Shown piece after piece: positions 1 to 64,000 of a DNA stretch of 64,000 nt. The notes under the pieces were generated by a model. It made no database searches, had not been told where the DNA came from, and saw only the letters and a program-made list of their open reading frames with translations. Each line of letters opens with the position of its first letter. Position 1 is the first letter of the stretch. Position numbers and translations under genes: made by a program. The stretch is from an uncultured Gemmatimonadales bacterium (GTDB taxonomy: Bacteria > Gemmatimonadota > Gemmatimonadetes > Gemmatimonadales > Gemmatimonadaceae): positions 768,001-832,000 of the forward strand of contig CAWKNZ010000002.1 of assembly GCA_963851265.1 (NCBI GenBank), written 5' to 3'.

Positions 1-520
1 CGACCGCGTCCCACGCGCTCGCGGCGCCCGCCGGGTCGGCGACGTGGGCCTGCCCCCGCCCGTCGTACCCACCCTGCGCGGCCTTCACGATCGACGGGCC
101 GAACGCGCGCACCGCGTCTGCCACGTCGTCGGCGCGCTCCGCGCGGCGGAACGCGCCGAGTGGGAAGCCGTGTGCGGCGAGCCACTCCTTCTGGCGCACG
201 CGATCCTGGATGATCCACACCGGCTCCGCACCCGGCCGCAGCGGCGCGTGGCGCGCGACGGCCTCCAGCGCGGGGCGCGCGATCTGCTCGATCTCGAGCG
301 TGACGACGGCGCACCCGCGCGCGAGGTCGGCGGCGGCGTCCGCGTCGTCGTACGCCGCGACCACCACGCGCGAGGCCACCGGCGCCGCCGCGCACGCGGC
401 GTCGGGGTCGAGCACGTGCACGTCGTAGCCCATCGAACGCGCGGCCATCGCCGTCATGCGCCCGAGCTGGCCGCCGCCGAGGATGCCGAGCGTGGTGCCG
501 GGGAGGATCGCGTCGGCCAC
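1..520 (-). CDS. purK: N5-carboxyaminoimidazole ribonucleotide synthase (5' part; runs off the window)
   Basis: Own translation of minus strand from GTG at 520: VADAILPGTTLGILGGGQLGRMTAMAARSMGYDVHVLDPD; directly downstream of purE. Confidence 0.92.
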   Translation of the reverse strand, partial: MADAILPGTTLGILGGGQLGRMTAMAARSMGYDVHVLDPDAACAAAPVASRVVVAAYDDADAAADLARGCAVVTLEIEQIARPALEAVARHAPLRPGAEPVWIIQDRVRQKEWLAAHGFPLGAFRRAERADDVADAVRAFGPSIVKAAQGGYDGRGQAHVADPAGAASAWDAV

Positions 521-528
521 GGGACGTG

Positions 529-1038
529 TTAGGCGGGGGGGAGCGTCTCGCCGAGCACGGCGTCGCGGCGCGCCTCGCGGCGGGCCTGCAGCCGCGCGCG
601 GAGCGCGGCGTCGCCGGCGGCGAGGAGCTCCGCGGCGAACAGCGCCGCGTTGATCGCGCCCGGCTTCCCGACCGCGAACGTTGCGACCGGCACGCCGCCC
701 GGCATCTGCACGATCGAGAGGAGCGCGTCGACCCCGTTGAGCAACGTCGCCGGTACGGGCACGCCGAGGATTGGCACGAGCGTCTTGGCGGCGAGCATCC
801 CGGGCAGGTGGGCCGCGCCGCCGGCTCCGGCGATGATCGCTCGCAGACCCCGCGCCTGCGCCTCCTCGGCGTACCGGAACAGCAGGTCGGGCGTGCGGTG
901 CGCGCTGACCACGCGCGCCTCGTGCGCGACGCCGAGGTCGGCGAGCGCGGCGGCGGCGTGGCGCATGACCTCCCAGTCGCTCGTGCTGCCCATGACGACG
1001 CCGACGAGCGGCGGGGCGGGGGAGGAGAAAGCACTCAT
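529..1038 (-). CDS. purE: N5-CAIR mutase
   Basis: [40 protein letters not shown] motifs; start moved to ATG 1038. Confidence 0.96.
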
Positions 1039-1127
1039 GGCGCGGGAAAATAGTCGTCCCGGGCCGCCGCGAGCGCCGTGAAGCCGCGTGGTGCCGTCCA
1101 CGGTATGCGGGCAGGCGCGGGTGGCGG

Positions 1128-1646
1128 GTGGTGCATCTGTTCGGCCCCGGCCACACCGATGTCCAACTCGCCCGGACCCATCTGGCCCACAGCCTGCTGG
1201 GCCTCGGGCGGTACGCGGCCGCGGAGTCGCTGTTCATGGCGGCGCGCGCAGCGCGGCGGGCGCTCTCCGGGCCGGATGACGGTGCGGTTGCCTCGCCCCT
1301 CACCGACCTCGGCACGCTCGCCCTTCAACGCGGGGAGCTGCCCGCCCCCGAAGCGTACTTCGCCGATCCCGCCGCGATCTTCGATCGCGCGGGCGCGAAA
1401 CCGTTCGCCATCACGGCGCGCGTGCGGCTCGTCCGGGTGCTGTTCGTTCGGGATTCGGTGGGCGAGGCGACCCGGACGCCCAGGGCGGTGCTGGACGCGT
1501 TGCGGACCGGACCGCCGGTGCGGAACGCGAAGGTGGTGATCGCGCTACGCGCGGCGGGCGACGCGGCGATGAGCCGCGGCGCGGCGGGCACGGCCGACTC
1601 GCCCGGCGCGGCCGCGACGGCCCGCGCGCTCGGTGGTTCGCCGTGA
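1128..1646 (+). CDS. Short TPR-repeat-like protein or remnant
   Basis: [19 protein letters not shown] and [14 protein letters not shown] resemble TPR repeats; no clear start context. Confidence 0.45.
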
Positions 1647-1724
1647 GCGCCGCGATGCGGGCTGCGACTCAGCGGGCGTTCCGCTTCGCGGCGGCGTTCG
1701 CAGGCCGCCCGTGCCTAACGCAAA

Positions 1725-1774
1725 ACATCCGACCGTTGCACCGCCCCCCGGGGGGCGGTGCAACGGTCGGATGT
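1725..1774 (-). terminator. Perfect 50-bp palindrome after tRNA-Asn; probable intrinsic terminator
   Basis: acatccgaccgttgcaccgcccccc|ggggggcggtgcaacggtcggatgt, with a short T-run on the minus strand. Confidence 0.75.
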
Positions 1775-1783
1775 CGTCGTCAG

Positions 1784-1856
1784 CTCCCGAGACAGGACTC
1801 GAACCTGTGACCCGGCGATTAACAGTCGCCTGCTCTACCAACTGAGCTACTCGGGA
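1784..1856 (-). tRNA. tRNA-Asn (GTT), CCA not encoded
   Basis: TCCCGAG/CTCGGGA acceptor stem, AGCTCAGTTGGTAGAGC D-arm, CTGTTAA anticodon loop, GGTTCGAGTCC T-arm. Confidence 0.96.
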
Positions 1857-1892
1857 ATACCCCCGCAAGATAAGCCGCCCGGCCGACGACGG

Positions 1893-4823
1893 TCAACCCG
1901 CGGCGAGGCGCCGCGCGCGCGTCCGCTTGCCTTCGACCGGCGCGGTGACTCCGTCCGCCGCGTCGCGATCCTCCGGCGCCGGCACCGGCGATTTCAGCAC
2001 GCGCTGCAGGAAGCGCCCGGTGTGCGACCGCGGCTCGGCCATGACGGCCTCGGGCCGCCCCATCGCCACGATCTGCCCGCCCTCGTCACCCGCTTCCGGG
2101 CCCACGTCGATCACCCAGTCCGCGAGCTTGATCACGTCGAGGTTGTGCTCGATCAACAGCAGCGTGTGCCCCGCGTCGACCAGCCGGTCGAACACCTGCG
2201 CGAGCTTGCGCACGTCCTCCAGGTGCAACCCCGTGGTCGGCTCGTCCATCACGTACAGCTTGCGCCCCTTGCTCTTGGCCGACGCGGCCAGCTCGCGCGC
2301 GATCTTCACGCGCTGCGCCTCGCCGCCCGAGAGCGTCGTCGCCGGCTGGCCGAGGCGCAGGTAGCCGAGCCCCACCTGCTGCAGCTGCCAGAGCGCCTGC
2401 CCGAGCTTCTCCTCGCGCGGGAAGAAGCGGATCGCCTCGTCCACGGTCATGCCTAACACGTCGTGGATCGTCTTCCCGCGCACCGCGACCTCGAGCACGT
2501 CGGCCTTGAACCGCTTGCCGCCGCACACGTCGCACGGCACGAACACGTCGGCCATGAACACCATCTCGACCTCGACGTAGCCCGCGCCCTCGCACGCCTC
2601 GCAGCGCCCGCCCTCGCTGTTGAACGAGAACGTCCCCGGCGTGTACCCGCGCTGCCGCGCCAGCGGCTGCTCGGCGAACAGCCGGCGAATCTCGTCGTAC
2701 GCCTTCACGTACGTGACCGGATTGGAGCGCGGCGTGCGGCCGATCGGGCTCTGGTCGACGAGCACCACGTCGTCGAGCGCCTCCCACCCCGAGAGCGTGT
2801 CGAACGCCCCCACGCGCTCGCCGAGGTGCTGCTTGGCGGAGTGTTCGCCGTGCAGCCGCTCTTCGAGCGCGCGGTAGAGCACGTCGTGCACGAGGGTGCT
2901 CTTGCCCGAGCCCGACACGCCGGTCACCACCGTCATCGCGCCTAACGGGACGCGCACGTCGGCGCCCTTGAGGTTGTGCTCGCGAGCGCCGGTGAGCGCG
3001 AGCCAGCGCGGGCCCACGCGCCGCCGCTCGCGCGGCAGCGGGACCGTCCGCGCGCCGGTGAGGTACTGGCCCGTGAGCGGGCTCTCCGCGACCCGGTCGA
3101 GGGTGCCCGCGAAGACGAGCTCGCCCCCCTGCTCGCCGCTCCCCGGCCCGAGCTCGACCATGTAGTCGGCGACCTCGATCGCCTCGGGGTCGTGCTCGAC
3201 CACCAGCACCGTGTTGCCGCCGTCGCGCAGCCGGTGCAGCAGCCGCAGCAGCCGCTCCATGTCGCGCGAATGCAGTCCCACGCTCGGCTCGTCGAGCACG
3301 TAGAGTGTGTCGACCAGGCGCGCGCCCAACGAGTTGGCGAGCCCGATCCGCTGCGCCTCGCCGCCCGAGAGCGTCCGCGTCGCGCGGTTGAGCGAGAGGT
3401 AGCCGAGGCCGACGTCGCAGAGGAAGCGCACGCGCCCGCGCGCCTCCTCGAGCACGTGCGCGGCGACCTGCCGCTCGAAGTCGGTGAGCGCGACGCCGTC
3501 GAGCCACTCGATGAGGCGGCCCACGGGCATCGCGGCCGCGTCCGCGATCGTCGCGCCGCCGAAGCGCACGGCGAGCGCCTCGGGCTTGAGCTTCGTGCCG
3601 TGGCACGTGGGGCACTCCTGCGCCGTCTGGTACTGCCGCAGGAAGACGCGGATGTACTGCTTGTAGCGCTTCTCCTCCTTCGACCGCAGAAACGGGAACG
3701 CGCCGAGGAAGCCGTTCGCGCCGCGCCCCTCGGCGCGCAGCACGCGCTCCTGCTGGGCGCGCGGCAGCTCCCGCCACGGCGCGTCCGGGTCGATCCGCTC
3801 GCGCCGCGCGAACTCGAGCAGCTTGCGCCGCTCGGCCTCGTAACGCGGCTTCTCCCACGGATCGACCGCGCCGCCTCGGAGCGACCGGTCGGCGTTCGGC
3901 ACGATCAGCCGCTCGTCGTACTCGAGCACCGCGCCGAAGCCGTTGCACGTCTCGCACGCGCCGCGCGGGTTGTTGAACGAGAAGAGTTGCGGCGACGGGG
4001 CGGGGAGGCGGGTGCCGTCGTTGGGGCACTCGTAGCGCTCGGTCGCGTTCACGCGCGTGATCGGCCGCCCGGCCGACTCCGGCAGCGGCGAGGGCACGGG
4101 CTCGGCGAACAGGACGGTCGCGTCGCCGTCGCCCTCGCGGAAGGCCGTGCCTAACGCGTCGGAGAGCCGCGAGCGCGCGTCCTCGCGGACGGCGAGGCGG
4201 TCGACCACGACGAGCAGGTCGCCGACCGCGGTCAGGTCGAGGCCGCGGGCCGCGACGTCGTCGAGGTGCAGCGTCTCGCCGTCGGCCACGACGCGGACGA
4301 AGCCCTGCGCGCGCAGGTTCTCGTCCACGATCGCGTGCGTGACCTTGGACGAGAGCCGCAGCGGGAACGCGACCGCGAACCGCGTGCCCTCGGGCACGCG
4401 GTAGAGCAGGTCGGTGATCGACTCCACCGAGTCGGGCTTGAGCTCGCGCCCGCACACGGGGCAGTACGTGCGGCCGACGCGCGCCCAGAGCAGCCGCAGG
4501 TAGTCGTACACCTCGGTCGCCGTGCCCACCGTGGAGCGCGACGTCTTGGTCGGGTTCTTCTGCTCGATCGCGACGGCGGGCGAGAGCCCCTCGATCACGT
4601 CGACGTCCGGCTTTTCCATCCGTTCGAGGAACTGGCGCGCGTACGCGCTCAGCGACTCGACGTAGCGACGCTGCCCCTCGGCGTAGATCGTGTCGAAGGC
4701 GAGCGTCGACTTGCCGGACCCCGACGGCCCGGTGATCACGGTGTAGCTCCGGCGCGGGATCTCGAGGTCGAAGCCCTTGAGGTTGTGCTGCCGCGCGCCG
4801 CGGACGATGATGCGATCTTTCAC
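1893..4823 (-). CDS. uvrA: Excinuclease ABC subunit A
   Basis: GARQHNLK, two Walker A ([16 protein letters not shown]), two LSGGEAQR, zinc-finger CxxC pairs. Confidence 0.97.
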   Translation of the reverse strand: MKDRIIVRGARQHNLKGFDLEIPRRSYTVITGPSGSGKSTLAFDTIYAEGQRRYVESLSAYARQFLERMEKPDVDVIEGLSPAVAIEQKNPTKTSRSTVGTATEVYDYLRLLWARVGRTYCPVCGRELKPDSVESITDLLYRVPEGTRFAVAFPLRLSSKVTHAIVDENLRAQGFVRVVADGETLHLDDVAARGLDLTAVGDLLVVVDRLAVREDARSRLSDALGTAFREGDGDATVLFAEPVPSPLPESAGRPITRVNATERYECPNDGTRLPAPSPQLFSFNNPRGACETCNGFGAVLEYDERLIVPNADRSLRGGAVDPWEKPRYEAERRKLLEFARRERIDPDAPWRELPRAQQERVLRAEGRGANGFLGAFPFLRSKEEKRYKQYIRVFLRQYQTAQECPTCHGTKLKPEALAVRFGGATIADAAAMPVGRLIEWLDGVALTDFERQVAAHVLEEARGRVRFLCDVGLGYLSLNRATRTLSGGEAQRIGLANSLGARLVDTLYVLDEPSVGLHSRDMERLLRLLHRLRDGGNTVLVVEHDPEAIEVADYMVELGPGSGEQGGELVFAGTLDRVAESPLTGQYLTGARTVPLPRERRRVGPRWLALTGAREHNLKGADVRVPLGAMTVVTGVSGSGKSTLVHDVLYRALEERLHGEHSAKQHLGERVGAFDTLSGWEALDDVVLVDQSPIGRTPRSNPVTYVKAYDEIRRLFAEQPLARQRGYTPGTFSFNSEGGRCEACEGAGYVEVEMVFMADVFVPCDVCGGKRFKADVLEVAVRGKTIHDVLGMTVDEAIRFFPREEKLGQALWQLQQVGLGYLRLGQPATTLSGGEAQRVKIARELAASAKSKGRKLYVMDEPTTGLHLEDVRKLAQVFDRLVDAGHTLLLIEHNLDVIKLADWVIDVGPEAGDEGGQIVAMGRPEAVMAEPRSHTGRFLQRVLKSPVPAPEDRDAADGVTAPVEGKRTRARRLAAG

Positions 4824-4890
4824 GCCCGAAAGCTACCCGAAACGCGCCGCCGCGGAGACCCGGCGGACGGCGGCGCGACTCCCCGAAACG

Positions 4891-4963
4891 CGACGGGGGC
4901 GCCCCGAGAGGCGCCCCCGCACACGTCCGTTCCGTCCGGCGCCCCGCGGGGGCGCCCCCGTCG
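4891..4963. terminator. Nested GC-rich inverted repeats; probable terminator of the GlsB-family gene
   Basis: cgacgggggcgcccc (4891-4905) pairs with ggggcgcccccgtcg (4949-4963); two internal ggcgcc hairpins. Confidence 0.5.
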
Positions 4964-5227
4964 TCAGACGGTCGAGCGGCGTGTCACCATGCGGTAGATC
5001 CACAGCAGGATCACCGCGCCGACGACCGCAATCAGGATGCTGTACAGGTTGACGCCCGACACGCCCGAGATCCCGAACAGCGTGTTCCCGAGGAAGCCGC
5101 CGATGACGGCGCCGACGATGCCGATGAGCATCGTGACCAGGAAGCCGCCCGGATCGCGACCCGGCATGATCGCCTTCGCGATGGCGCCCGAAATCAGGCC
5201 AAGAATCACCCATGCGAGAATGCCCAT
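4964..5227 (-). CDS. GlsB/YeaQ/YmgE family stress-response membrane protein
   Basis: MGILAWVILGLISGAIAKAIMPGRDPGG...IGIVGAVIGG; GGAGG RBS upstream. Confidence 0.92.
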   Translation of the reverse strand: MGILAWVILGLISGAIAKAIMPGRDPGGFLVTMLIGIVGAVIGGFLGNTLFGISGVSGVNLYSILIAVVGAVILLWIYRMVTRRSTV

Positions 5228-5365
5228 CTGAAACCTCCAACGAACGGTGTGTGGTGCGCGGTGGTGCGGGTGGCGTGCGGGACGTCGAATAGCAACGCGC
5301 GTACCAGACCGCGCGTACGCCGCAACCGTAGCGGGTGCGCCACAATCGACTACCCTTCGTGACCC

Positions 5366-7327
5366 ATGGCGACCGCCCCGACCACAGACGCGCCCGACGA
5401 CGAAGCGCTCGCCGCGGCGTACGACGCGCGCCTCATGCGGCGCCTGCTCCGGTACGCGCGCCCGTACGCGGCACTCGGCGTCGGCGCCGTCCTGCTGCTC
5501 TGCCTGGAGGGCGGCACGCAGCTCGTTGGGCCCGCGCTCACGCGGCGCGTCATCGACGTCGCGATCCCGGCCCGCGACGCCGGCATGGTGCGCACCGCGG
5601 CGCTGCTCTACATGCTCGCACTCGCGTTACAGTTCGGCGCGGGTTACGGCGAAACGGTGCTCACCGGCCTCCTCGGCCAGCACGTCATGCGCGACCTGCG
5701 CGGGCAGCTGTTCGCGCACCTGCAGCGCCTCCCGATCGCGTATTTCGACCGCACGCCGGTGGGGCGCCTCGTCACGCGCGTGACGGGCGACGTCGAGGCG
5801 CTCAACGAGCTGTTCACCGCGGGCGTCGTCGCCGGGCTCGGCGACCTGTTCACGCTCGCCGCGATCTCGGTGATGATGCTCGCCGTCGACTGGCGGCTCG
5901 CGCTCGCGGCCTTCGTCGTCATCCCGTTCGTCGTGCTCGTCTCGCGCGTGTTCCAGCGCCGCGTGCGCGCGCTCTACCGCGACATCCGCACGCGCGTCGC
6001 GCGCATCAACGCGTTCGCGCAGGAGCGCCTAACGGGACTCCGCGTCGTGCAGCTGTTCGGGCGCGAACGCGGCGAGCGCGCGCGGTTCGACGTGCTCAAC
6101 CAGTCGCACCTGCAGGCGCAGCTCCGCTCCATCACCGTCTACGCGCTGTACTTCCCGGCGATCGAGGTGCTCACGACGGTCGCGCTCGCGAGCCTGCTCG
6201 TCGGCGCGGCGGGGCGCGTCGGGGCGGGCACGCTCACCATCGGCACCGTCGCGGCGTTTCTACAGCTCGTACGCCGCTTCTTCCAGCCGCTGCAGGACCT
6301 GTCCGAGAAGTTCAACATCCTGCAGGCCGCGATGGCGGCCGCCGAACGCATCTTCGGGCTGCTCGACACCCCCACCGAGCCCGACGCCGGCGCGGCCGCG
6401 GCGGCCGCCGACGCCGCGCACGCGGCCGGCGCGCTCCCGCGGGGCGTCACGGTCGAGTTCGAGGACGTGTGGTTCGCCTACGACCTCGCGCACACCGCGG
6501 CCGGCACGGCCGGCGCGGACGCGTCGAAATCCGAACACCCCGAATGGGTGCTCCGCGGCGTCAGCTTCCGGGCGGAGCCGGGCGAGACGCTGGCCCTCGT
6601 CGGGCACACCGGCGCGGGCAAGTCGACCATCGTCGCGCTCCTCCTGCGCTTCTACGACCCGCAGCGCGGGCGCATCCTGCTCGACGGCGTCGACGTGCGC
6701 ACGCTCCCACGCGAGCTCGTGCGCGCGCGCGTCGGGTACGTGCAGCAGGACATCTTCCTCTTCGCCGGCGACGTCGCCTCCAACGTGCGGCTGTCGGCGC
6801 CGATCACCGACGCGGCGCTCGACGAAGCAGCCGCCCGCGTCGGCGCCGACCGCGTGGTGCGCCGACTCCCGGGCGGCTGGAACCACGAACTCGGCGAGCG
6901 CGGCGCCACGCTCAGCGTGGGCGAACGCCAGCTGCTCTCGTTCGCGCGGGCGATCGCGGCCGACCCGGCGCTGCTCGTCCTCGACGAAGCCACGAGCGCC
7001 GTCGACAGCGAGGCCGAGGCGGTCATTCAGGACGGGCTCGCGTCGCTGCGCCAGGGGCGGACCACGATCGCGATCGCGCACCGGCTCTCGACCATCGTCG
7101 ACGCCGAACAGATCCTCGTGCTCCACCACGGGCGCGTCGTCGAGCGCGGCACCCATCGCGCACTGCTCGCGCGCAACGGCCTCTACGCGCGGCTGTACCG
7201 GTTGCAGATCGCCGACGCCGCGCAGGACGCCGACTCCGACGACGCGGCCGCGGACGACGGCGTAGCGGGGACGCGCTCGGGGAGCGGTGGCCGCGCCCTG
7301 CTTGCTCCCTCCGGAACGCGCCCGTAG
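5366..7327 (+). CDS. ABC exporter, fused permease/ATPase (MdlB-like)
   Basis: TM domain, GHTGAGKS, LSVGERQ, LVLDEATS, IAHRLST. Confidence 0.93.
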   Translation: MATAPTTDAPDDEALAAAYDARLMRRLLRYARPYAALGVGAVLLLCLEGGTQLVGPALTRRVIDVAIPARDAGMVRTAALLYMLALALQFGAGYGETVLTGLLGQHVMRDLRGQLFAHLQRLPIAYFDRTPVGRLVTRVTGDVEALNELFTAGVVAGLGDLFTLAAISVMMLAVDWRLALAAFVVIPFVVLVSRVFQRRVRALYRDIRTRVARINAFAQERLTGLRVVQLFGRERGERARFDVLNQSHLQAQLRSITVYALYFPAIEVLTTVALASLLVGAAGRVGAGTLTIGTVAAFLQLVRRFFQPLQDLSEKFNILQAAMAAAERIFGLLDTPTEPDAGAAAAAADAAHAAGALPRGVTVEFEDVWFAYDLAHTAAGTAGADASKSEHPEWVLRGVSFRAEPGETLALVGHTGAGKSTIVALLLRFYDPQRGRILLDGVDVRTLPRELVRARVGYVQQDIFLFAGDVASNVRLSAPITDAALDEAAARVGADRVVRRLPGGWNHELGERGATLSVGERQLLSFARAIAADPALLVLDEATSAVDSEAEAVIQDGLASLRQGRTTIAIAHRLSTIVDAEQILVLHHGRVVERGTHRALLARNGLYARLYRLQIADAAQDADSDDAAADDGVAGTRSGSGGRALLAPSGTRP

Positions 7328-7431
7328 GTTGCCCCCTTGCGCCGCTCGTTCACCGTCGTGCTCGTGGCCCCCGCTTCGGCCTGACCGCCTTCCGCCCGGC
7401 CCATCGCCGCTCCTCCGGTTCACCACCTCTC

Positions 7432-8232
7432 GTGCAGCTTGCCGTGGCCGCCCGTACGGACATTGGACGTGTCCGGAGCGGGAATGAAGACAGTCTCTAC
7501 GCCGACGCCACGCCGAGTCGCGGGCTGTTCATCGTAGCCGACGGGATGGGCGGCCACGCGGCCGGCGAGGTGGCGAGTGCGATGGCGGTGCACATCATCG
7601 CGCAGGAGCTCACCGCCCTCGCCGCGGCCGACGACGCCGACGCCCCCGCGCGCATGGCGAACGCGCTCGTCTCCGCCAACCGTGCCATCCACGAGCGCAC
7701 CGAGCGCGAGAGCGACAAGCACGGGATGGGCACGACGGCGTCGGTGCTCGCCGTCTCGGACGCGGGCTACCTCATCGGGCAGGTCGGCGACTCGCGCGTC
7801 TACCTGCTGCGCGACGGCACGCTGCGCCAGCTCACGCGCGACCACTCGTACGTGCAGGAGCAGGTCGACGCCGGGCTCCTCTCCCCCGAGCAGGCGCGCT
7901 ATCACCCGTACAGCAACGTCATCACCCGCTGCATCGGCGCCAACGGCCACGTCGAGCCCGACGTGTTCACGGGTGAGGTCGCGCCCGGCGACGTATTCCT
8001 CATCGCGAGCGACGGGCTGACCGGGATGGTCGACGACAAGCGCCTGCAGCAACTGCTCTCGTCGCGCGCGGCGCCTGCGCGCGTCGTCGACGCCCTGATC
8101 GCCGAGGCGAACGGGCGCGGCGGACTCGACAATATCACGGCGATCATCGTGCAGGTCATCGCCGCCGGCAACGGAGCCGCGGGCGGCGCGCTCGCGGGTG
8201 CCGCGGTCACGGGCGGGGCAGGACGTGTCTGA
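7432..8232 (+). CDS. PP2C/Stp1-family Ser/Thr phosphatase
   Basis: TDIGRVRSGNED, VADGMGGH, VGDSRVY, ASDGL, GGLDNIT; GTG start at 7432 within the 965-aa track ORF. Confidence 0.93.
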   Translation: MQLAVAARTDIGRVRSGNEDSLYADATPSRGLFIVADGMGGHAAGEVASAMAVHIIAQELTALAAADDADAPARMANALVSANRAIHERTERESDKHGMGTTASVLAVSDAGYLIGQVGDSRVYLLRDGTLRQLTRDHSYVQEQVDAGLLSPEQARYHPYSNVITRCIGANGHVEPDVFTGEVAPGDVFLIASDGLTGMVDDKRLQQLLSSRAAPARVVDALIAEANGRGGLDNITAIIVQVIAAGNGAAGGALAGAAVTGGAGRV

Positions 8233-8425
8233 ATCGGCCGCCGTCGACCCACCCGCCGAAACGGTCGGTGACGTCGCCGGGCTCTACCTGGGCAACATCC
8301 TCTACGCGATCGAGCGCGCCGCGCTCTCGCTCGACGCGGAGGACCGGCGCGAGGACGCCGCCTTCTACCGCGGCATCGGCCGCAAGCTGGCCGATGCACG
8401 CGGCCGCGAACGCGCGGCGCGCTAA
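8225..8425 (+). CDS. Small hypothetical protein
   Basis: Overlaps PP2C stop; host-like codon usage; YLGNILYAIERAA. Confidence 0.65.
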   Translation: MSESAAVDPPAETVGDVAGLYLGNILYAIERAALSLDAEDRREDAAFYRGIGRKLADARGRERAAR

Positions 8426-8466
8426 CGCGCCGCGCGCTAACGCGCCCGCCTCACACACCGTCGTCG

Positions 8467-9456
8467 ATGGAGCCTCGAGCACTCGGACGCACCGGCTGGA
8501 ACGTCGCCCCGATCGGTTTCGGCGCCTGGGCCATCGGCGGCGATGCGTGGGGGCGGCAGGACGATGACGAGTCGCTGCGCACGCTGCACGCGGCCATCGA
8601 CCACGGCGTCAACTTCATCGACACCGCCGACGTGTACGGCGACGGCCACTCCGAGCGGCTCGTCGCCCGCCTGAAGCGCGAACGCCCGTCCGACGAGATC
8701 TACGTCGCGACCAAGGCCGGCCGCCGGCTCAATCCGCACGTGGCGAGCGGGTACGACCGCGCCAACCTCACCACGTTCGTCGAGCGCAGCCTCGTCAACC
8801 TCGACACCGACGCGCTCGATCTTCTCCAGCTGCACTGCCCGCCGAGCGAGGTCTACGACACGCCGGAGGTGTTCGGCGTGCTGGACGATCTGACCGCGGC
8901 GGGCAAGATCCGGTACTACGGCGTGAGCGTCGAGACGGTCGACGAGGCGATGCGCGCGATCGAGTACCCGAACGTGCAGGCGGTGCAGATCATCTTCAAC
9001 ATGTTCCGCCTCAAGCCGGCCGATGCGTTCCTCGCCGCGGCCGGCGCGCGGCGCGTGGGCGTGCTGGCGCGCGTGCCGCTCGCGAGCGGACTGCTGAGCG
9101 GCAAGCTGCGCCGCGACACGTCGTTCGCCGAAACCGACCACCGGCGCTTCAACCGCCACGGCGAGGCGTTCGACGCCGGCGAGACGTTCAGCGGCGTCGA
9201 TTACGAGACCGGACTGCGCGCCGTCGAGGAGCTGCGCCCGCTGGTGCCCCCGGGCGCGACGCTCGCCCAACTCGCCCTCCGCTGGATCCTCATGTTCCCG
9301 GACGTCACGCTGGCCATCCCCGGCGCGCGCAATCCGGAGCAGGCCGGGGCCAACGTGGCGGCGGCCGACCTGCCGTCGCTGACCGAGGCGCAGATGGCCG
9401 CCGTGCGGACGGTGTACGACCGCGAGATCCGGGCGAGCGTGCACCCGCGGTGGTGA
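8467..9456 (+). CDS. Aldo/keto reductase
   Basis: GFGAWAIGG, FIDTADVYGDGHSE, ATK, LQLH, PLASGLL. Confidence 0.94.
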   Translation: MEPRALGRTGWNVAPIGFGAWAIGGDAWGRQDDDESLRTLHAAIDHGVNFIDTADVYGDGHSERLVARLKRERPSDEIYVATKAGRRLNPHVASGYDRANLTTFVERSLVNLDTDALDLLQLHCPPSEVYDTPEVFGVLDDLTAAGKIRYYGVSVETVDEAMRAIEYPNVQAVQIIFNMFRLKPADAFLAAAGARRVGVLARVPLASGLLSGKLRRDTSFAETDHRRFNRHGEAFDAGETFSGVDYETGLRAVEELRPLVPPGATLAQLALRWILMFPDVTLAIPGARNPEQAGANVAAADLPSLTEAQMAAVRTVYDREIRASVHPRW

Positions 9457-9484
9457 AGCGGCTGGCCGCGCGTCGGCCGACCCG

Positions 9485-10783
9485 TCAGCCCGCCAGCAAC
9501 GGCGTCCCCGTCCGCAGCATCGCGCGCACCTCGTCGGCCGGACGGCGCAGAAGCGCGAGCAGGCGGTCACGCGGCACCTCCACCCGCGCCGCCGCGCCGC
9601 GCGCGACGAACACGCGCAGCCACCGCGCCGAGCGGTAGAACTGCTCGGCGAGCGTCGGCAGGTTGATCGCGCCCTCCCACCCGGCGGCGGTGAGGCGGGC
9701 GACCTCGCCCCCGCGCCGCAACACGAGCAGGTCCAGGCCGAGCATCTGCGTCTTGGCCGGGTAGTCGAGCAGCAGCGCGCCGGGCGCGAGCCCGAGCTCG
9801 CGCCCGATCGCGTCCTCGGCCGCGGTCGCGAGCCCGTGGTCCGCGGCCACCCAGTCTCCCAGTCCGTCCGGGAATTCCGCGGCCGGGCACTCGAGCGCGC
9901 GCTTGTACAGGCGCCGCGCGCGCAGGTCGTCGCGCAAGGCCGCGACCGTCGGCGGCACGCCGTCGCCGTCGAGCGCGTGCAGCGCGCCCTCGTCCGTGTA
10001 CCCGGCGAGCGTCGGCAGGTCGAGCACGCGCGCGGCGAGCGCGTCGGCCACGAGCCGCTTGTACATCGCCGTCGCGCTGCGCACCGCGTGATGCCAGTAC
10101 ACGTTGCGGTACATCTGGTACTTGGCGAACAACAGCGACTCGAGCGCTGACAACCCCTTCTCGCGAAGCCCGATCGTCGGGCGTCCGGTGCTCGGGTCGT
10201 CGAGGACGACGAAGGCGTTCAGCAGGCGGTCGACGTCGACCTCGCCGTACGGCACGCCGCACATGCGGGCGTCGCGCTTGAGGTACTCGATCTTGTCGAG
10301 GTCGAGCGAGCCCGAGATCAGTCCGCGTAGCGGGCTCGCGCTCGTCCCGCGCACCAGGGCGTGTACGCGCTCGGGGGCGTCGGGCGCGACGTGCGTGCGG
10401 AGCACGTCGGCGACCACGCCGCCGCAGAGCAGCGGGCGGGCCACGTCCTCGTGGTGCGGCAGCCCGATCTCCTCGAGCGCGTGCGAGAACGGGTAGTGCC
10501 CGACGTCGTGCAGCAGCGCGGCCGCGCGCACCACGGCCGGCTCGTCCGCCGGCACCGCGCCGAGCGCGCCCTCGGCCGCGAGCATGTCGAGCGTGACGCC
10601 GGCGAGGTGGTAGGCGCCTAACGTGTGCTCGAAGCGCGTGTGCGTCGCGCCGGGGTAGACGAGGTACGCGAGGCCGAGCTGGCGCACGTAGCGGAGCCGC
10701 TGGAACACAGGCGTGTCGATGAGCGCGAGCGCGGTGGCGTCGACGCGGATGTTGTCCCAGAGCGGGTCACGGATGATCTCCAC
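9485..10783 (-). CDS. HD-domain phosphohydrolase (dNTPase-like)
   Basis: FQRLRYVRQLG, YPGATHTRFEH, LLHDVGH, DLDKIEYLKRD, MYRNVYWH; GTG start at 10783. Confidence 0.9.
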   Translation of the reverse strand: MEIIRDPLWDNIRVDATALALIDTPVFQRLRYVRQLGLAYLVYPGATHTRFEHTLGAYHLAGVTLDMLAAEGALGAVPADEPAVVRAAALLHDVGHYPFSHALEEIGLPHHEDVARPLLCGGVVADVLRTHVAPDAPERVHALVRGTSASPLRGLISGSLDLDKIEYLKRDARMCGVPYGEVDVDRLLNAFVVLDDPSTGRPTIGLREKGLSALESLLFAKYQMYRNVYWHHAVRSATAMYKRLVADALAARVLDLPTLAGYTDEGALHALDGDGVPPTVAALRDDLRARRLYKRALECPAAEFPDGLGDWVAADHGLATAAEDAIGRELGLAPGALLLDYPAKTQMLGLDLLVLRRGGEVARLTAAGWEGAINLPTLAEQFYRSARWLRVFVARGAAARVEVPRDRLLALLRRPADEVRAMLRTGTPLLAG

Positions 10784-10866
10784 GGCGGCGGAACTTCGCG
10801 GGGGCGCCGGCCGGGCGCCAGCGGGACGGCGCAGTTGCCCCGGTCCGGCCACGACCGTCCTCTCCC

Positions 10867-12765
10867 GTGACCCCGCCCCCGCCCGTCTCCGCCCGCGCGT
10901 CCGCGTCCGCGTGGACGCCCGCGCAGGACTCGATCGCAGCGTCGACCACGGTCGCTCCGGCCGGCGCCGACGCGCGCCTCGACGCGCTCGTCGCGCGCGT
11001 GCTCCAGGCCGACGACGTGCCCGCGTTCTCGAAGGCGATGCAGGAGCTGATGTCGACCATCGGCCGGGACGACGCCTCGGCGCAGCGGCTCGCGAACGTC
11101 GTGCTGCGGGATTACGCGCTCACGGTGAAGGTGCTGCGTGCGGCCAACGCGGCGCACTACAACCGCACCGGCCGCGCGGTACAGAGCGCGACGCACGCCC
11201 TCATGCTGCTCGGCGCGCGCACGGTCCGCGACCTCGCGAGCGCACTCCTACTGTTCGAGCACTATCGCCGTCGTTCGCCGGGGCTGAAGGAGCTGATGCT
11301 CCTGTCGCTCCTCACGGCGAGCACCGCGCGCGCGACCGCCGAGCGCTGCGGGGCTGGCGTCGATCCCGACGCGATCTACCTCGCGGGGATGTTTCGAAAC
11401 CTCGGGGAGGTGCTCGCCGCGGCGCATCTCCCCGGCGAGTACGCCGCCGCGATGTCGTCGCTGGCCGGTGCGCAGGGCCGGGCCGAAGCGCCGCGGAGCG
11501 CCCCGGGGCTCGCCGTGGCCCGCTCGGCGGCCGCGCGTGCGGCGCTCGGTTGCTCGTACGAGGAGATCGGGGCGACGATCGCGCGACACTGGGGGATGCC
11601 GGACGCCGTGCGCGTCGGGATGCACGCGACCGGAGGACCGGGCGAAGACCTCGGTTCGGTGTGCACGGCGTTCGCGCACGACCTGACGGGCGCCATCCAC
11701 CGGGGCGAGCCGGTGCACGCGCCGCCCGAGACGACGCGCCTGCTGGTGCGCTACGGCGAACGCCTCCGCCTCACGCGCGACGCGCTGCGGGAGATCGCCG
11801 AGCGGGCGGTCGAAGAGACGCGCGAGGTGTTCGCGGCAGCCGGCGTGCGACTCGACGACCTGCGGCTCACGCGACAGGTCGCCGCAGCGATGCTCGCCGG
11901 GCACGCGGCGGACGGTGCGCCGTCGCCGAACGACGCACCGTCGCGTACCGCCGACCACGCGGCATCCGCACCGGCGGGGCACGGCGCCGCGCGGGGCGAC
12001 GAAATCGCCACGGCGCGCGCCGCGGCTGCCGAGCCGAATACGATCGCCGTGCGAGGCCGACTCGCGACCGAGTTGGCCGCGGCCGCGGCGGACCCGGCGT
12101 ACGACCTCGCGCGCGTGCTGACGCTTGCCCTCGAAGCGGTACTACGTGGCGGCCCGTTCGATCGCGCGAGTTTCCACGCGGCGGACCCGGTCGCTCGTGA
12201 GTTCCGCCCGCGCACGGGGCTGGGCGACGGGCTGGACAGGCTCCTGTCGGCGCCCGGCATTCCGTTCGACGCCGAGCACGGACCGGCCGGTCCGGCGCTC
12301 GCTCGCGGCGAGGAGGTGCACCTCGCCCATGGAGTTCGCCTCACGCTGGCGGAGTCGCAGCTGCTCCGCCGCTGGGACGCCGTGAGCGCGTCGCTGTACC
12401 CGGTGCGGGTGGGTGGGGCGGTGATCGGGTGCGTGCACGCCGACCGGCACACCGCGTTCGCCGCGCCGGAGGCGGCCACGACGCAGTACGTGCGAGGCGT
12501 GGTGCGCGTACTCGAGGGAGCGCTGGCGCGGCGCCGCGGGGGAGGGGAAGTCCCGGTGGAGCAGAAGGAGGTGAGGTCCGAGTCGCCGAAGGAGTCCGAG
12601 GTCGGGCTGGCGATGTCGGTGAAGATGGACGCCGTCCTGCGCGTCCTCCGCGGCGAGTCGCTCGACGTCGTGGCGGCGGGAGTCGGCGTCGGCGCGGAGA
12701 CGCTGGCGGGATGGAGGCAGGAGTTCCTGGTCGGCGCGGCGGCGCGGTTGGGCGGGGCGGCCTAG
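10867..12765 (+). CDS. HDOD domain + GAF-like domain + C-terminal HTH
   Basis: VLRDYALTVKVLRAANAAHY...ALMLLG (HDOD); YPVRVGGAVIGCVHAD (GAF-like); AVLRVLRGESLDVVAAGVGV...W (HTH). Confidence 0.82.
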   Translation: MTPPPPVSARASASAWTPAQDSIAASTTVAPAGADARLDALVARVLQADDVPAFSKAMQELMSTIGRDDASAQRLANVVLRDYALTVKVLRAANAAHYNRTGRAVQSATHALMLLGARTVRDLASALLLFEHYRRRSPGLKELMLLSLLTASTARATAERCGAGVDPDAIYLAGMFRNLGEVLAAAHLPGEYAAAMSSLAGAQGRAEAPRSAPGLAVARSAAARAALGCSYEEIGATIARHWGMPDAVRVGMHATGGPGEDLGSVCTAFAHDLTGAIHRGEPVHAPPETTRLLVRYGERLRLTRDALREIAERAVEETREVFAAAGVRLDDLRLTRQVAAAMLAGHAADGAPSPNDAPSRTADHAASAPAGHGAARGDEIATARAAAAEPNTIAVRGRLATELAAAAADPAYDLARVLTLALEAVLRGGPFDRASFHAADPVAREFRPRTGLGDGLDRLLSAPGIPFDAEHGPAGPALARGEEVHLAHGVRLTLAESQLLRRWDAVSASLYPVRVGGAVIGCVHADRHTAFAAPEAATTQYVRGVVRVLEGALARRRGGGEVPVEQKEVRSESPKESEVGLAMSVKMDAVLRVLRGESLDVVAAGVGVGAETLAGWRQEFLVGAAARLGGAA

Positions 12766-12795
12766 TCGACCCGCCGGACCCGCCCGCCCGCGGAC

Positions 12796-14427
12796 CTACC
12801 CCTTGGGACCGGCGCGCTTGATCTCGTCGCCGACGCCCGGTCCGAACTTCTCCATGTTCTGACGGAACATCTCGGCCAGCTTCCTCGCCTGCTCGTCGTA
12901 CGCGCCGGCGTCGGCCCACGTCCCGCGCGCGTCGAGCACCGCCGAGGGCACGCCTTCGACTTCGCGGGGGACCGCGAGACCGAACATGGGATCCACCGTC
13001 GTCGGCACCTGGTCGAGCGCGCCGGACAGTGCCGCGCGGACCATCGCGCGCGTGTGGCTGAGCTTCATCCGCGACCCGACGCCGTAGCGCCCGCCGCTCC
13101 ACCCGGTGTTCACGAGCCAGACGCGCGACCCGTGCTCCGCGAGCTTCGCGCCTAACATCTCGGCGTATTTCGTCGGGGGCCACACGAGGAACACCGCGCC
13201 GAAGCACGCCGAGAAGGTCGCCTGCGGCTCGGTCACGCCGCGCTCGGTGCCGGCGACCTTGGCCGTGTAGCCCGAGAGGAAGTAGTACATCGCCTGCTCG
13301 GGCGTGAGCTTCGCGATCGGCGGCAGCACGCCGAACGCGTCGGCCGTCAGGAAGATCACCGTCTTCGGGTGTCCGCCGCGGCCGCCGCGCACGTGGTTCT
13401 GGATGTAGGGCAGTGGGTAGCTCGCGCGCGTGTTCTCCGTGATGCTCTGGTCGTCGAAGCGCACGCGGCGCTTGTCGTCGAGCACGACGTTCTCGAGGAC
13501 CGTGCCGAACATCTGGGTGGTGCGGAAGATGTCGGGCTCGCCCTCGGGCGAGAGGTTGATCGCCTTCGCGTAGCAGCCACCCTCGAAGTTGAACACCCCC
13601 TCGTCGCTCCACCCGTGCTCGTCGTCCCCGACGAGCGCACGCTCCGGGTCGGCCGAGAGCGTCGTCTTGCCCGTGCCCGACAGGCCGAAGAAGAGGGCCG
13701 TGTCGCCCGCGTCGCCCACGTTGGCCGAGCAGTGCATCGAGAGCACGCCCTGCTTCGGCATCAGGTAGTTCATGATCGTGAACATCGCCTTCTTCAACTC
13801 GCCCGCGTAGCGCGTGCCGCCGATCAGGATCGTGCGGCGGCCGATGTGCACGACGATGAACGTGCCCGTGCGCGTGCCGTGGCGCGCCGGGTCGGCCTGC
13901 ATCTCGGGCGCGTGCAGTACCGTGAAGTTGGGCGCGAACTCCGGCAGCTCGGCCGGCTCGGGGCGGATGAACATGTTGCGCACGAACAGCGCGTGCCACG
14001 CGTTGGGCAGCACGTAACGTACCGACAGGCGGTGGGCCGGGTCGGCGCCGCAGTACAGGTCCTGCACGAACAGCTCGGGGAGCGTGCCGAGGTGCGCGCG
14101 CACGTCATCGAGCAGCGCGTCGAAGTGTGCGTCGGTCATCGGCTGGTTCACCTTGCCCCAGTCGACGTCGAACTCGCTCGACGGCTCGCGCACGACGAAC
14201 TTGTCGTTGGGCGAACGCCCCGTGTGCGGCGACGTCACGGCGACGAGCGGGCCCATGTCGGCCAGCCGCCCCTCGCCGCGGCGGACGGCGTCCTGGACCA
14301 GTTCGGGCGCGACGAGGTTCCAGTGCACGGTGCCCGCGGGCGTCACGCCGACCGCGGCAAGTCCGCCGGCGCGCGTGGCGCGCGCGTCGATCGCCGCCGG
14401 CGCGTCGGGACGGGTGAGAGTGGCCAT
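12796..14427 (-). CDS. pckA: Phosphoenolpyruvate carboxykinase (ATP)
   Basis: [42 protein letters not shown]. Confidence 0.97.
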
Positions 14428-14461
14428 AATGCGAAAAACTCGGGAAGGCGGTGAGAATGGT

Positions 14462-16732
14462 TCAGCGGCCGTCGCCCCGGGCGCGGCCCTGCGCGTCCAT
14501 CACCGCGACCGCGGTCATGTTCACGATGTCCTGCACGTCGGCGCCCTGCTCCAGCACGTGCACGGGGCGGTTCATCCCGACGAGGATCGGGCCGATGGCC
14601 GTCGCCCCGCCGAGGCGGTTCAGTAACTTGTAGGCGATGTTGCCGGCGCTCAAGTTGGGGAAGATCAACACGTTGGCCTCGCCACGGAGCGTCGAGAACG
14701 GGTAGCGCCCCTGCAACACGCGGAGGTCCACGGCGGTGTCGGCCTGCATCTCGCCGTCCACCTCGAGCATCGGGTCGGCCGCGCGCACCAGCCGCACCGC
14801 GGCGGCCACCTTCTCGGTTTCCGCGTCGCGCGCCGAGCCGAAGTTCGAGAACGAGAGCATCGCGACGCGCGGCTCCTCGCCGAACGTGCGCACGATCCGC
14901 GCGGCGGCGAGCGCGATGCGCGCGAGCTGTTCGGCCGTCGGGTTGATGGTCACCGTCGTGTCGCCGCAGAACACGACGCGCTTCTCGAACACCAGCATGT
15001 ACATGCCGCTCAGCACGCCCGCTTTCGGATGCGCCCCGACGGTCTCGAGCGCCGGGCGGATCGTCTCGGGGTAGGTCGCGTTCACCCCCGACAGCAGCGC
15101 GTCGGCGTCTCCGAGGGCGACCATCGCGGCGCCGAAGTAGTTGGGATTCGCCAGCCGCTGGCGCGCCTCGGCGAGCGACAGACCCTTGCGCTGCCGCCGC
15201 TCCCACAGGTGGGCCGCGTACGCGTCGCGACGGCGCGCGGTGGCAATGTCGACCACCTCGACGTCGTCGAGTGGGACGCCGAGCGCGGCCGCGGTCTGCT
15301 CGATCACCGCACGGTCCCCGAGTAGCACCGGCTCCGCGATCCCCTCGTCGGCCACGATGCGCGCGGCGCGCAGCACCTTGGGCTCGGCCCCTTCGGGGAA
15401 CACCACCCGGCGCGGGTCGCTCGTCGCGCGCGTGATGATCCCCCGCATGATGCCGCGCGCGCGCCCGAGCCGCGCTTCGAGGCGCTCGCGGTACTCGTCG
15501 AGGTCGATGAACTCGCGCGCGACACCGCTCGCCACCGCCGCCCACGCCACCGCCGGCGCCACCCAGAGCAGGATGCGCGGGTCGAACGGGAAGGGAATCA
15601 GGTAGTCGGGCCCGAACGTCACCTGTTGCAGCCCGTAGAGCCGGCTCACGCTCTCGGGCACGGCCTCGCGCGCGAGCAGGGCCAGCGCGCGCGTGGCCGC
15701 CATCTTCATCTCCTCGTTCACCTGCGTCGCGCGCGCGTCGAGCGCGCCGCGGAAGATGAACGGGAATCCGAGGACATTGTTGACCTGGTTGGGGTAGTCG
15801 CTGCGTCCCGTCGCGATGATCGCGTCCGTCCGGACGGCACGCACCTCGTCCGGCAACACCTCGGGCGTCGGGTTGGCGAGCGCGAAGATGATCGGCCGCG
15901 GCGCCATCGGGGCGAGCATCTCGGCGCGGATCGCGCCCGCCACCGAGAGCCCCACGAACACGTCCGCGCCGACGAGCGCTTCGGCCACCGTCCGATTCGG
16001 CGTGTCCACCGCGAAGCGCGCCATGTACGGGTTCATCCCCTCGACCCGCCCCTCGTAGATCACGCCGAGCACGTCGCACATCGTGATGTGCTCGCGGCGC
16101 ACGCCGAGTCGAACGTAGTGACTCGCCGTCGCGAGCGCCGCGGCCCCGGCGCCCGAGAATACCACGCGTACCTCGTCGATCTCCTTACCTACCACCGAGA
16201 GCGCATTGAGCAGTGCCGCCCCCGAGATGATCGCCGTGCCGTGCTGGTCGTCGTGGAAGACGGGCACCGACATCGTGCGCCGCAGCGTCTCCTCGATGTA
16301 GAAGCAGTCGGGCGCGCGGATGTCTTCGAGGTTGATGCCTCCGACCGTGGGCTCGAGCAGCTGGCAGAACTTGACGACGTCGGCCGGGTCCTCGCTCCCG
16401 ACTTCGAGGTCGAACACGTCGAGATCGGCGAACTGCTTGAAGAGGTTGGCCTTTCCTTCCATCACCGGCTTGCCGGCGAGCGCGCCGATGTTGCCGAGCC
16501 CGAGCACGGCCGTCCCGTTGCTCACCACGGCGACGAGGTTGCCCTTGGCCGTGTACTTGTACGCGTCCTCCGGGTTGCGCCGGATCTCGAGGCAGGGTTC
16601 GGCGACGCCCGGCGAGTACGCGAGGGCGAGGTCGCGCTGGTTCGTGAGCGGCTTCGTCGGTACGACGGCCAGCTTGCCGGGGCGCCCGCGGGCGTGGTAA
16701 TCGAGGGCGTCTTCGCGTCGGGTGGCGCTCAT
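14462..16732 (-). CDS. maeB: NADP-dependent malic enzyme with PTA-like domain
   Basis: [56 protein letters not shown] at 16732. Confidence 0.96.
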
Positions 16733-16891
16733 GGGCGCGCAAGTTACCGTGCTGCGCCTTCCCGGGCCCGCAGTTACGCCGACGCCGGGCCCCAGGCCGC
16801 TCGCCGCCGTCGGCGCGACGGATTCGCGAGAGGAGGCGAGGGCTGGCACGCAACTTCGAGGGGGGCCGGGCGTACTTAGGGAACCGATCTC

Positions 16892-17248
16892 GTGATGCGC
16901 CCCCTCCAACACGCCCTCGTCCGCGCGTTCCTCGCGCTGCTCGCCCTGCTCTCGACCGCCGCGCCTGCCGCGGCAGCCGTGGGCGAGGGCGTGCTCGCGA
17001 CGCGCGCCGGCCAGGCGTCGGTCGCGATGCACGCCGAGGACTCGCGGCACGCGCGATGTCCCTACGTGCACGCCGACGACTGCGCGCTGTGCGCGGTGGC
17101 CGCCGCGCACGCGCTTCCGGGGACGGTGCGCACCGCCGACGCGCCGGCGACCACGGCGTGCCGCGCCGCGGAGCTGCCCGAGGCGGGCGGGTCGACGGCG
17201 CAGCGGAGCATCGCGGCCCGGCACGCGCGAGGACCGCCGACGGGCTGA
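16892..17248 (+). CDS. DUF2946-like leader protein (hydrophobic N-terminus, CxxC, C-terminal RGPP)
   Basis: RAFLALLALLSTAA; CPYVHADDCALC; ends ARHARGPPTG; directly upstream of a TonB receptor. Confidence 0.75.
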   Translation: MMRPLQHALVRAFLALLALLSTAAPAAAAVGEGVLATRAGQASVAMHAEDSRHARCPYVHADDCALCAVAAAHALPGTVRTADAPATTACRAAELPEAGGSTAQRSIAARHARGPPTG

Positions 17249-17331
17249 ACACTCGCCCGTCATCCCGGTGGACCGCGCGCACCTCCGTGCGCAGTCCGCG
17301 GGGGTCGTCCTCCATTCGTGTCGATCACTTC

Positions 17332-19776
17332 ATGTCTCGCTTTCTCGCGCGGCGCGCGCGCGCGCCGCGGAGTCGCGGCGGCCGCATCCGTCGCGCGCCG
17401 GTCGCGTTCGTCATCACGGCGGCGGTCACGCCCCTTGCCGCCCGCCTCGCGCACGCCGCGCCGCCCGATTCGACGGCCGGCCGCCGCGTAGTCGCCGCCC
17501 CGCCTGTGGTCGGTGTGGTGCGCGACTCGATGGGGCAGCCCCTCTCGAACGTGCAGGTCGTGATCGCCACGCTCAATCGTGGCACGACCACCGATGAGCG
17601 TGGCGCGTTCGAGTTTCGCGGCCTCGCCGCGGGACGGTACCACGTCGACGCCCTGCTCATCGGCTACCGGCGCGCGGACCTCGACATCGTCGTGCCGACG
17701 AGCGGACCCGACGTACGGGTCACGATCGTGATGCGGCGGACCGCGCTGCAACTGCAGAACGTGGTCGTCACGGCCACTCCCGTCGGCGCCGACCCGCTCC
17801 GGCTGACGCAGAGCACCGTCTCGCTCTCGGGCAAGGAGCTCGCGCGCAACCTCGGGTCGAGCGTGGCGCAGACGCTGAGCAACGAGCCCGGCATGGCCAT
17901 GCGGTTCAACGGACCGGCGGCGAACGTGCCGGTGATCCGCGGGCTGTCGGGCGAGCGCATTCTCGTGCTGCAGGACGGGAACCGCGCGGGCGACCTCTCC
18001 TCCGCCGCCGCCGACCACGGGCTGTCGATCGATCCGCTCGTCTCCAACCGGATCGAGGTCGTACGCGGGCCTGCCTCGCTCCTCTATGGCACGAACGCGC
18101 TCGGTGGCGTGGTGAACGTGATCTCGAACGACATCCCGACCGACATGCCGCGCCGCACCGACGGCTTCGTGTCGACCAACCTCGAGTCGGTGAACCCGGG
18201 TGGCGCGGTTGCGGGCGGCGTCACGACCCCGATCACGGACGCGGTGGTGGCGAACGTGCGCGGCTCGTTCCGCAGCACGAGCAACCTGTACCAGGGTGGC
18301 GGCGCGCGGCTCGACAACAGCTACAACCGCAACCAGAACGGCCTCGCCGCGCTCGGCTACGTCGGCGACAAGATTCACGCCGGCCTCGCCTACTCGGCCT
18401 ACAACTTCGACTACGGGCTGCCGTTCGCGCCGGGAGACGACCCGTCGCACATCGTGGGGCTGCGGCAGGAGGTGAAGGGGCGCGCCGACCTGTCGTTCGA
18501 GAACCCGATCGTCGACCAGCTGCGCGTGGACGGCACCGCGCAGTGGTACCACCACAGCGAGATCGCGAGCGACGGCGCGGTCGGCACGCGTTTCGGGCTG
18601 CGCACGCAGACGCTGAACGCGACCGCACGCACGCACGTCGGCCCGCTCGACGGCGCGGTCGGCCTGCAGGGGCTGCTGCGTCAGTACACGGCGACCGGCG
18701 CAGAAGCGCTCACGCCCGCGGCCAACACGGTGAACGGGGGCCTGTTCGTCTACCAGGAGCTGCCCCTCACGGGCGCGCGCGACACGAGCGTCGGCGCGGC
18801 GCACGGGAACGACGAGCACGGGAACGGCATCCGCCTTCAGTTCGGCGGTCGCGCGGACGCGTTCCAGCTCAGGACGGTCGCGAGCGACCTGCCCAAGTTC
18901 GGCAGCGCGCGCACGCGCTCGTTCGACAACTTCTCCGGATCGTTAGGCCTGTCGTTCCCGCTGGCCGAGCGTACGACGTTCGGCGTGAGCGCGGCGCGGT
19001 CGTTCCGCGCGCCGTCCGTCGAGGAGCTGTACTCGAACGCGTTCCACGCCGCGGTCGGGACGTACGACGTCGGCGACCCCAACCTCAAGGCCGAGACGGA
19101 CCAGGGCTTCGACGGCGTGCTGCGCACCCAGCGCGGCCGCGTCGACGCGCAGGTCTCGGCGTACTACAACCGGATCAACAACTACATCACGCCGAACGTC
19201 GTCGGCACGGTGGACGCGACCACGGGCCAGGCGGCTACGGGCGCCGGCAGCGTGCCGCTGAACGTCTACACGCAGCGCGACGCGCGGCTGTACGGCGCCG
19301 AGGGACGCGTCGAAGTCGAGGCGGCGCCCCACGTCGTGCTCGGCACGACGGGCGACCTCGTGCGCGGCAACTTCACCCAGGGCATCGCGAGCGCGCTGCC
19401 GTACCTGCCGCCCGCCCGACTCGGCGTGAACGCGCGCTACGACGACTCGCGCTACTCGCTCTCGGCCGAAGTGCGCCATGCGTTCGCGCAGACCCGCACG
19501 TCGCAGCCGTCGTGCGCGACCGGCCCGATTCTCGGACCCACGGGGAGCGGGAACACGCAGGACGGGACGCCCTGCCTCGACATCCCGGCGTCGGCGTACA
19601 CGCTCGTCAATCTCAGCGCCGGCGTCACGCTCAGTCGCGGGCCGATGCTGCACACACTCACCCTCCGCGCGGACAACCTGCTCGACCGCCGGTACGTGGA
19701 CGCGACGAGTCGGATCAAGTATTTCGCGTACAACCCCGGGCGCGATATCGCGTTGGTGTATCGGGTGCAGTTCTGA
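17332..19776 (+). CDS. TonB-dependent receptor, probably for a transition metal (ZnuD-like)
   Basis: N-terminal carboxypeptidase-regulatory-like domain, VVVTA, RIEVVRGPASLLYG...GGVVN plug, RAPSVEELYSNAFH, terminal Phe. Confidence 0.93.
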   Translation: MSRFLARRARAPRSRGGRIRRAPVAFVITAAVTPLAARLAHAAPPDSTAGRRVVAAPPVVGVVRDSMGQPLSNVQVVIATLNRGTTTDERGAFEFRGLAAGRYHVDALLIGYRRADLDIVVPTSGPDVRVTIVMRRTALQLQNVVVTATPVGADPLRLTQSTVSLSGKELARNLGSSVAQTLSNEPGMAMRFNGPAANVPVIRGLSGERILVLQDGNRAGDLSSAAADHGLSIDPLVSNRIEVVRGPASLLYGTNALGGVVNVISNDIPTDMPRRTDGFVSTNLESVNPGGAVAGGVTTPITDAVVANVRGSFRSTSNLYQGGGARLDNSYNRNQNGLAALGYVGDKIHAGLAYSAYNFDYGLPFAPGDDPSHIVGLRQEVKGRADLSFENPIVDQLRVDGTAQWYHHSEIASDGAVGTRFGLRTQTLNATARTHVGPLDGAVGLQGLLRQYTATGAEALTPAANTVNGGLFVYQELPLTGARDTSVGAAHGNDEHGNGIRLQFGGRADAFQLRTVASDLPKFGSARTRSFDNFSGSLGLSFPLAERTTFGVSAARSFRAPSVEELYSNAFHAAVGTYDVGDPNLKAETDQGFDGVLRTQRGRVDAQVSAYYNRINNYITPNVVGTVDATTGQAATGAGSVPLNVYTQRDARLYGAEGRVEVEAAPHVVLGTTGDLVRGNFTQGIASALPYLPPARLGVNARYDDSRYSLSAEVRHAFAQTRTSQPSCATGPILGPTGSGNTQDGTPCLDIPASAYTLVNLSAGVTLSRGPMLHTLTLRADNLLDRRYVDATSRIKYFAYNPGRDIALVYRVQF

Positions 19777-19867
19777 CGCGGAAGTAGGGTGGGGGCGTCG
19801 CGCGAGCCCGTGACCGGCCGGGGATGAAGATCGTGGGGATGTGACTGCCGGGGATGAGCGGACCGGG

Positions 19868-19952
19868 GATACGACCGCAGGGGCGATGGAGCTGGGAAGG
19901 GCGACGGCCAGACCGTCTCTACCTCCGGCGGTATCGCCCCTGCGGTCGTATC
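19868..19952. repeat. 20-bp perfect inverted repeat between convergent genes
   Basis: gatacgaccgcaggggcgat (19868-19887) and atcgcccctgcggtcgtatc (19933-19952). Confidence 0.7.
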
Positions 19953-19955
19953 ACC

Positions 19956-20810
19956 TCACCCGTCCCGCTCGTACCCCCGCAACAACTGCATCATCCTCGT
20001 ATCCGTCGCCGTCGCGTCCTCCCCTTTCGGCGTCTCCAGGATCTTCGGCACCTCCGCCAGCCGCGAATCCGTCATGATGCGCCGGAACGGTCGCTCGCCT
20101 AACGTTCCCTCGGCGATCAGCTCGTGCCGGTCCTTGCGCGACGCGAACGGGAACTTCGAGTCGTTCAGGTGCAGCACCCGCAGCCGCCCGAGTCCGAGCA
20201 CGTCGTCGAAGCGCGCCCACACGCCGTCGTAATCGCCCACGAGGTCGTACCCCGCCGAGTACGCGTGGCAGGTGTCGAGACACACGCCCACGCGCGGCTG
20301 GTGCTCGGATGGGAGCCGAGCGATGATCTCGGCGATCTCCTCGAACGTCCGCCCGAGCACCGTCCCCGCGCCCGCCGTCGTCTCGAGGCAGAGCACCGTA
20401 CGCCCCGGCACGCGCGCGAGCGCTTCCGCGATCCCGTCCGCGTTGCGCGCGATGCCCGCCTCGCGCTCGTCCATGAAGTTGCCCGGGTGTGACACGAGGT
20501 AGTCCACGCCGAGCGCCTCGCACCGCGCCAGCTCCGCGGCGAACGAATCGACCGAACGCGCGCGGAGCGCATCGTCCGGCGAGGCGAGGTTGATGAGGTA
20601 GGAATCGTGCGACACGGTCGCGCGCACGCCCGTCGTCCCCAACGCGTCGCGGAACTGCGCCGACTCCGCGTCGTCGCAGACGCGCTCCGCCCAGCGGTTG
20701 GCCTGCTTGGTGAACAGCTGGAGCGCGGTCGCGTCGATCGCGTGCGCGCGCGGCGGGGCCTGGGCGATGCCGCCCGCCGTCGAAACGTGTGCGCCGAGGA
20801 GAGAAGCCAT
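19956..20810 (-). CDS. nfo: Endonuclease IV
   Basis: LGAHVS, HDSYLINLAS, CLETTAG, CLDTCH, HLNDSK...DRHE, ILETP. Confidence 0.95.
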   Translation of the reverse strand: MASLLGAHVSTAGGIAQAPPRAHAIDATALQLFTKQANRWAERVCDDAESAQFRDALGTTGVRATVSHDSYLINLASPDDALRARSVDSFAAELARCEALGVDYLVSHPGNFMDEREAGIARNADGIAEALARVPGRTVLCLETTAGAGTVLGRTFEEIAEIIARLPSEHQPRVGVCLDTCHAYSAGYDLVGDYDGVWARFDDVLGLGRLRVLHLNDSKFPFASRKDRHELIAEGTLGERPFRRIMTDSRLAEVPKILETPKGEDATATDTRMMQLLRGYERDG

Positions 20811-20889
20811 GACGTGCAAGCTAGCCGCCCCACTCCGGCCGAGCGCCGAGCCGTCGCGGCCTGACTAACCGCGTCGTCCCGCTCGCGCC

Positions 20890-22326
20890 TCAGCGCCCGC
20901 CGAGCAGGGAGAGCGGGTCCGTCGCGCGACCCTGCGGGCGCAACTCGAAATGCAGGTGCGCCGGCAGATCCGGATCGGACGCGCCGACCGAGCCGACGAC
21001 CTGACCGCGTTGCACCGCGTCGCCCACCTGCACGTCGATGCGCGCCAGCGACCCGTACACGCTGTAGTCCCCGCCCTCGTGTTGCAGGATCACCGTCGGC
21101 CCGTACGACCCGATGCTCTGCGCCACCGCGACGCGCCCCGCGGCCGCCGCATGCACGGGCGTCCCGGACGCGGCCTCGATCCCGACACCGTTCCACCGCG
21201 TCGCGGTATTGTTTGCGCCGATCACGCGCCCGAAGCGGTAGAGCAGGGGCCCGCGCACCGGCCAGCTGAAGCTGGTCGGCGCGCTCGCCGGCGCTGCCGG
21301 GATCGCGAGCGGCGGCGGCGAGACCACGACGGGTGCGGGGGGGCGCACGGCCACCTCGGGTGGCCGCGCGCCGGAGCGCGCGGGCGCGGTCCGGGCGGTG
21401 ATGCGCGCCGCCGCCCGACGCTCGGCTTCGCGCGCGGCCGCCTCGCGCGCCGCCGCCGCGCGCGCCTCCGCGAGTCGCGCCGCGGCCTCACGCCGCCGCC
21501 GCGCGGCCTCGATCTCGGCCAGCAGCGACGACAGCCGCGCCTCGTCGCGTGCGATCTGCGCGATGCGGCCCCGCGCGCGCGCGGCGCGCCCCTCCACCTG
21601 CGCGAGCGATCGTCCGCGCTGCGCCTCGAACTGGCGCAGCCGCGTTTCCTCGGCCGCTTTCTCGTCGCGGTTGCGTGCGAGCTCGATTTGCAGCCGCACG
21701 AGCAACGCCCGCTGCGCGGCCACGTCGTTGCGCAGTCGCTCGACGCGGCGGACGAGCGTGCGGTCGCGTCGCGCGAGCTCGTGCAGGTACTTGTAACGCG
21801 CGACGAGGTCGCCGAACGACGCGGCCGAGAGCAGCGCCTCGGGCTCGTCGAGGGGCCCGCGCTTGTAGATCTCGACCAGCCGGCGCCGAAGTCCGACCTG
21901 CTGACGCGCCAGCTCGCGCGACGCGCTGTCGTAGCGGGCCGACGCGATTTCCACCTCGTGGTGAATCGCCCCGAGCTGGTCGTCGAGCGCCCCCACCACG
22001 CGCGACGTGGCCGCGGCCTGCCGGTCGAAGTTCGCCGCCTCGGCGCGCAGGTCGTGCGCCGTGTCCTGCAGCGTGCGGAGCTGCGCCTCGAGCGCCGCGC
22101 GCTCCTCACGCGCGCGCGCCAGTTCGTCGCGTCCGCTCCGGAGCCGCGCGTCGGGCGCGTCGGTGGTCGCGGGCGGAGGCGCCACTGGTGCGGGTCGCTG
22201 CGCTCCGCCCCGCTTCGGCCGCCTCTGCGCGGCCGCCGGGAACGCGGCCGCGAGCAACGCGAGTGCCGCGACGGCAACACACGCGCCGACCGTGGTGGCG
22301 CGCGCGACGCGCGCGTCCTGCGTCAC
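20890..22326 (-). CDS. envC: Murein hydrolase activator EnvC-like (coiled coil + M23-like domain)
   Basis: Signal peptide, long coiled coil, WPVRG, WNGVGI, HLHFELR; GTGA overlap with ftsX stop. Confidence 0.85.
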   Translation of the reverse strand: MTQDARVARATTVGACVAVAALALLAAAFPAAAQRRPKRGGAQRPAPVAPPPATTDAPDARLRSGRDELARAREERAALEAQLRTLQDTAHDLRAEAANFDRQAAATSRVVGALDDQLGAIHHEVEIASARYDSASRELARQQVGLRRRLVEIYKRGPLDEPEALLSAASFGDLVARYKYLHELARRDRTLVRRVERLRNDVAAQRALLVRLQIELARNRDEKAAEETRLRQFEAQRGRSLAQVEGRAARARGRIAQIARDEARLSSLLAEIEAARRRREAAARLAEARAAAAREAAAREAERRAAARITARTAPARSGARPPEVAVRPPAPVVVSPPPLAIPAAPASAPTSFSWPVRGPLLYRFGRVIGANNTATRWNGVGIEAASGTPVHAAAAGRVAVAQSIGSYGPTVILQHEGGDYSVYGSLARIDVQVGDAVQRGQVVGSVGASDPDLPAHLHFELRPQGRATDPLSLLGGR

Positions 22327-23198
22327 CCCCAATGGCGGCGCCGATCGCGGCCGACGAGTCGAAGGTGGCGCCCCACCGACGCCGCGCTCCCGACCAGGCC
22401 CAGGACCGCGCCCCCCACCACGCCGGCGACCGCCGCCGTCGGCGGAAGGAACGCGATCGCGATCACGTATCGCCGCACGACGGCACACGCCGCGTAGGTC
22501 AGCAGCAGCGCGAGCGCTCCGCCCGCCACGCCGCCCACCGCGCCTTCGAGCAGGAAGGGCAGCCGGATGAATCCGTCCGTCGCACCCACGAGCCGCATCA
22601 GCTGGATTTCACGCGCGCGCGCGAGCACGGCGATGCGGATGGTCGCGCCCGTGATGATGAGAGCGGCGACGGCGAACGCCGCGCCGAGCGCGATGCCGGC
22701 CGCGGTCGCGACCGCGCGGATCGCGGCGAGCTTCTGCACCCACTCCTCGCCGTAGCGCACGTCGTCCACGCCGGGGAGCGCGCGCATCCGGTCGGCCACC
22801 GCGCGCACGTCGCCCGCATCGCGGCGGCCAGGGCGAAGGTGCAGCTCGACCGACGGCGGGAGCACGGCGGCGTCGAATACGTCGCGGAACTCTCCCAATT
22901 CGCGGCGTGCCCGGCGGAGCGCCTCGTCCGACGTCACCACGTCCACCCGCGCCACCTCGGGATAACCCTGTGCGGACGCGACCACGCGCGTCACCTGCGC
23001 CGCCGTCGCGCTGTCGCCCAGGAACGCGCGCACCTCGACGCGGTCCTCGACGCGCGCGAGCGCGTCGCGGATGTTGAGCGCGACGACGCCGAACAGCCCG
23101 AGCGAGAACAGTGAGAACGCGATCGTCGCGACCCCGAGCGCGCTCAGGAGCGGCGCGCGACGGAAGGCGAGGAGCGCCTCGCGGACGGCGTGACTCAC
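22323..23198 (-). CDS. ftsX: Cell division permease FtsX
   Basis: TIRIAVLARAREIQLMRLVGATDGFIRLPFLLEG. Confidence 0.93.
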   Translation of the reverse strand: MSHAVREALLAFRRAPLLSALGVATIAFSLFSLGLFGVVALNIRDALARVEDRVEVRAFLGDSATAAQVTRVVASAQGYPEVARVDVVTSDEALRRARRELGEFRDVFDAAVLPPSVELHLRPGRRDAGDVRAVADRMRALPGVDDVRYGEEWVQKLAAIRAVATAAGIALGAAFAVAALIITGATIRIAVLARAREIQLMRLVGATDGFIRLPFLLEGAVGGVAGGALALLLTYAACAVVRRYVIAIAFLPPTAAVAGVVGGAVLGLVGSAASVGRHLRLVGRDRRRHWG

Positions 23199-23216
23199 GC
23201 GCGCTTCACGCCGCCG

Positions 23217-23924
23217 TCACGCGGCCACGGGCGCGCCGTCGTGTGCGACGCGCCCGCGCTCGAGGTGGATCGTCCGCAGGCCGGCTCGCGCGACCAGCTC
23301 GGCGTAGTGCGTCGCCATGAGCACCGCCGTGCCGCCCGCGTGAATCTCGCGCAGCAAGTCGAACACGCCGGCGGCCGCGCGTTCGTCGAGGTTCCCGGTG
23401 GGTTCGTCGGCGAGCAGCAGCACCGGACGGTTGACGAGTGCGCGCGCGATCGCGACGCGCTGCTGCTCTCCGCCGGACAGCTCGTGCGGCAACCGCATCC
23501 CACGCCCCGCGAGCCCGACGCGCGCGAGCGCGTCGTTCGCCCGCTCGCGCACGGCCGCGCGCGGCGCGCCGGTCACCTCCAGCGCGAAGGCGACGTTCTG
23601 CTCTGCCGTGCGGTCGCCGAGGAGTCGGAAATCCTGAAACACGATGCCGAGCTGCCGCCGCAAGCGCGGGACCGAGCGCGCCAGCTCGCGCGGCGACAGC
23701 ACGCTCGTGTCCTCTCCGACCACCACGACGCGGCCGCTCGTCGGCCGCTCCTCGAGGTACGCGAGCCGCAGCACCGAACTCTTGCCCGACCCGCTCGGCC
23801 CGGTGAGGAACGCGAATTCACCGCGGTCGAGCACGAACGACACGCCGTCGAGCGCGTGCGCGACCGGCGCCCCCGCGCCGCCGCCGCGCTCGTAGCTCTT
23901 GACCACGTCGGCGAAGGTGAGCAC
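23217..23924 (-). CDS. ftsE: Cell division ATP-binding protein FtsE
   Basis: [40 protein letters not shown]. Confidence 0.93.
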
Positions 23925-23946
23925 GATGCGGCTCCGCGCGTCCCGA

Positions 23947-25200
23947 TCAGGCCGCGAGCGCCTGCGCGAGGTCGGCGATCAAGTCCGCCGGATCCTCGAC
24001 GCCGATGCTCAGGCGCAGGAAGCCGTCGGGGATGCCGATCGCCGAGCGCTCCTCGCTCGTCAGCTTCGCGTGCGACGTGTACCGCGGCTCGACGACGAGC
24101 GAGTCGACGCCGCCGAGCGAGGTCGCGTGCGTGAACAGTCGCAGCGCGCGCAGGAAGCGGTCCGCCGCGGGCGCGCCGCCCGCGAGTTCGATCGCGAGCA
24201 TGCCGCCGAACCCGTCGAGCGTCGCGGCGGCGAGTGCGTGGTCGGGGTGCGACGGCAGCCCCGGGTAGTGCACGCGCGCGACGGCCGGGTGCGCGTCGCA
24301 CCAGCGCGCGATCGCCGTCGCGTTCGCGTTCTGCCGTTCCACGCGCACGGCGAGCGTCTTGAGCCCGCGCTCGAGCAGCCAGCACGCGAACGGGTCGGGC
24401 GCCTGCCCCCAGCGCACCATCTTCTCGCGCACCTCGGCGATGTAGCTCGCCGACCCGATCACCGCCCCGCTCAGCACGTCGTGGTGGCCGTTGAGGTACT
24501 TGGTGGCGGAGTGGATGACGACGTCGGCGCCGTGCTCCAGGGGGCGGAAGTTGATCGGGCTCGCGAACGTCGAGTCGACGACCAGCGCGACGCCGAGTTC
24601 GCGCGTGAGGCGACTGAGCGAGCGCATGTCGACCACGCGCGTCGTCGGGTTGACCGGCGACTCGATGAACACCGCGCGCGTGTTGGGCCGGAGCGCGTTG
24701 CGCCACCCGCGCGAGCGCGTCGGCTCGACGAACGTCGTGCGGATGCCTAACGTCGCGAACTCCTGCGCGAACAGCGTCTGCGTGCCGCCGTAGATCCAGG
24801 CGCTCGCCACGAGGTGGTCGCCGGGGCGGAGCAGGGCGAGCAGCGCGCACGCGGTCGCGCCCATCCCGCTCGCGAGCACGAGCGCCGCCTCGCCGCGGTC
24901 GAGGAGGGCGAGGCGCTCCTGCACCCGCTCGGCGTTGGGCGTGTTCCCGTAGCGGGTGTAGCGCACGCCCTCCGCCGTCCCGAAGGGCTGCGTGTGCGGG
25001 ATCGACTGCACGAGCGGCGCGACCACCGGCTCGCGGTCGGCGTGCGCGCCGCCCTCGGCAACGCCGCCGCCCACCGCCCGCGCCCCGTGCAGCGCGATCG
25101 TCGACAGCCCGGCGGGCGCGGCGGTGACGCCGGCCGCCGCGCCGGGGAGTTCGTCCGTCGTGGAATCGGCGGCGTCGGCCGGCGCGGGACGGGGCGTCAC
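23947..25200 (-). CDS. Cys/Met metabolism PLP-dependent enzyme (cystathionine gamma-synthase/lyase family)
   Basis: YTRYGNTP, ASGMGA, VDSTFASP, HSATKYLNGH, SLGGVDSL, RLSIGVE. Confidence 0.92.
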   Translation of the reverse strand: MTPRPAPADAADSTTDELPGAAAGVTAAPAGLSTIALHGARAVGGGVAEGGAHADREPVVAPLVQSIPHTQPFGTAEGVRYTRYGNTPNAERVQERLALLDRGEAALVLASGMGATACALLALLRPGDHLVASAWIYGGTQTLFAQEFATLGIRTTFVEPTRSRGWRNALRPNTRAVFIESPVNPTTRVVDMRSLSRLTRELGVALVVDSTFASPINFRPLEHGADVVIHSATKYLNGHHDVLSGAVIGSASYIAEVREKMVRWGQAPDPFACWLLERGLKTLAVRVERQNANATAIARWCDAHPAVARVHYPGLPSHPDHALAAATLDGFGGMLAIELAGGAPAADRFLRALRLFTHATSLGGVDSLVVEPRYTSHAKLTSEERSAIGIPDGFLRLSIGVEDPADLIADLAQALAA

Positions 25201-25517
25201 GCGAACCGCCCCGCGCTCGGCGGCGCGTCGAGGTCGGGCTTGGTGACGTGCACGATCTCGGACGGCGCGATGCCGACCACGTCCCGCAGCACCACCGACC
25301 CGCGTGGCAGCCCGTCGTCGACGAGGAGCGTGGCGAACTGCTGCCCGCGCGGCCCCTCCACGAGCACGAGCTCGCCGTCGCCCGCCATGCGCGCGCGCGC
25401 CTCGTTCGCGTTCATGCGGATCTGCGGCCCGCGCTCGGGATCGTCGCGGCGGGTCGCGACGAACCCGTCCACGCGTAGCGGGCGCGAACTCTGGGGGCGG
25501 GGGTAGAGCGGCGGCAT
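25197..25517 (-). CDS. Small protein resembling a stand-alone molybdopterin-dinucleotide-binding (double-psi barrel) domain
   Basis: IRMNANEARAR..DGELVLVEGPRG pattern; 4-bp overlap with the next gene. Confidence 0.6.
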   Translation of the reverse strand: MPPLYPRPQSSRPLRVDGFVATRRDDPERGPQIRMNANEARARMAGDGELVLVEGPRGQQFATLLVDDGLPRGSVVLRDVVGIAPSEIVHVTKPDLDAPPSAGRFA

Positions 25518-25560
25518 GCGTCGGCGTCGGAGGAGCGGTGGCGTCGGGGCGGTGGCGGCG

Positions 25561-26199
25561 TCAGTCGAGGGCGGGCAGGCCGACGGGTAGCCACCCGCCG
25601 CCGGAGGCCGGCATCACGAGGCGACGCGCGGCGAGACGCGCGAGCACCGCCGCCGCCCGCGCGACGTCGGCAGGGGCCGTGTCGCGCCCGCGCGCGGACG
25701 CCGTCGCCAGCCGCTCGGCGTCGGCCGGGGCGAGCGCGTGCAGCGCGTGCCACAGCTCGCGCTCCTCGGGCGTGACGTCGCCGACGAGGCGCAGCTCGCC
25801 GTCGACCACGGCGACGATCGCGAGCGCGTGCCGCTCCAGCACCGCCTCGACCGCGTCCAGGTGCCCGTCGCCCACGCCCCGGAAGACGAAGTACACATCG
25901 GCGTGCCCGGCCGCCGCGGTCGCCGCCTCGACGGCGGTCGCGCCGTCGAGCACCGCGCGCACGTGGCGCAGCATCAGCTTGGCGACGATCTCGTCGGCGC
26001 ACGAAAAGTCGAGCAGCGTGACCTCGGAGAAGTCGATCACGTTGATGACGGGGCCGGACGGGCCGTGCTCCGCCGCGTCGGCGATCGCGCGCTCGATCTC
26101 GGCGCGCACGGCGGCGCCGGTCGGGCGGGTGACGAGGTTCGAGTACAAGTCGCACACCGTGCCGCGAAGCACCGTGCCCAGGTCGATGTGGTGGTGCAT
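25561..26199 (-). CDS. STAS-like domain + C-terminal winged-helix-like region
   Basis: VIDFSEVTLLDFSCADEIVAKL; ELWHAL..DAERLA..VLARLAARRLV; ATG at 26199. Confidence 0.7.
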   Translation of the reverse strand: MHHHIDLGTVLRGTVCDLYSNLVTRPTGAAVRAEIERAIADAAEHGPSGPVINVIDFSEVTLLDFSCADEIVAKLMLRHVRAVLDGATAVEAATAAAGHADVYFVFRGVGDGHLDAVEAVLERHALAIVAVVDGELRLVGDVTPEERELWHALHALAPADAERLATASARGRDTAPADVARAAAVLARLAARRLVMPASGGGWLPVGLPALD

Positions 26200-26251
26200 C
26201 AGCGCCGCCCGCGCCTCGCGGCATGTGTGACAGCGCGCGTGACAGCGCGCG

Positions 26252-27250
26252 TCATAGCAATTCGAGCGGAGGCGCCGGGCGCGCCGCGGGCCGCGCCGCC
26301 GCACCGCCGGTCGCGCCGGGGTCGCCCTGCGGGCCGACCGCCTGCGGGATCGTGATCTGGACCTGCGCACCCGGAAACGGCGCCAGCCCCTCTCGCAGCG
26401 CGACGTCGTCGTCCCACTCGGGCACGAGCGCGATGCGCGCCGTTCCGCTCCGTACGGCGAGCTTGCCCTGGAACTTGGTGACGAAGCTCCGGATCTGCGA
26501 CAGCCCCTGCCCGCGCCCGGACTCGCGGAACCGGCTCACGTTGCGCAGCACGCCCTCCTCCAGCGCCATGCCGTCGTCCCATCGGTCGCTACGCGGCCGC
26601 GCGACGTTGGACTCCAACGACCGCCGGAATCCGATGCCGGCGTCGCACACGGCGATCACCACCACCCGCCGTCCGAGCCGCTGCCGCCACGTATAGCTCT
26701 GCACCGCGACCCAGCCGTCGCGTCCCGCGTGCTCGGTCACGTTCTGGCACGCCTCGGAGAGCGTCATCGAAAACCGCATCGTCGAGCGCAGGTCGAGCCC
26801 GAGCCCGTCCCGCAGAATCGCCGTCGAGCGTTCCTGGATGCGGTCCACGATCTCGTGCACGTCGCCCGCGGCCGAGATCCGCGTGATTCCCAGCAGCACG
26901 TTCGACTCCGACGCGGCGCGACCGCGCGGCACCGCGCGCGTGAAATCGTACACCGTCTCCGCGTGCCCGAAGAAGCCGGCCCGCCCCCAGTACGACAGCG
27001 TCTCGTCGGCTTCGGGCGGCGCGAAGCTGGGCCGCACGTCGCGCGACTGCGCGAGGGCGAGCAGCGCCGTGAGCCCGTATGGCGACGCCCACCGCGCGTG
27101 CCGCGCGTCGACCAGCACCTTCGCGTCGGCGGGCGCCTCGGCCAGCTTGGCCGCGACCTGCTCGAAGGTGCTGTCGTCGAGCGACGACGGGATCGGAACG
27201 ACGGCCGTCAAGGCGGAGTGAAGGCGAGGATGGGCGGGTTGGCGCGCCAC
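26252..27250 (-). CDS. STAS-like domain + HATPase_c (anti-sigma-kinase-like)
   Basis: VLVDARHARWASPYGL; N-box SEACQNVTEHA, G1 VCDAGIG, G2 GRGQGL; start may be TTG 27211. Confidence 0.8.
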   Translation of the reverse strand: MARQPAHPRLHSALTAVVPIPSSLDDSTFEQVAAKLAEAPADAKVLVDARHARWASPYGLTALLALAQSRDVRPSFAPPEADETLSYWGRAGFFGHAETVYDFTRAVPRGRAASESNVLLGITRISAAGDVHEIVDRIQERSTAILRDGLGLDLRSTMRFSMTLSEACQNVTEHAGRDGWVAVQSYTWRQRLGRRVVVIAVCDAGIGFRRSLESNVARPRSDRWDDGMALEEGVLRNVSRFRESGRGQGLSQIRSFVTKFQGKLAVRSGTARIALVPEWDDDVALREGLAPFPGAQVQITIPQAVGPQGDPGATGGAAARPAARPAPPLELL

Positions 27251-27306
27251 GCGTGGCTGGACGCCCGCGCCGGCGGGCGCCGGCCTGTCCCTCGCACCAC
27301 CGCGAG

Positions 27307-28332
27307 CTACGGCAGGCTGATCTCGCCGCGCAGGTGCGCGGCAAGCCCGCTCGCACCGCGGTGGGCGAGGTTGCGCCCCGCCGCACGGTGCGCCGCGACG
27401 ATCGCGTCGTCCAAGGTATCACCCGCGAGGAGGCGCGAGAAATGGGTCGCGCCCCAGACGTCGCCGCACCCGGTCGGATCGCCGCCGTCCGACACGTCGA
27501 CGCGCACGGCGGGGATCAACGCGGTGCGGAGCGGGCCCGGCGCGCCGCCGCCCACCCCGCTCACGATCGCCGCACGCGCGGCGGCGCGCGCCGGGCCGCC
27601 GTCCAGTTGCACCGTGCCGTCCGGCCCGCGCAGGCCGTCGTAGTCGCCGCGCGCGAAGTACACCGCGCCGCGCGGCCCCATCGTCACCGAGAGACATCGG
27701 ACGCCGTTGGCGAGCGCCGTCGCCGCGAGCGCCATCGGGTCCGGCGCCATCATCGCCAGTTCGTCCTCGTTCACCTGCACGAGGTCGAAGCAGCGGCACC
27801 ACGCCGCCACGTCGGGCAGCGGGCGCATCGTGCGCAGGCCGCCCGGTTGCACGGCGAGCGTGAGCGAGTGCAAGTCGCCGTACATCACGCCCTTGAAGTG
27901 CTGCCGCAGGAGCTGCGTCGTCTCGATGTCCAGTTCGAACCCCGAGATGAAGTTGACGTACAGTGCGTCGAGCCCCTCGATCAGCGGGCGCATGCCGAGC
28001 CACGTCCACCCCGGCACGCCGCCGCGCAGCACCTCGCTCCGCCGCTCCTTCGAGTAGTAGAACAGCTCGACGCGGTTGTTCGGATACGGCACCTCGACGA
28101 GCGCCGCATCCGGAGCCGCGTGGCGCAACGTGCGCACGAAGTCGTTCGCGCGTCCCCACAGGTCGTCGCCGACCTTGATCACGGGCACGATCTCCCAGTC
28201 GTCGGGCAGCGCCGCGTCGAGCGCCCCGAGCGCGTAGGTGATCCCGCCCCACTCCTCGATTGCCGCCGCCCGGACGTCGCGGCCGTGGATCACGTCCCAG
28301 ACGAACGTGCCGATCACGCCAAGTCGCGGCAC
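27307..28332 (-). CDS. PfkB-family carbohydrate kinase
   Basis: WGGITY, QVNEDE, VTMGPRG, DPTGCGDVWGA. Confidence 0.85.
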   Translation of the reverse strand: MPRLGVIGTFVWDVIHGRDVRAAAIEEWGGITYALGALDAALPDDWEIVPVIKVGDDLWGRANDFVRTLRHAAPDAALVEVPYPNNRVELFYYSKERRSEVLRGGVPGWTWLGMRPLIEGLDALYVNFISGFELDIETTQLLRQHFKGVMYGDLHSLTLAVQPGGLRTMRPLPDVAAWCRCFDLVQVNEDELAMMAPDPMALAATALANGVRCLSVTMGPRGAVYFARGDYDGLRGPDGTVQLDGGPARAAARAAIVSGVGGGAPGPLRTALIPAVRVDVSDGGDPTGCGDVWGATHFSRLLAGDTLDDAIVAAHRAAGRNLAHRGASGLAAHLRGEISLP

Positions 28333-28333
28333 G

Positions 28334-29374
28334 TCAGACCTCCACGGACGCTCCGCGCGGCGCATCGTGCGACGTCACGTGCGTGGGGACGTGCTGATCC
28401 AAGAAGACGCGCGCGGCGCCGACGATCCCGGCCGTGCCCTCCAGCGCGCCCGGGACGATGCGCGCCGCGTCGACGGCCGGTCGAAACGCGCGGCGCCGGA
28501 CCTCCGCGCGCAGCGGCTCGAACAGCGCCTCGCCGGCCCGCATCACCCCCCCCGCGAGCACCACCACGTCGGGGTTGTACACGTTGAGCAGGTTGGCGAC
28601 GCCCGCGCCGAGAAAGCGCGCGGTGTCGCGGACCACCTCGCGAGCGAGCGCGTCCCCGCGATCGCTCGCCTCGTACACCGTCGCGGCCGTGATCTGCGAG
28701 AGGTCGCCTGCCACGAGGTCGGCGAGCAGCGACGGCTCGCCCGCCTCGAGCGCCTCGCGCGCGCGGAGCGCGATGTTGGGTCCCGACGCGTACGCCTCGA
28801 GGCACCCGTAATTGCCGCACGCGCACCGCCGCCCCGCCGTGTCGATCGTCGTGTGCCCTACCTCGCCCGCCACGTCCGACGCGCCGTGATACACCCGGCC
28901 GTTGAGGATCAACCCACCGCCGATCCCCGTCCCGAGCGTGATCCCGACCACGTTCTGCGCACCGCGCGCCGCACCGGTCCACCACTCGCCGAGCGTGGCA
29001 CAGTTCGCGTCGTTGTCGAGCGCCGTCTCGAGCCCGACGCGCTCCGCGATGAGCGCGCGCAGCGGCAGATCGCGCCACCCCAGGTTGTGCGCGACGACGA
29101 CCACGCCGCGCGCCCGGTCGAGCGCACCCGGTGACCCGACGCCCACGCCGGCGAACGCCGAGCGCGGCGCCTGCTCCGACGCCATCGTCTGCGCGATGAC
29201 CGTCTCGATCATCTCGACGATGCGGTCGACGACCGCGTCCGAGCCACGTTCGGCGTGCGTCAACGCCGTACGCACGACGACCTCGCGCCCGCTCTCCGCG
29301 ATGACGGACCCGACGCTGATCTTCGTCCCGCCGAGGTCGACGCCGACGACGTAGCGGGGCTCTGGATTTGACAT
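28334..29374 (-). CDS. ROK family sugar kinase (glucokinase-like)
   Basis: GVDLGGTK, DNDANCA, GTGIGGG, EVGH, CACGNYGCLE. Confidence 0.93.
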   Translation of the reverse strand: MSNPEPRYVVGVDLGGTKISVGSVIAESGREVVVRTALTHAERGSDAVVDRIVEMIETVIAQTMASEQAPRSAFAGVGVGSPGALDRARGVVVVAHNLGWRDLPLRALIAERVGLETALDNDANCATLGEWWTGAARGAQNVVGITLGTGIGGGLILNGRVYHGASDVAGEVGHTTIDTAGRRCACGNYGCLEAYASGPNIALRAREALEAGEPSLLADLVAGDLSQITAATVYEASDRGDALAREVVRDTARFLGAGVANLLNVYNPDVVVLAGGVMRAGEALFEPLRAEVRRRAFRPAVDAARIVPGALEGTAGIVGAARVFLDQHVPTHVTSHDAPRGASVEV

Positions 29375-29442
29375 GCCGCCAATCTACGCGCCCGCACCGC
29401 GGGCCATTCCGGCCCCGGCGTCCCCCGCGTTATCCGCGGCGA

Positions 29443-30468
29443 TCATCGCGCCGCCGTCGTCTGCCCGAGCGCGCCCGCGATCATCGCCGGCGTCTGCTCG
29501 CGCATGCACCGCCAGTGTCCGAGCGGGCACACCCGCGGCCCGTGGCGGTCACACGGCCGGCACGCGAGGTCGTGCACCCCGGTCGTCGCGCTTTCCGGTG
29601 CGAGCGGCCCGAATCCGAAGGCCGGCACCGTCGGCCCGAACACCGTCAGCGTCGGCGTGCCCATCGCCGACGCGAGGTGCTGCGGCGCGGAGTCGTTGGT
29701 CACGAGTCGAACCGCCCGGCCGATCAACTCCGCGCTCGCGAGCAACGAGAGTCGTCCCGTCGCGTCGATCGCCCGCCCGGCCGGACAGGCGGCGACGATC
29801 GCCGATGCGAACTCGCGATCGTCGACTCCGCCCACGACTACGACCGCCACGTCGCCCGCCATCCGCGCCGCGAGCTCCGCGTAGTACGGCCACCGCTTCG
29901 TCGCCCACACGCTCCCCGGTGCCATCGCCACGAACGCCGCGCCGCCGAGCGGCCCGAGCACCGCGTCGACCGCCTCGCGTTCCGCGACGCCGGGGTACAG
30001 CCGCGGCCGCACTTCGTCCGCACTCGGCGCGGCGCCAAGCGCATCGGTCGGCAGCGCCAACGCCCAGAGTCGCTCCGTGTGGTGCCGGTCCGCCCGGTAG
30101 CGCACGACGCGCGTGTACAGCGCCCGCGCGTTCCGCGACGTGTCGAACCCGACCCGCTCGCCGGCGCCCGCGAGCACCGCGAGCACGGCACTGCGTGGCG
30201 ACCCCTGCGCCATGTACGCCGCCGCGTACGGCCCGCCGTCGCGCAGCCTCCGTCCGAGGCGCCACGTCCCGCGGAGGCCGCCGTCCCGCCCCCGCTTGTC
30301 GTAGACCAGCAGGTGCCTAACGAACGGATCGTGCGCCAGCAGCGCGTCCGCCCCCGCCCGCACCACCACGTCGACCGGTCCGCGTCGCGCCAACTCCCGG
30401 ATCAGCGGCGTGGTGAGCACGACATCGCCCAAGAACGACGTCTGCACCACGAGACTCGCTTCGGCCAC
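29443..30468 (-). CDS. Glycosyltransferase family 9 (heptosyltransferase-like)
   Basis: FLGDVVLTTP, APGSVWATKRWP, VTNDSAPQHLA, FGPT, C-x2-C...C...C tail; start could be 30483. Confidence 0.9.
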   Translation of the reverse strand: MAEASLVVQTSFLGDVVLTTPLIRELARRGPVDVVVRAGADALLAHDPFVRHLLVYDKRGRDGGLRGTWRLGRRLRDGGPYAAAYMAQGSPRSAVLAVLAGAGERVGFDTSRNARALYTRVVRYRADRHHTERLWALALPTDALGAAPSADEVRPRLYPGVAEREAVDAVLGPLGGAAFVAMAPGSVWATKRWPYYAELAARMAGDVAVVVVGGVDDREFASAIVAACPAGRAIDATGRLSLLASAELIGRAVRLVTNDSAPQHLASAMGTPTLTVFGPTVPAFGFGPLAPESATTGVHDLACRPCDRHGPRVCPLGHWRCMREQTPAMIAGALGQTTAAR

Positions 30469-30505
30469 GGCCCCGCGCGCCACCCCGTCCCGAAAACCGC
30501 GGCCG

Positions 30506-32302
30506 CTAGTCGACCTGCAGGACGGCCAGGAACGCCTCCTGCGGAATTTCCACCGCGCCCACCTGCTTCATCCGCTTCTTCCCCTCCTTCTGCTTCTCCA
30601 GAAGCTTGCGCTTCCGCGAGATGTCCCCGCCGTAGCACTTCGCGAGCACGTCCTTCCGCAACGGCTTGACCGTCGTGCGCGCGATGACCTTCTGCCCGAT
30701 CGCGGCCTGGATCGCCACCTCGAACAGCTGTCGCGGAATCAGCTCCTTGAGCTTGTCCGCGATCTTCCGCCCCCAGTCGTACGCCTTGTCCTTGTGGATG
30801 ATGACCGAGAATGCGTCGATCGGGTCGCCGTTGATCAGCATGTCGAGGCGCACGAGGTCGCTCTCGCGGTAGCCGAGCATCTCGTAGTCGAGCGAGGCGT
30901 AGCCGCGGCTGACGGTCTTCATCCGGTCGAAGAAGTCGAGGATGATCTCGCCGAGCGGAAACTCCCAGTCGAACTCGACGCGCTCCGCGTCGAGGTACGT
31001 CATGTTCTTGTACACGCCGCGCCGCTCCGTGCCTAACGTCATCAGCGGCCCGATGTAGTCCTTCGGCGCCATGATCCGCGCCTTGACGTACGGCTCCTCC
31101 ACCCGGTCGATCACCGCCGGCGCGGGCATGAGCGACGGATTCTCGACCGTGACCAGCTCGCCGTCGGTCCGGTACACCTTGTACTCCACGCTCGGCACCG
31201 TCGTGACGAGGTCGAGGTCGAACTCGCGCTCCAGCCGCTCCTGCACGATCTCCATGTGCAGCAGCCCGAGGAACCCGCAGCGAAACCCGAAGCCCAACGC
31301 CGTCGACGTCTCCGGCTCGTACTGCAGCGACGCGTCGTTCAGCTGCAGCTTCTCGAGCGCGTCGCGGAGCAGCTCGTACTGCGTGGTGTCGGTCGGGTAG
31401 ATCCCCGCGAACACGAACGAGCGCACCTCCTGGTACCCGGGCAGCGCCTCGGGCGCCTTGTTGGTCGCGTCGAACACCGTGTCGCCCGCCCGCGTCTCGC
31501 GCACGGAGCGCACGTTCGCCACCACGTAGCCCACCTCGCCCGGCCCGAGCTGGTCGGCCTGCACCTGCCGCAGCTGGTTGTACCCGACCTCGGCCACCTC
31601 GTACACCGCGTCGTTCGTGCCGAAGGTGATCTGCATCTTCGGCTTGAGCACGCCGTCGACGACGCGCACGCTCGGGATCGCGCCGCGGTACTTGTCGTAG
31701 TACGAATCGTAGATGAGCGCGCGGAGCGGACCGCCCGCGTCGCCCACCGGCGCCGGCACGCGCTCGACCACCGCTTCGAGCAACTCGCTGATCCCGATCC
31801 CGGCCTTCGCCGACACGCGCAGGATGCCGTCCGCGTCCACGCCTAACAGGTCCGACACTTCCTGCGCGCGGCGGTCCGGCTCGGCACCCGGCAGGTCGAT
31901 CTTGTTCAGGATCGGGATGATCTCGAGCCCCGCGTCCATGGCGAGGAACAGGTTCGAGAGCGTCTGCGCCTGGATCCCCTGGCTCGCGTCGACCACGAGC
32001 ACCGCGCCCTCGCACGCGGCGAGCGACCGCGACACCTCGTACGTGAAGTCGACGTGCCCGGGCGTGTCGATCAGGTTCAGCTCGTACGTCTCGCCGTCCT
32101 TCGCCGTGTAGCTCATCCGCACGGCGTTCAGCTTGATCGTGATCCCGCGCTCCCGCTCCAGATCGAGCGTGTCGAGCACCTGGGCTTTCATCTCACGCTT
32201 CTGCAGCATGCCCGTGAACTCGATCAGCCGGTCGGCGAGCGTCGACTTGCCGTGGTCGATGTGGGCGACGATGCAGAAGTTGCGGATCCTGTCGAGCTGC
32301 AA
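30506..32302 (-). CDS. lepA: Elongation factor 4
   Basis: [53 protein letters not shown]; probable TTG start. Confidence 0.97.
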
Positions 32303-32588
32303 CGGACGGGTCGGGAAGTGGGAAACGGCCGCACTCGGGGCGCGCACGGGCGACGACGTCGCCCCACCGCCTGGTGCCGCGATTGGGCGCGAGACGGGCC
32401 GCGCACGACGGACGACACGTCTCCAACGGCGCCCGCCGCGCGCGGCCCGGGCCGCCACCACCGGACGCGCAAGTGACTGTCACAGCGAAATATAGCGGCC
32501 CCGCGCCGAAGATCCCGGCGCGGGGCCCTCAGAACGCCGCGCCGTTCCGCGCTGCGCTCGACGGCGTGCGAACGACCCGACTACCCTC

Positions 32589-34073
32589 TCATTGCGGGCG
32601 ACCGGTGCGCGCCCCGCCGCTCTGCGACGCCGAGCCCGCGCTCGGTGCGGCCACGCCCGTCGAACGACTCGGTCCCGACGACCCACTCGAGCCGCCGGAT
32701 GCGCCGGAAGTGCCGGAGAACGCTGAGGGTCGCGCGACGCTCGCCGGCATGTGCGACGCCACGGGCGGACTGACCGCCGGGTGCGCGCCGCCGTAGGGCT
32801 GTCGCCCATTCCACGCCGACCCGCCGGCCGGGGCCCGGACGATCGCGTGCGCCCACGGCTGTTCCCCCGCTCCCCGACGTTCGGTCGGATGCACGAACGA
32901 AGGCAGGCGTTCGCCGAGCGTCACCCGCGGAGTGAATGCGGCCGCTTCCCCCGGGGTACGCCCGGCGTCGAGGGGCCGCCACGCGAGGCGGCCCGGAAGC
33001 TGCGCCGCGGCCGCCGCCGTTCCCGCGCGGGCGCTTCCGGCCGAACCGGTCGTCCCGACCACCTGCAGCGACCCGATGCTGTTAGGCGTCCGCGGGACGC
33101 GGAGGTCGGGTTTGGCCCGGATCGGACCGTTGCCGAGGACGACGCCGTACCCGATCGGGTAGCCGTACCCGTAGCCGAAGCCGTATCCGGGATAGCCGCC
33201 GTAGGGCCCCGTGCCGGGGTAGTACCCCCCGTTGTACGCGTACGAACCGTAGCTTCCGTAGCCGTACGCGTCGCCCGCGCACCCCCCGTAGAAGGCCTCG
33301 GGCGCGAGCGCCGCGCGGTACTGCGCCAGCGGGAGGAGCGCGTACGAACTCCAACTCAGCGCCGGCGAGTACAGCCAGTCGGGGTTGATGCTCAGCCGCT
33401 GGTCGGCCGGTGTGAACACCGCCCACAGCGCGCGATAGTAGCTGTAGTCGTGCACGTCCTCCACCGGACGCGCGCACGTTTCGACGAACGCCTGTTCGGC
33501 CACGCGGAGCGAGGGACCGACGTAGGCGTAGTCCGATCCGTACGCCGGCGCGTCAGGGAGCACCCACCGGGCGACTTCCGCGATCGTGCTGTCGGGGTTC
33601 CGCGCGCCCACGTTCATCACGTGCGACCAGTCGCTCCCGGTGCCGAACGACGACAGGTTGAGCGGCGTGTCGGAGGTGAGCACGAACACGAACGGCACGC
33701 GCGAGAAGTCGGTCGACGGCGAGAGGAACTCGCGGTCGAGGGACTGGAGCATCGGGGCGAGCACGTAGCTCGTGCCGGCCGCCGTCCGCAGCTTTTGGCG
33801 CGGCGACGCCGGCGTGATCACCCGTACGCGGCCACGTTGATCGACCTCGAACGCCGCCGTGTACGCGTCGCGCGTCGTCGAGTACGCGAGGAAGCCGGCC
33901 CCCACCCCGGTCGGGCTCCCGTCGGACGCGGAGAACGCGACGTCCGGCGCGGGCAGATCGGCTTCTTCCGGCCGCGGCGCCACACCGGCCGGCGGCATGA
34001 TGCACGCCGCGGCGAGCGAGACGAGCCCCGCAGCCGCGGCGCTGCGCAGTGTCCGATGGGCGACGTGATGCAT
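32589..34073 (-). CDS. Putative lipoprotein, DUF4384-like N-domain, Tyr/Gly-rich centre, disordered tail
   Basis: Lipobox LAAAC; TRDAYTAAFEVDQRGRVRVITP; GYGFGYGYGY. Confidence 0.7.
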   Translation of the reverse strand: MHHVAHRTLRSAAAAGLVSLAAACIMPPAGVAPRPEEADLPAPDVAFSASDGSPTGVGAGFLAYSTTRDAYTAAFEVDQRGRVRVITPASPRQKLRTAAGTSYVLAPMLQSLDREFLSPSTDFSRVPFVFVLTSDTPLNLSSFGTGSDWSHVMNVGARNPDSTIAEVARWVLPDAPAYGSDYAYVGPSLRVAEQAFVETCARPVEDVHDYSYYRALWAVFTPADQRLSINPDWLYSPALSWSSYALLPLAQYRAALAPEAFYGGCAGDAYGYGSYGSYAYNGGYYPGTGPYGGYPGYGFGYGYGYPIGYGVVLGNGPIRAKPDLRVPRTPNSIGSLQVVGTTGSAGSARAGTAAAAAQLPGRLAWRPLDAGRTPGEAAAFTPRVTLGERLPSFVHPTERRGAGEQPWAHAIVRAPAGGSAWNGRQPYGGAHPAVSPPVASHMPASVARPSAFSGTSGASGGSSGSSGPSRSTGVAAPSAGSASQSGGARTGRPQ

Positions 34074-34286
34074 GACGGCGGCCCTCAAAGCGGATGGTGA
34101 ACCCGCCGCGCGCCGGCGACCGGCGAACGCGGCAGTGCGTGAACTTACGTCCCGTGATGAAACCCCGCACAGCCAGCGATGGTTGCCACGGGTGCCCACG
34201 ACGCGTGCAACTCTCGGGCGCGGCGCCAGCAGGGCGCGTCGCGGCCCGCTGACGCCGCGCCCGACTCACAGTTACGCATTCGCCCG

Positions 34287-35291
34287 ATGCCGACGCTCCG
34301 CGCCGATCTCGCCGACCCCACTACGCTCGCAGCCCTCGGGGACCTCGAGATCGTCGCGCGTTGGGTCGTCGACGGATTCCTGACCGGCCTTCACCGGTCG
34401 CCCCGCCGCGGATTCTCGGCCGAATTCGCCGAGCACCGCGCCTACCAGCCGGGCGATGACCTGCGCTACCTCGACTGGCGCATCGCCGCGCGCGCCGACC
34501 GCTGGGTGGTGAAGCAGTTTGAAGAGGAGACGAACCTGCGCGCCGCGCTCGTCCTCGACGTCAGCCGGTCGATGCACTGGTCGGGCGCGGTCGCCCCGCG
34601 CGCGGGCCGCCCCGCCCGCATCACGAAGCTGGCCTACGCCCAGCGCCTCTGTGCCGCGCTCTCGCTCCTGCTCCTGCGCCAACGCGACGCAGTCGGTGCC
34701 GTGCTCGTCGACGACGCCGTGCGGGCCGCCGTGCCCCCGCGCGCGCACCGCGACCAGTGGCGGCGCGTCCTCACCGCACTCGCCTCCGCCGACGCACTGC
34801 CACCGCGAGCAGGCGGACTCGGAATCCCGGAACGCGCGAATCGCGGCGATCGGACGGGTGCCGCGCGCGTGCCGTCGGTCGGCTCCGCGCCCGCGCTCGG
34901 CATCGCCCACGCAACGCGCCTCGTCCCCCGGGCGGGCTTGGTCGTGCTCGTCTCCGACCTGCTCGTCGACGTCGACCCGGTGCGCGACGCCCTGGCCGCC
35001 GCCCGCGCCGCGGGCCACGACGTCGCCGTGATCCAGGTGCTCGACCCGACCGAGCGCGACTTCGACCTCGCGGTCACGGACGGGCGTTTCGAGGATCCCG
35101 AAACGGGCCAGGCCGTGAGCGCGAGCGTCGCGGCCGTCCGCGCCGACTACGCGCGCGCGATGGCCGACGCCCTCGCGACGTGGCGGGACGTCTGCCGCCA
35201 GCTCGGCGCGCGCTACGCCCTCGCCACGACGGACGGGCCGTTCGGTCCCCCCTTGCGCGCCGCGTTCGCCGCGCGCGAAGCGCTCGCGTGA
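34287..35291 (+). CDS. DUF58 (vWA-like) protein
   Basis: GFSAEFAEHRAYQPGDDLRYLDW, VKQFEEE, LDVSRSM, LVSD. Confidence 0.92.
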   Translation: MPTLRADLADPTTLAALGDLEIVARWVVDGFLTGLHRSPRRGFSAEFAEHRAYQPGDDLRYLDWRIAARADRWVVKQFEEETNLRAALVLDVSRSMHWSGAVAPRAGRPARITKLAYAQRLCAALSLLLLRQRDAVGAVLVDDAVRAAVPPRAHRDQWRRVLTALASADALPPRAGGLGIPERANRGDRTGAARVPSVGSAPALGIAHATRLVPRAGLVVLVSDLLVDVDPVRDALAAARAAGHDVAVIQVLDPTERDFDLAVTDGRFEDPETGQAVSASVAAVRADYARAMADALATWRDVCRQLGARYALATTDGPFGPPLRAAFAAREALA

Positions 35292-35407
35292 TGCCGCGCC
35301 GCGGACCCGCGCCCGGCTCGCGCCCGACACCGCGCCGCTGACGCCGAAGGGCTGACGCCGTCGGGCTGACGCCCACGTCACCCCTCGCGCCCTCGCGCCC
35401 TCGACCG

Positions 35408-37273
35408 ATGCAATTCCTCGCACCACTCTGGCTCGCCCTCGGCGCGGCGACCGCCGTTCCGCTCCTGCTTCACCTCTGGAATCGGCGGCGCGCCGGCGAG
35501 CGCGTGCTCTTTCCGGCTGTGCGCCTGCTCGCGGCCGCCACCGAGGCGCGCGGTGCGGCCGTCCGGATCCGCGACTGGCTCCTGCTCGCGCTCCGCGTGC
35601 TCGCGGTCGTGCTCATCGCCGTCGCCGCGGCCCAACCGTCCGTTCGCGGTCGCGTCGGCACGCGCGCGCCGAGCTCCGTGGCGCTCGTGCTCGACAACTC
35701 GCTCAGCACGAGCGTAGTCGTCGGCGGCCGCCCCGTGCTCGACGCACTGCGCTCTGAACTTCGCGCCGCGCTCGCCGCGCTCGCGCCCCTCGACCACGCA
35801 TGGCTCCTCACCGCGGACGGCACGGTGGTCGCCGGCGACGCCGCGACGGTGCGCGCCGCACTAGCCGCCGTCCGTCCGCTCGCCGGGGCCGGCGACGTGC
35901 CCGGCGCGCTCCGCCGCGCGGCGGCCCTCGTCGTCGGTGCCGCCCGGTCAACGCCCGGTGACGCCGGCAGTGTGGGCGCCGTCGTGCTCGCCACCGACGC
36001 TCAGGCCACCACGTGGACGCGACCGGTCACGCTCGCCGGCGTTCGCGTCGGGATCGTGCGCGCGCGCGGTGACGCCCCTGCCGATCGCGGAGTGACGGCC
36101 GTCGCCGCCGAGCCCGCGCGCTGGAGCCCGGACGGCGCGATCACGGGCCGCCTCACCGGTGCCGGCGACTGGACGGTCGTCCTCCGCGATAGCGCCGGCG
36201 CGATCGCGGCCACGTCGCGGGGCACCGCCGCGCCCGCCGACAGCTTCGCCGTACGCGTCGCACTGCGCCCCGCCGCCCGCGGCTGGCTCGCCGGCACGCT
36301 CGCCGTGGCACCCGACGAGCTGCGCGGGGACGACGCGCGTCACCTCGCGGTGTTCGTCGGCGCGGCACCACGCCTCGTCGCGGACCCGTCCGCGGGCGCG
36401 TTTGCCGCGGTCGGCGTCGCGACCCTCGTCGAAGGACGTGCCGTGAGCCCGCCCGACGCCGACGCGCCGCGCGTGACCGAGCCCGATGCCGCGACCCGTC
36501 TCCCTGCGGTGCTCGTCGCGCCGTCGGACCCGGCCCGGCTGGCCGTCGCGAACCGCGCCCTCGACCGGCTCGGCGTTCCGTGGCGCTTCGCCGCACGCGT
36601 CGACGTACCCACCACAGCGACGTTCCGCACCGGGACGCCCGTGCCGGTGGTCCGCCGGTGGCACTTGGACGCGCGCGCCGGTCGTGTCGCGCGCGCGGCG
36701 GATACCGTCGCGCTCGCCGGTGGTGAACCGTGGATCGTCGCCGGCGATCGGTACGTCCTGCTCGCCTCGCCGCTCGACACCGCCTGGACGCCGTTCCCGG
36801 CCCGCGCCGCGTTCCTCCCGTGGCTGGCCGGCTCGGCGGCGCGGCTCGCCGATCCGGCCGGGGTCGCCACCCGGCCACTCGCGGCCGCGCCCGGCGCGCC
36901 GATCGTCCCGCCCGCTGGCGCCGACGCGCTGCTCGGCCCCGACGGCCCGCACCCCGTTCGCGACGCGCGCGTCACCGCTCCAGATCAACCGGGCGTTTAC
37001 TTTTGGCTCCGAGCGGGTGCCCGCGTGGGCGCACTCGTCGTCGACCCGGAAGCTGAGGAAGTCGTGCTGGCGCGGTTGGATGCAAAGGGGATGGGCGAGC
37101 GTGTTCGCGTGGGGGCGGGCGGGGCGGTGGACGTGGGAACCGACGGCGCCGACGCCGCGGCGTTCGCGTTAGGCACGGGCGGCCGCCGTTCGCTCGGCGC
37201 GCTGCTCGCGGCCGGCGCCGTGCTGCTCCTCGCCGGCGAGGCGCTGGCCGCGCGCTCGCGCGCCTCGGCCTGA
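35408..37273 (+). CDS. BatA-domain/vWA membrane protein
   Basis: MQFLAPLWL...PLLLHL, LLLALR, LDNSLS MIDAS-like, C-terminal TM. Confidence 0.85.
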   Translation: MQFLAPLWLALGAATAVPLLLHLWNRRRAGERVLFPAVRLLAAATEARGAAVRIRDWLLLALRVLAVVLIAVAAAQPSVRGRVGTRAPSSVALVLDNSLSTSVVVGGRPVLDALRSELRAALAALAPLDHAWLLTADGTVVAGDAATVRAALAAVRPLAGAGDVPGALRRAAALVVGAARSTPGDAGSVGAVVLATDAQATTWTRPVTLAGVRVGIVRARGDAPADRGVTAVAAEPARWSPDGAITGRLTGAGDWTVVLRDSAGAIAATSRGTAAPADSFAVRVALRPAARGWLAGTLAVAPDELRGDDARHLAVFVGAAPRLVADPSAGAFAAVGVATLVEGRAVSPPDADAPRVTEPDAATRLPAVLVAPSDPARLAVANRALDRLGVPWRFAARVDVPTTATFRTGTPVPVVRRWHLDARAGRVARAADTVALAGGEPWIVAGDRYVLLASPLDTAWTPFPARAAFLPWLAGSAARLADPAGVATRPLAAAPGAPIVPPAGADALLGPDGPHPVRDARVTAPDQPGVYFWLRAGARVGALVVDPEAEEVVLARLDAKGMGERVRVGAGGAVDVGTDGADAAAFALGTGGRRSLGALLAAGAVLLLAGEALAARSRASA

Positions 37274-37289
37274 CCGGACGCGCACGCGC

Positions 37290-40200
37290 ATGGCCCTTCC
37301 CACCCTGCTCGAGGCGATCGAGCGACTCCCAGCGTTCACGCGACTCGTCCAGACGCTGCCCGGCCCGCGCGGGCGCGTGTCCATCGGCGGGCTCCATGGG
37401 TCGAGCGACGCGGTCCTCCTGGCCGCCCTCGTACGGCGCTACCCGCAGCGGCTGTTCGTCCTGCTTGCCCCGACCGTCCCCGACGCCGAGCGCTGGTTGG
37501 CGGACCTCGACGCCGTCGGCGGCGGGTTGAAGACGGCGCTCTACCCGCACCGCGAGTCGTTCGGCGAGGTCGAGGCGCACACGGAGGTCGCCGGCGAACG
37601 CGTGGAGACCCTGGAGCGCCTCACGCGCGGCGACGTGCAGCTCCTGCTCACGACGCCGCGCGCGGTGCTCGAGCGCACGCAGCTGCCGCGCGCGCTGCAG
37701 GAGGCCCGGCTCGAGTTGCGCCGCGGCGACGTGTGGCGCCCCGAGGATCTCGCCGCCCATCTCGCCCGGGTCGGCTTCGAGCGCGTCCCGCTCGTCGACG
37801 ACGTCGGCCAGTACTCGGTCCGCGGCGGCATCTTCGACATCTACGGCTTCGGCATGGCCGAGCCGGTCCGGCTGGAGTTCTGGGGCGACGAGATCTCGGA
37901 GCTGCGTCACTTCGACCTCTTCTCGCAGCGGTCGACCCGCGCGGCCGAAGTCGCGGTCGTTCTGCCCGTCGACGGACGCGCGCATGGCGTCGGCGCCGGC
38001 GAGCGCGGCGCGACGGACGGCGCGTCGGGACCCGACGCGTTCGAGCGCGTCACGCTCGCCGAACTGTGGACCCCCGACGCGGTGCTCTTCCTCCCCGACG
38101 GGCTCGACGTCGGCCTCGAGCTGCGCCGCACCTGGGACGAGGCGCAGCACCACCTCGACCTCGCGCGCCGCCGTGGCGAGGACGTCCCGAAGCGCGAAAC
38201 GCTCTACCTCGACCCGGCCGACGCCGCGCGCCGCCTCGCGGCGTTCGGCGCCGTCGCCGAAGTTGCGCCCGCCGGCGACGGGGTCGCGCCCGCCGACGTC
38301 GGCTTCCCGACACGCGCCCCCGAGCGCATCGACCGCGACATCCGCGCGCTGCGCCGGCTCGTGCGCGACGGGCTGCCCACCATCATCCTCTGCGACAATC
38401 AGGGGCAGGCCGAGCGGCTCGACGAGCTGCTCAACGAGGACGAGCGCCAGCCCTCGCCCGCGGGCCTCGTCATCGGCGTGTTGGGCGGCGGCTTCGTCAT
38501 CCCGTCGGCGCTCCGCGTCCTCACCGACCACGAGATCTTCCGCCGCGACCGGCGCATCCGCCGGGCGCGCAAGTACAGCGCGGGCACCGCGCTCGACGCG
38601 GCGAGCGCGCTCAAGCCGGGCGACTTCGTCGTGCATCTCGAGCACGGCGTCGGCGTGTACCGCGGCATCGAGACCAAGTTCGTCGGCACCGGCACGATCG
38701 AGGTGGCCGTCATCGAGTACGAGGGTGGAGACAAGCTCAACGTCCCGCTCTACCGCCTCGACCAGGTCGAGCGCTACCGCGCGGCGGGCGAGGGCGACGC
38801 GGACGCGCCCCCACCGCGCCTCCACCGGTTAGGCGGAAAACGCTGGTCGCAGCAGCGCGACAAGACGCGCGCCGCGATCCAGGAGATGACGGTCGAGCTT
38901 CTCGACCTCTACGCGCGCCGCAAGGTCGCCGGCCGCCCCGCCCACGCGCCCGACGGCGCCTGGCAACGCCAGCTTGAGTCGAGCTTCCTCTTCGAGGACA
39001 CGCCCGACCAGCGCCGCGCGACGGTCGACATCAAGCAGGACATGGAGGGCCCGCGCCCGATGGATCGCCTGCTCGTCGGCGACGTCGGGTACGGCAAGAC
39101 CGAGATCGCCGTGCGCGCCGCGTTCAAGGCCGTGCAGACCGGGCGCCAGGTGGCCGTCCTCGTCCCGACCACCATCCTCGCCGACCAGCACTACCGCACC
39201 TTTTCCGAGCGTTTCGCCGACTTCCCGATCCGCGTCGAGGTCCTCTCGCGGTTCCAGAGCGCGAAGGAGCACGCGGCCACGTTGTCGGCGCTCGCCGAGA
39301 AGAAGGTCGACGTGATCATCGGCACGCACCGGCTGCTCTCGCCCGACGTCGTGTTCCGCGACCTCGGCCTGATCGTCGTCGACGAGGAGCACCGCTTCGG
39401 AGTCAAGCACAAGGAGCGCCTCAAGCAGCTCCGCCTCGAGACCGACGTCCTGACGCTCACGGCCACGCCGATCCCGCGCACGCTGCACCAGTCGCTCGCG
39501 GGGCTGCGCGACATGACGCTCATGCAGACTCCGCCGCGCGACCGCTCGCCCGTGCTCACGTTCGTCGAGCCGAGCATGGACGACGGGTTGATCGAGGAAG
39601 GGATCGCGCGCGAGCTCGACCGCGGCGGGCAGGTCTTCTTCGTCCACAACCGCGTCGAGACCATCGAGGCCGTCGCCGATCACATCCGCCGAGTCGTGCC
39701 TCGCGCGCGCGTCGCGGTCGGGCACGGGCAGATGAAAGAGCGCGAGCTCGAGGACGTGATGCGCCGCTTCGTCGCGGGCGAGATCGACGTGCTCGTCTCG
39801 ACGCTGATCGTCGAGACCGGGCTCGACGTGCCGAACGCGAACACGATGTTCGTGAACAACGCCCACCACTTCGGCCTCGCCCAGCTGTACCAGCTGCGCG
39901 GGCGCGTGGGCCGCTCGCACCGCCGCGCGTACTGCTACCTCATGGTGCCCGACGGCATCGACGAGGACGCCGAGCGACGCCTTTCCGTGCTCGAGCACCA
40001 CACCGAGCTCGGCGCCGGGTACCGCGTCGCCCTCAAGGACATGGAGCTGCGCGGCGCGGGCAACCTCCTCGGCCCCGAGCAGAGCGGCTTCGTGCACGCG
40101 GTCGGCTTCGACATGTACCTGCGCATGCTCGACGAGACGGTGCGCCGCCTGGCCAACGGCGACGCGCCGCCCAAGCCCACGCCGTCGGACGTCTCGCTCG

Positions 40201-40718
40201 ACCAGCCGGCCTTCCTGCCCGACGACTACGTCGCGAGTGGCGAGGCCAAGCTCGACCTCTACCGCCGCCTCGGGGGAGCCGCCGCACCCGAGGAAATCGA
40301 CGCGATCCGCGACGAGATGCGCGACCGCTTCGGCCCACTTCCGCCCGCCGCCGACGCGTACGTCGCGGTCGCGTACTTGCGCGTGATCGGCGGCGCGCTC
40401 GCCATCGAAGGCGTGCTCGTGCGCGGCGCCGAGGCGCGTATTACCTTCCGAGATTCCGCCGTCCCGCGCATGAAATCGCTCGGTGCGGCGTTCCACGGCG
40501 TTCAGTTCCAGACCGAAGTGAAGCGCGCGCAACCCCTCGCCCTCAAGCTGACGCGAGCGGGAAGCGAAGCGATCCTCTCCGGTCTCGTTCGCGCGCTACG
40601 CAGCCAGCTCCCGTCGACGTCCACCGCGACGCCGGCGGCCACCGCTGGTGACCGCACGTCCGGTGCCCGCGCCGCGAGCACTCCTCCCGCTACCGCTTCG
40701 TCTTCCGCTCCCCGATGA
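37290..40718 (+). CDS. mfd: Transcription-repair coupling factor
   Basis: VHLEHGVG, GDVGYGKT, DEEHRFG, TATPIPRT, QLRGRVGR. Confidence 0.97.
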   Translation: MALPTLLEAIERLPAFTRLVQTLPGPRGRVSIGGLHGSSDAVLLAALVRRYPQRLFVLLAPTVPDAERWLADLDAVGGGLKTALYPHRESFGEVEAHTEVAGERVETLERLTRGDVQLLLTTPRAVLERTQLPRALQEARLELRRGDVWRPEDLAAHLARVGFERVPLVDDVGQYSVRGGIFDIYGFGMAEPVRLEFWGDEISELRHFDLFSQRSTRAAEVAVVLPVDGRAHGVGAGERGATDGASGPDAFERVTLAELWTPDAVLFLPDGLDVGLELRRTWDEAQHHLDLARRRGEDVPKRETLYLDPADAARRLAAFGAVAEVAPAGDGVAPADVGFPTRAPERIDRDIRALRRLVRDGLPTIILCDNQGQAERLDELLNEDERQPSPAGLVIGVLGGGFVIPSALRVLTDHEIFRRDRRIRRARKYSAGTALDAASALKPGDFVVHLEHGVGVYRGIETKFVGTGTIEVAVIEYEGGDKLNVPLYRLDQVERYRAAGEGDADAPPPRLHRLGGKRWSQQRDKTRAAIQEMTVELLDLYARRKVAGRPAHAPDGAWQRQLESSFLFEDTPDQRRATVDIKQDMEGPRPMDRLLVGDVGYGKTEIAVRAAFKAVQTGRQVAVLVPTTILADQHYRTFSERFADFPIRVEVLSRFQSAKEHAATLSALAEKKVDVIIGTHRLLSPDVVFRDLGLIVVDEEHRFGVKHKERLKQLRLETDVLTLTATPIPRTLHQSLAGLRDMTLMQTPPRDRSPVLTFVEPSMDDGLIEEGIARELDRGGQVFFVHNRVETIEAVADHIRRVVPRARVAVGHGQMKERELEDVMRRFVAGEIDVLVSTLIVETGLDVPNANTMFVNNAHHFGLAQLYQLRGRVGRSHRRAYCYLMVPDGIDEDAERRLSVLEHHTELGAGYRVALKDMELRGAGNLLGPEQSGFVHAVGFDMYLRMLDETVRRLANGDAPPKPTPSDVSLDQPAFLPDDYVASGEAKLDLYRRLGGAAAPEEIDAIRDEMRDRFGPLPPAADAYVAVAYLRVIGGALAIEGVLVRGAEARITFRDSAVPRMKSLGAAFHGVQFQTEVKRAQPLALKLTRAGSEAILSGLVRALRSQLPSTSTATPAATAGDRTSGARAASTPPATASSSAPR

Positions 40719-42241
40719 CCCGCCTGCGTTCCCTCGCCCTCGCCCTCGTCGCCTCCGCGTCGGCACTCGCCGCGTGCGGCGGCCTCAAGGACGCGATGTC
40801 GGCACACACCGACACCGTCGCCAAGGCCGGCTCGCAGGAGCTCTCGGTCGAACGGCTGGCAACCCTCGTCGGCCGCTCGCAGATCCCGCTCCAGGCGCCG
40901 ATCGTCAAGAACCTGGCCGGCCTCTGGGTCGACTACCAGCTGCTCGGCCAGGCCGCCGCACGCAACGACTCGCTCTCCGATCAGAAGACGATCGACGACG
41001 CGCTCTGGGCGGTCATCGCGCAGGAACGCCTTCGCAAGCTCGGTGAGCGCCTCGTCGCCCGCGGCGGGGCCGACACGAGCAACGGCGCCCAGCGCTACGC
41101 GGCCGGCGACCTGCTCTCGGCCAAGCACATCCTCGTTCCGTTCGGTCCGCGCCCGGGCACGCCGCCGACGCCCGCAGCGCGCGACGCCGCGCGCCGTAAG
41201 GCCGAGGCCCTGCGCGCGCAGGTCACCCCCGCCAACTTCTCCGACCTCGCGCGCCAGAACCCGGGCGATCCGCAGTCGGCCCAGCAGGGCGGCCTCCTCG
41301 GCGTGTTCCCGAAGGGCGCGATGGTCGCGCCGTTCGAGCGCGCCCTCGTCGCCCTCAAGCCCGGCGAGATCGCGCCCGGCATCGTCGAGACGCCCTTCGG
41401 CTACCACATCATCTACCGCCCGACGTACGCCGAGGTGAGCCAGCAGTTCAGTCAGGCGCTCGGCGCGCGCACGCGCCAGGTCGCCGAAAGCACCTACCTC
41501 TCCAGCGTCGACCAGTCCGCCAAGATCGAGGTCAAGGGCGACGCCCCGCTCTGGACCAAGTCCGCCGCGTCGGACGTGTCGTCGCACCTCAAGGATTCGA
41601 AGGTCATCGCCACCTCGAGCGCCGGTGACCTCACGGTCGGGCGCGTCGCCCAGTGGATGTCCGCGCTTCCCACGGGCCCGCAGCTCCGCCAGCAGATCGC
41701 GCAGGCGCCCGACTCGCTCATCAAGCTGTTCGTCCGTCAGGTCGCCCGGCAGGAAGTCCTGCTGAAAAAGGCCGACAGTGCGAAGATCACGCTCGACAGC
41801 AACGAAGTCGTCAACCTGCGCCGCGCCTACATCGGTGCGATTGGCAACATCTGGAACGGGCTCGGCGTGTCGCCGACGCAGCTCGCCGACAGCGCGAAGA
41901 CGGAAGCCGACCGTCAGCGCCTCGCGGCGGCGCGCGTCGACAGCTACCTCGACCGTCTCGTGCAGCAGCGCGCGCAGTTCGTCGAGATCCCGACGCCCAT
42001 CGAAGCCGGCGTCCGCGCGAAGGGCGACTTCTCGATCAACGACGGTGCGATCAACGCCGCCCTCGAGCGTGCCGCGCGCGTCCGGACATCGGCCGACTCC
42101 GCGCGTGCGGCGTCGCAGCCGCCGACCGCCGTTCCGATCCCCGGTCAGACCCCGCCCGCTCGCGGCGCGCCGGCGCAGCCCGGCGCGGGTGCGGCCGGCG
42201 GCGCCGCGGGTGGCGCGCCCGCGGCTCCAGCGCAGCCGTAA
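40715..42241 (+). CDS. Parvulin-type peptidylprolyl isomerase, lipoprotein
   Basis: LAAC lipobox; AKHIL, GGLLG, MVAPFE, ETPFGYHII. Confidence 0.88.
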   Translation: MTRLRSLALALVASASALAACGGLKDAMSAHTDTVAKAGSQELSVERLATLVGRSQIPLQAPIVKNLAGLWVDYQLLGQAAARNDSLSDQKTIDDALWAVIAQERLRKLGERLVARGGADTSNGAQRYAAGDLLSAKHILVPFGPRPGTPPTPAARDAARRKAEALRAQVTPANFSDLARQNPGDPQSAQQGGLLGVFPKGAMVAPFERALVALKPGEIAPGIVETPFGYHIIYRPTYAEVSQQFSQALGARTRQVAESTYLSSVDQSAKIEVKGDAPLWTKSAASDVSSHLKDSKVIATSSAGDLTVGRVAQWMSALPTGPQLRQQIAQAPDSLIKLFVRQVARQEVLLKKADSAKITLDSNEVVNLRRAYIGAIGNIWNGLGVSPTQLADSAKTEADRQRLAAARVDSYLDRLVQQRAQFVEIPTPIEAGVRAKGDFSINDGAINAALERAARVRTSADSARAASQPPTAVPIPGQTPPARGAPAQPGAGAAGGAAGGAPAAPAQP

Positions 42242-42322
42242 GCTCCCCCCTCGACGTCTTCCTTCCCACCCTTCGCGGCGGCGGAGCGCGAACCCGCGCT
42301 CCGCCGCCGTGTAGCATCTGCC

Positions 42323-43720
42323 ATGCGTCGTCCGCTTCGCCTCTGTGCCGCTCTCGCGGCCGCTCTCGTCGCGCCCCTCGGGCGCGGCGTCGCCCAGTCT
42401 GCGCCGGTCGCTCCGACCGCCCACCCGACCGCGACCACCCCCGCCATTCACGCGGCCAATCCCGAGTCGGCGCCGGTCGTCGCGCCCGCCGACGTCGACC
42501 GCGTGGTCGCCGTCGTCGGCAACACGCCGATCCTCTATTCGGAACTGCTCGAAGAGGTCAACATGCGGCGCGCCGGCGGGCTGCAGATCCCGACCGACTC
42601 CGCGGGGCGCGAGAAACTCCTCCGCGACATCGTCAACGACATGGTCGGCGCCGAACTCCTCGTGCAGCGCGCGAAGGTCGAGAAGGTCGAGATCGACGAC
42701 GACCAGCTCAACAAGCAGGTCGACGACCAGATCAAGCAGATCCGCACCGGGTACCCGAGCGAGACCGAGTACCGCACCGCGCTGCGTGCGAACGGCCTCG
42801 GCACCCCGGACGAGTACCGCAAGCGGCTCTACGACACGCTCCGCCGCAACCGGATGCAGCAGGAGCTGCTCCAGAAGCTGCGCCGGGACGACAAGCTGGT
42901 CGGGTCGCCCGTGAGCGATCAGGAGCTCGACGAAGCGTACCAGTCCAACCTGGGGCACCTGCCCAAGCGGGAGGCGATGGTGAGCCTCAAGCAGATCGTC
43001 GTCGCGCCGCGGCCGACCGCCAAGGCGCGCGCCTCCGCGCGCGCGAAGGCCGAGTCGCTCGAGGTCGAGATCGCCAAGGGCGGTGACTTCGCGCAGATCG
43101 CGAAGCGCGAGTCGCAGGATCCGGGATCGGCCGCGCAGGGCGGGGACCTGGGCTGGAATCGCCGCGGCGCGATGCTGAAGGAGTTCGACGAGATGATGTT
43201 CGCCCTCCCCGTCGGACGCGTGAGCCCGATCGTCCAAACGGCGTACGGCTATCACATCATCAAGGTCGACCGCGCGCAGCCGTCCGAGGTGAAGGCGCGG
43301 CACATCCTGATCATCCCCAAGCTCGACACGGCGGACCAGACGCGCGCGCGAGTCGACGCCGATTCCGTGCGCGCGATGCTCGCGCGCGGCGTCGACTTCG
43401 ACTCGCTGGCGGCGCGCTACCACGATCCGCTCGAGAATCTCAACCTGCCGGACTTCAACCGCGCCGAACTGCCGGCCGCCTACGCCGCCGCCATCGGCGA
43501 CAAGGGCGCGGGCGCCCTCGTCGGACCGTTCCCCATCGACGACCCGCGAACCGGCCTCAAGAAGTACGTCGTGTTGCGCGTGGTGAACGCGGTCGCCGCG
43601 GGCGATTATCCGGTCTCGGAGGTCAAGGCGCGACTCCGCGAGACGGTTAGCGACGCCAAGACCTATCGCAAGCTCGTCGACACGTTGCGCAAGCAGACGT
43701 ATGTCTCGGTCCGCATCTGA
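42323..43720 (+). CDS. surA: SurA-like chaperone/PPIase
   Basis: VDRVVAVVG, SQDPGSAAQGGDLG, QTAYGYHII, ARHILI; upstream of pdxA. Confidence 0.82.
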   Translation: MRRPLRLCAALAAALVAPLGRGVAQSAPVAPTAHPTATTPAIHAANPESAPVVAPADVDRVVAVVGNTPILYSELLEEVNMRRAGGLQIPTDSAGREKLLRDIVNDMVGAELLVQRAKVEKVEIDDDQLNKQVDDQIKQIRTGYPSETEYRTALRANGLGTPDEYRKRLYDTLRRNRMQQELLQKLRRDDKLVGSPVSDQELDEAYQSNLGHLPKREAMVSLKQIVVAPRPTAKARASARAKAESLEVEIAKGGDFAQIAKRESQDPGSAAQGGDLGWNRRGAMLKEFDEMMFALPVGRVSPIVQTAYGYHIIKVDRAQPSEVKARHILIIPKLDTADQTRARVDADSVRAMLARGVDFDSLAARYHDPLENLNLPDFNRAELPAAYAAAIGDKGAGALVGPFPIDDPRTGLKKYVVLRVVNAVAAGDYPVSEVKARLRETVSDAKTYRKLVDTLRKQTYVSVRI

Positions 43721-43722
43721 CC

Positions 43723-44640
43723 GTGCTCCCGCGGCTCGCCGTCACCCTCGGTGACCCGCGTGGGATCGGGCCCGAGTTGATCGCGAAGGCGATCGCCGCG
43801 CGTGTCGTTCCGCGCGATCGCCTCGTGCTCGTCGGGCCGCAGGGCGCGGGTCTCGACGTCGACGTCGCGGTCGGCCCGTGGACGGCGGATGCCGGCGCGG
43901 CCGACGCGGGCCGCCTCGCGGGTCGTGCGGTCGATGCCGCCGTTGACCTCGCGCTGGCCGGTGACGTTGCCGGAATCGTGACCGCCCCGCTAGACAAGGC
44001 TGCACTGCACGCCGGCGGGTACGACGTTCCAGGGCATACCGAGCTCCTCGCGCGCCGCACCGGTCGTCACACGGCCATGATGCTCGCCGCGACCGCTCCG
44101 CGTGCCGGCGAGCGCGGCACGCTCCGCGTCGTGCTCGCGACCACCCACGTGCCGCTCCGCGACGTGCCGGCCCTGCTGACGGCCGAGGTCGTCGCGCGGA
44201 CCGCCGCCATCACGCGCGAGGGGCTGGCCGAAGGATTCGGAATCGCCGACGCGCGCATCGCGCTCTGCGCCCTCAACCCGCATGCCGGCGACGGCGGCCG
44301 GTTCGGACGTGAGGACGACGACCTGTTGCGGCCGCTCGCGCGCGATCTGGGCCTCGTTGGGCCACTCCCCGCCGATACCGTGTTCGTCCGCGCCCTCCGC
44401 GGCGAGTTTGACGCCGTGATCGCCCCGTATCACGACGTTGGCATGACCGCGATCAAGGTCGCCGCGTTCGGTCACGCCGTGAACGTCACGCTCGGTCTGC
44501 CATTCCCGCGGACGTCACCCGATCACGGTACCGCGCTCGACATCGCCGGTCGCGGCATCGCCGACCCGTCCAGCTTCTTCGAAGCCCTTCGCCTCTGTGA
44601 CGTGCTCGCTCAGCGCAGCGCGCCGGTGACCGTGTCATGA
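43723..44640 (+). CDS. pdxA: 4-hydroxythreonine-4-phosphate dehydrogenase
   Basis: GDPRGIGPE, TAPLDK, GHTE, NPHAGD, YHD, RTSPDHGTA. Confidence 0.94.
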   Translation: MLPRLAVTLGDPRGIGPELIAKAIAARVVPRDRLVLVGPQGAGLDVDVAVGPWTADAGAADAGRLAGRAVDAAVDLALAGDVAGIVTAPLDKAALHAGGYDVPGHTELLARRTGRHTAMMLAATAPRAGERGTLRVVLATTHVPLRDVPALLTAEVVARTAAITREGLAEGFGIADARIALCALNPHAGDGGRFGREDDDLLRPLARDLGLVGPLPADTVFVRALRGEFDAVIAPYHDVGMTAIKVAAFGHAVNVTLGLPFPRTSPDHGTALDIAGRGIADPSSFFEALRLCDVLAQRSAPVTVS

Positions 44641-45683
44641 CCCGTCTCAAGACCGACCGCACCGACGCGCGCTGCGCGCAGCTGCGCCCCGCGCCGGCCC
44701 GTTCGCACGCCCACACGCACGACCATGCGCACGGCCACGACCACGCGCACGATCACGGGCATGACCACGCGCACGGCGGGCACGGTCACGGCGCCGGTCA
44801 CTCGCACCGCCACGGCGAGGGTGCGTCGACTCGTGCCCTGAAGATCGCGCTCGCGCTCACCGCGACGCTTCTCGTCGCCGAAGCCGTCGGCGGGTGGCTC
44901 GCGAACTCGCTCGCCCTGCTCGCCGACGCGGGGCACATGCTCACCGACGTTGGTGCACTCGGCCTCTCGCTCTTCGTCGCGTGGTTCACCCGCCAGCCGA
45001 GTACGTCGCAGAAGACCTACGGCTACCTGCGCTGGGAGATCCTCGCCGCGCTGATCAACGGCGCGACGCTCCTCGGCATTTCGGGCATCATCCTCTGGGA
45101 AGCGGTCGGGCGTCTGCGCACCCCCGAACCGGTCGCGGGCGGCGCGATGCTCGCCGTCGCCGTGCTCGGTCTCGTCGTCAACGTGATCGCCGCCTGGGTC
45201 CTCCACGGGAGCGCCGGCGAGAGCCTGAATCACCGCGGCGCGTACCTGCACGTGCTCGGCGACCTGCTCGCGAGCGTCGGCACGGTCGTCGCGGCGATCA
45301 TCATCCGGACGACCGGCTGGCTGCCCATCGATCCGATCGCGTCGATCGTGACGACGCTCCTCGTCGTACGGAGCGCCTGGCGGCTCGTCCGCGAATCGGT
45401 CGACGTGCTACTCGAAGCCGCGCCCGCCCATGTCGTGCCAGACGCCGTTCGCGAACGACTCGCGGCCGTTCCGGGCGTCGCGAGCGTGCACGACCTGCAC
45501 GTGTGGAGCGTGAACTCGGGCCTCGTCGCGATGAGCGCGCACGCGGTCGTCCCCGACCTCGCGCTGCACGACTCCGCCCTCCACGCGATCGACGGCGCGA
45601 TGCGCGAGATGGGCATCGGGCACGTCACGATTCAGCTCGAACGCACGGCCATCAAGCCGTGCGCTGAGGCGCTCACCGTGTAG
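44637..45683 (+). CDS. Cation diffusion facilitator (CzcD/ZitB-like) with His-rich N-terminus
   Basis: SLALLADAGHMLTD, AYLHVLGD, HDLHVW; His-repeat N-terminus. Confidence 0.93.
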   Translation: MTRLKTDRTDARCAQLRPAPARSHAHTHDHAHGHDHAHDHGHDHAHGGHGHGAGHSHRHGEGASTRALKIALALTATLLVAEAVGGWLANSLALLADAGHMLTDVGALGLSLFVAWFTRQPSTSQKTYGYLRWEILAALINGATLLGISGIILWEAVGRLRTPEPVAGGAMLAVAVLGLVVNVIAAWVLHGSAGESLNHRGAYLHVLGDLLASVGTVVAAIIIRTTGWLPIDPIASIVTTLLVVRSAWRLVRESVDVLLEAAPAHVVPDAVRERLAAVPGVASVHDLHVWSVNSGLVAMSAHAVVPDLALHDSALHAIDGAMREMGIGHVTIQLERTAIKPCAEALTV

Positions 45684-45867
45684 CCGTTGCCGTTGCGCCT
45701 CCACGGCAGGCGCGACGGAAGCCGTACACGGAGGCGGTACGTCAAACCGGGCGCACGAGTGACGCCGCTGTGACGCCCCAGACGATGATGCGTCGCTTGG
45801 CTGCGTTCCGGCCCGCGCCGTCCGTCCGGACGCCAGCGCCCGCGAGCGCGCCCGTCCCCGCGCCGCC

Positions 45868-47352
45868 GTGCCCCAGATCGATCGCCTGCTCGCCGCCCTC
45901 GTCGCCAGCCGCGCCGACGCCCTCGAACTCGTCGACGGCCAGCCCGCGGCGTTCGTGACCGGCGCCGACCGTCGAGCGGCGACGCGCCAGCCCCTGACCG
46001 CGGCACAGATCCTCGGTATCGTCCGCGAAGTTGCACCGCCTGACGTCGCGGCAGCGCTCGGCGTTCAACAGCCGGGCGAGTTCCGGTACGTCGGCGACGA
46101 GGGCGCCTTCGCCGTGCGCGTCACGCGCTTCGGCGAGCGGTGGGGCGCGACCGTCGCGCCGACGACTGAATCCGCGCCCGCTGAATCCGCGCCCGCACCC
46201 GCCGCGACCGCACGCGTCGTGTCGAGCCCGGGGGCGGCGAGCACTCCTCGGTCGGACGACGCGAGGGCGGCGATCGATCGACTGCTGCGCGCCCTCGTGG
46301 CGGCGAAGGGCTCGGACCTGCACCTCCGCGTCGGCGAGCCGCCGGTCATCCGCACGTCGGGCGAACTCCAGCGCCTCGACGAGGCGCCGATCGGCGCCGA
46401 CGCGCTCGAAGCCATGCTGCTGGCCGTCATGGCAGATCGCGATCGCGTCCAGTACTCCGCGACGGGTGACGCGGATTACGCCTACGAGATCGACGGCGTC
46501 GCCCGGTTCCGCGCGAACGCGTTGCGCGACCGCCACGGGCCTGCGGGTGTCTTTCGCGTCATCCCCGCGACCGTCGTCAGCGTCGAGGAGATGGGCCTCT
46601 CGCCGGAGGTTCAGCAGCTCTGCCAGTTGACGAAAGGTCTCGTCCTCGTCACCGGGCCGACGGGGTCGGGCAAGTCGACCACGCTCTGCGCGATGGTCGA
46701 CCTTGTCAACCGGTCGCGCGCCGATCACATCCTGACCATCGAAGACCCGATCGAGTTCGTGCACCCCAACAAGCGGTGCCTCGTGACGCAGCGGCAGGTC
46801 GGGGTGCACACCCAGTCGTTCAAGAGCGCGCTGCGCGCCGCGTTGCGCGAGGATCCCGACGTCATCCTCGTCGGTGAGCTCCGCGACCTCGAGACGATCT
46901 CGATCGCCATCGAAACGGCTGAAACCGGTCACCTCGTGTTCGGAACCCTGCACACGACGACCGCCGCCGGCACGGTCGACCGGATCATCGACCAGTTTCC
47001 GGCCGACCGTCAGGCGCAAATTCGTGTCATGTTGAGCGAATCGCTCAAGGGCGTCATCTCGCAGACGCTCTGCCGGCGTACCGGCGGCGGACGGGCCGCC
47101 GCGCGCGAGGTTCTGCTCGCCACTCCCGCGATCTCGAACCTGATCCGCGAAGGAAAGACGTTTCAGATCCCGTCCATCATGCAGACGTCGAAGAAGATCG
47201 GCATGGTGACGCTGAACGACGCCCTGCTCGAATTGATCGACGCCCGCAGCGTCGAGCCCAGGGAGGCCTGGACGAAGGCGGTCGACAAGACGGCCTTCGT
47301 CCAAGCGCTCCGAACGCGCGGCCTCGACGTCTCGTTCGCAGAGGCGCGCTGA
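45868..47352 (+). CDS. pilT: Type IV pilus retraction ATPase with an extra N-terminal domain
   Basis: GPTGSGKST, TIEDPIE, LREDPD, TGHLVFGTLH, AISNLIRE. Confidence 0.9.
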   Translation: MPQIDRLLAALVASRADALELVDGQPAAFVTGADRRAATRQPLTAAQILGIVREVAPPDVAAALGVQQPGEFRYVGDEGAFAVRVTRFGERWGATVAPTTESAPAESAPAPAATARVVSSPGAASTPRSDDARAAIDRLLRALVAAKGSDLHLRVGEPPVIRTSGELQRLDEAPIGADALEAMLLAVMADRDRVQYSATGDADYAYEIDGVARFRANALRDRHGPAGVFRVIPATVVSVEEMGLSPEVQQLCQLTKGLVLVTGPTGSGKSTTLCAMVDLVNRSRADHILTIEDPIEFVHPNKRCLVTQRQVGVHTQSFKSALRAALREDPDVILVGELRDLETISIAIETAETGHLVFGTLHTTTAAGTVDRIIDQFPADRQAQIRVMLSESLKGVISQTLCRRTGGGRAAAREVLLATPAISNLIREGKTFQIPSIMQTSKKIGMVTLNDALLELIDARSVEPREAWTKAVDKTAFVQALRTRGLDVSFAEAR

Positions 47353-47380
47353 TTTCGGAGCGGGTCGGGCCCCCGCCCGC

Positions 47381-47590
47381 TCAGCTCAGCCGGTCGCCCG
47401 TGTCGGACGTTCCACTCGCGGCGTCGTACTCACCCCGTCGGCGCTCGTAATCCGCACGCTCACTGTAGCCGTACCCGCCGAATACTTCCCCGCCTCGCAT
47501 GTAGTCGTGACCGTACCCCCGACCGTGCGGGTACGAGGCCGACTGCGCGTTCTGACGTCCGGAATCGTCTGCGGGCTGCTGCTGCTGCAT
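47381..47590 (-). CDS. Small hydrophilic hypothetical protein
   Basis: GAGGA RBS before ATG 47590; MQQQQPADD...GYGHDY. Confidence 0.5.
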
Positions 47591-47822
47591 TGGCAGATCC
47601 TCGGTTGAACGGTGGGCGAGTGGTCGCCGGTCCGGCGACCACGGCGCGGGTGGAATAAGACTGCGCAGCAGTCCGCGTGCCGCAAGAGCCGCCGGCGGGC
47701 GGAGAGGGCATGCGCTCCGCGCGGACGCGGCCGCCGCGCTCTGGCCGACTCGACCTAAGTGACAGTCGCGTCGTGACTTCCGCGTCCGCTGCCCCTTCCA
47801 GGGCCGAGTAGATTTCTCGGCT

Positions 47823-49658
47823 ATGCAGATTCGTAACATCGCCATCATCGCGCACGTCGACCACGGCAAGACGACACTCGTCGACAAGATGCTCCGCCAG
47901 GGCGGCGCGTTCCGTGAGAATCAGGTCGTGCAGGAGCGCGTGATGGACTCGAACCCGCTCGAGCGCGAGCGCGGCATCACGATCCTCGCCAAGAATACGA
48001 GTGTCCACTGGAAGGACACGAAGATCAACATCGTCGACACCCCCGGCCACGCCGACTTCGGCGGCGAGGTCGAGCGCATCCTGCGCATGGTCGACGGCGT
48101 GCTGCTCGTCGTCGACGCGTTCGACGGGCCGATGCCGCAGACCCGCTTCGTGCTCGGCAAGGCGCTCGCGTTAGGCCGCACGCCGATCGTGGTCATCAAC
48201 AAGATCGACCGCCCGGGCGCGGACCCGCTCCGCGTGCACGACGAGGTCCTCTCGCTCTTCATCGAGCTCGAAGCCGACGAGGCCCAGCTCGAAGCGCCGG
48301 TCGTCTACGCGTCGGCCAAGGACGGCGTCGCGACGATGGACCTCGACACGCCGGCCGTCGATCTCGCGCCGCTCTTCGACACGATCGTCGGCACCGTGCC
48401 GCCGGCACCGAGTGATACGGATGCGCCGTTTCAGATGCTCGTGTCGACCATCGACTACTCGCCCTACCTCGGGCGTCTGGCCATCGGACGCATCGAGCGC
48501 GGCACCGCGCGGCTCGGCGACTCGGTCGCGCTCATCCCGCTCGAGCCGACACGCGCGCCCGAGCGCGCGCGCGTGACCAAGCTCTACCGCTTCGAAGGGC
48601 TTGAGCGCGTCGAGGTCGAGACCGCACCCGCGGGCGAGGTCGTCGCGATCGCGGGCATGGAGGGCGTCGAGATCGGCTCCACGCTCACCGACCCCGAGCA
48701 TCAGGAGCGTCTGGCCGGCATCTCGGTCGAAGAGCCGACGATTTCGGTCGACTTCCTCGTGAACAACTCGCCCTTCGCTGGCAAGGAGGGCAAGTACGTC
48801 ACGTCGCGCCAGGTGCGTGACCGCCTCTACAAGGAGCTGGAGCGGAACGTCGCGCTCCGCGTCGAGGACACAGATTCGACCGACGCCTGGCAGGTGGCCG
48901 GCCGCGGCGAGCTGCACCTTTCCATTCTGATGGAGACGATGCGCCGCGAGGGCTACGAGTTCCAGGTCTCGCGGCCGCGCGTCATCACGCGCACCGGCGT
49001 GAACGGCGAACGGCTGGAGCCGTACGAAGAGCTCGCCATCGACGTGCCCGAGGACTACCTCGGCGCGGTGATGGAGAAGCTCGGGCAGCGCCGCGCCGAG
49101 TTGATCGAGATGAAGAACCCCGGTCAGGGGCTCGTGCGCTTGATGTACCGCATCCCCGCGCGCGGTCTGTTCGGCTACCGCTCGGAGTTTCTCACCGACA
49201 CGCGCGGGACGGGAATCATGCACCACAACTTCCTCGAGTACGGGCCGTGGGCCGGCCCGCTCGCCGGGCGGAGCCGCGGCGTGCTCATCTCGATGGAAGC
49301 GGGGAGCATCGTCGGGTTCGCGCTGATGAACCTGCAGGAGCGTTCCACACTCTTTGTGTCGCCCGGCGACGCAGTGTACGAGGGCATGGTCGTCGGCGAG
49401 AACTCGCGTCCGGGCGATATGGACGTCAACCCGACGAAAGAAAAGAAGCTCTCGAACATCCGTACGAAATCGAGCGACGAAAACGTCTCGCTCGAGCCTC
49501 CGCGCGTGTTGACCCTGGAATCGGCACTCGAGTATATCGAGGACGACGAGTTGATCGAGGTCACGCCGCAGAGCATCCGCTTACGGAAGCGCATGCTGGC
49601 GGCGAGCGACCGCAAGCGTGTCACGCGCGACGCCAAACGCGAGCGCGCGGCGGTCTGA
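47823..49658 (+). CDS. typA: Translational GTPase TypA/BipA
   Basis: [40 protein letters not shown]. Confidence 0.97.
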
Positions 49659-49911
49659 GCCTCGTCGTGTTCGCGCCCTGGCGCGCGAGCGTGTCTCGAC
49701 TCTCGCACCATTCCCGTATTTCTTGTGCGCGCGGTCTGGATGGCGCGTTGTTGGCATCCGTAGTGCGCGAGTCCCGTTCGTCCGCATCGGACTCGCGCGA
49801 CCGGTTGAGCGTGCCGCAGGGGCACGCCGCCCGGAGCCGCGGCCTCGCCCGACATCCGTCGACGGCGTCGGTTGGCGGCACGACCACGAACTAGCAAGGA
49901 GAACTCTTGAT

Positions 49912-50211
49912 ATGTCGGATCTCTACGAGCCGACGTGGCAGGCGGGCCTGGCGGATGAGGCGCGGCACTCCATCTCTGCGCGGCGCGGCACGCCGGACGA
50001 CGCGGACCCGGAAGACGAGGGCGCGCTCGACGAAATCGGCGAGGATCTCGACGATGAGTTCGACGACGTTGACGACCTCGAGGATGAGGACGACGAGGAC
50101 GACGACGACGAGGACGACGACGAGGACGACGACCTCGAGGACGAGGACGACGACCTCGACGAAGAAGACCTCGATGCCGACGAGGACAGTTACGACGAGG
50201 ACGAGGCGTAA
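49912..50211 (+). CDS. Extremely acidic small protein (99 aa)
   Basis: AAGGAG RBS; about 53 of the last 71 residues are D/E. Confidence 0.7.
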   Translation: MSDLYEPTWQAGLADEARHSISARRGTPDDADPEDEGALDEIGEDLDDEFDDVDDLEDEDDEDDDDEDDDEDDDLEDEDDDLDEEDLDADEDSYDEDEA

Positions 50212-50374
50212 GCTCGATAGCTGTACGCGACAGATGTAGGTGACGGCGGTAGGCGACGCCTGGCGTCCCCGTGTGGGCCGGGGGATCGCGCGGAACCCGC
50301 CGCATGCGATGGCGTATTAGAATCAGACGCGCTGGCCGTTGAACTGTGCCGATCCGTTCTCGGTTGGTCGCGCG

Positions 50375-50424
50375 AAAAAAAGTTCGGTCGGGCCACTTGC
50401 GCCGGCATTTCGAAACGGTATACT
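50375..50424 (+). promoter_or_regulatory. rRNA promoter (A-tract, -35 TTGCGC, 16-bp spacer, -10 TATACT)
   Basis: A7 tract at 50375; TTGCGC 50397-50402; TATACT 50419-50424; boxA-like TGTTTGACAA at 50481. Confidence 0.7.
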
Positions 50425-50642
50425 TGTCCTTCCCCGGCAGCGCAAACACAGCGCATGTCGAACGGGACGGAGCAAAACGTTGTTTGACAATCGAGAGATC
50501 GAGGTCGTGCGATGGCCCTCAATGATCCGGCGCGCTGGTTCGCGTCGGGGAGAGGTCAAGACCACGAAGAACATGATTCCGGACGCAATCTCATTTGCGT
50601 CTACGTGAATGGGATGGCGTTTGGGAATGAGCAGACATTCTC

Positions 50643-52174
<1,532 letters not shown>

Positions 52175-52262
52175 CCGGAGCGTCGAGTACGCTGCCCACC
52201 CGGGCAGACGAAAGACCTCAATTGGTAGTCGCGCCACGCACGACCTCCTCTCGATCGTCAAT

Positions 52263-52300
52263 CAGCCCCTGGACGCTTCATCGCGTCCAGGGGCTGTTTT
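52263..52300 (+). terminator. Intrinsic terminator after 16S
   Basis: cagcccctggacgc-ttcatc-gcgtccaggggctg-tttt. Confidence 0.85.
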
Positions 52301-52471
52301 GCGTTCGCGCGTTTCTCTCATCACTTCGCTGCGCATCGGCCGTCTACGCTGACCACGCGCGCCCGCGCGCCGAGTCTCCTGCGGCGTGAACTCGCTCCGT
52401 GCTCGCTGCGCGTCGTCTTCCACAGCGCAGTATGCATACAGTCCCGCGCGCAGGCTTGGCGCAGGCTCGAC

Positions 52472-55114
52472 TTAGACGCGCCGCGTCCCGCGCCGTGCGC
52501 CGCGCGGACGACGGGATGCGCGGCGCGGGACGACCGCGCGAGCTGCGACGCGAGGACCGCTGCGCCAACATTGCGCGACGTGGTCGCTCGAGACGGCGCA
52601 CGTCTGCGTCGCCCCGGCCGCGAGGGCGACGAAGCCGCGTCGCCCGAGCTGCACCGGCGCACGCCGCGGTCCGAGGCTCGTGCTGCCCCAGCACCAGACC
52701 TCACCACCGCGCGTCAACGCGCAACTCTGTGACGCGCCTGCCGCGACGGCCTGTATCGCGTCATGGCTCGGAATCACCGTCAGCCGGCCGGGTGCGCCGG
52801 AGGTCGCCCTCATGGTCCCGAGTTGCCCCGATTCGTCGCGCCCCCAGCACTGCGTTCGTCCGTCCATGAGGGCTGCGCATGTGTGCGCGTCTCCAGCGCT
52901 GATCTCCGTAGCGCGCACGCCCGGCACCTCCCGCGGCTCCGCGCTACCGTCGTCGCCAGCCGTCCCGAGTTGACCGTCGCGATTCGCGCCCCAGCACACG
53001 ACCCGCTGGTCGCTCAACACGGCGCAACTGTGGCGCGCGCCCGTCGTCACCGCGATCGCTGCCGCACCTTGCGGCAGGTGAACGACCGTCGGAAGCACCT
53101 GCGACACGCGCGTGCCGTCCCCGAGTTGCCCGACGCTGTTGTCTCCCCAACAGCGGACGACCCCCGCAATGTCGAGCGCGCAGGTATGGCCGATCCCGCC
53201 GTGCACCGATCGATACACGCCCGCGCCGCCCACGCGCACGGGCGCACCACGGGCGAACGTCGTCCCATCTCCGATCTGGCCGAGATCGTTCTTGCCCCAG
53301 CAGTACACGTCGCCGTAGCGCGTTACGCCGCAGGTGTGAGCCGCGCCGGCACCGATGCTCTCGTACGTCATCACGCCGGCAACCGTCCGCGGCGATACCG
53401 CGACGGCGACGGACGAGCCGTCGCCGAACTGAGCGTTGTCGTTCCGACCCCAACACTGGGCGGTTCCGGACGCCGTCAAGCTGCACACGTGTCGCGCCCC
53501 GACCCCGATCGCGTCCGAAGCACGTCGCAGGTCGGCCCCCGACCCCGATCGGACGGTCGTCGAATCCGGACGATTCTCACCCGCGTCGGTCGGTCGGACC
53601 GTCGGCGGCGCGACGCGCGCTGTCACACCTGGGCCGCGCAGGGCCGCACTGGGTACCGCAACCGGTGCCGCGACCCGCGAGAGCGGCGCGCGATCGGTCC
53701 CGTCGGAGTGGGCACGCGCGCTGAACGCGACCGCGCTCGTCGCAGCCACCACGGCCAGCGCGGCCGAGCCGGCCGCGAGCACGCGTGCTCGCCGACGCGG
53801 ACGCGCGGGCGGCGCCGGAACGCGCTGCTGTTCTCCGGACGACCAGGTCGGTGCGATCGAGTCGTAAGCGGGCCGCGTCCCGGACTCGGCGTCGGGCAGC
53901 GGCGTCGACGTCGAGTCATCCGCGACGATCGCGCCCTGCAACGCCACCGGCCCGGTCTCGGTCGCAACAATCGGTGCAGGGCGTCGATCCGGCTCTGGCG
54001 TCGACGTCGCCTGAGGTCCATGCGTGTCGTCGTCGCCGATCGCATCGGGGGTTCCCCCCGACGACGCGAAGCGCTCGGCCAATCGCTGCGTCTGCGCGAG
54101 CGCGGGCGAGAAGCGGACAGTCGCGGCGGCGGCCAGACTCGTCCTGGTCGGCGCTGACGCGCGTGAGGCTTCCTCGTGAACGCGCGCGGCTTCGAGGGCC
54201 GCCGCGTGTTGCGCGATCCGGCTCGGGAGTCCCGCCTGCCACTTCGCGTAATCGTTGGGCAGGATCCGTCGGTCGAGCTGCACGAGCAAGCCTTCGGCGC
54301 CGGCCCAGCGCGCGGCCGGCTGCTTCTGCAACATGCGTTCGACGATGTACTGCAGCGGGCGCGGAACGTCGGGGCGAAACGCCTCGATCGGCGGCAGCTG
54401 ATCGTGCTTCTGCTTGTATATGACGTGGTACAACGACTCGCCGTCCCATGGGCGGCGACCGGTCAGCATCTCCCACGCGACCAGGCCGAGGCTGTACAGG
54501 TCGGACCGGCCGTCGACCGGTCGGCCTTCGATCTGCTCGGGCGACATGTAGAACGGCGTACCGATGGCCGTTCCGGTCAGTGTCGACGAATCCGTGTCGG
54601 TCGAGCGCGCGATCCCGAAATCCGAGATCAGCGCGCGCCCGCTCGCGGCGTGCAGGAAGATGTTCTCCGGCTTGACGTCGCGGTGCACGACGCGCCGTAC
54701 GTGCGCATACGCGAGCGCCTCGGCGACGTCGCGGAGCACGTCCGTCGCGCGTCCCGGGTCCATCGGGCCGCCGCGCTGGATCGCCGTCTTCAACGTTTCG
54801 CCCGGCACGAGCTGGAGTACGAGCGTCAGCCCCCCGGCGCGGAGCCTGCGGACGGCGTGAACCGAGACGATGCCATGATGCTCGAGCTGCGCGACCATTC
54901 GGGCCTCGCGCGCGAGTCGCGCGACGGGGTCGTCGTCCGGCGACGTGGGACGAGGGTGGACGACCTTGATCGCGACGTCTCGACCGAGGGTGCGGTCGTG
55001 AGCGCGGTAGACGATCGCGCTGCCTCCGCGCCCAAGTTCCTCGAGGATGTCGTACTCGTCGGCGAGCTCCGCGAGCTCGACCGGCAGTCCAAACCGGGGC
55101 GTCATGCGCTGCAC
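52472..55114 (-). CDS. Hanks-type Ser/Thr kinase with TM helix and RCC1-like repeats
   Basis: LGRGG, VAIK, HRDVKPEN, DFG, GTPFYMSPE; repeated HxC...CWGxNxxGQLG; start may be 55105. Confidence 0.9.
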   Translation of the reverse strand: MQRMTPRFGLPVELAELADEYDILEELGRGGSAIVYRAHDRTLGRDVAIKVVHPRPTSPDDDPVARLAREARMVAQLEHHGIVSVHAVRRLRAGGLTLVLQLVPGETLKTAIQRGGPMDPGRATDVLRDVAEALAYAHVRRVVHRDVKPENIFLHAASGRALISDFGIARSTDTDSSTLTGTAIGTPFYMSPEQIEGRPVDGRSDLYSLGLVAWEMLTGRRPWDGESLYHVIYKQKHDQLPPIEAFRPDVPRPLQYIVERMLQKQPAARWAGAEGLLVQLDRRILPNDYAKWQAGLPSRIAQHAAALEAARVHEEASRASAPTRTSLAAAATVRFSPALAQTQRLAERFASSGGTPDAIGDDDTHGPQATSTPEPDRRPAPIVATETGPVALQGAIVADDSTSTPLPDAESGTRPAYDSIAPTWSSGEQQRVPAPPARPRRRARVLAAGSAALAVVAATSAVAFSARAHSDGTDRAPLSRVAAPVAVPSAALRGPGVTARVAPPTVRPTDAGENRPDSTTVRSGSGADLRRASDAIGVGARHVCSLTASGTAQCWGRNDNAQFGDGSSVAVAVSPRTVAGVMTYESIGAGAAHTCGVTRYGDVYCWGKNDLGQIGDGTTFARGAPVRVGGAGVYRSVHGGIGHTCALDIAGVVRCWGDNSVGQLGDGTRVSQVLPTVVHLPQGAAAIAVTTGARHSCAVLSDQRVVCWGANRDGQLGTAGDDGSAEPREVPGVRATEISAGDAHTCAALMDGRTQCWGRDESGQLGTMRATSGAPGRLTVIPSHDAIQAVAAGASQSCALTRGGEVWCWGSTSLGPRRAPVQLGRRGFVALAAGATQTCAVSSDHVAQCWRSGPRVAARAVVPRRASRRPRGARRGTRRV

Positions 55115-55145
55115 CCGGGACAGGCGCCCGCGCCCTGCACGTCGC

Positions 55146-55937
55146 CTACCGGTTGTGGAAGACGAACACGACCTCGCCCATCTCGATCCTGTCGCCGTCG
55201 ACCAGTAGCGGCACGACCTCGTCGGGCGCGAGACGGCGCCCGTTGTGCGTGACCGGGTTGGTTGCAGACAGGTTCTGGAGCGACCAGTGCTCGTCGAGGA
55301 GCGACATGAGGGCGTGACGCCGACTCACTGTCGGGACGAGCAGCTGCACATGCCGGTGCGGCGGCCCTTCGCTCCGGCCAAACGTCACGTCGGTATCGGG
55401 CGTGTTGGGGCTGCGGACGAACCGGATCTCGCGCCCGTTCTCGGGACCCACGACGACCTGCAAGCGACCGGGGAGGAACTGGAGTGTCCCCTCGTCCGGT
55501 AGGGCGAATCGCACCGTCTCACCGTCGGCGTAGCGCGCCGTCTGGAACGCCGACGGTTGCCGGCTCGTTCCATTGGTACGCTCCGGAACCCCCGCGTACG
55601 TCTCGACATGCGGCGGCGCGAAGGCCTGCGCCGGTGCGGCAACGACCGGGGTGGTTGGCCTTACGAACGCGGGTGCCGCGATCGGTGCGGCTGGTGCTGG
55701 TGCGCGCGGTGCGGGAGCCCGTTCCGGGCGTGGCATCCGCGTCGGCGCGCGCGGGCCGGGTTCACTCGCCCCGTCGGCCGTCGACGGGTCGAGGCCGAAG
55801 AGTGGCAAGCGCTCTTGAACGCGGGTGGAGCGACCCGCGTTGCGTCCGTGGCGCACGTGCTCGACGTAGAAGTATCCGCCGACGAGCACGGCTCCGCCGG
55901 CCAACACGATGCCGGCGACGACGGGTCCGTCAAGCAT
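55146..55937 (-). CDS. Membrane-anchored FHA-domain protein
   Basis: N-terminal TM, Pro-rich linker, FGR...VSRRHA...NLSATN...LVDGDRIEMG. Confidence 0.88.
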   Translation of the reverse strand: MLDGPVVAGIVLAGGAVLVGGYFYVEHVRHGRNAGRSTRVQERLPLFGLDPSTADGASEPGPRAPTRMPRPERAPAPRAPAPAAPIAAPAFVRPTTPVVAAPAQAFAPPHVETYAGVPERTNGTSRQPSAFQTARYADGETVRFALPDEGTLQFLPGRLQVVVGPENGREIRFVRSPNTPDTDVTFGRSEGPPHRHVQLLVPTVSRRHALMSLLDEHWSLQNLSATNPVTHNGRRLAPDEVVPLLVDGDRIEMGEVVFVFHNR

Positions 55938-56085
55938 ACGCCGAAGTCAGCGTACGGCGGAACAACGGTCGCGCGAGCCGCGGCCGAACGGGCACAGATC
56001 TCTCCGGGTCGAAGGTGAGGCACGCGCTGCCACGCGCGCCGGTGACCGCCGCGCTACGGCGCGTAGCGCGGCGGCGTCGTTCTGG

Positions 56086-56114
56086 TTGACGCTTATCCCC
56101 GCCGAAAGTATACT
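56086..56114 (+). promoter_or_regulatory. Sigma70-type promoter of tRNA-Ile
   Basis: TTGACG-17 bp-TATACT, 13 bp before the tRNA. Confidence 0.8.
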
Positions 56115-56127
56115 CCAAAATTCGTTC

Positions 56128-56201
<74 letters not shown>

Positions 56202-56230
56202 TTGTCGGACGCCGACGTCGACAGGTGAAC

Positions 56231-56275
56231 CGACCCGCGCCGCGGTCCCCCAGGACTCGTGGCGCGGGTCGTTTT
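56231..56275 (+). terminator. Terminator after tRNA-Ile
   Basis: cgacccgcgccgcg...cgtggcgcgggtcg-tttt. Confidence 0.75.
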
Positions 56276-56312
56276 GTGTGCCGCCGGTGCGACGTTTGCC
56301 CGGGAGCGCACC

Positions 56313-57461
56313 GTGCACGACACCTGGCCTTCGGCGCTGCAGCGCGCGCGCGCGCTCGTGCTAACGCACGGCTGGAACACGACGGCTTACCAGCTGCTCA
56401 ATCCGGGTTTCACTCTCTGGTTTTCGGCCCGCGGCGATGCGCTTGTCGGGTACGCGACGCACGCCCGCGTGCGCGTCGTCGGCGGCGCGCCGGTCTGCGC
56501 GCCCGCGCGGCTGGCCGAGGTCCTCGCGGAGTTCGAACAGGACGCGGCGACCGCTCGACACAGCGTGTGCTACTTCGGCGCGGAGGCGCGCCTCGAATCG
56601 CTGCTCCATGACAGCCCGCGGCACGCACGCGTGTGTCTCGGCGCACAGCCGGTCTGGCGTCCGGACGCGCTCGGCGCGACGATCCGCGCGCGGAGTTCAC
56701 TGCGCGCCCAGGTGAACCGCGCGCGTAACAAAGGGGTCACCGTCGTGGAGCGGCATGTCGCGGACGTGTCGGCCGACCCGTCGCTGCGTCGCGTGCTGCA
56801 CGAATGGCTCGCGCTGCGCGGCCTCCCGACGCTGCACTTCCTCGTCGAACCCGAAACGTTCGACCGACTCGGCGACCGGCGGGTTTTTGTCGCCGAACGG
56901 GCGGGGGCGGCGGTCGCATTTCTGGTCCTGACGCCGGTGCCGGCGCGGAACGGGTGGCTGACCGAACAGTTCGTTCGCGGGACCGGGGCGCCCAACGGCA
57001 CGATCGAATCGTTGCTCGCGACCGCGGCGGCGGCCGTCGCGGCCGAGCGAGCGGAGTACTTCACACTCGGACTTGCGCCACTTTCACGGCGCGGCGGCCC
57101 GCCCCCTGACGCCGGCGTGCCCCTGTGGCTCCGCCTGACTCTGCGGTGGGTGCGCGCACACGGCCGCCGCTTCTACGACTTCGACGGGCTCGACGCCTTC
57201 AAGGCGAAGTTCCAGCCGGAGCATTGGGAACCGATATACGCGATCGCGCGCGGGCGCGCGTTTCCGCCGCAAGCGTTGTACGCGATCGCCGGCGCGTTCG
57301 GCGGGCGCGCTCCCGCCGGGCTGATCGGCGCGGCGCTCGTACGCGGCGCGCGCACCGAGTATGGCCGGTGGCGTATCCGGCGCGAGCGCGCCGTGGAACG
57401 TGCGCGTTCGGCGCCCGCGTCGCCCCTCGCTGAGCGAGGGCGGAGCTCCGAGGCGCGCTAA
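56313..57461 (+). CDS. DUF2156 / MprF C-terminal-like aminoacyl-transferase domain protein (no flippase domain)
   Basis: VGGAPVC, LRAQVNRARNKGV, APNGTIESL, LGLAPL, FYDFDGLDAFKAKFQP..WEPIY; GGGAG RBS before GTG 56313. Confidence 0.82.
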   Translation: MHDTWPSALQRARALVLTHGWNTTAYQLLNPGFTLWFSARGDALVGYATHARVRVVGGAPVCAPARLAEVLAEFEQDAATARHSVCYFGAEARLESLLHDSPRHARVCLGAQPVWRPDALGATIRARSSLRAQVNRARNKGVTVVERHVADVSADPSLRRVLHEWLALRGLPTLHFLVEPETFDRLGDRRVFVAERAGAAVAFLVLTPVPARNGWLTEQFVRGTGAPNGTIESLLATAAAAVAAERAEYFTLGLAPLSRRGGPPPDAGVPLWLRLTLRWVRAHGRRFYDFDGLDAFKAKFQPEHWEPIYAIARGRAFPPQALYAIAGAFGGRAPAGLIGAALVRGARTEYGRWRIRRERAVERARSAPASPLAERGRSSEAR

Positions 57462-57517
57462 CTTCACGCCCGCCGGCCCGACCGTGGGTCGACCACGATC
57501 CAGCACCCGACCTCGCC

Positions 57518-58501
57518 ATGTCAGCCGAACTCGGCCCCGTTTCCAGCTTCCTCGCACACAACTTCCGGCACTTCAATGCCGGTGCCCTCGTCGACGCCGC
57601 ACGCGGCTACCGCACCCACGTCGAGCGCGGCGGGCGGATGCTCATGACGCTCGCCGGTGCGATGAGCACGGCGGAACTCGGCCTGACACTCGCCGAGATG
57701 ATCCGGCAGGACAAGGTGCACTTCATCAGCTGCACCGGAGCGAACCTCGAGGAGGATCTGTTCAACCTCGTCGCGCACGACTACTACGAGCGCGTGCCGA
57801 ACTACCGCGATCTCACGCCGGCGGACGAGCAGGCGCTACTCGACCGGCACATGAACCGCGTGACCGACACGTGCATCCCCGAGATGGAAGCGATGCGGCG
57901 GCTGGAAGGCGCCGTGCTCGCCGAGTGGCGCGCGGCCGATGCGGCCGGCGAGCGGTACTTTCCGCACGAGTTCATGTACCGCGTGATCCGCTCCGGCGCG
58001 CTGCGCGAGTTCTACCAGATCGACCCGAAGGACTCATGGATGGTGGCGGCCGCGGAGAAGAACCTTCCGATGGTCGTGCCTGGGTGGGAAGATTCCACGA
58101 TGGGCAACATGTACGCGGGCCACGTCATCACGGGCGATGTGAAGAACGTGCACACGGTCCGCAGCGGCATCGAGTACATGACAGAACTGGCGGCGTGGTA
58201 CACGCGCACGTCGACCGAGCACCAGATCGGGTTCTTCCAGATCGGCGGCGGCATCGCCGGCGACTTCCCGATCTGCGTCGTGCCGATGCTACACCAGGAT
58301 CTGCAGCGCGAGAACGTTCCGGTGTGGGGCTACTTCTGCCAGATCTCGGAAGCGGTGACGAGTTACGGCGGATACTCCGGCGCTCCGCCGAACGAGAAGA
58401 TCACGTGGGGGAAGCTGGCGGTCGACACGCCCAAGTTCGTGGTCGAGAGCGACGCGACGGTCTGCGCGCCGCTCATCTTCGCGGTGGTGCTCGGGCTCTG
58501 A
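57518..58501 (+). CDS. Deoxyhypusine-synthase-like protein
   Basis: TLAGAMST, SCTGANLEED, IGGGIAGDF, GGYSGAPPNEKITWGKL, ESDAT. Confidence 0.9.
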   Translation: MSAELGPVSSFLAHNFRHFNAGALVDAARGYRTHVERGGRMLMTLAGAMSTAELGLTLAEMIRQDKVHFISCTGANLEEDLFNLVAHDYYERVPNYRDLTPADEQALLDRHMNRVTDTCIPEMEAMRRLEGAVLAEWRAADAAGERYFPHEFMYRVIRSGALREFYQIDPKDSWMVAAAEKNLPMVVPGWEDSTMGNMYAGHVITGDVKNVHTVRSGIEYMTELAAWYTRTSTEHQIGFFQIGGGIAGDFPICVVPMLHQDLQRENVPVWGYFCQISEAVTSYGGYSGAPPNEKITWGKLAVDTPKFVVESDATVCAPLIFAVVLGL

Positions 58502-58541
58502 GGCGTCCGCCCCGTGGGCCGCCGTTAGGCGCGCGGGTGTC

Positions 58542-59507
58542 TCAGAACGCGCTCGCGGTGGGCGCGCGCCCTTGGGGGCGCTGCGTCGCGCCGCCCGGGG
58601 TGCCGGCGCTCTCCGCGGGGATCGGCACGCGCAGGTGCTGCCCGATGCGGATGCGGTCGTTGGGAAGCCGGTTCAACTGGCGGATCACGTCGGGCGTGGT
58701 GCGGTAGCTCCGCGCGATGGTGGTGACCGCCTCGCCGCTGTGGACGACGTGGACGCCGTACACCGGCGCGGGCGCGACGGGGGCGACGCGCGCCTGCTGC
58801 TCGCGCTCGCCCGCCGCCGTCCGCGCCACGAGCGCGCGCTCCACGACGCGCTCGATGTCGCGGGCGTGCACGCGTTCGCCGCGCGGCACGAGAAACGGCA
58901 CGTCCGAGGCCGGTGTGCGTACGACCACCCCGGGCGTGGTGCCGAGGAGCAGGCGACGAGCATCGGCGGTAAATGGGACGTCGTAGGGAAACGACTGGAC
59001 TCGGAGTTCGGCGGGGCCGTCGTCGCCACGGCGGAGCCACGAGCGCGGTGGGCCGCCGACGTACAGGAGGCGGTGATCGGTCGCCGCAAGCACGCCGAAC
59101 GACTCGCGGAGATTGTCGGCCCACAGCCGCTGTGAGACGTAGGCGCGGGCGAGCACGCGCTCTCCGGCGTCGAGTTCGCTCACGAGTTCCTGCTCCGCCG
59201 CCACGCGCGCCGTCCGCTGCGCACCGGGCGGGGAAAGTATCGTTGCCAGCCCGAGCACGGCGAACACGACGATCAGCAGCGTCCCGCCCGACAGACCGAT
59301 GAGGACGCTATGCAGGCGCGACCGTCGTCGAGGCAACAATCCGCGTTCAGGCAACGCGTCGCGAAGGGGCGGCGCGTCGATCGCCTCGCCGGGAGCATAG
59401 ACCTCCAACTCGGCCGTATGCCGTGGCGCGAGTAACGCCGCGCTCGCGAGTCCCACGGCATCGCCAGGCATCGCGTCGCCCGGCGGGGGAGTCGGGTCGT
59501 ACGTCAT
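58542..59507 (-). CDS. Membrane protein with C-terminal LysM domain
   Basis: TM segment; HVVHSGEAVTTIARSY...IRQLN...IRIGQHLRVP. Confidence 0.85.
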   Translation of the reverse strand: MTYDPTPPPGDAMPGDAVGLASAALLAPRHTAELEVYAPGEAIDAPPLRDALPERGLLPRRRSRLHSVLIGLSGGTLLIVVFAVLGLATILSPPGAQRTARVAAEQELVSELDAGERVLARAYVSQRLWADNLRESFGVLAATDHRLLYVGGPPRSWLRRGDDGPAELRVQSFPYDVPFTADARRLLLGTTPGVVVRTPASDVPFLVPRGERVHARDIERVVERALVARTAAGEREQQARVAPVAPAPVYGVHVVHSGEAVTTIARSYRTTPDVIRQLNRLPNDRIRIGQHLRVPIPAESAGTPGGATQRPQGRAPTASAF

Positions 59508-59677
59508 CGACTACGCGCGCGGTGGGGTCGACGCACGCGCCTCGAGCCGCACGAGCGCGCCACGCGGAACTTCGGCGTGTGTTCGGGGTCTGATACACGA
59601 TTACCCCGGGGTGCGCGCGGTGCGCCCTCGGCGTGTGCCGCGACTCTCAACGCTTGGATGAGCAAGGACCCGGACGG

Positions 59678-60334
59678 ATGACCCGAGAGACGACGTTGGA
59701 CCGCCTGCGCGACCCCTTTGCGCCCGAAGATATCGAATGGCGCGTGCAGCAGGCCGGCGAGAAGAATGGCAAACCGTGGGCACGCGTGCTCGCGTACGTC
59801 ACTAATCGTGCGATCCAGGAGCGACTCGACCACGTCGTCGGGCCCGAGAACTGGCAGAACTCGTTCCGTGAGGGTCCGGCCGGCGGCGTTGCATGCGGCA
59901 TCGCCATCCGCGTCGCGCGCCCGGATGGCACTGCCGACTGGGTGACGAAGTGGGATGGCGCGGAGAACAGCGACGTCGAAGCCGTCAAGGGCGGCTTTTC
60001 GAACGCGATGAAGCGCGCCGCGGTTCAGTGGGGCATCGGCCGGTACTTGTACGACCTCGACGAGGGCTGGGCGCGCGTCCACGACGGCGGCCGCTTCTCG
60101 GCGAAGTCCAAAGACGGCAGCTGGTTCAAGTGGGATCCGCCGGAGTTGCCGGCCTGGGCGACGCCTCAGCCGCGGCTCGCCAGCGCGGAGCAGGTCGAGA
60201 GTATCGAGGCGCTGCTCGGCCGTCTTGCGGACGAGCGTGTCGCCGCGAGCGTCCGACGCCGGCTCGCGGGTGGTCTCACCGAACAGGCCGCGCAGGACGC
60301 GGCGCGCTACCTCGAGTCGCGGCTCGCCGCGTAG
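59678..60334 (+). CDS. Rad52/Rad22-family single-strand annealing protein (DdrA/Sak-like)
   Basis: PFAPEDIEWR, AYVTNRAIQERLD, KGGFSNAMKRAAVQWGIGRYLY; AAGGA RBS. Confidence 0.88.
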   Translation: MTRETTLDRLRDPFAPEDIEWRVQQAGEKNGKPWARVLAYVTNRAIQERLDHVVGPENWQNSFREGPAGGVACGIAIRVARPDGTADWVTKWDGAENSDVEAVKGGFSNAMKRAAVQWGIGRYLYDLDEGWARVHDGGRFSAKSKDGSWFKWDPPELPAWATPQPRLASAEQVESIEALLGRLADERVAASVRRRLAGGLTEQAAQDAARYLESRLAA

Positions 60335-60455
60335 TTTCGCGCCAGGATCAACCCGGGTGAACGCCCGCGGCCGGTGACGGCCGCGGGCGTTCGCGCGTCG
60401 GGCCGACATGCTGAACACCTCTCGGATCTTGCGTCATCGCGCGCGATCGCGCGCG

Positions 60456-62132
60456 ATGAACGCCCTCGGCTCCACGACGCTGGCCGCGCTCCTGTCCCTC
60501 GGCTGTCGGGCCGAACACGCTCCGTCTCAGAGCGGCGCGGCCGGCGGCACGTTGGTCATCGCCACGGCCGGCGACGCCGACGCGCTGGTTCCGCCGCTCG
60601 TGTCGTCGCTGCAGGGCGCGCAGGTCACGGCCCAGCTGTTCGACCGCCTCGCCGAGCCCGACTCGACGCTCGAGACGGCGGGCGATACGCACTTTCGGCC
60701 GCGGCTCGCGCGGAGCTGGCGGTGGGCGGAGGACTCGCTCTCGATCGCGTTCGCGATCGACCCGCGCGCGCGGTGGCACGACGGGCGGCCCGTCACCGCG
60801 CGCGACGTCGCGTTCAGCTACGCGTTGACCGTCGATCCGAAGACCGCCAGCCCGTTCGCACCGCTGCTGTCGGGGATCGATTCCGTGGTCGCGCGCGACT
60901 CGCTCACCGCGGTCTTGTGGTTCAAGCAGCGAAGCCCCCGGCGATTCTTCGACGCGACGTACCAGCTGTGGGTGCTCCCCGAGCACCTGCTGCGCGACGT
61001 GCCGCGTGACCAGCTCGCCGCATCGGCGTTCGCGAGACATCCGGTCGGCTCGGGACGCTTTCGGTTCGCGTCGTGGACACCGGGGCAGCAGATCGCGCTC
61101 GTGGCGGACACGGCGAACTACCGCGGCCGCCCGGGCCTCGACCGCGTGATCTGGGCGGTGTCGGCAGATCCGGGGGCCGCGACCCGACGCCTCGTCTCGG
61201 GGGAGGCCGACGTGTGGGAGCAGTTGCGAGGCGACGGACTCGCGCAGGTGGCCCGCGTGCCGGCGCTCCGGACGGTGAGTTACTCGTCGATGGACGTCGG
61301 GTACCTCGCGTTCAACCTGCAGGATTCGACCGGTCGCGCGCACCCGCTGTTCGGCGACCGGGCGCTGCGGCGCGCGCTGGCGGCGTCGATCGATCGCACG
61401 AGCGTGGTGCGCAACGTGTTCGACACGCTCGCGTACGCCACGGCCGCCCCGCTGCCGCGAACCGTCTCCGGCCTGGACGGCCGAGCGGCGGCCGCGTTCG
61501 GGCCGACGTACGACCCGGCCGTGGCTGCGGCGACGTTGGACAGCCTCGGTTGGCACGTCGCGCCTGGCGGGATGCGGGTGCGTGCGGGGCGGCCGTTGCG
61601 GTTCCGGATCCTGGTGCCGACGACGAGCAGCGTTCGCCAGCGGCTCGCGGTCCTATTGCAGACGCAGTTCGCGCGCGTGGGCGCCGCGGTCGACATCGAC
61701 GCGGTCGACCCTGCGGCGTTCGGGCGCGCGCTGCAGACGCGCCGGTACGACGTGATCCTGAACGCGTGGCACAGCGACCCGTCGCCGACGACCATCGTGC
61801 AGCAGTGGGGCGCACCGGGCGCGGCCGGGCGCGGTTCGGCCAACGTGACCGGTTACCGCAGCGCGGCATTCGATTCCCTGGTGGACCGGGCTGCGGCGGC
61901 CGGGGCCCGGCCGGACGCGGCGGCGCGCTGGGCGGAGGCGTTCGCTTCGCTCGCCGACGACGCGCCGGCAGTCTGGCTGTACGAGCCGCGGATGATCGCA
62001 GGCATCCACCGTCGCATCCAGCCGAGCGGGCTCCGCGCGGACGCGTGGTGGGCGAACCTCGGCGACTGGCGCATCGCGCCGGGGCAGCAGATCGCGCGCG
62101 ATCGGGTGCCGTTGACCGTCGCGGCGCGCTAA
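60456..62132 (+). CDS. Peptide ABC transporter substrate-binding lipoprotein (family 5)
   Basis: LSLGC lipobox; WHDGRPVTARDVAFS, PVGSGRF, LRRALAASIDR. Confidence 0.9.
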   Translation: MNALGSTTLAALLSLGCRAEHAPSQSGAAGGTLVIATAGDADALVPPLVSSLQGAQVTAQLFDRLAEPDSTLETAGDTHFRPRLARSWRWAEDSLSIAFAIDPRARWHDGRPVTARDVAFSYALTVDPKTASPFAPLLSGIDSVVARDSLTAVLWFKQRSPRRFFDATYQLWVLPEHLLRDVPRDQLAASAFARHPVGSGRFRFASWTPGQQIALVADTANYRGRPGLDRVIWAVSADPGAATRRLVSGEADVWEQLRGDGLAQVARVPALRTVSYSSMDVGYLAFNLQDSTGRAHPLFGDRALRRALAASIDRTSVVRNVFDTLAYATAAPLPRTVSGLDGRAAAAFGPTYDPAVAAATLDSLGWHVAPGGMRVRAGRPLRFRILVPTTSSVRQRLAVLLQTQFARVGAAVDIDAVDPAAFGRALQTRRYDVILNAWHSDPSPTTIVQQWGAPGAAGRGSANVTGYRSAAFDSLVDRAAAAGARPDAAARWAEAFASLADDAPAVWLYEPRMIAGIHRRIQPSGLRADAWWANLGDWRIAPGQQIARDRVPLTVAAR

Positions 62133-62198
62133 GCCGGCGGGCTCAAGTGCCCGGCACTCCGGCGTAGCGCGGGGTGCGATCGGGGGCGAAGTTGAGGC

Positions 62199-63041
62199 GT
62201 GCCGACCGAATCGCCCCCCGCGCCCGTCACGGCGTCCGCGTTCGCCGGCGGCGGGCCGGCCGTACGCGAGACGCACATCCCGGTCTTGCCCAAGCGACTG
62301 GCCCGCGCGCAGTTCGCGTCGCAACTGTATCAGCACCTGCCGGCGGTGCTGACGGTGCTGGCAGCGGGCGTGAGCGCGATCCAGTCCGAGCGGGAGGGGG
62401 GCGCGGTCGCGCTCGCCGTGGTGGAGCTCGTGGTCGGCGGGTGGGTGCTGTTCACCATCGCGCAGGAAGCGCGGCACCTGTTCCGGCGTCGGACGCCGAG
62501 TCGTGCCGGGGACGCGTCGCACGCGACACACGACGCGCACGACGCGCACGCCTCGGCGTGGATCGACACGCCCGGGCTGGCGGCCGCGGCGCTCGGCTAC
62601 GTGGAGGTGTGGCACCACGCGCACGAGGTCGGGCATTTCAAGTTGGTGAGCCCCTACATGCTCGGCGCGACGGCAACGCTGTTTCTCGCGTTAGGCGGTC
62701 GACGCCTGATCGCCAACCGGATGCGGCACCGTCGCCCGCACCTGCGCGTCACGACGACGACCGTGACGTATCGCGGCGGCCGGCGCAGGCGGTGGACCGC
62801 CGACTGGGCGGACGTCGCGTCGGTCGAGGACGGCCCGGGCACCGTGACGTTCCGCATGCGGGACGGGCGTGCGCACGCGCTCCGCGAGGACGAGCACCTG
62901 AACGGCGGGGCGTTGCTCGCCGCGGCGAGGGCGGCGGTCGCGGAGCACGCACCGGCGCACGTCGCGGCCGACCGCGCGGCGCCTGGGGCGGGGCCGCACG
63001 CGCCCGGGTCGTCGCCCGAGCACGCGCTCAGCCGCCCTTGA
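62199..63041 (+). CDS. Hypothetical membrane protein
   Basis: About four hydrophobic segments and a soluble C-terminal domain; GAGG before GTG. Confidence 0.65.
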   Translation: MPTESPPAPVTASAFAGGGPAVRETHIPVLPKRLARAQFASQLYQHLPAVLTVLAAGVSAIQSEREGGAVALAVVELVVGGWVLFTIAQEARHLFRRRTPSRAGDASHATHDAHDAHASAWIDTPGLAAAALGYVEVWHHAHEVGHFKLVSPYMLGATATLFLALGGRRLIANRMRHRRPHLRVTTTTVTYRGGRRRRWTADWADVASVEDGPGTVTFRMRDGRAHALREDEHLNGGALLAAARAAVAEHAPAHVAADRAAPGAGPHAPGSSPEHALSRP

Positions 63042-63843
63042 ACGCGGCGATCGCCTGGCGCGTGAACTCGGACAGGACCAGGCGGCCGCTGGTCGCTGCG
63101 CGGTCGGCGAGGAGAGCGTCCCACGACTCGGTGCCGCTCCACGCGACGCGCTTGATCTCGGCCATCGCCTCGGGGTTGTAGCCCGCGAGACGGCGCGCGA
63201 GCGTGTCGAGCTCGGCGTCGAGTTCGGCCGTGCCGGGCACCAATCGCGCGAACAGGCCGTGGCGGTGGGCCCACGCGGCGTCGCGCCAGTCCGCGTCGAC
63301 GGCCATGGCGCCGTACGCGGCAAGCCCGATCTTGCGCTCGATGACCGGACCAACGACGAACGGCCCGATGCCGACCGCGAGTTCGCTGAGGCGGCACGCG
63401 GCGGCCTGAGTGCCGATCGCGTAGTCCGACGCGGCGACGAGTCCGACGCCGCCGCCGGCCACGCGGCCGTGCACTCGCGCGACGACGAACTTGGGGCAGC
63501 GGAGCATCGCGAGGATCACGCGGGAAAACCCGCTGAAGAACTCGCGGCCGGCTTCGGCGTCGCCGCGCTCGCTGATGGCGACGAGTTCGTCGAACGAGGC
63601 GCCGGCGCAGAACGGGCCGCGGTCGCCGCTGCGGAGAACGACCACGCGCACGTCGTCGCGCGCGCCCGCGTCGCGGACGGCGTCGGCGAGCCCGCGGAGC
63701 AGGGCGGCCGGCATCGAGTTGCCCTTCGGGTGCTCGAAGCGAACGGTCGCGACGGCGTGGGCGACCTCGGTCGAGACGCGGCCGTCGGCAGGGACGGCGC
63801 CGTCGGCGGCGTTGCGGGATGGCGGAGGGCTTGTGATCGACAC
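63028..63843 (-). CDS. Enoyl-CoA hydratase/isomerase family protein
   Basis: FCAGASF, VHGRVAGGGVGLVAASD, LSELAVGIGP; start uncertain. Confidence 0.9.
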   Translation of the reverse strand: MSITSPPPSRNAADGAVPADGRVSTEVAHAVATVRFEHPKGNSMPAALLRGLADAVRDAGARDDVRVVVLRSGDRGPFCAGASFDELVAISERGDAEAGREFFSGFSRVILAMLRCPKFVVARVHGRVAGGGVGLVAASDYAIGTQAAACRLSELAVGIGPFVVGPVIERKIGLAAYGAMAVDADWRDAAWAHRHGLFARLVPGTAELDAELDTLARRLAGYNPEAMAEIKRVAWSGTESWDALLADRAATSGRLVLSEFTRQAIAAFKGG

Positions 63844-64000
63844 GGGTGTCCGAGGGGAGTGGTCACGGCTGGGACGGCGCGAACCGGGGCCGCACGGCCG
63901 GGCGGACGATCGCGGCCCGCCGCGTGCTATGGATCGGCCCCGCGGGTATATTACAGGGCGCACGGATCGTCATGTGCCATCAGCAGTTACCTGATTCTCT

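Follow-up and report, generated by a model that had tools for sequence, protein, structure and literature searches.

YGTTAGGC, a hyper-abundant DNA word of patchy occurrence in Gemmatimonadales and a possible self-DNA tag

Why does one non-palindromic heptamer, GTTAGGC or its complement GCCTAAC, recur 20 times in a stretch of DNA of 64,000 nucleotides? This stretch, hereafter the window, comes from an uncultured, soil-dwelling Gemmatimonadales bacterium (assembly GCA_963851265.1, contig CAWKNZ010000002.1, positions 768,001 to 832,000). A first-pass annotation had located these copies by eye, and an exact search found every one of them at the same position, the plus strand reading GTTAGGC in 8 copies and GCCTAAC in 12. 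The copies are as follows (strand of GTTAGGC; gene coordinates in brackets).

528..534, +: copy 1, stop of purE (529-1038, minus), gene-strand reading GCC-TAA-C
1713..1719, -: copy 2, intergenic, flanked by gene 1128-1646 (+) and uvrA (1893-4823, minus)
2451..2457, -: copy 3, uvrA, GTG-TTA-GGC (Val-Leu-Gly)
2940..2946, -: copy 4, uvrA, CCG-TTA-GGC (Pro-Leu-Gly); site also filled in G002, G003, G004, G008 and G012
4149..4155, -: copy 5, uvrA, GCG-TTA-GGC (Ala-Leu-Gly); Val in most relatives outside the genus
6027..6033, -: copy 6, antisense in an MsbA-like ABC transporter gene (5366-7327, +; under curated cut-off), CGC-CTA-ACG
10616..10622, -: copy 7, unnamed gene (9485-10783, minus), ACG-TTA-GGC
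13150..13156, -: copy 8, pckA (12796-14427, minus), ATG-TTA-GGC
18942..18948, +: copy 9, TonB-dependent-receptor-like gene (17332-19776, +; under cut-off), TCG-TTA-GGC
20097..20103, -: copy 10, nfo (19956-20819, minus), ACG-TTA-GGC
24745..24751, -: copy 11, Cys/Met-metabolism PLP enzyme-like gene (23947-25200, minus), ACG-TTA-GGC
30315..30321, -: copy 12, heptosyltransferase-like gene (29443-30483, minus), GTT-AGG-C (Val and Arg, both by rare codons)
31031..31037, -: copy 13, lepA (30506-32347, minus), ACG-TTA-GGC
31841..31847, -: copy 14, lepA, CTG-TTA-GGC
33081..33087, +: copy 15, antisense in an unnamed gene (32589-34088, minus), ACG-CCT-AAC (Thr-Pro-Asn)
37168..37174, +: copy 16, gene 35408-37273 (+), GCG-TTA-GGC
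38828..38834, +: copy 17, mfd (37290-40718, +), CGG-TTA-GGC
48170..48176, +: copy 18, typA (47823-49658, +), GCG-TTA-GGC
58524..58530, +: copy 19, intergenic, flanked by the convergent pair 57518-58501 (+) and 58542-59507 (minus)
62690..62696, +: copy 20, unnamed gene (62199-63041, +), GCG-TTA-GGC

Dinucleotide-preserving shuffles of the window contain 2.03 copies on average (sd 1.27, maximum 5), and none of 100 reaches 20. Our own gene calls put 14 of the 20 copies in the frame xxG-TTA-GGC, three in other frames (6027, 30315, 33081), one in the purE stop and two between genes (1713 and 58524), exactly as the annotation had it, and its gene names (purE, uvrA, pckA, nfo, lepA, mfd, typA) all correspond to NCBIfam matches over curated cut-offs. 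Its impression that in-frame TTA is scarce elsewhere was also right, since only five of the 19 such codons in the window lie outside the word (5627, 14624, 34272, 49581, 59433) and 14 lie inside it.

The source genome (G000; assembly 94% complete, 12 contigs) contains 1,762 copies of GTTAGGC, where Markov models of order 1-3 predict 96-160, and the heptamer is the most over-represented 7-mer of the whole genome. This is the genome-wide count that the annotation had called for; its rough zero-order figure of 5-6 copies in the window is consistent with the zero-order expectation of 396.5 per genome. CGTTAGGC occurs 1,396 times, against 58-83 expected under the same models. Dispersed copies are preceded by C (79%) or T (14%) and followed by G, A, C and T in 54, 22, 19 and 5% of cases, with like preferences in coding and non-coding copies; so extended, the word reads YGTTAGGC, with any base except T after it. 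Words that differ from the 7-base core by one base do not exceed expectation, save in two common codon contexts. Density lies between 0.33 and 0.55 per kb on each of the 12 contigs, the mean spacing is about one copy per 2.6 kb in either orientation, and 885 copies fall on the plus and 877 on the minus strand. The word is a hyper-abundant, non-palindromic signal spread over the whole genome, and, in agreement with the annotation, which knew of no described function, no description of YGTTAGGC was found in the literature searched.

Such a word could in principle follow from codon usage, and the annotation had allowed for two corresponding outcomes, no enrichment over codon-shuffled controls and TTA followed by GGC only as often as Leu-Gly frequency predicts. 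Neither was what we found: synonymous-codon shuffles of the genome (n=30) yield 45.1±6.3 sense and 30.0±5.9 antisense copies, compared to 1,017 and 283 observed, and GGC stands directly after 1,000 of the 1,316 TTA codons genome-wide. The commonest frame, xxG-TTA-GGC, accounts for 993 of the 1,762 copies (56%). Enrichment is 8-22 fold in all four stop-free frames, in stop codons and in spacers; 114 TAA and 75 TAG stops come from the word, and spacers hold 268 copies instead of 25-33 (8-11 fold). Because the codon shuffles fall far short and the spacers are enriched, the word is a DNA-level signal rather than a codon effect.

Comparison with relatives bears out the proposed maintenance at the DNA level. 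In three congeners (81-83% DNA identity) the word is retained at 12 of 17, 8 of 16 and 11 of 17 aligned sites, together 31 of 50 (binomial against 0.30, P about 3e-6), while phase-matched control 7-mers are retained at 22-27%, so that word sites are kept about twice as often as controls. At identical conserved Leu-Gly sites of uvrA, genus g1, G008, G012 and G030 have TTA-GGC, while all 20 motif-poor genomes tabulated use other Leu (or other) codons there. Several lineages have thus installed the word at shared positions, and some installations change the amino acid. The annotation's view of the word as lineage-specific was supported by a survey in which word-rich genomes number 12 of 301, patchily scattered and all in one order. 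Within genus g42, two species have 3,896 and 4,141 copies and a third has 66. No other hyper-abundant word exceeded a ratio of 4.0 in 400 kb sampled from the motif-poor G006.

Copies also avoid each other. Adjacent coding copies less than 100 bp apart number 3, where compatible sites drawn randomly give 39.5±6.5, and those less than 300 bp apart number 28 instead of 112±10; among all copies, 26 of 1,750 adjacent pairs are less than 100 bp apart. The avoidance does not depend on the relative orientation of the copies, and beyond an exclusion zone of about 150-300 bp there is a mild excess of gaps at 500-2,000 bp. It is seen in G012 as well (9 gaps below 150 bp, 21.6 by Poisson). A 45-kb core-gene stretch around gidA-parAB-mnmE in G000 has no copy at all and G001 has a region thin in the word, but the desert of G000 is not conserved, as G012 has the word inside and beside parB.

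We tentatively regard YGTTAGGC as a self-DNA tag of the DNA-uptake kind, resembling DUS and USS and recognised by a putative reader; of the functions named in the annotation this fits best, and it is quite possible while falling short of probable. A specificity factor of the type IV pilus/ComEA/ComEC apparatus would favour double-stranded DNA with the word, kin DNA bearing it would enter the cell and recombine more frequently than alleles lacking it, and compatible sites (Leu-Gly, Pro-Asn, stop codons, spacers) would gradually be converted to the word despite the rare-codon cost. A single tag per incoming fragment would suffice and a nearby second one would bring no gain, which could explain the short-range avoidance, and in lineages without the reader the word would decay at the synonymous rate, so that the distribution would become patchy. 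Precedents are the DUS of Neisseriaceae, which is read by the minor pilin ComP, and the USS of Pasteurellaceae. In G000, ComEC and DprA are found over cut-off, together with three PilT-family genes, a PilQ-like secretin and an operon of comEA-like, pilB, pilT and pilC genes. This machinery is permissive and does not discriminate motif-rich from motif-poor genomes, because it is equally present in motif-poor relatives (among 31 rich and poor genomes, ComEC in 31, ComEA-like in 27, PilQ-like secretin in 28), which counts against the tag. So do the avoidance zone of about 300 bp, which is below the typical length of transforming fragments, and the 45-kb stretch without the word. Near-matches are enriched in known uptake sequences, whereas those of the core described here are not, apart from the two codon contexts. 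Like DUS and USS, the word is short, exact and non-palindromic, occurs in hundreds to thousands of copies, occupies the cheapest frames within genes, is in excess in spacers, has no chromosomal orientation bias, is spaced more evenly than chance and is conserved among relatives, as far as these features are described in PMC1939737. Unlike them, it belongs to another phylum, it is not paired into terminator-like inverted repeats, and it equals an integron core. Lineage dialects are typical of Neisseriaceae according to PMC3630211, but the sole motif-poor relative sampled (G006) has no dialect word.

It seems rather unlikely that the word is instead recognised by a DNA methyltransferase or other modification enzyme, with selection or a repair bias maintaining it, and that in modified form it serves some cellular process, which could be methylation-dependent transformation. 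The model is HIP1 (GCGATCGC) of cyanobacteria, described as a hyper-abundant exact octamer across genes, conserved and quasi-periodic, whose long obscure function is now proposed to be an aid to transformation (PMC13756078). YGTTAGGC is likewise an exact, conserved and quasi-evenly spaced octamer; its phylogeny is patchy, and its sharp all-or-none specificity fits an enzyme recognition site. HIP1, however, is palindromic, a known methylase site and near-universal in its phylum, whereas YGTTAGGC is asymmetric and scattered within one order. Moreover, a Vsr-type repair nuclease was not found in the 94% complete G000, an Eco57I-type methylase, the one family surveyed, is present in 29 of 31 genomes irrespective of richness, and a site-autonomous repair drive would not yield mutual avoidance of copies.

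The avoidance, with its independence of orientation and the excess of gaps beyond it, would suit an array of asymmetric 8-bp sites for an abundant chromosome-organising protein that covers roughly 150-300 bp, as would regional density differences such as the desert in G000 and the thin region in G001. We consider this unlikely: the desert is not shared by G012, repeated gain or loss of so central a protein within a family, and even within genus g42, would be unusual, and we know of no candidate protein.

The heptamer has a further identity, which the first-pass annotation did not mention: motif-poor relatives have cassette arrays whose attC sites carry exactly this heptamer as their R' core. 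The R' box of attC and attI sites has the consensus GTTRRRY, which the word fits by spelling. In 34 attC sites, position -1 is C in 23 and T in 9 and position +1 is G in 19, A in 8, C in 7 and T in none, in agreement with the flank preferences of the dispersed copies. It is conceivable, but distinctly doubtful, that the tag was co-opted from the integron: in several Gemmatimonadales lineages an import or other self-recognition machinery would have come to prefer the word at which every gene cassette of this order ends, kin and cassette DNA would be imported preferentially, natural transformation would be coupled mechanistically and directly to gene capture by the integron, and the coupling would have been acquired and lost several times along with a portable reader. 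Improbable is a direct role, with the integron integrase or a related tyrosine recombinase recognising the dispersed copies, where cassettes would dock or from which new ones would be made. The shared heptamer and flanks and the few true attC-like pairs in G000 speak for it, but pairs with an inverse core RYYYAAC 50-150 nt upstream in an imperfect palindrome number only 8 among 1,762 copies. Cassette arrays with this core are real in relatives and, in low number, in G000, but the dispersed copies lack an inverse core partner, a hairpin-forming context, an array and any dependence on intI; they sit in uvrA, lepA, mfd and similar genes, where synonymous in-frame installation is not explicable by recombination. 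Motif richness is independent of the integrase across 41 genomes (full-length stop-free intI in 10 of 19 rich and 13 of 22 poor genomes), and intI is split by an insertion in G000 and frameshifted in G012. Insertion into the genome by IntI1 itself is reported to require only GWT (10.1101/2022.09.11.507474).

Should YGTTAGGC prove to be an uptake tag, this phylum of abundant, poorly tractable soil bacteria would have its first, the word added to constructs might render these bacteria transformable, and it would offer a third independent case for the origin of such tags, besides DUS/USS and possibly HIP1. The patchy distribution, as in the genus where two species have about 4,000 copies and a third has 66, provides natural contrasts in which comparative genomics can search for the reader, and the identity with the integron core, flank preferences included, raises the testable possibility that transformation and cassette capture are linked. 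In addition, the word can serve directly as a marker for contig binning and for detecting recently imported DNA in these genomes. New here are the orientation neutrality described below, the retention in congeners, the avoidance over about 300 bp, the repeated installation, the patchiness, the independence from the integrase, the lack of another hyper-abundant word in the sampled part of G006, and competence genes that are present but universal.

Among the analogues listed by the annotation, the polar ones, Chi and KOPS, are disfavoured by orientation. Like these, YGTTAGGC is an over-represented 8-mer of core genes, and a Chi-like signal that halts or modulates a DNA-end-processing nuclease and thereby shields self DNA could be imagined, in particular as sense copies outnumber antisense copies in coding DNA by about 3.6 to 1. 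Orientation following gene direction is typical of Chi. The bias disappears, however, once peptide availability is counted, the word occupying 9.1% of the synonymous-compatible X-Leu-Gly (sense) and 13.8% of the X-Pro-Asn (antisense) sites, and in spacers between co-directional genes (79 sense, 70 antisense). Genes on the locally minor strand show no switch (13 sense to 1 antisense; 112 to 30 in major-strand genes), and spacers have 14 copies co-oriented and 19 anti-oriented to the local gene-strand majority. By this majority, used as a proxy since GC skew was too noisy for mapping replichores, no replication-linked orientation bias was seen in G000. Neither recC nor an alpha-type addB was found in the 94% complete genome, in a search confined to these two types. 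The word is orientation neutral in this sense, and a Chi-like role is very improbable.

A functionless by-product of codon-pair preference, translation or mutation bias, to which the 56% of copies in a single frame might point, is scarcely credible, being already contradicted by the codon shuffles, the amino acids altered to fit the word and the enrichment in spacers, and also at odds with the other enriched frames and stops, the shared flanks of coding and non-coding copies and their mutual avoidance. In G012 the edge of the word is slightly shifted, with 145 copies of CGTTAGG compared to 125 of GTTAGGC.

The window (G000:C2:768001-832000) belongs to the Gemmatimonadales genome G000, which comprises 4.60 Mb in 12 contigs with 72-74% G+C. 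The 20 copies of the heptamer GTTAGGC/GCCTAAC (hereafter the word) that the first-pass annotation reported there are exactly those returned by a pattern search, against a chance level of 2.03 ± 1.27 copies and a maximum of 5 in 100 dinucleotide-preserving shuffles. Its suspicion of a genome-wide signal is upheld as well: G000 carries 1,762 copies, compared to 396.5, 159.8, 96.1 and 126.5 expected under Markov models of order 0, 1, 2 and 3, and the word is the number one 7-mer of the genome under orders 1 and 3. Enrichment was judged with orders 0-3, since under a maximal-order model the word is masked by the excess of the 6-mers it contains. Copies are present on every contig at 0.33-0.55 per kb, with 885 on the plus and 877 on the minus strand. 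Both edges are sharp, as G precedes 98% of TTAGGC and C follows 93% of TTAGG in G000. Conservation stops at positions -1 (C 79%, T 14%) and +1 (G, A, C and T 54, 22, 19 and 5%), where the preferences are equal in coding and non-coding copies. Variants of the 7-base core with one mismatch do not exceed expectation, except CGTTGGGC and CGTTCGGC, whose excess is a matter of ordinary codon contexts. The densest relative sampled (G012:C51:1001-101000) has a G+C content of just 60.6%, and the edge of its word is slightly shifted (CGTTAGG 145 vs. GTTAGGC 125 copies), with T or G favored at position -2.

Genes were predicted by our own codon log-odds caller trained on high-GC3 ORFs, which yields 3,731 genes covering 90% of G000; at least one copy is found in 1,055 of these.

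Position of the 1,762 copies in G000 relative to predicted genes
Sense, xxG-TTA-GGC: 993
Antisense, xxG-CCT-AAC: 206
Antisense, xGC-CTA-ACx: 78
Sense, GTT-AGG-C: 25
Wholly intergenic: 271
On a gene boundary: 189

Read in either of the other two frames, the word includes TAA or TAG and acts as a stop codon, supplying 114 stops as GCC-TAA-C and 75 as xGT-TAG-GC in a genome with 436 TAA and 746 TAG stops. Within the window, the reading frames noted before, including the purE stop supplied by the word, agree with our gene calls, and the gene names are confirmed too. The claim that the word overrides codon bias likewise stands: TTA makes up 1.0% of the Leu codons (1,316 codons), 1,000 of these 1,316 precede GGC, and 7.8% of the 12,792 Leu-Gly pairs are spelled TTA-GGC, while 30 within-gene synonymous shuffles give 45.1 ± 6.3 sense and 30.0 ± 5.9 antisense copies vs. 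1,017 and 283 observed. A tRNA-Leu(UAA) gene is present in G000. The excess extends to the spacers (470 kb, 73% G+C), which hold 268 copies vs. 25-33 expected from models trained on spacers.

Within genes the word shows a 3.6:1 sense bias, which is explained by which peptides can host it.

Occupancy in G000, the share of synonymous-compatible sites that carry the word
X-Leu-Gly, sense: 9.1% (988/10,901)
X-Pro-Asn, antisense: 13.8% (202/1,464)
[SGRC]-Leu-Thr, antisense: 4.0% (77/1,916)
Val-Arg-[LPHQR], sense: 0.7% (26/3,495)
Genes ending in Ala, as GCC-TAA-C, antisense: 14.3% (123/862)
Genes ending in G/S/C/R, as xGT-TAG-GC, sense: 6.1% (82/1,349)

Spacers between co-directional genes contain 79 sense and 70 antisense copies, and on contig C2 the orientation of the word tracks gene strand, not contig position. 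GC skew on C2 is too noisy to map replichores, and the local gene-strand majority was used as a proxy. In neighborhoods with a strong majority, genes on the minor strand carry 13 sense and 1 antisense copies and genes on the major strand 112 and 30, and of the spacer copies 14 are co-oriented and 19 anti-oriented. Occupancy, spacers and strand majorities together indicate that the word is read, or selected, irrespective of transcription, and it is independent of replication direction as far as the gene-strand-majority proxy goes. In divergent spacers throughout G000 the copies are uneven between strands (42:15, or 56:30 under a looser rule), an asymmetry that is not predicted by strand symmetry, varies with our own gene calls and may be an artefact of them.

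Copies avoid each other. Spacing was compared with that in 300 random draws of equal size from the full set of Leu-Gly, Pro-Asn and Leu-Thr sites able to host the word.

Adjacent coding copies, observed and random
Less than 100 bp apart: 3 observed, 39.5 ± 6.5 random
Less than 200 bp apart: 10 observed, 76.9 ± 8.8 random
Less than 300 bp apart: 28 observed, 112 ± 10 random
Less than 500 bp apart: 89 observed, 178 ± 12.5 random

Below 150 bp the depletion is about ten-fold, alike for direct, convergent and divergent pairs, and beyond the depleted zone gaps of 500-2,000 bp are in mild excess. In G012 (100 kb, 1.25 copies per kb), 9 gaps are shorter than 150 bp vs. 21.6 by Poisson. Such avoidance is not what a mutation or repair bias acting on each site independently would yield; it would be expected from a benefit that saturates per DNA segment together with a cost per site. 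A rival reading, in which the word forms an array of sites for a nucleoid protein, draws on the same spacing and on the longest copy-free stretch of the genome, 45,086 bp at G000:C1:182877-227962, compared to a mean gap of 2.6 kb. This stretch has normal G+C and GC3 and contains gidA/mnmG, parA, parB, mnmE and ordinary metabolic genes, while dnaA (C1:11460-12997) sits in a separate copy-free gap of 15 kb on the same contig. In the congeners G001 and G004 the orthologous region is thinner, not empty, and in G012 its density of copies is normal. Exclusion of the word from the origin/ParB region was therefore rejected, and a desert that relatives do not share is no rule.

The word is conserved beyond the similarity of its surroundings. 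The window is collinear with the congeneric genomes G004, G001 and G002 at 81-83% DNA identity, and of the aligned sites, 12/17, 8/16 and 11/17, respectively, retain the word, unaligned sites having been dropped. Retention in the same congeners is 29-34% for all 7-mers and 22-27% for phase-matched 7-mers, and the pooled 31 of 50 word sites differ from a rate of 0.30 with a binomial P of about 3e-6. Word-less alleles at aligned sites are mostly spellings with preferred codons (CTC or CTG before GGC) or TTG.

To count as motif-rich, a genome had to contain 300 or more copies of CGTTAGGC and to exceed its count of the reversed control word at least two-fold; this control contains no stop codon in any frame, which makes the composition match inexact, and the apparent depletion of the word in motif-poor genomes should thus not be over-read. 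Ten of the 31 relatives are rich, namely G000-G004 (genus g1), G008, G012 (6,360 copies), G017, G018 and, from another family, G030. The lineage specificity proposed earlier is confirmed across the phylum, as 12 of 301 genomes in an even sample (at least 80% complete) are rich and all belong to one order.

Motif-rich genomes in the phylum-wide sample
Family f1: 10/71
Family f2: 2/125, both in genus g72
Family f3: 0/3
Outside the order: 0/102

The counts over the 31 relatives and the uvrA comparison include the unpublished genome G011 and the 301-genome count the unpublished G078, G117 and G198, all four motif-poor; beyond these counts they support no conclusion given here. Among regions around lepA, one of the 21 with a Gemmatimonad* title is rich (9 copies over 6 kb), and the 59 from other phyla add up to 21 copies over 954 kb. 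A search for a dialect word in 400 kb of the poor genome G006 found none above a ratio of 4.0 (z 10.2), compared to z 42-50 for an equal-sized sample of G000. In genus g42, CGTTAGGC occurs 3,896 and 4,141 times in G235 and G292 and 66 times in another species, G288, which offers the sharpest natural comparison for finding the reader of the word.

The uvrA gene, compared over orthologues from 28 genomes (G006 and G017 with paralog-only matches were left out, and G018 gave no orthologous match), illustrates how the word is installed. It contains 2-5 copies in each of the 8 rich genomes and zero in all 20 poor ones. At a conserved Ser/Ala-Leu-Gly site, G001, G002, G003, G008, G012 and G030 have TTA-GGC, and G000 and G004 have TTG-GGC. 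Of the 20 poor genomes, 19 encode Leu-Gly here with CTS or CTT for Leu, and G005 has Ile-Gly. A second conserved site shows a similar pattern. Installation can change the protein, as in Ala-Val-Gly to Ala-Leu-Gly in genus g1, a conserved Tyr/Phe to Leu in G012, giving CGC-CTA-ACG, and GTG-CGG-CGG of the family to GTT-AGG-CGC in G030. Mapping richness onto a quick uvrA tree requires 4 changes, at least 2 of them forced by well-supported branches, and G030 is nested among the poor genomes of its family.

We tentatively read the word as an uptake-type self tag with a putative, probably portable, specificity factor, and rate this at somewhat below an even chance; the step to uptake from a word selected at the DNA level, neutral in orientation and segment-wise is one that we infer. 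The anatomy of the word matches the features described for uptake sequences point by point (PMC1939737; PMC2817400, PMC2397512, PMC3630211), and it resembles HIP1, for which a role in transformation is now proposed (PMC13756078). In the literature outside subscription journals, searches for GTTAGGC and for Gemmatimonad* with DNA uptake sequence, integron or attC give no description of the word among the matches listed: Gemmatimon* with DNA uptake sequence returns no paper, the sole match for GTTAGGC with integron is unrelated by title, and Gemmatimonad* with integron and attC returns nothing on the word by title or abstract.

G000 encodes ComEC (212 bits) and DprA (214 bits), each above cut-off, a PilQ-like secretin of 250 bits, under its cut-off of 284, and three PilT-family genes, one of which lies within the window (45868-47352, plus strand; PilT-family ATPase, 449 bits). 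An operon of comEA-like (HHH_3), pilB, pilT and pilC genes is found at G000:C7:759615-764501 (locus L100) and adjoins fragments of a type I restriction R subunit. Its ComEA-like protein evolves fast, with 63-84% identity within the genus vs. 91-95% for UvrA. Across the order, ComEC is present in 31/31, a ComEA-like protein in 27/31 and a PilQ-like secretin in 28/31 genomes. To judge from gene content, this machinery would permit an uptake function and does not identify it; by being present or missing, none of ComEC, the ComEA-like protein, the PilQ-like secretin and an Eco57I-type methylase divides rich from poor genomes. The last of these also bears on the rival of a modification-linked word. 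Of 31 genomes surveyed in the order, 29 have a match to its methylase domain, mostly in an open frame of ~1,000-1,180 residues, which resembles a conserved gene of the chromosome more than a sporadically distributed restriction system.

A further rival takes the word for an integron-related site. Integron cassettes have attC sites built from an R'' box, RYYYAAC, and an R' box, GTTRRRY. The few copies present in poor genomes cluster in arrays of GCCTAAC followed 72-136 nt on by GTTAGGC, in a unit that repeats every 500-650 bp, which we take to be the anatomy of integron cassette arrays.

Examples of arrays in poor genomes
G021:C95:1-24000
G021:C43
G021:C80
G019:C3

Among the R' cores of 34 oriented attC sites, C, T and A stand at position -1 in 23, 9 and 2 cases and G, A and C at position +1 in 19, 8 and 7, with no T there, close to the flank preferences of the dispersed copies. 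The dispersed copies are not attC sites, and G000 contains only 8 attC-like pairs, on C2, C6, C9 and C10. The few true attC-like sites at C10:179000-207000, and also at C6:1592-1708 (inverse core, 73-121 nt, core), are accompanied by duplicated spacer sequence and probably represent a small cassette array or an attC cluster without integrase. C10 is the contig of highest word density (0.55 per kb). An integron integrase (intI) scores above the NCBIfam cut-off in 18 of 31 relatives. A full-length, stop-free intI is present in 10 of 19 rich vs. 13 of 22 poor genomes (41 genomes), and this similar frequency implies that the integrase is neither required for enrichment nor incompatible with it. 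The idea that intI is lost from rich genomes owing to the danger posed by thousands of core sites was suggested by the first 31 genomes and rejected with ten more. For genome insertion by IntI1 at secondary sites, one study gives GWT as the only requirement (10.1101/2022.09.11.507474). The intI of G012 is spread over three frames and that of G001 has a TAG. In G000 the gene is split (G000:C6:3005-6044, locus L013, minus strand), with model positions 2-265 at 5244-6044 and 260-313 at 3005-3166, by an insert with a large serine recombinase gene on the plus strand (Resolvase, Recombinase and Zn_ribbon_recom domains).

Another rival is a Chi-like signal. RecC, alpha-type AddB and Vsr were looked for in G000 and not found.

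The window also holds a complete 16S rRNA gene (50642-52174, plus strand; Rfam RF00177, 1,476.6 bits), which accounts for its low-GC bin at 48-52 kb. Downstream, the next predicted gene (52472-55114) is protein-coding and runs on the opposite strand, and the 16S rRNA gene may thus be unlinked from the 23S rRNA gene.
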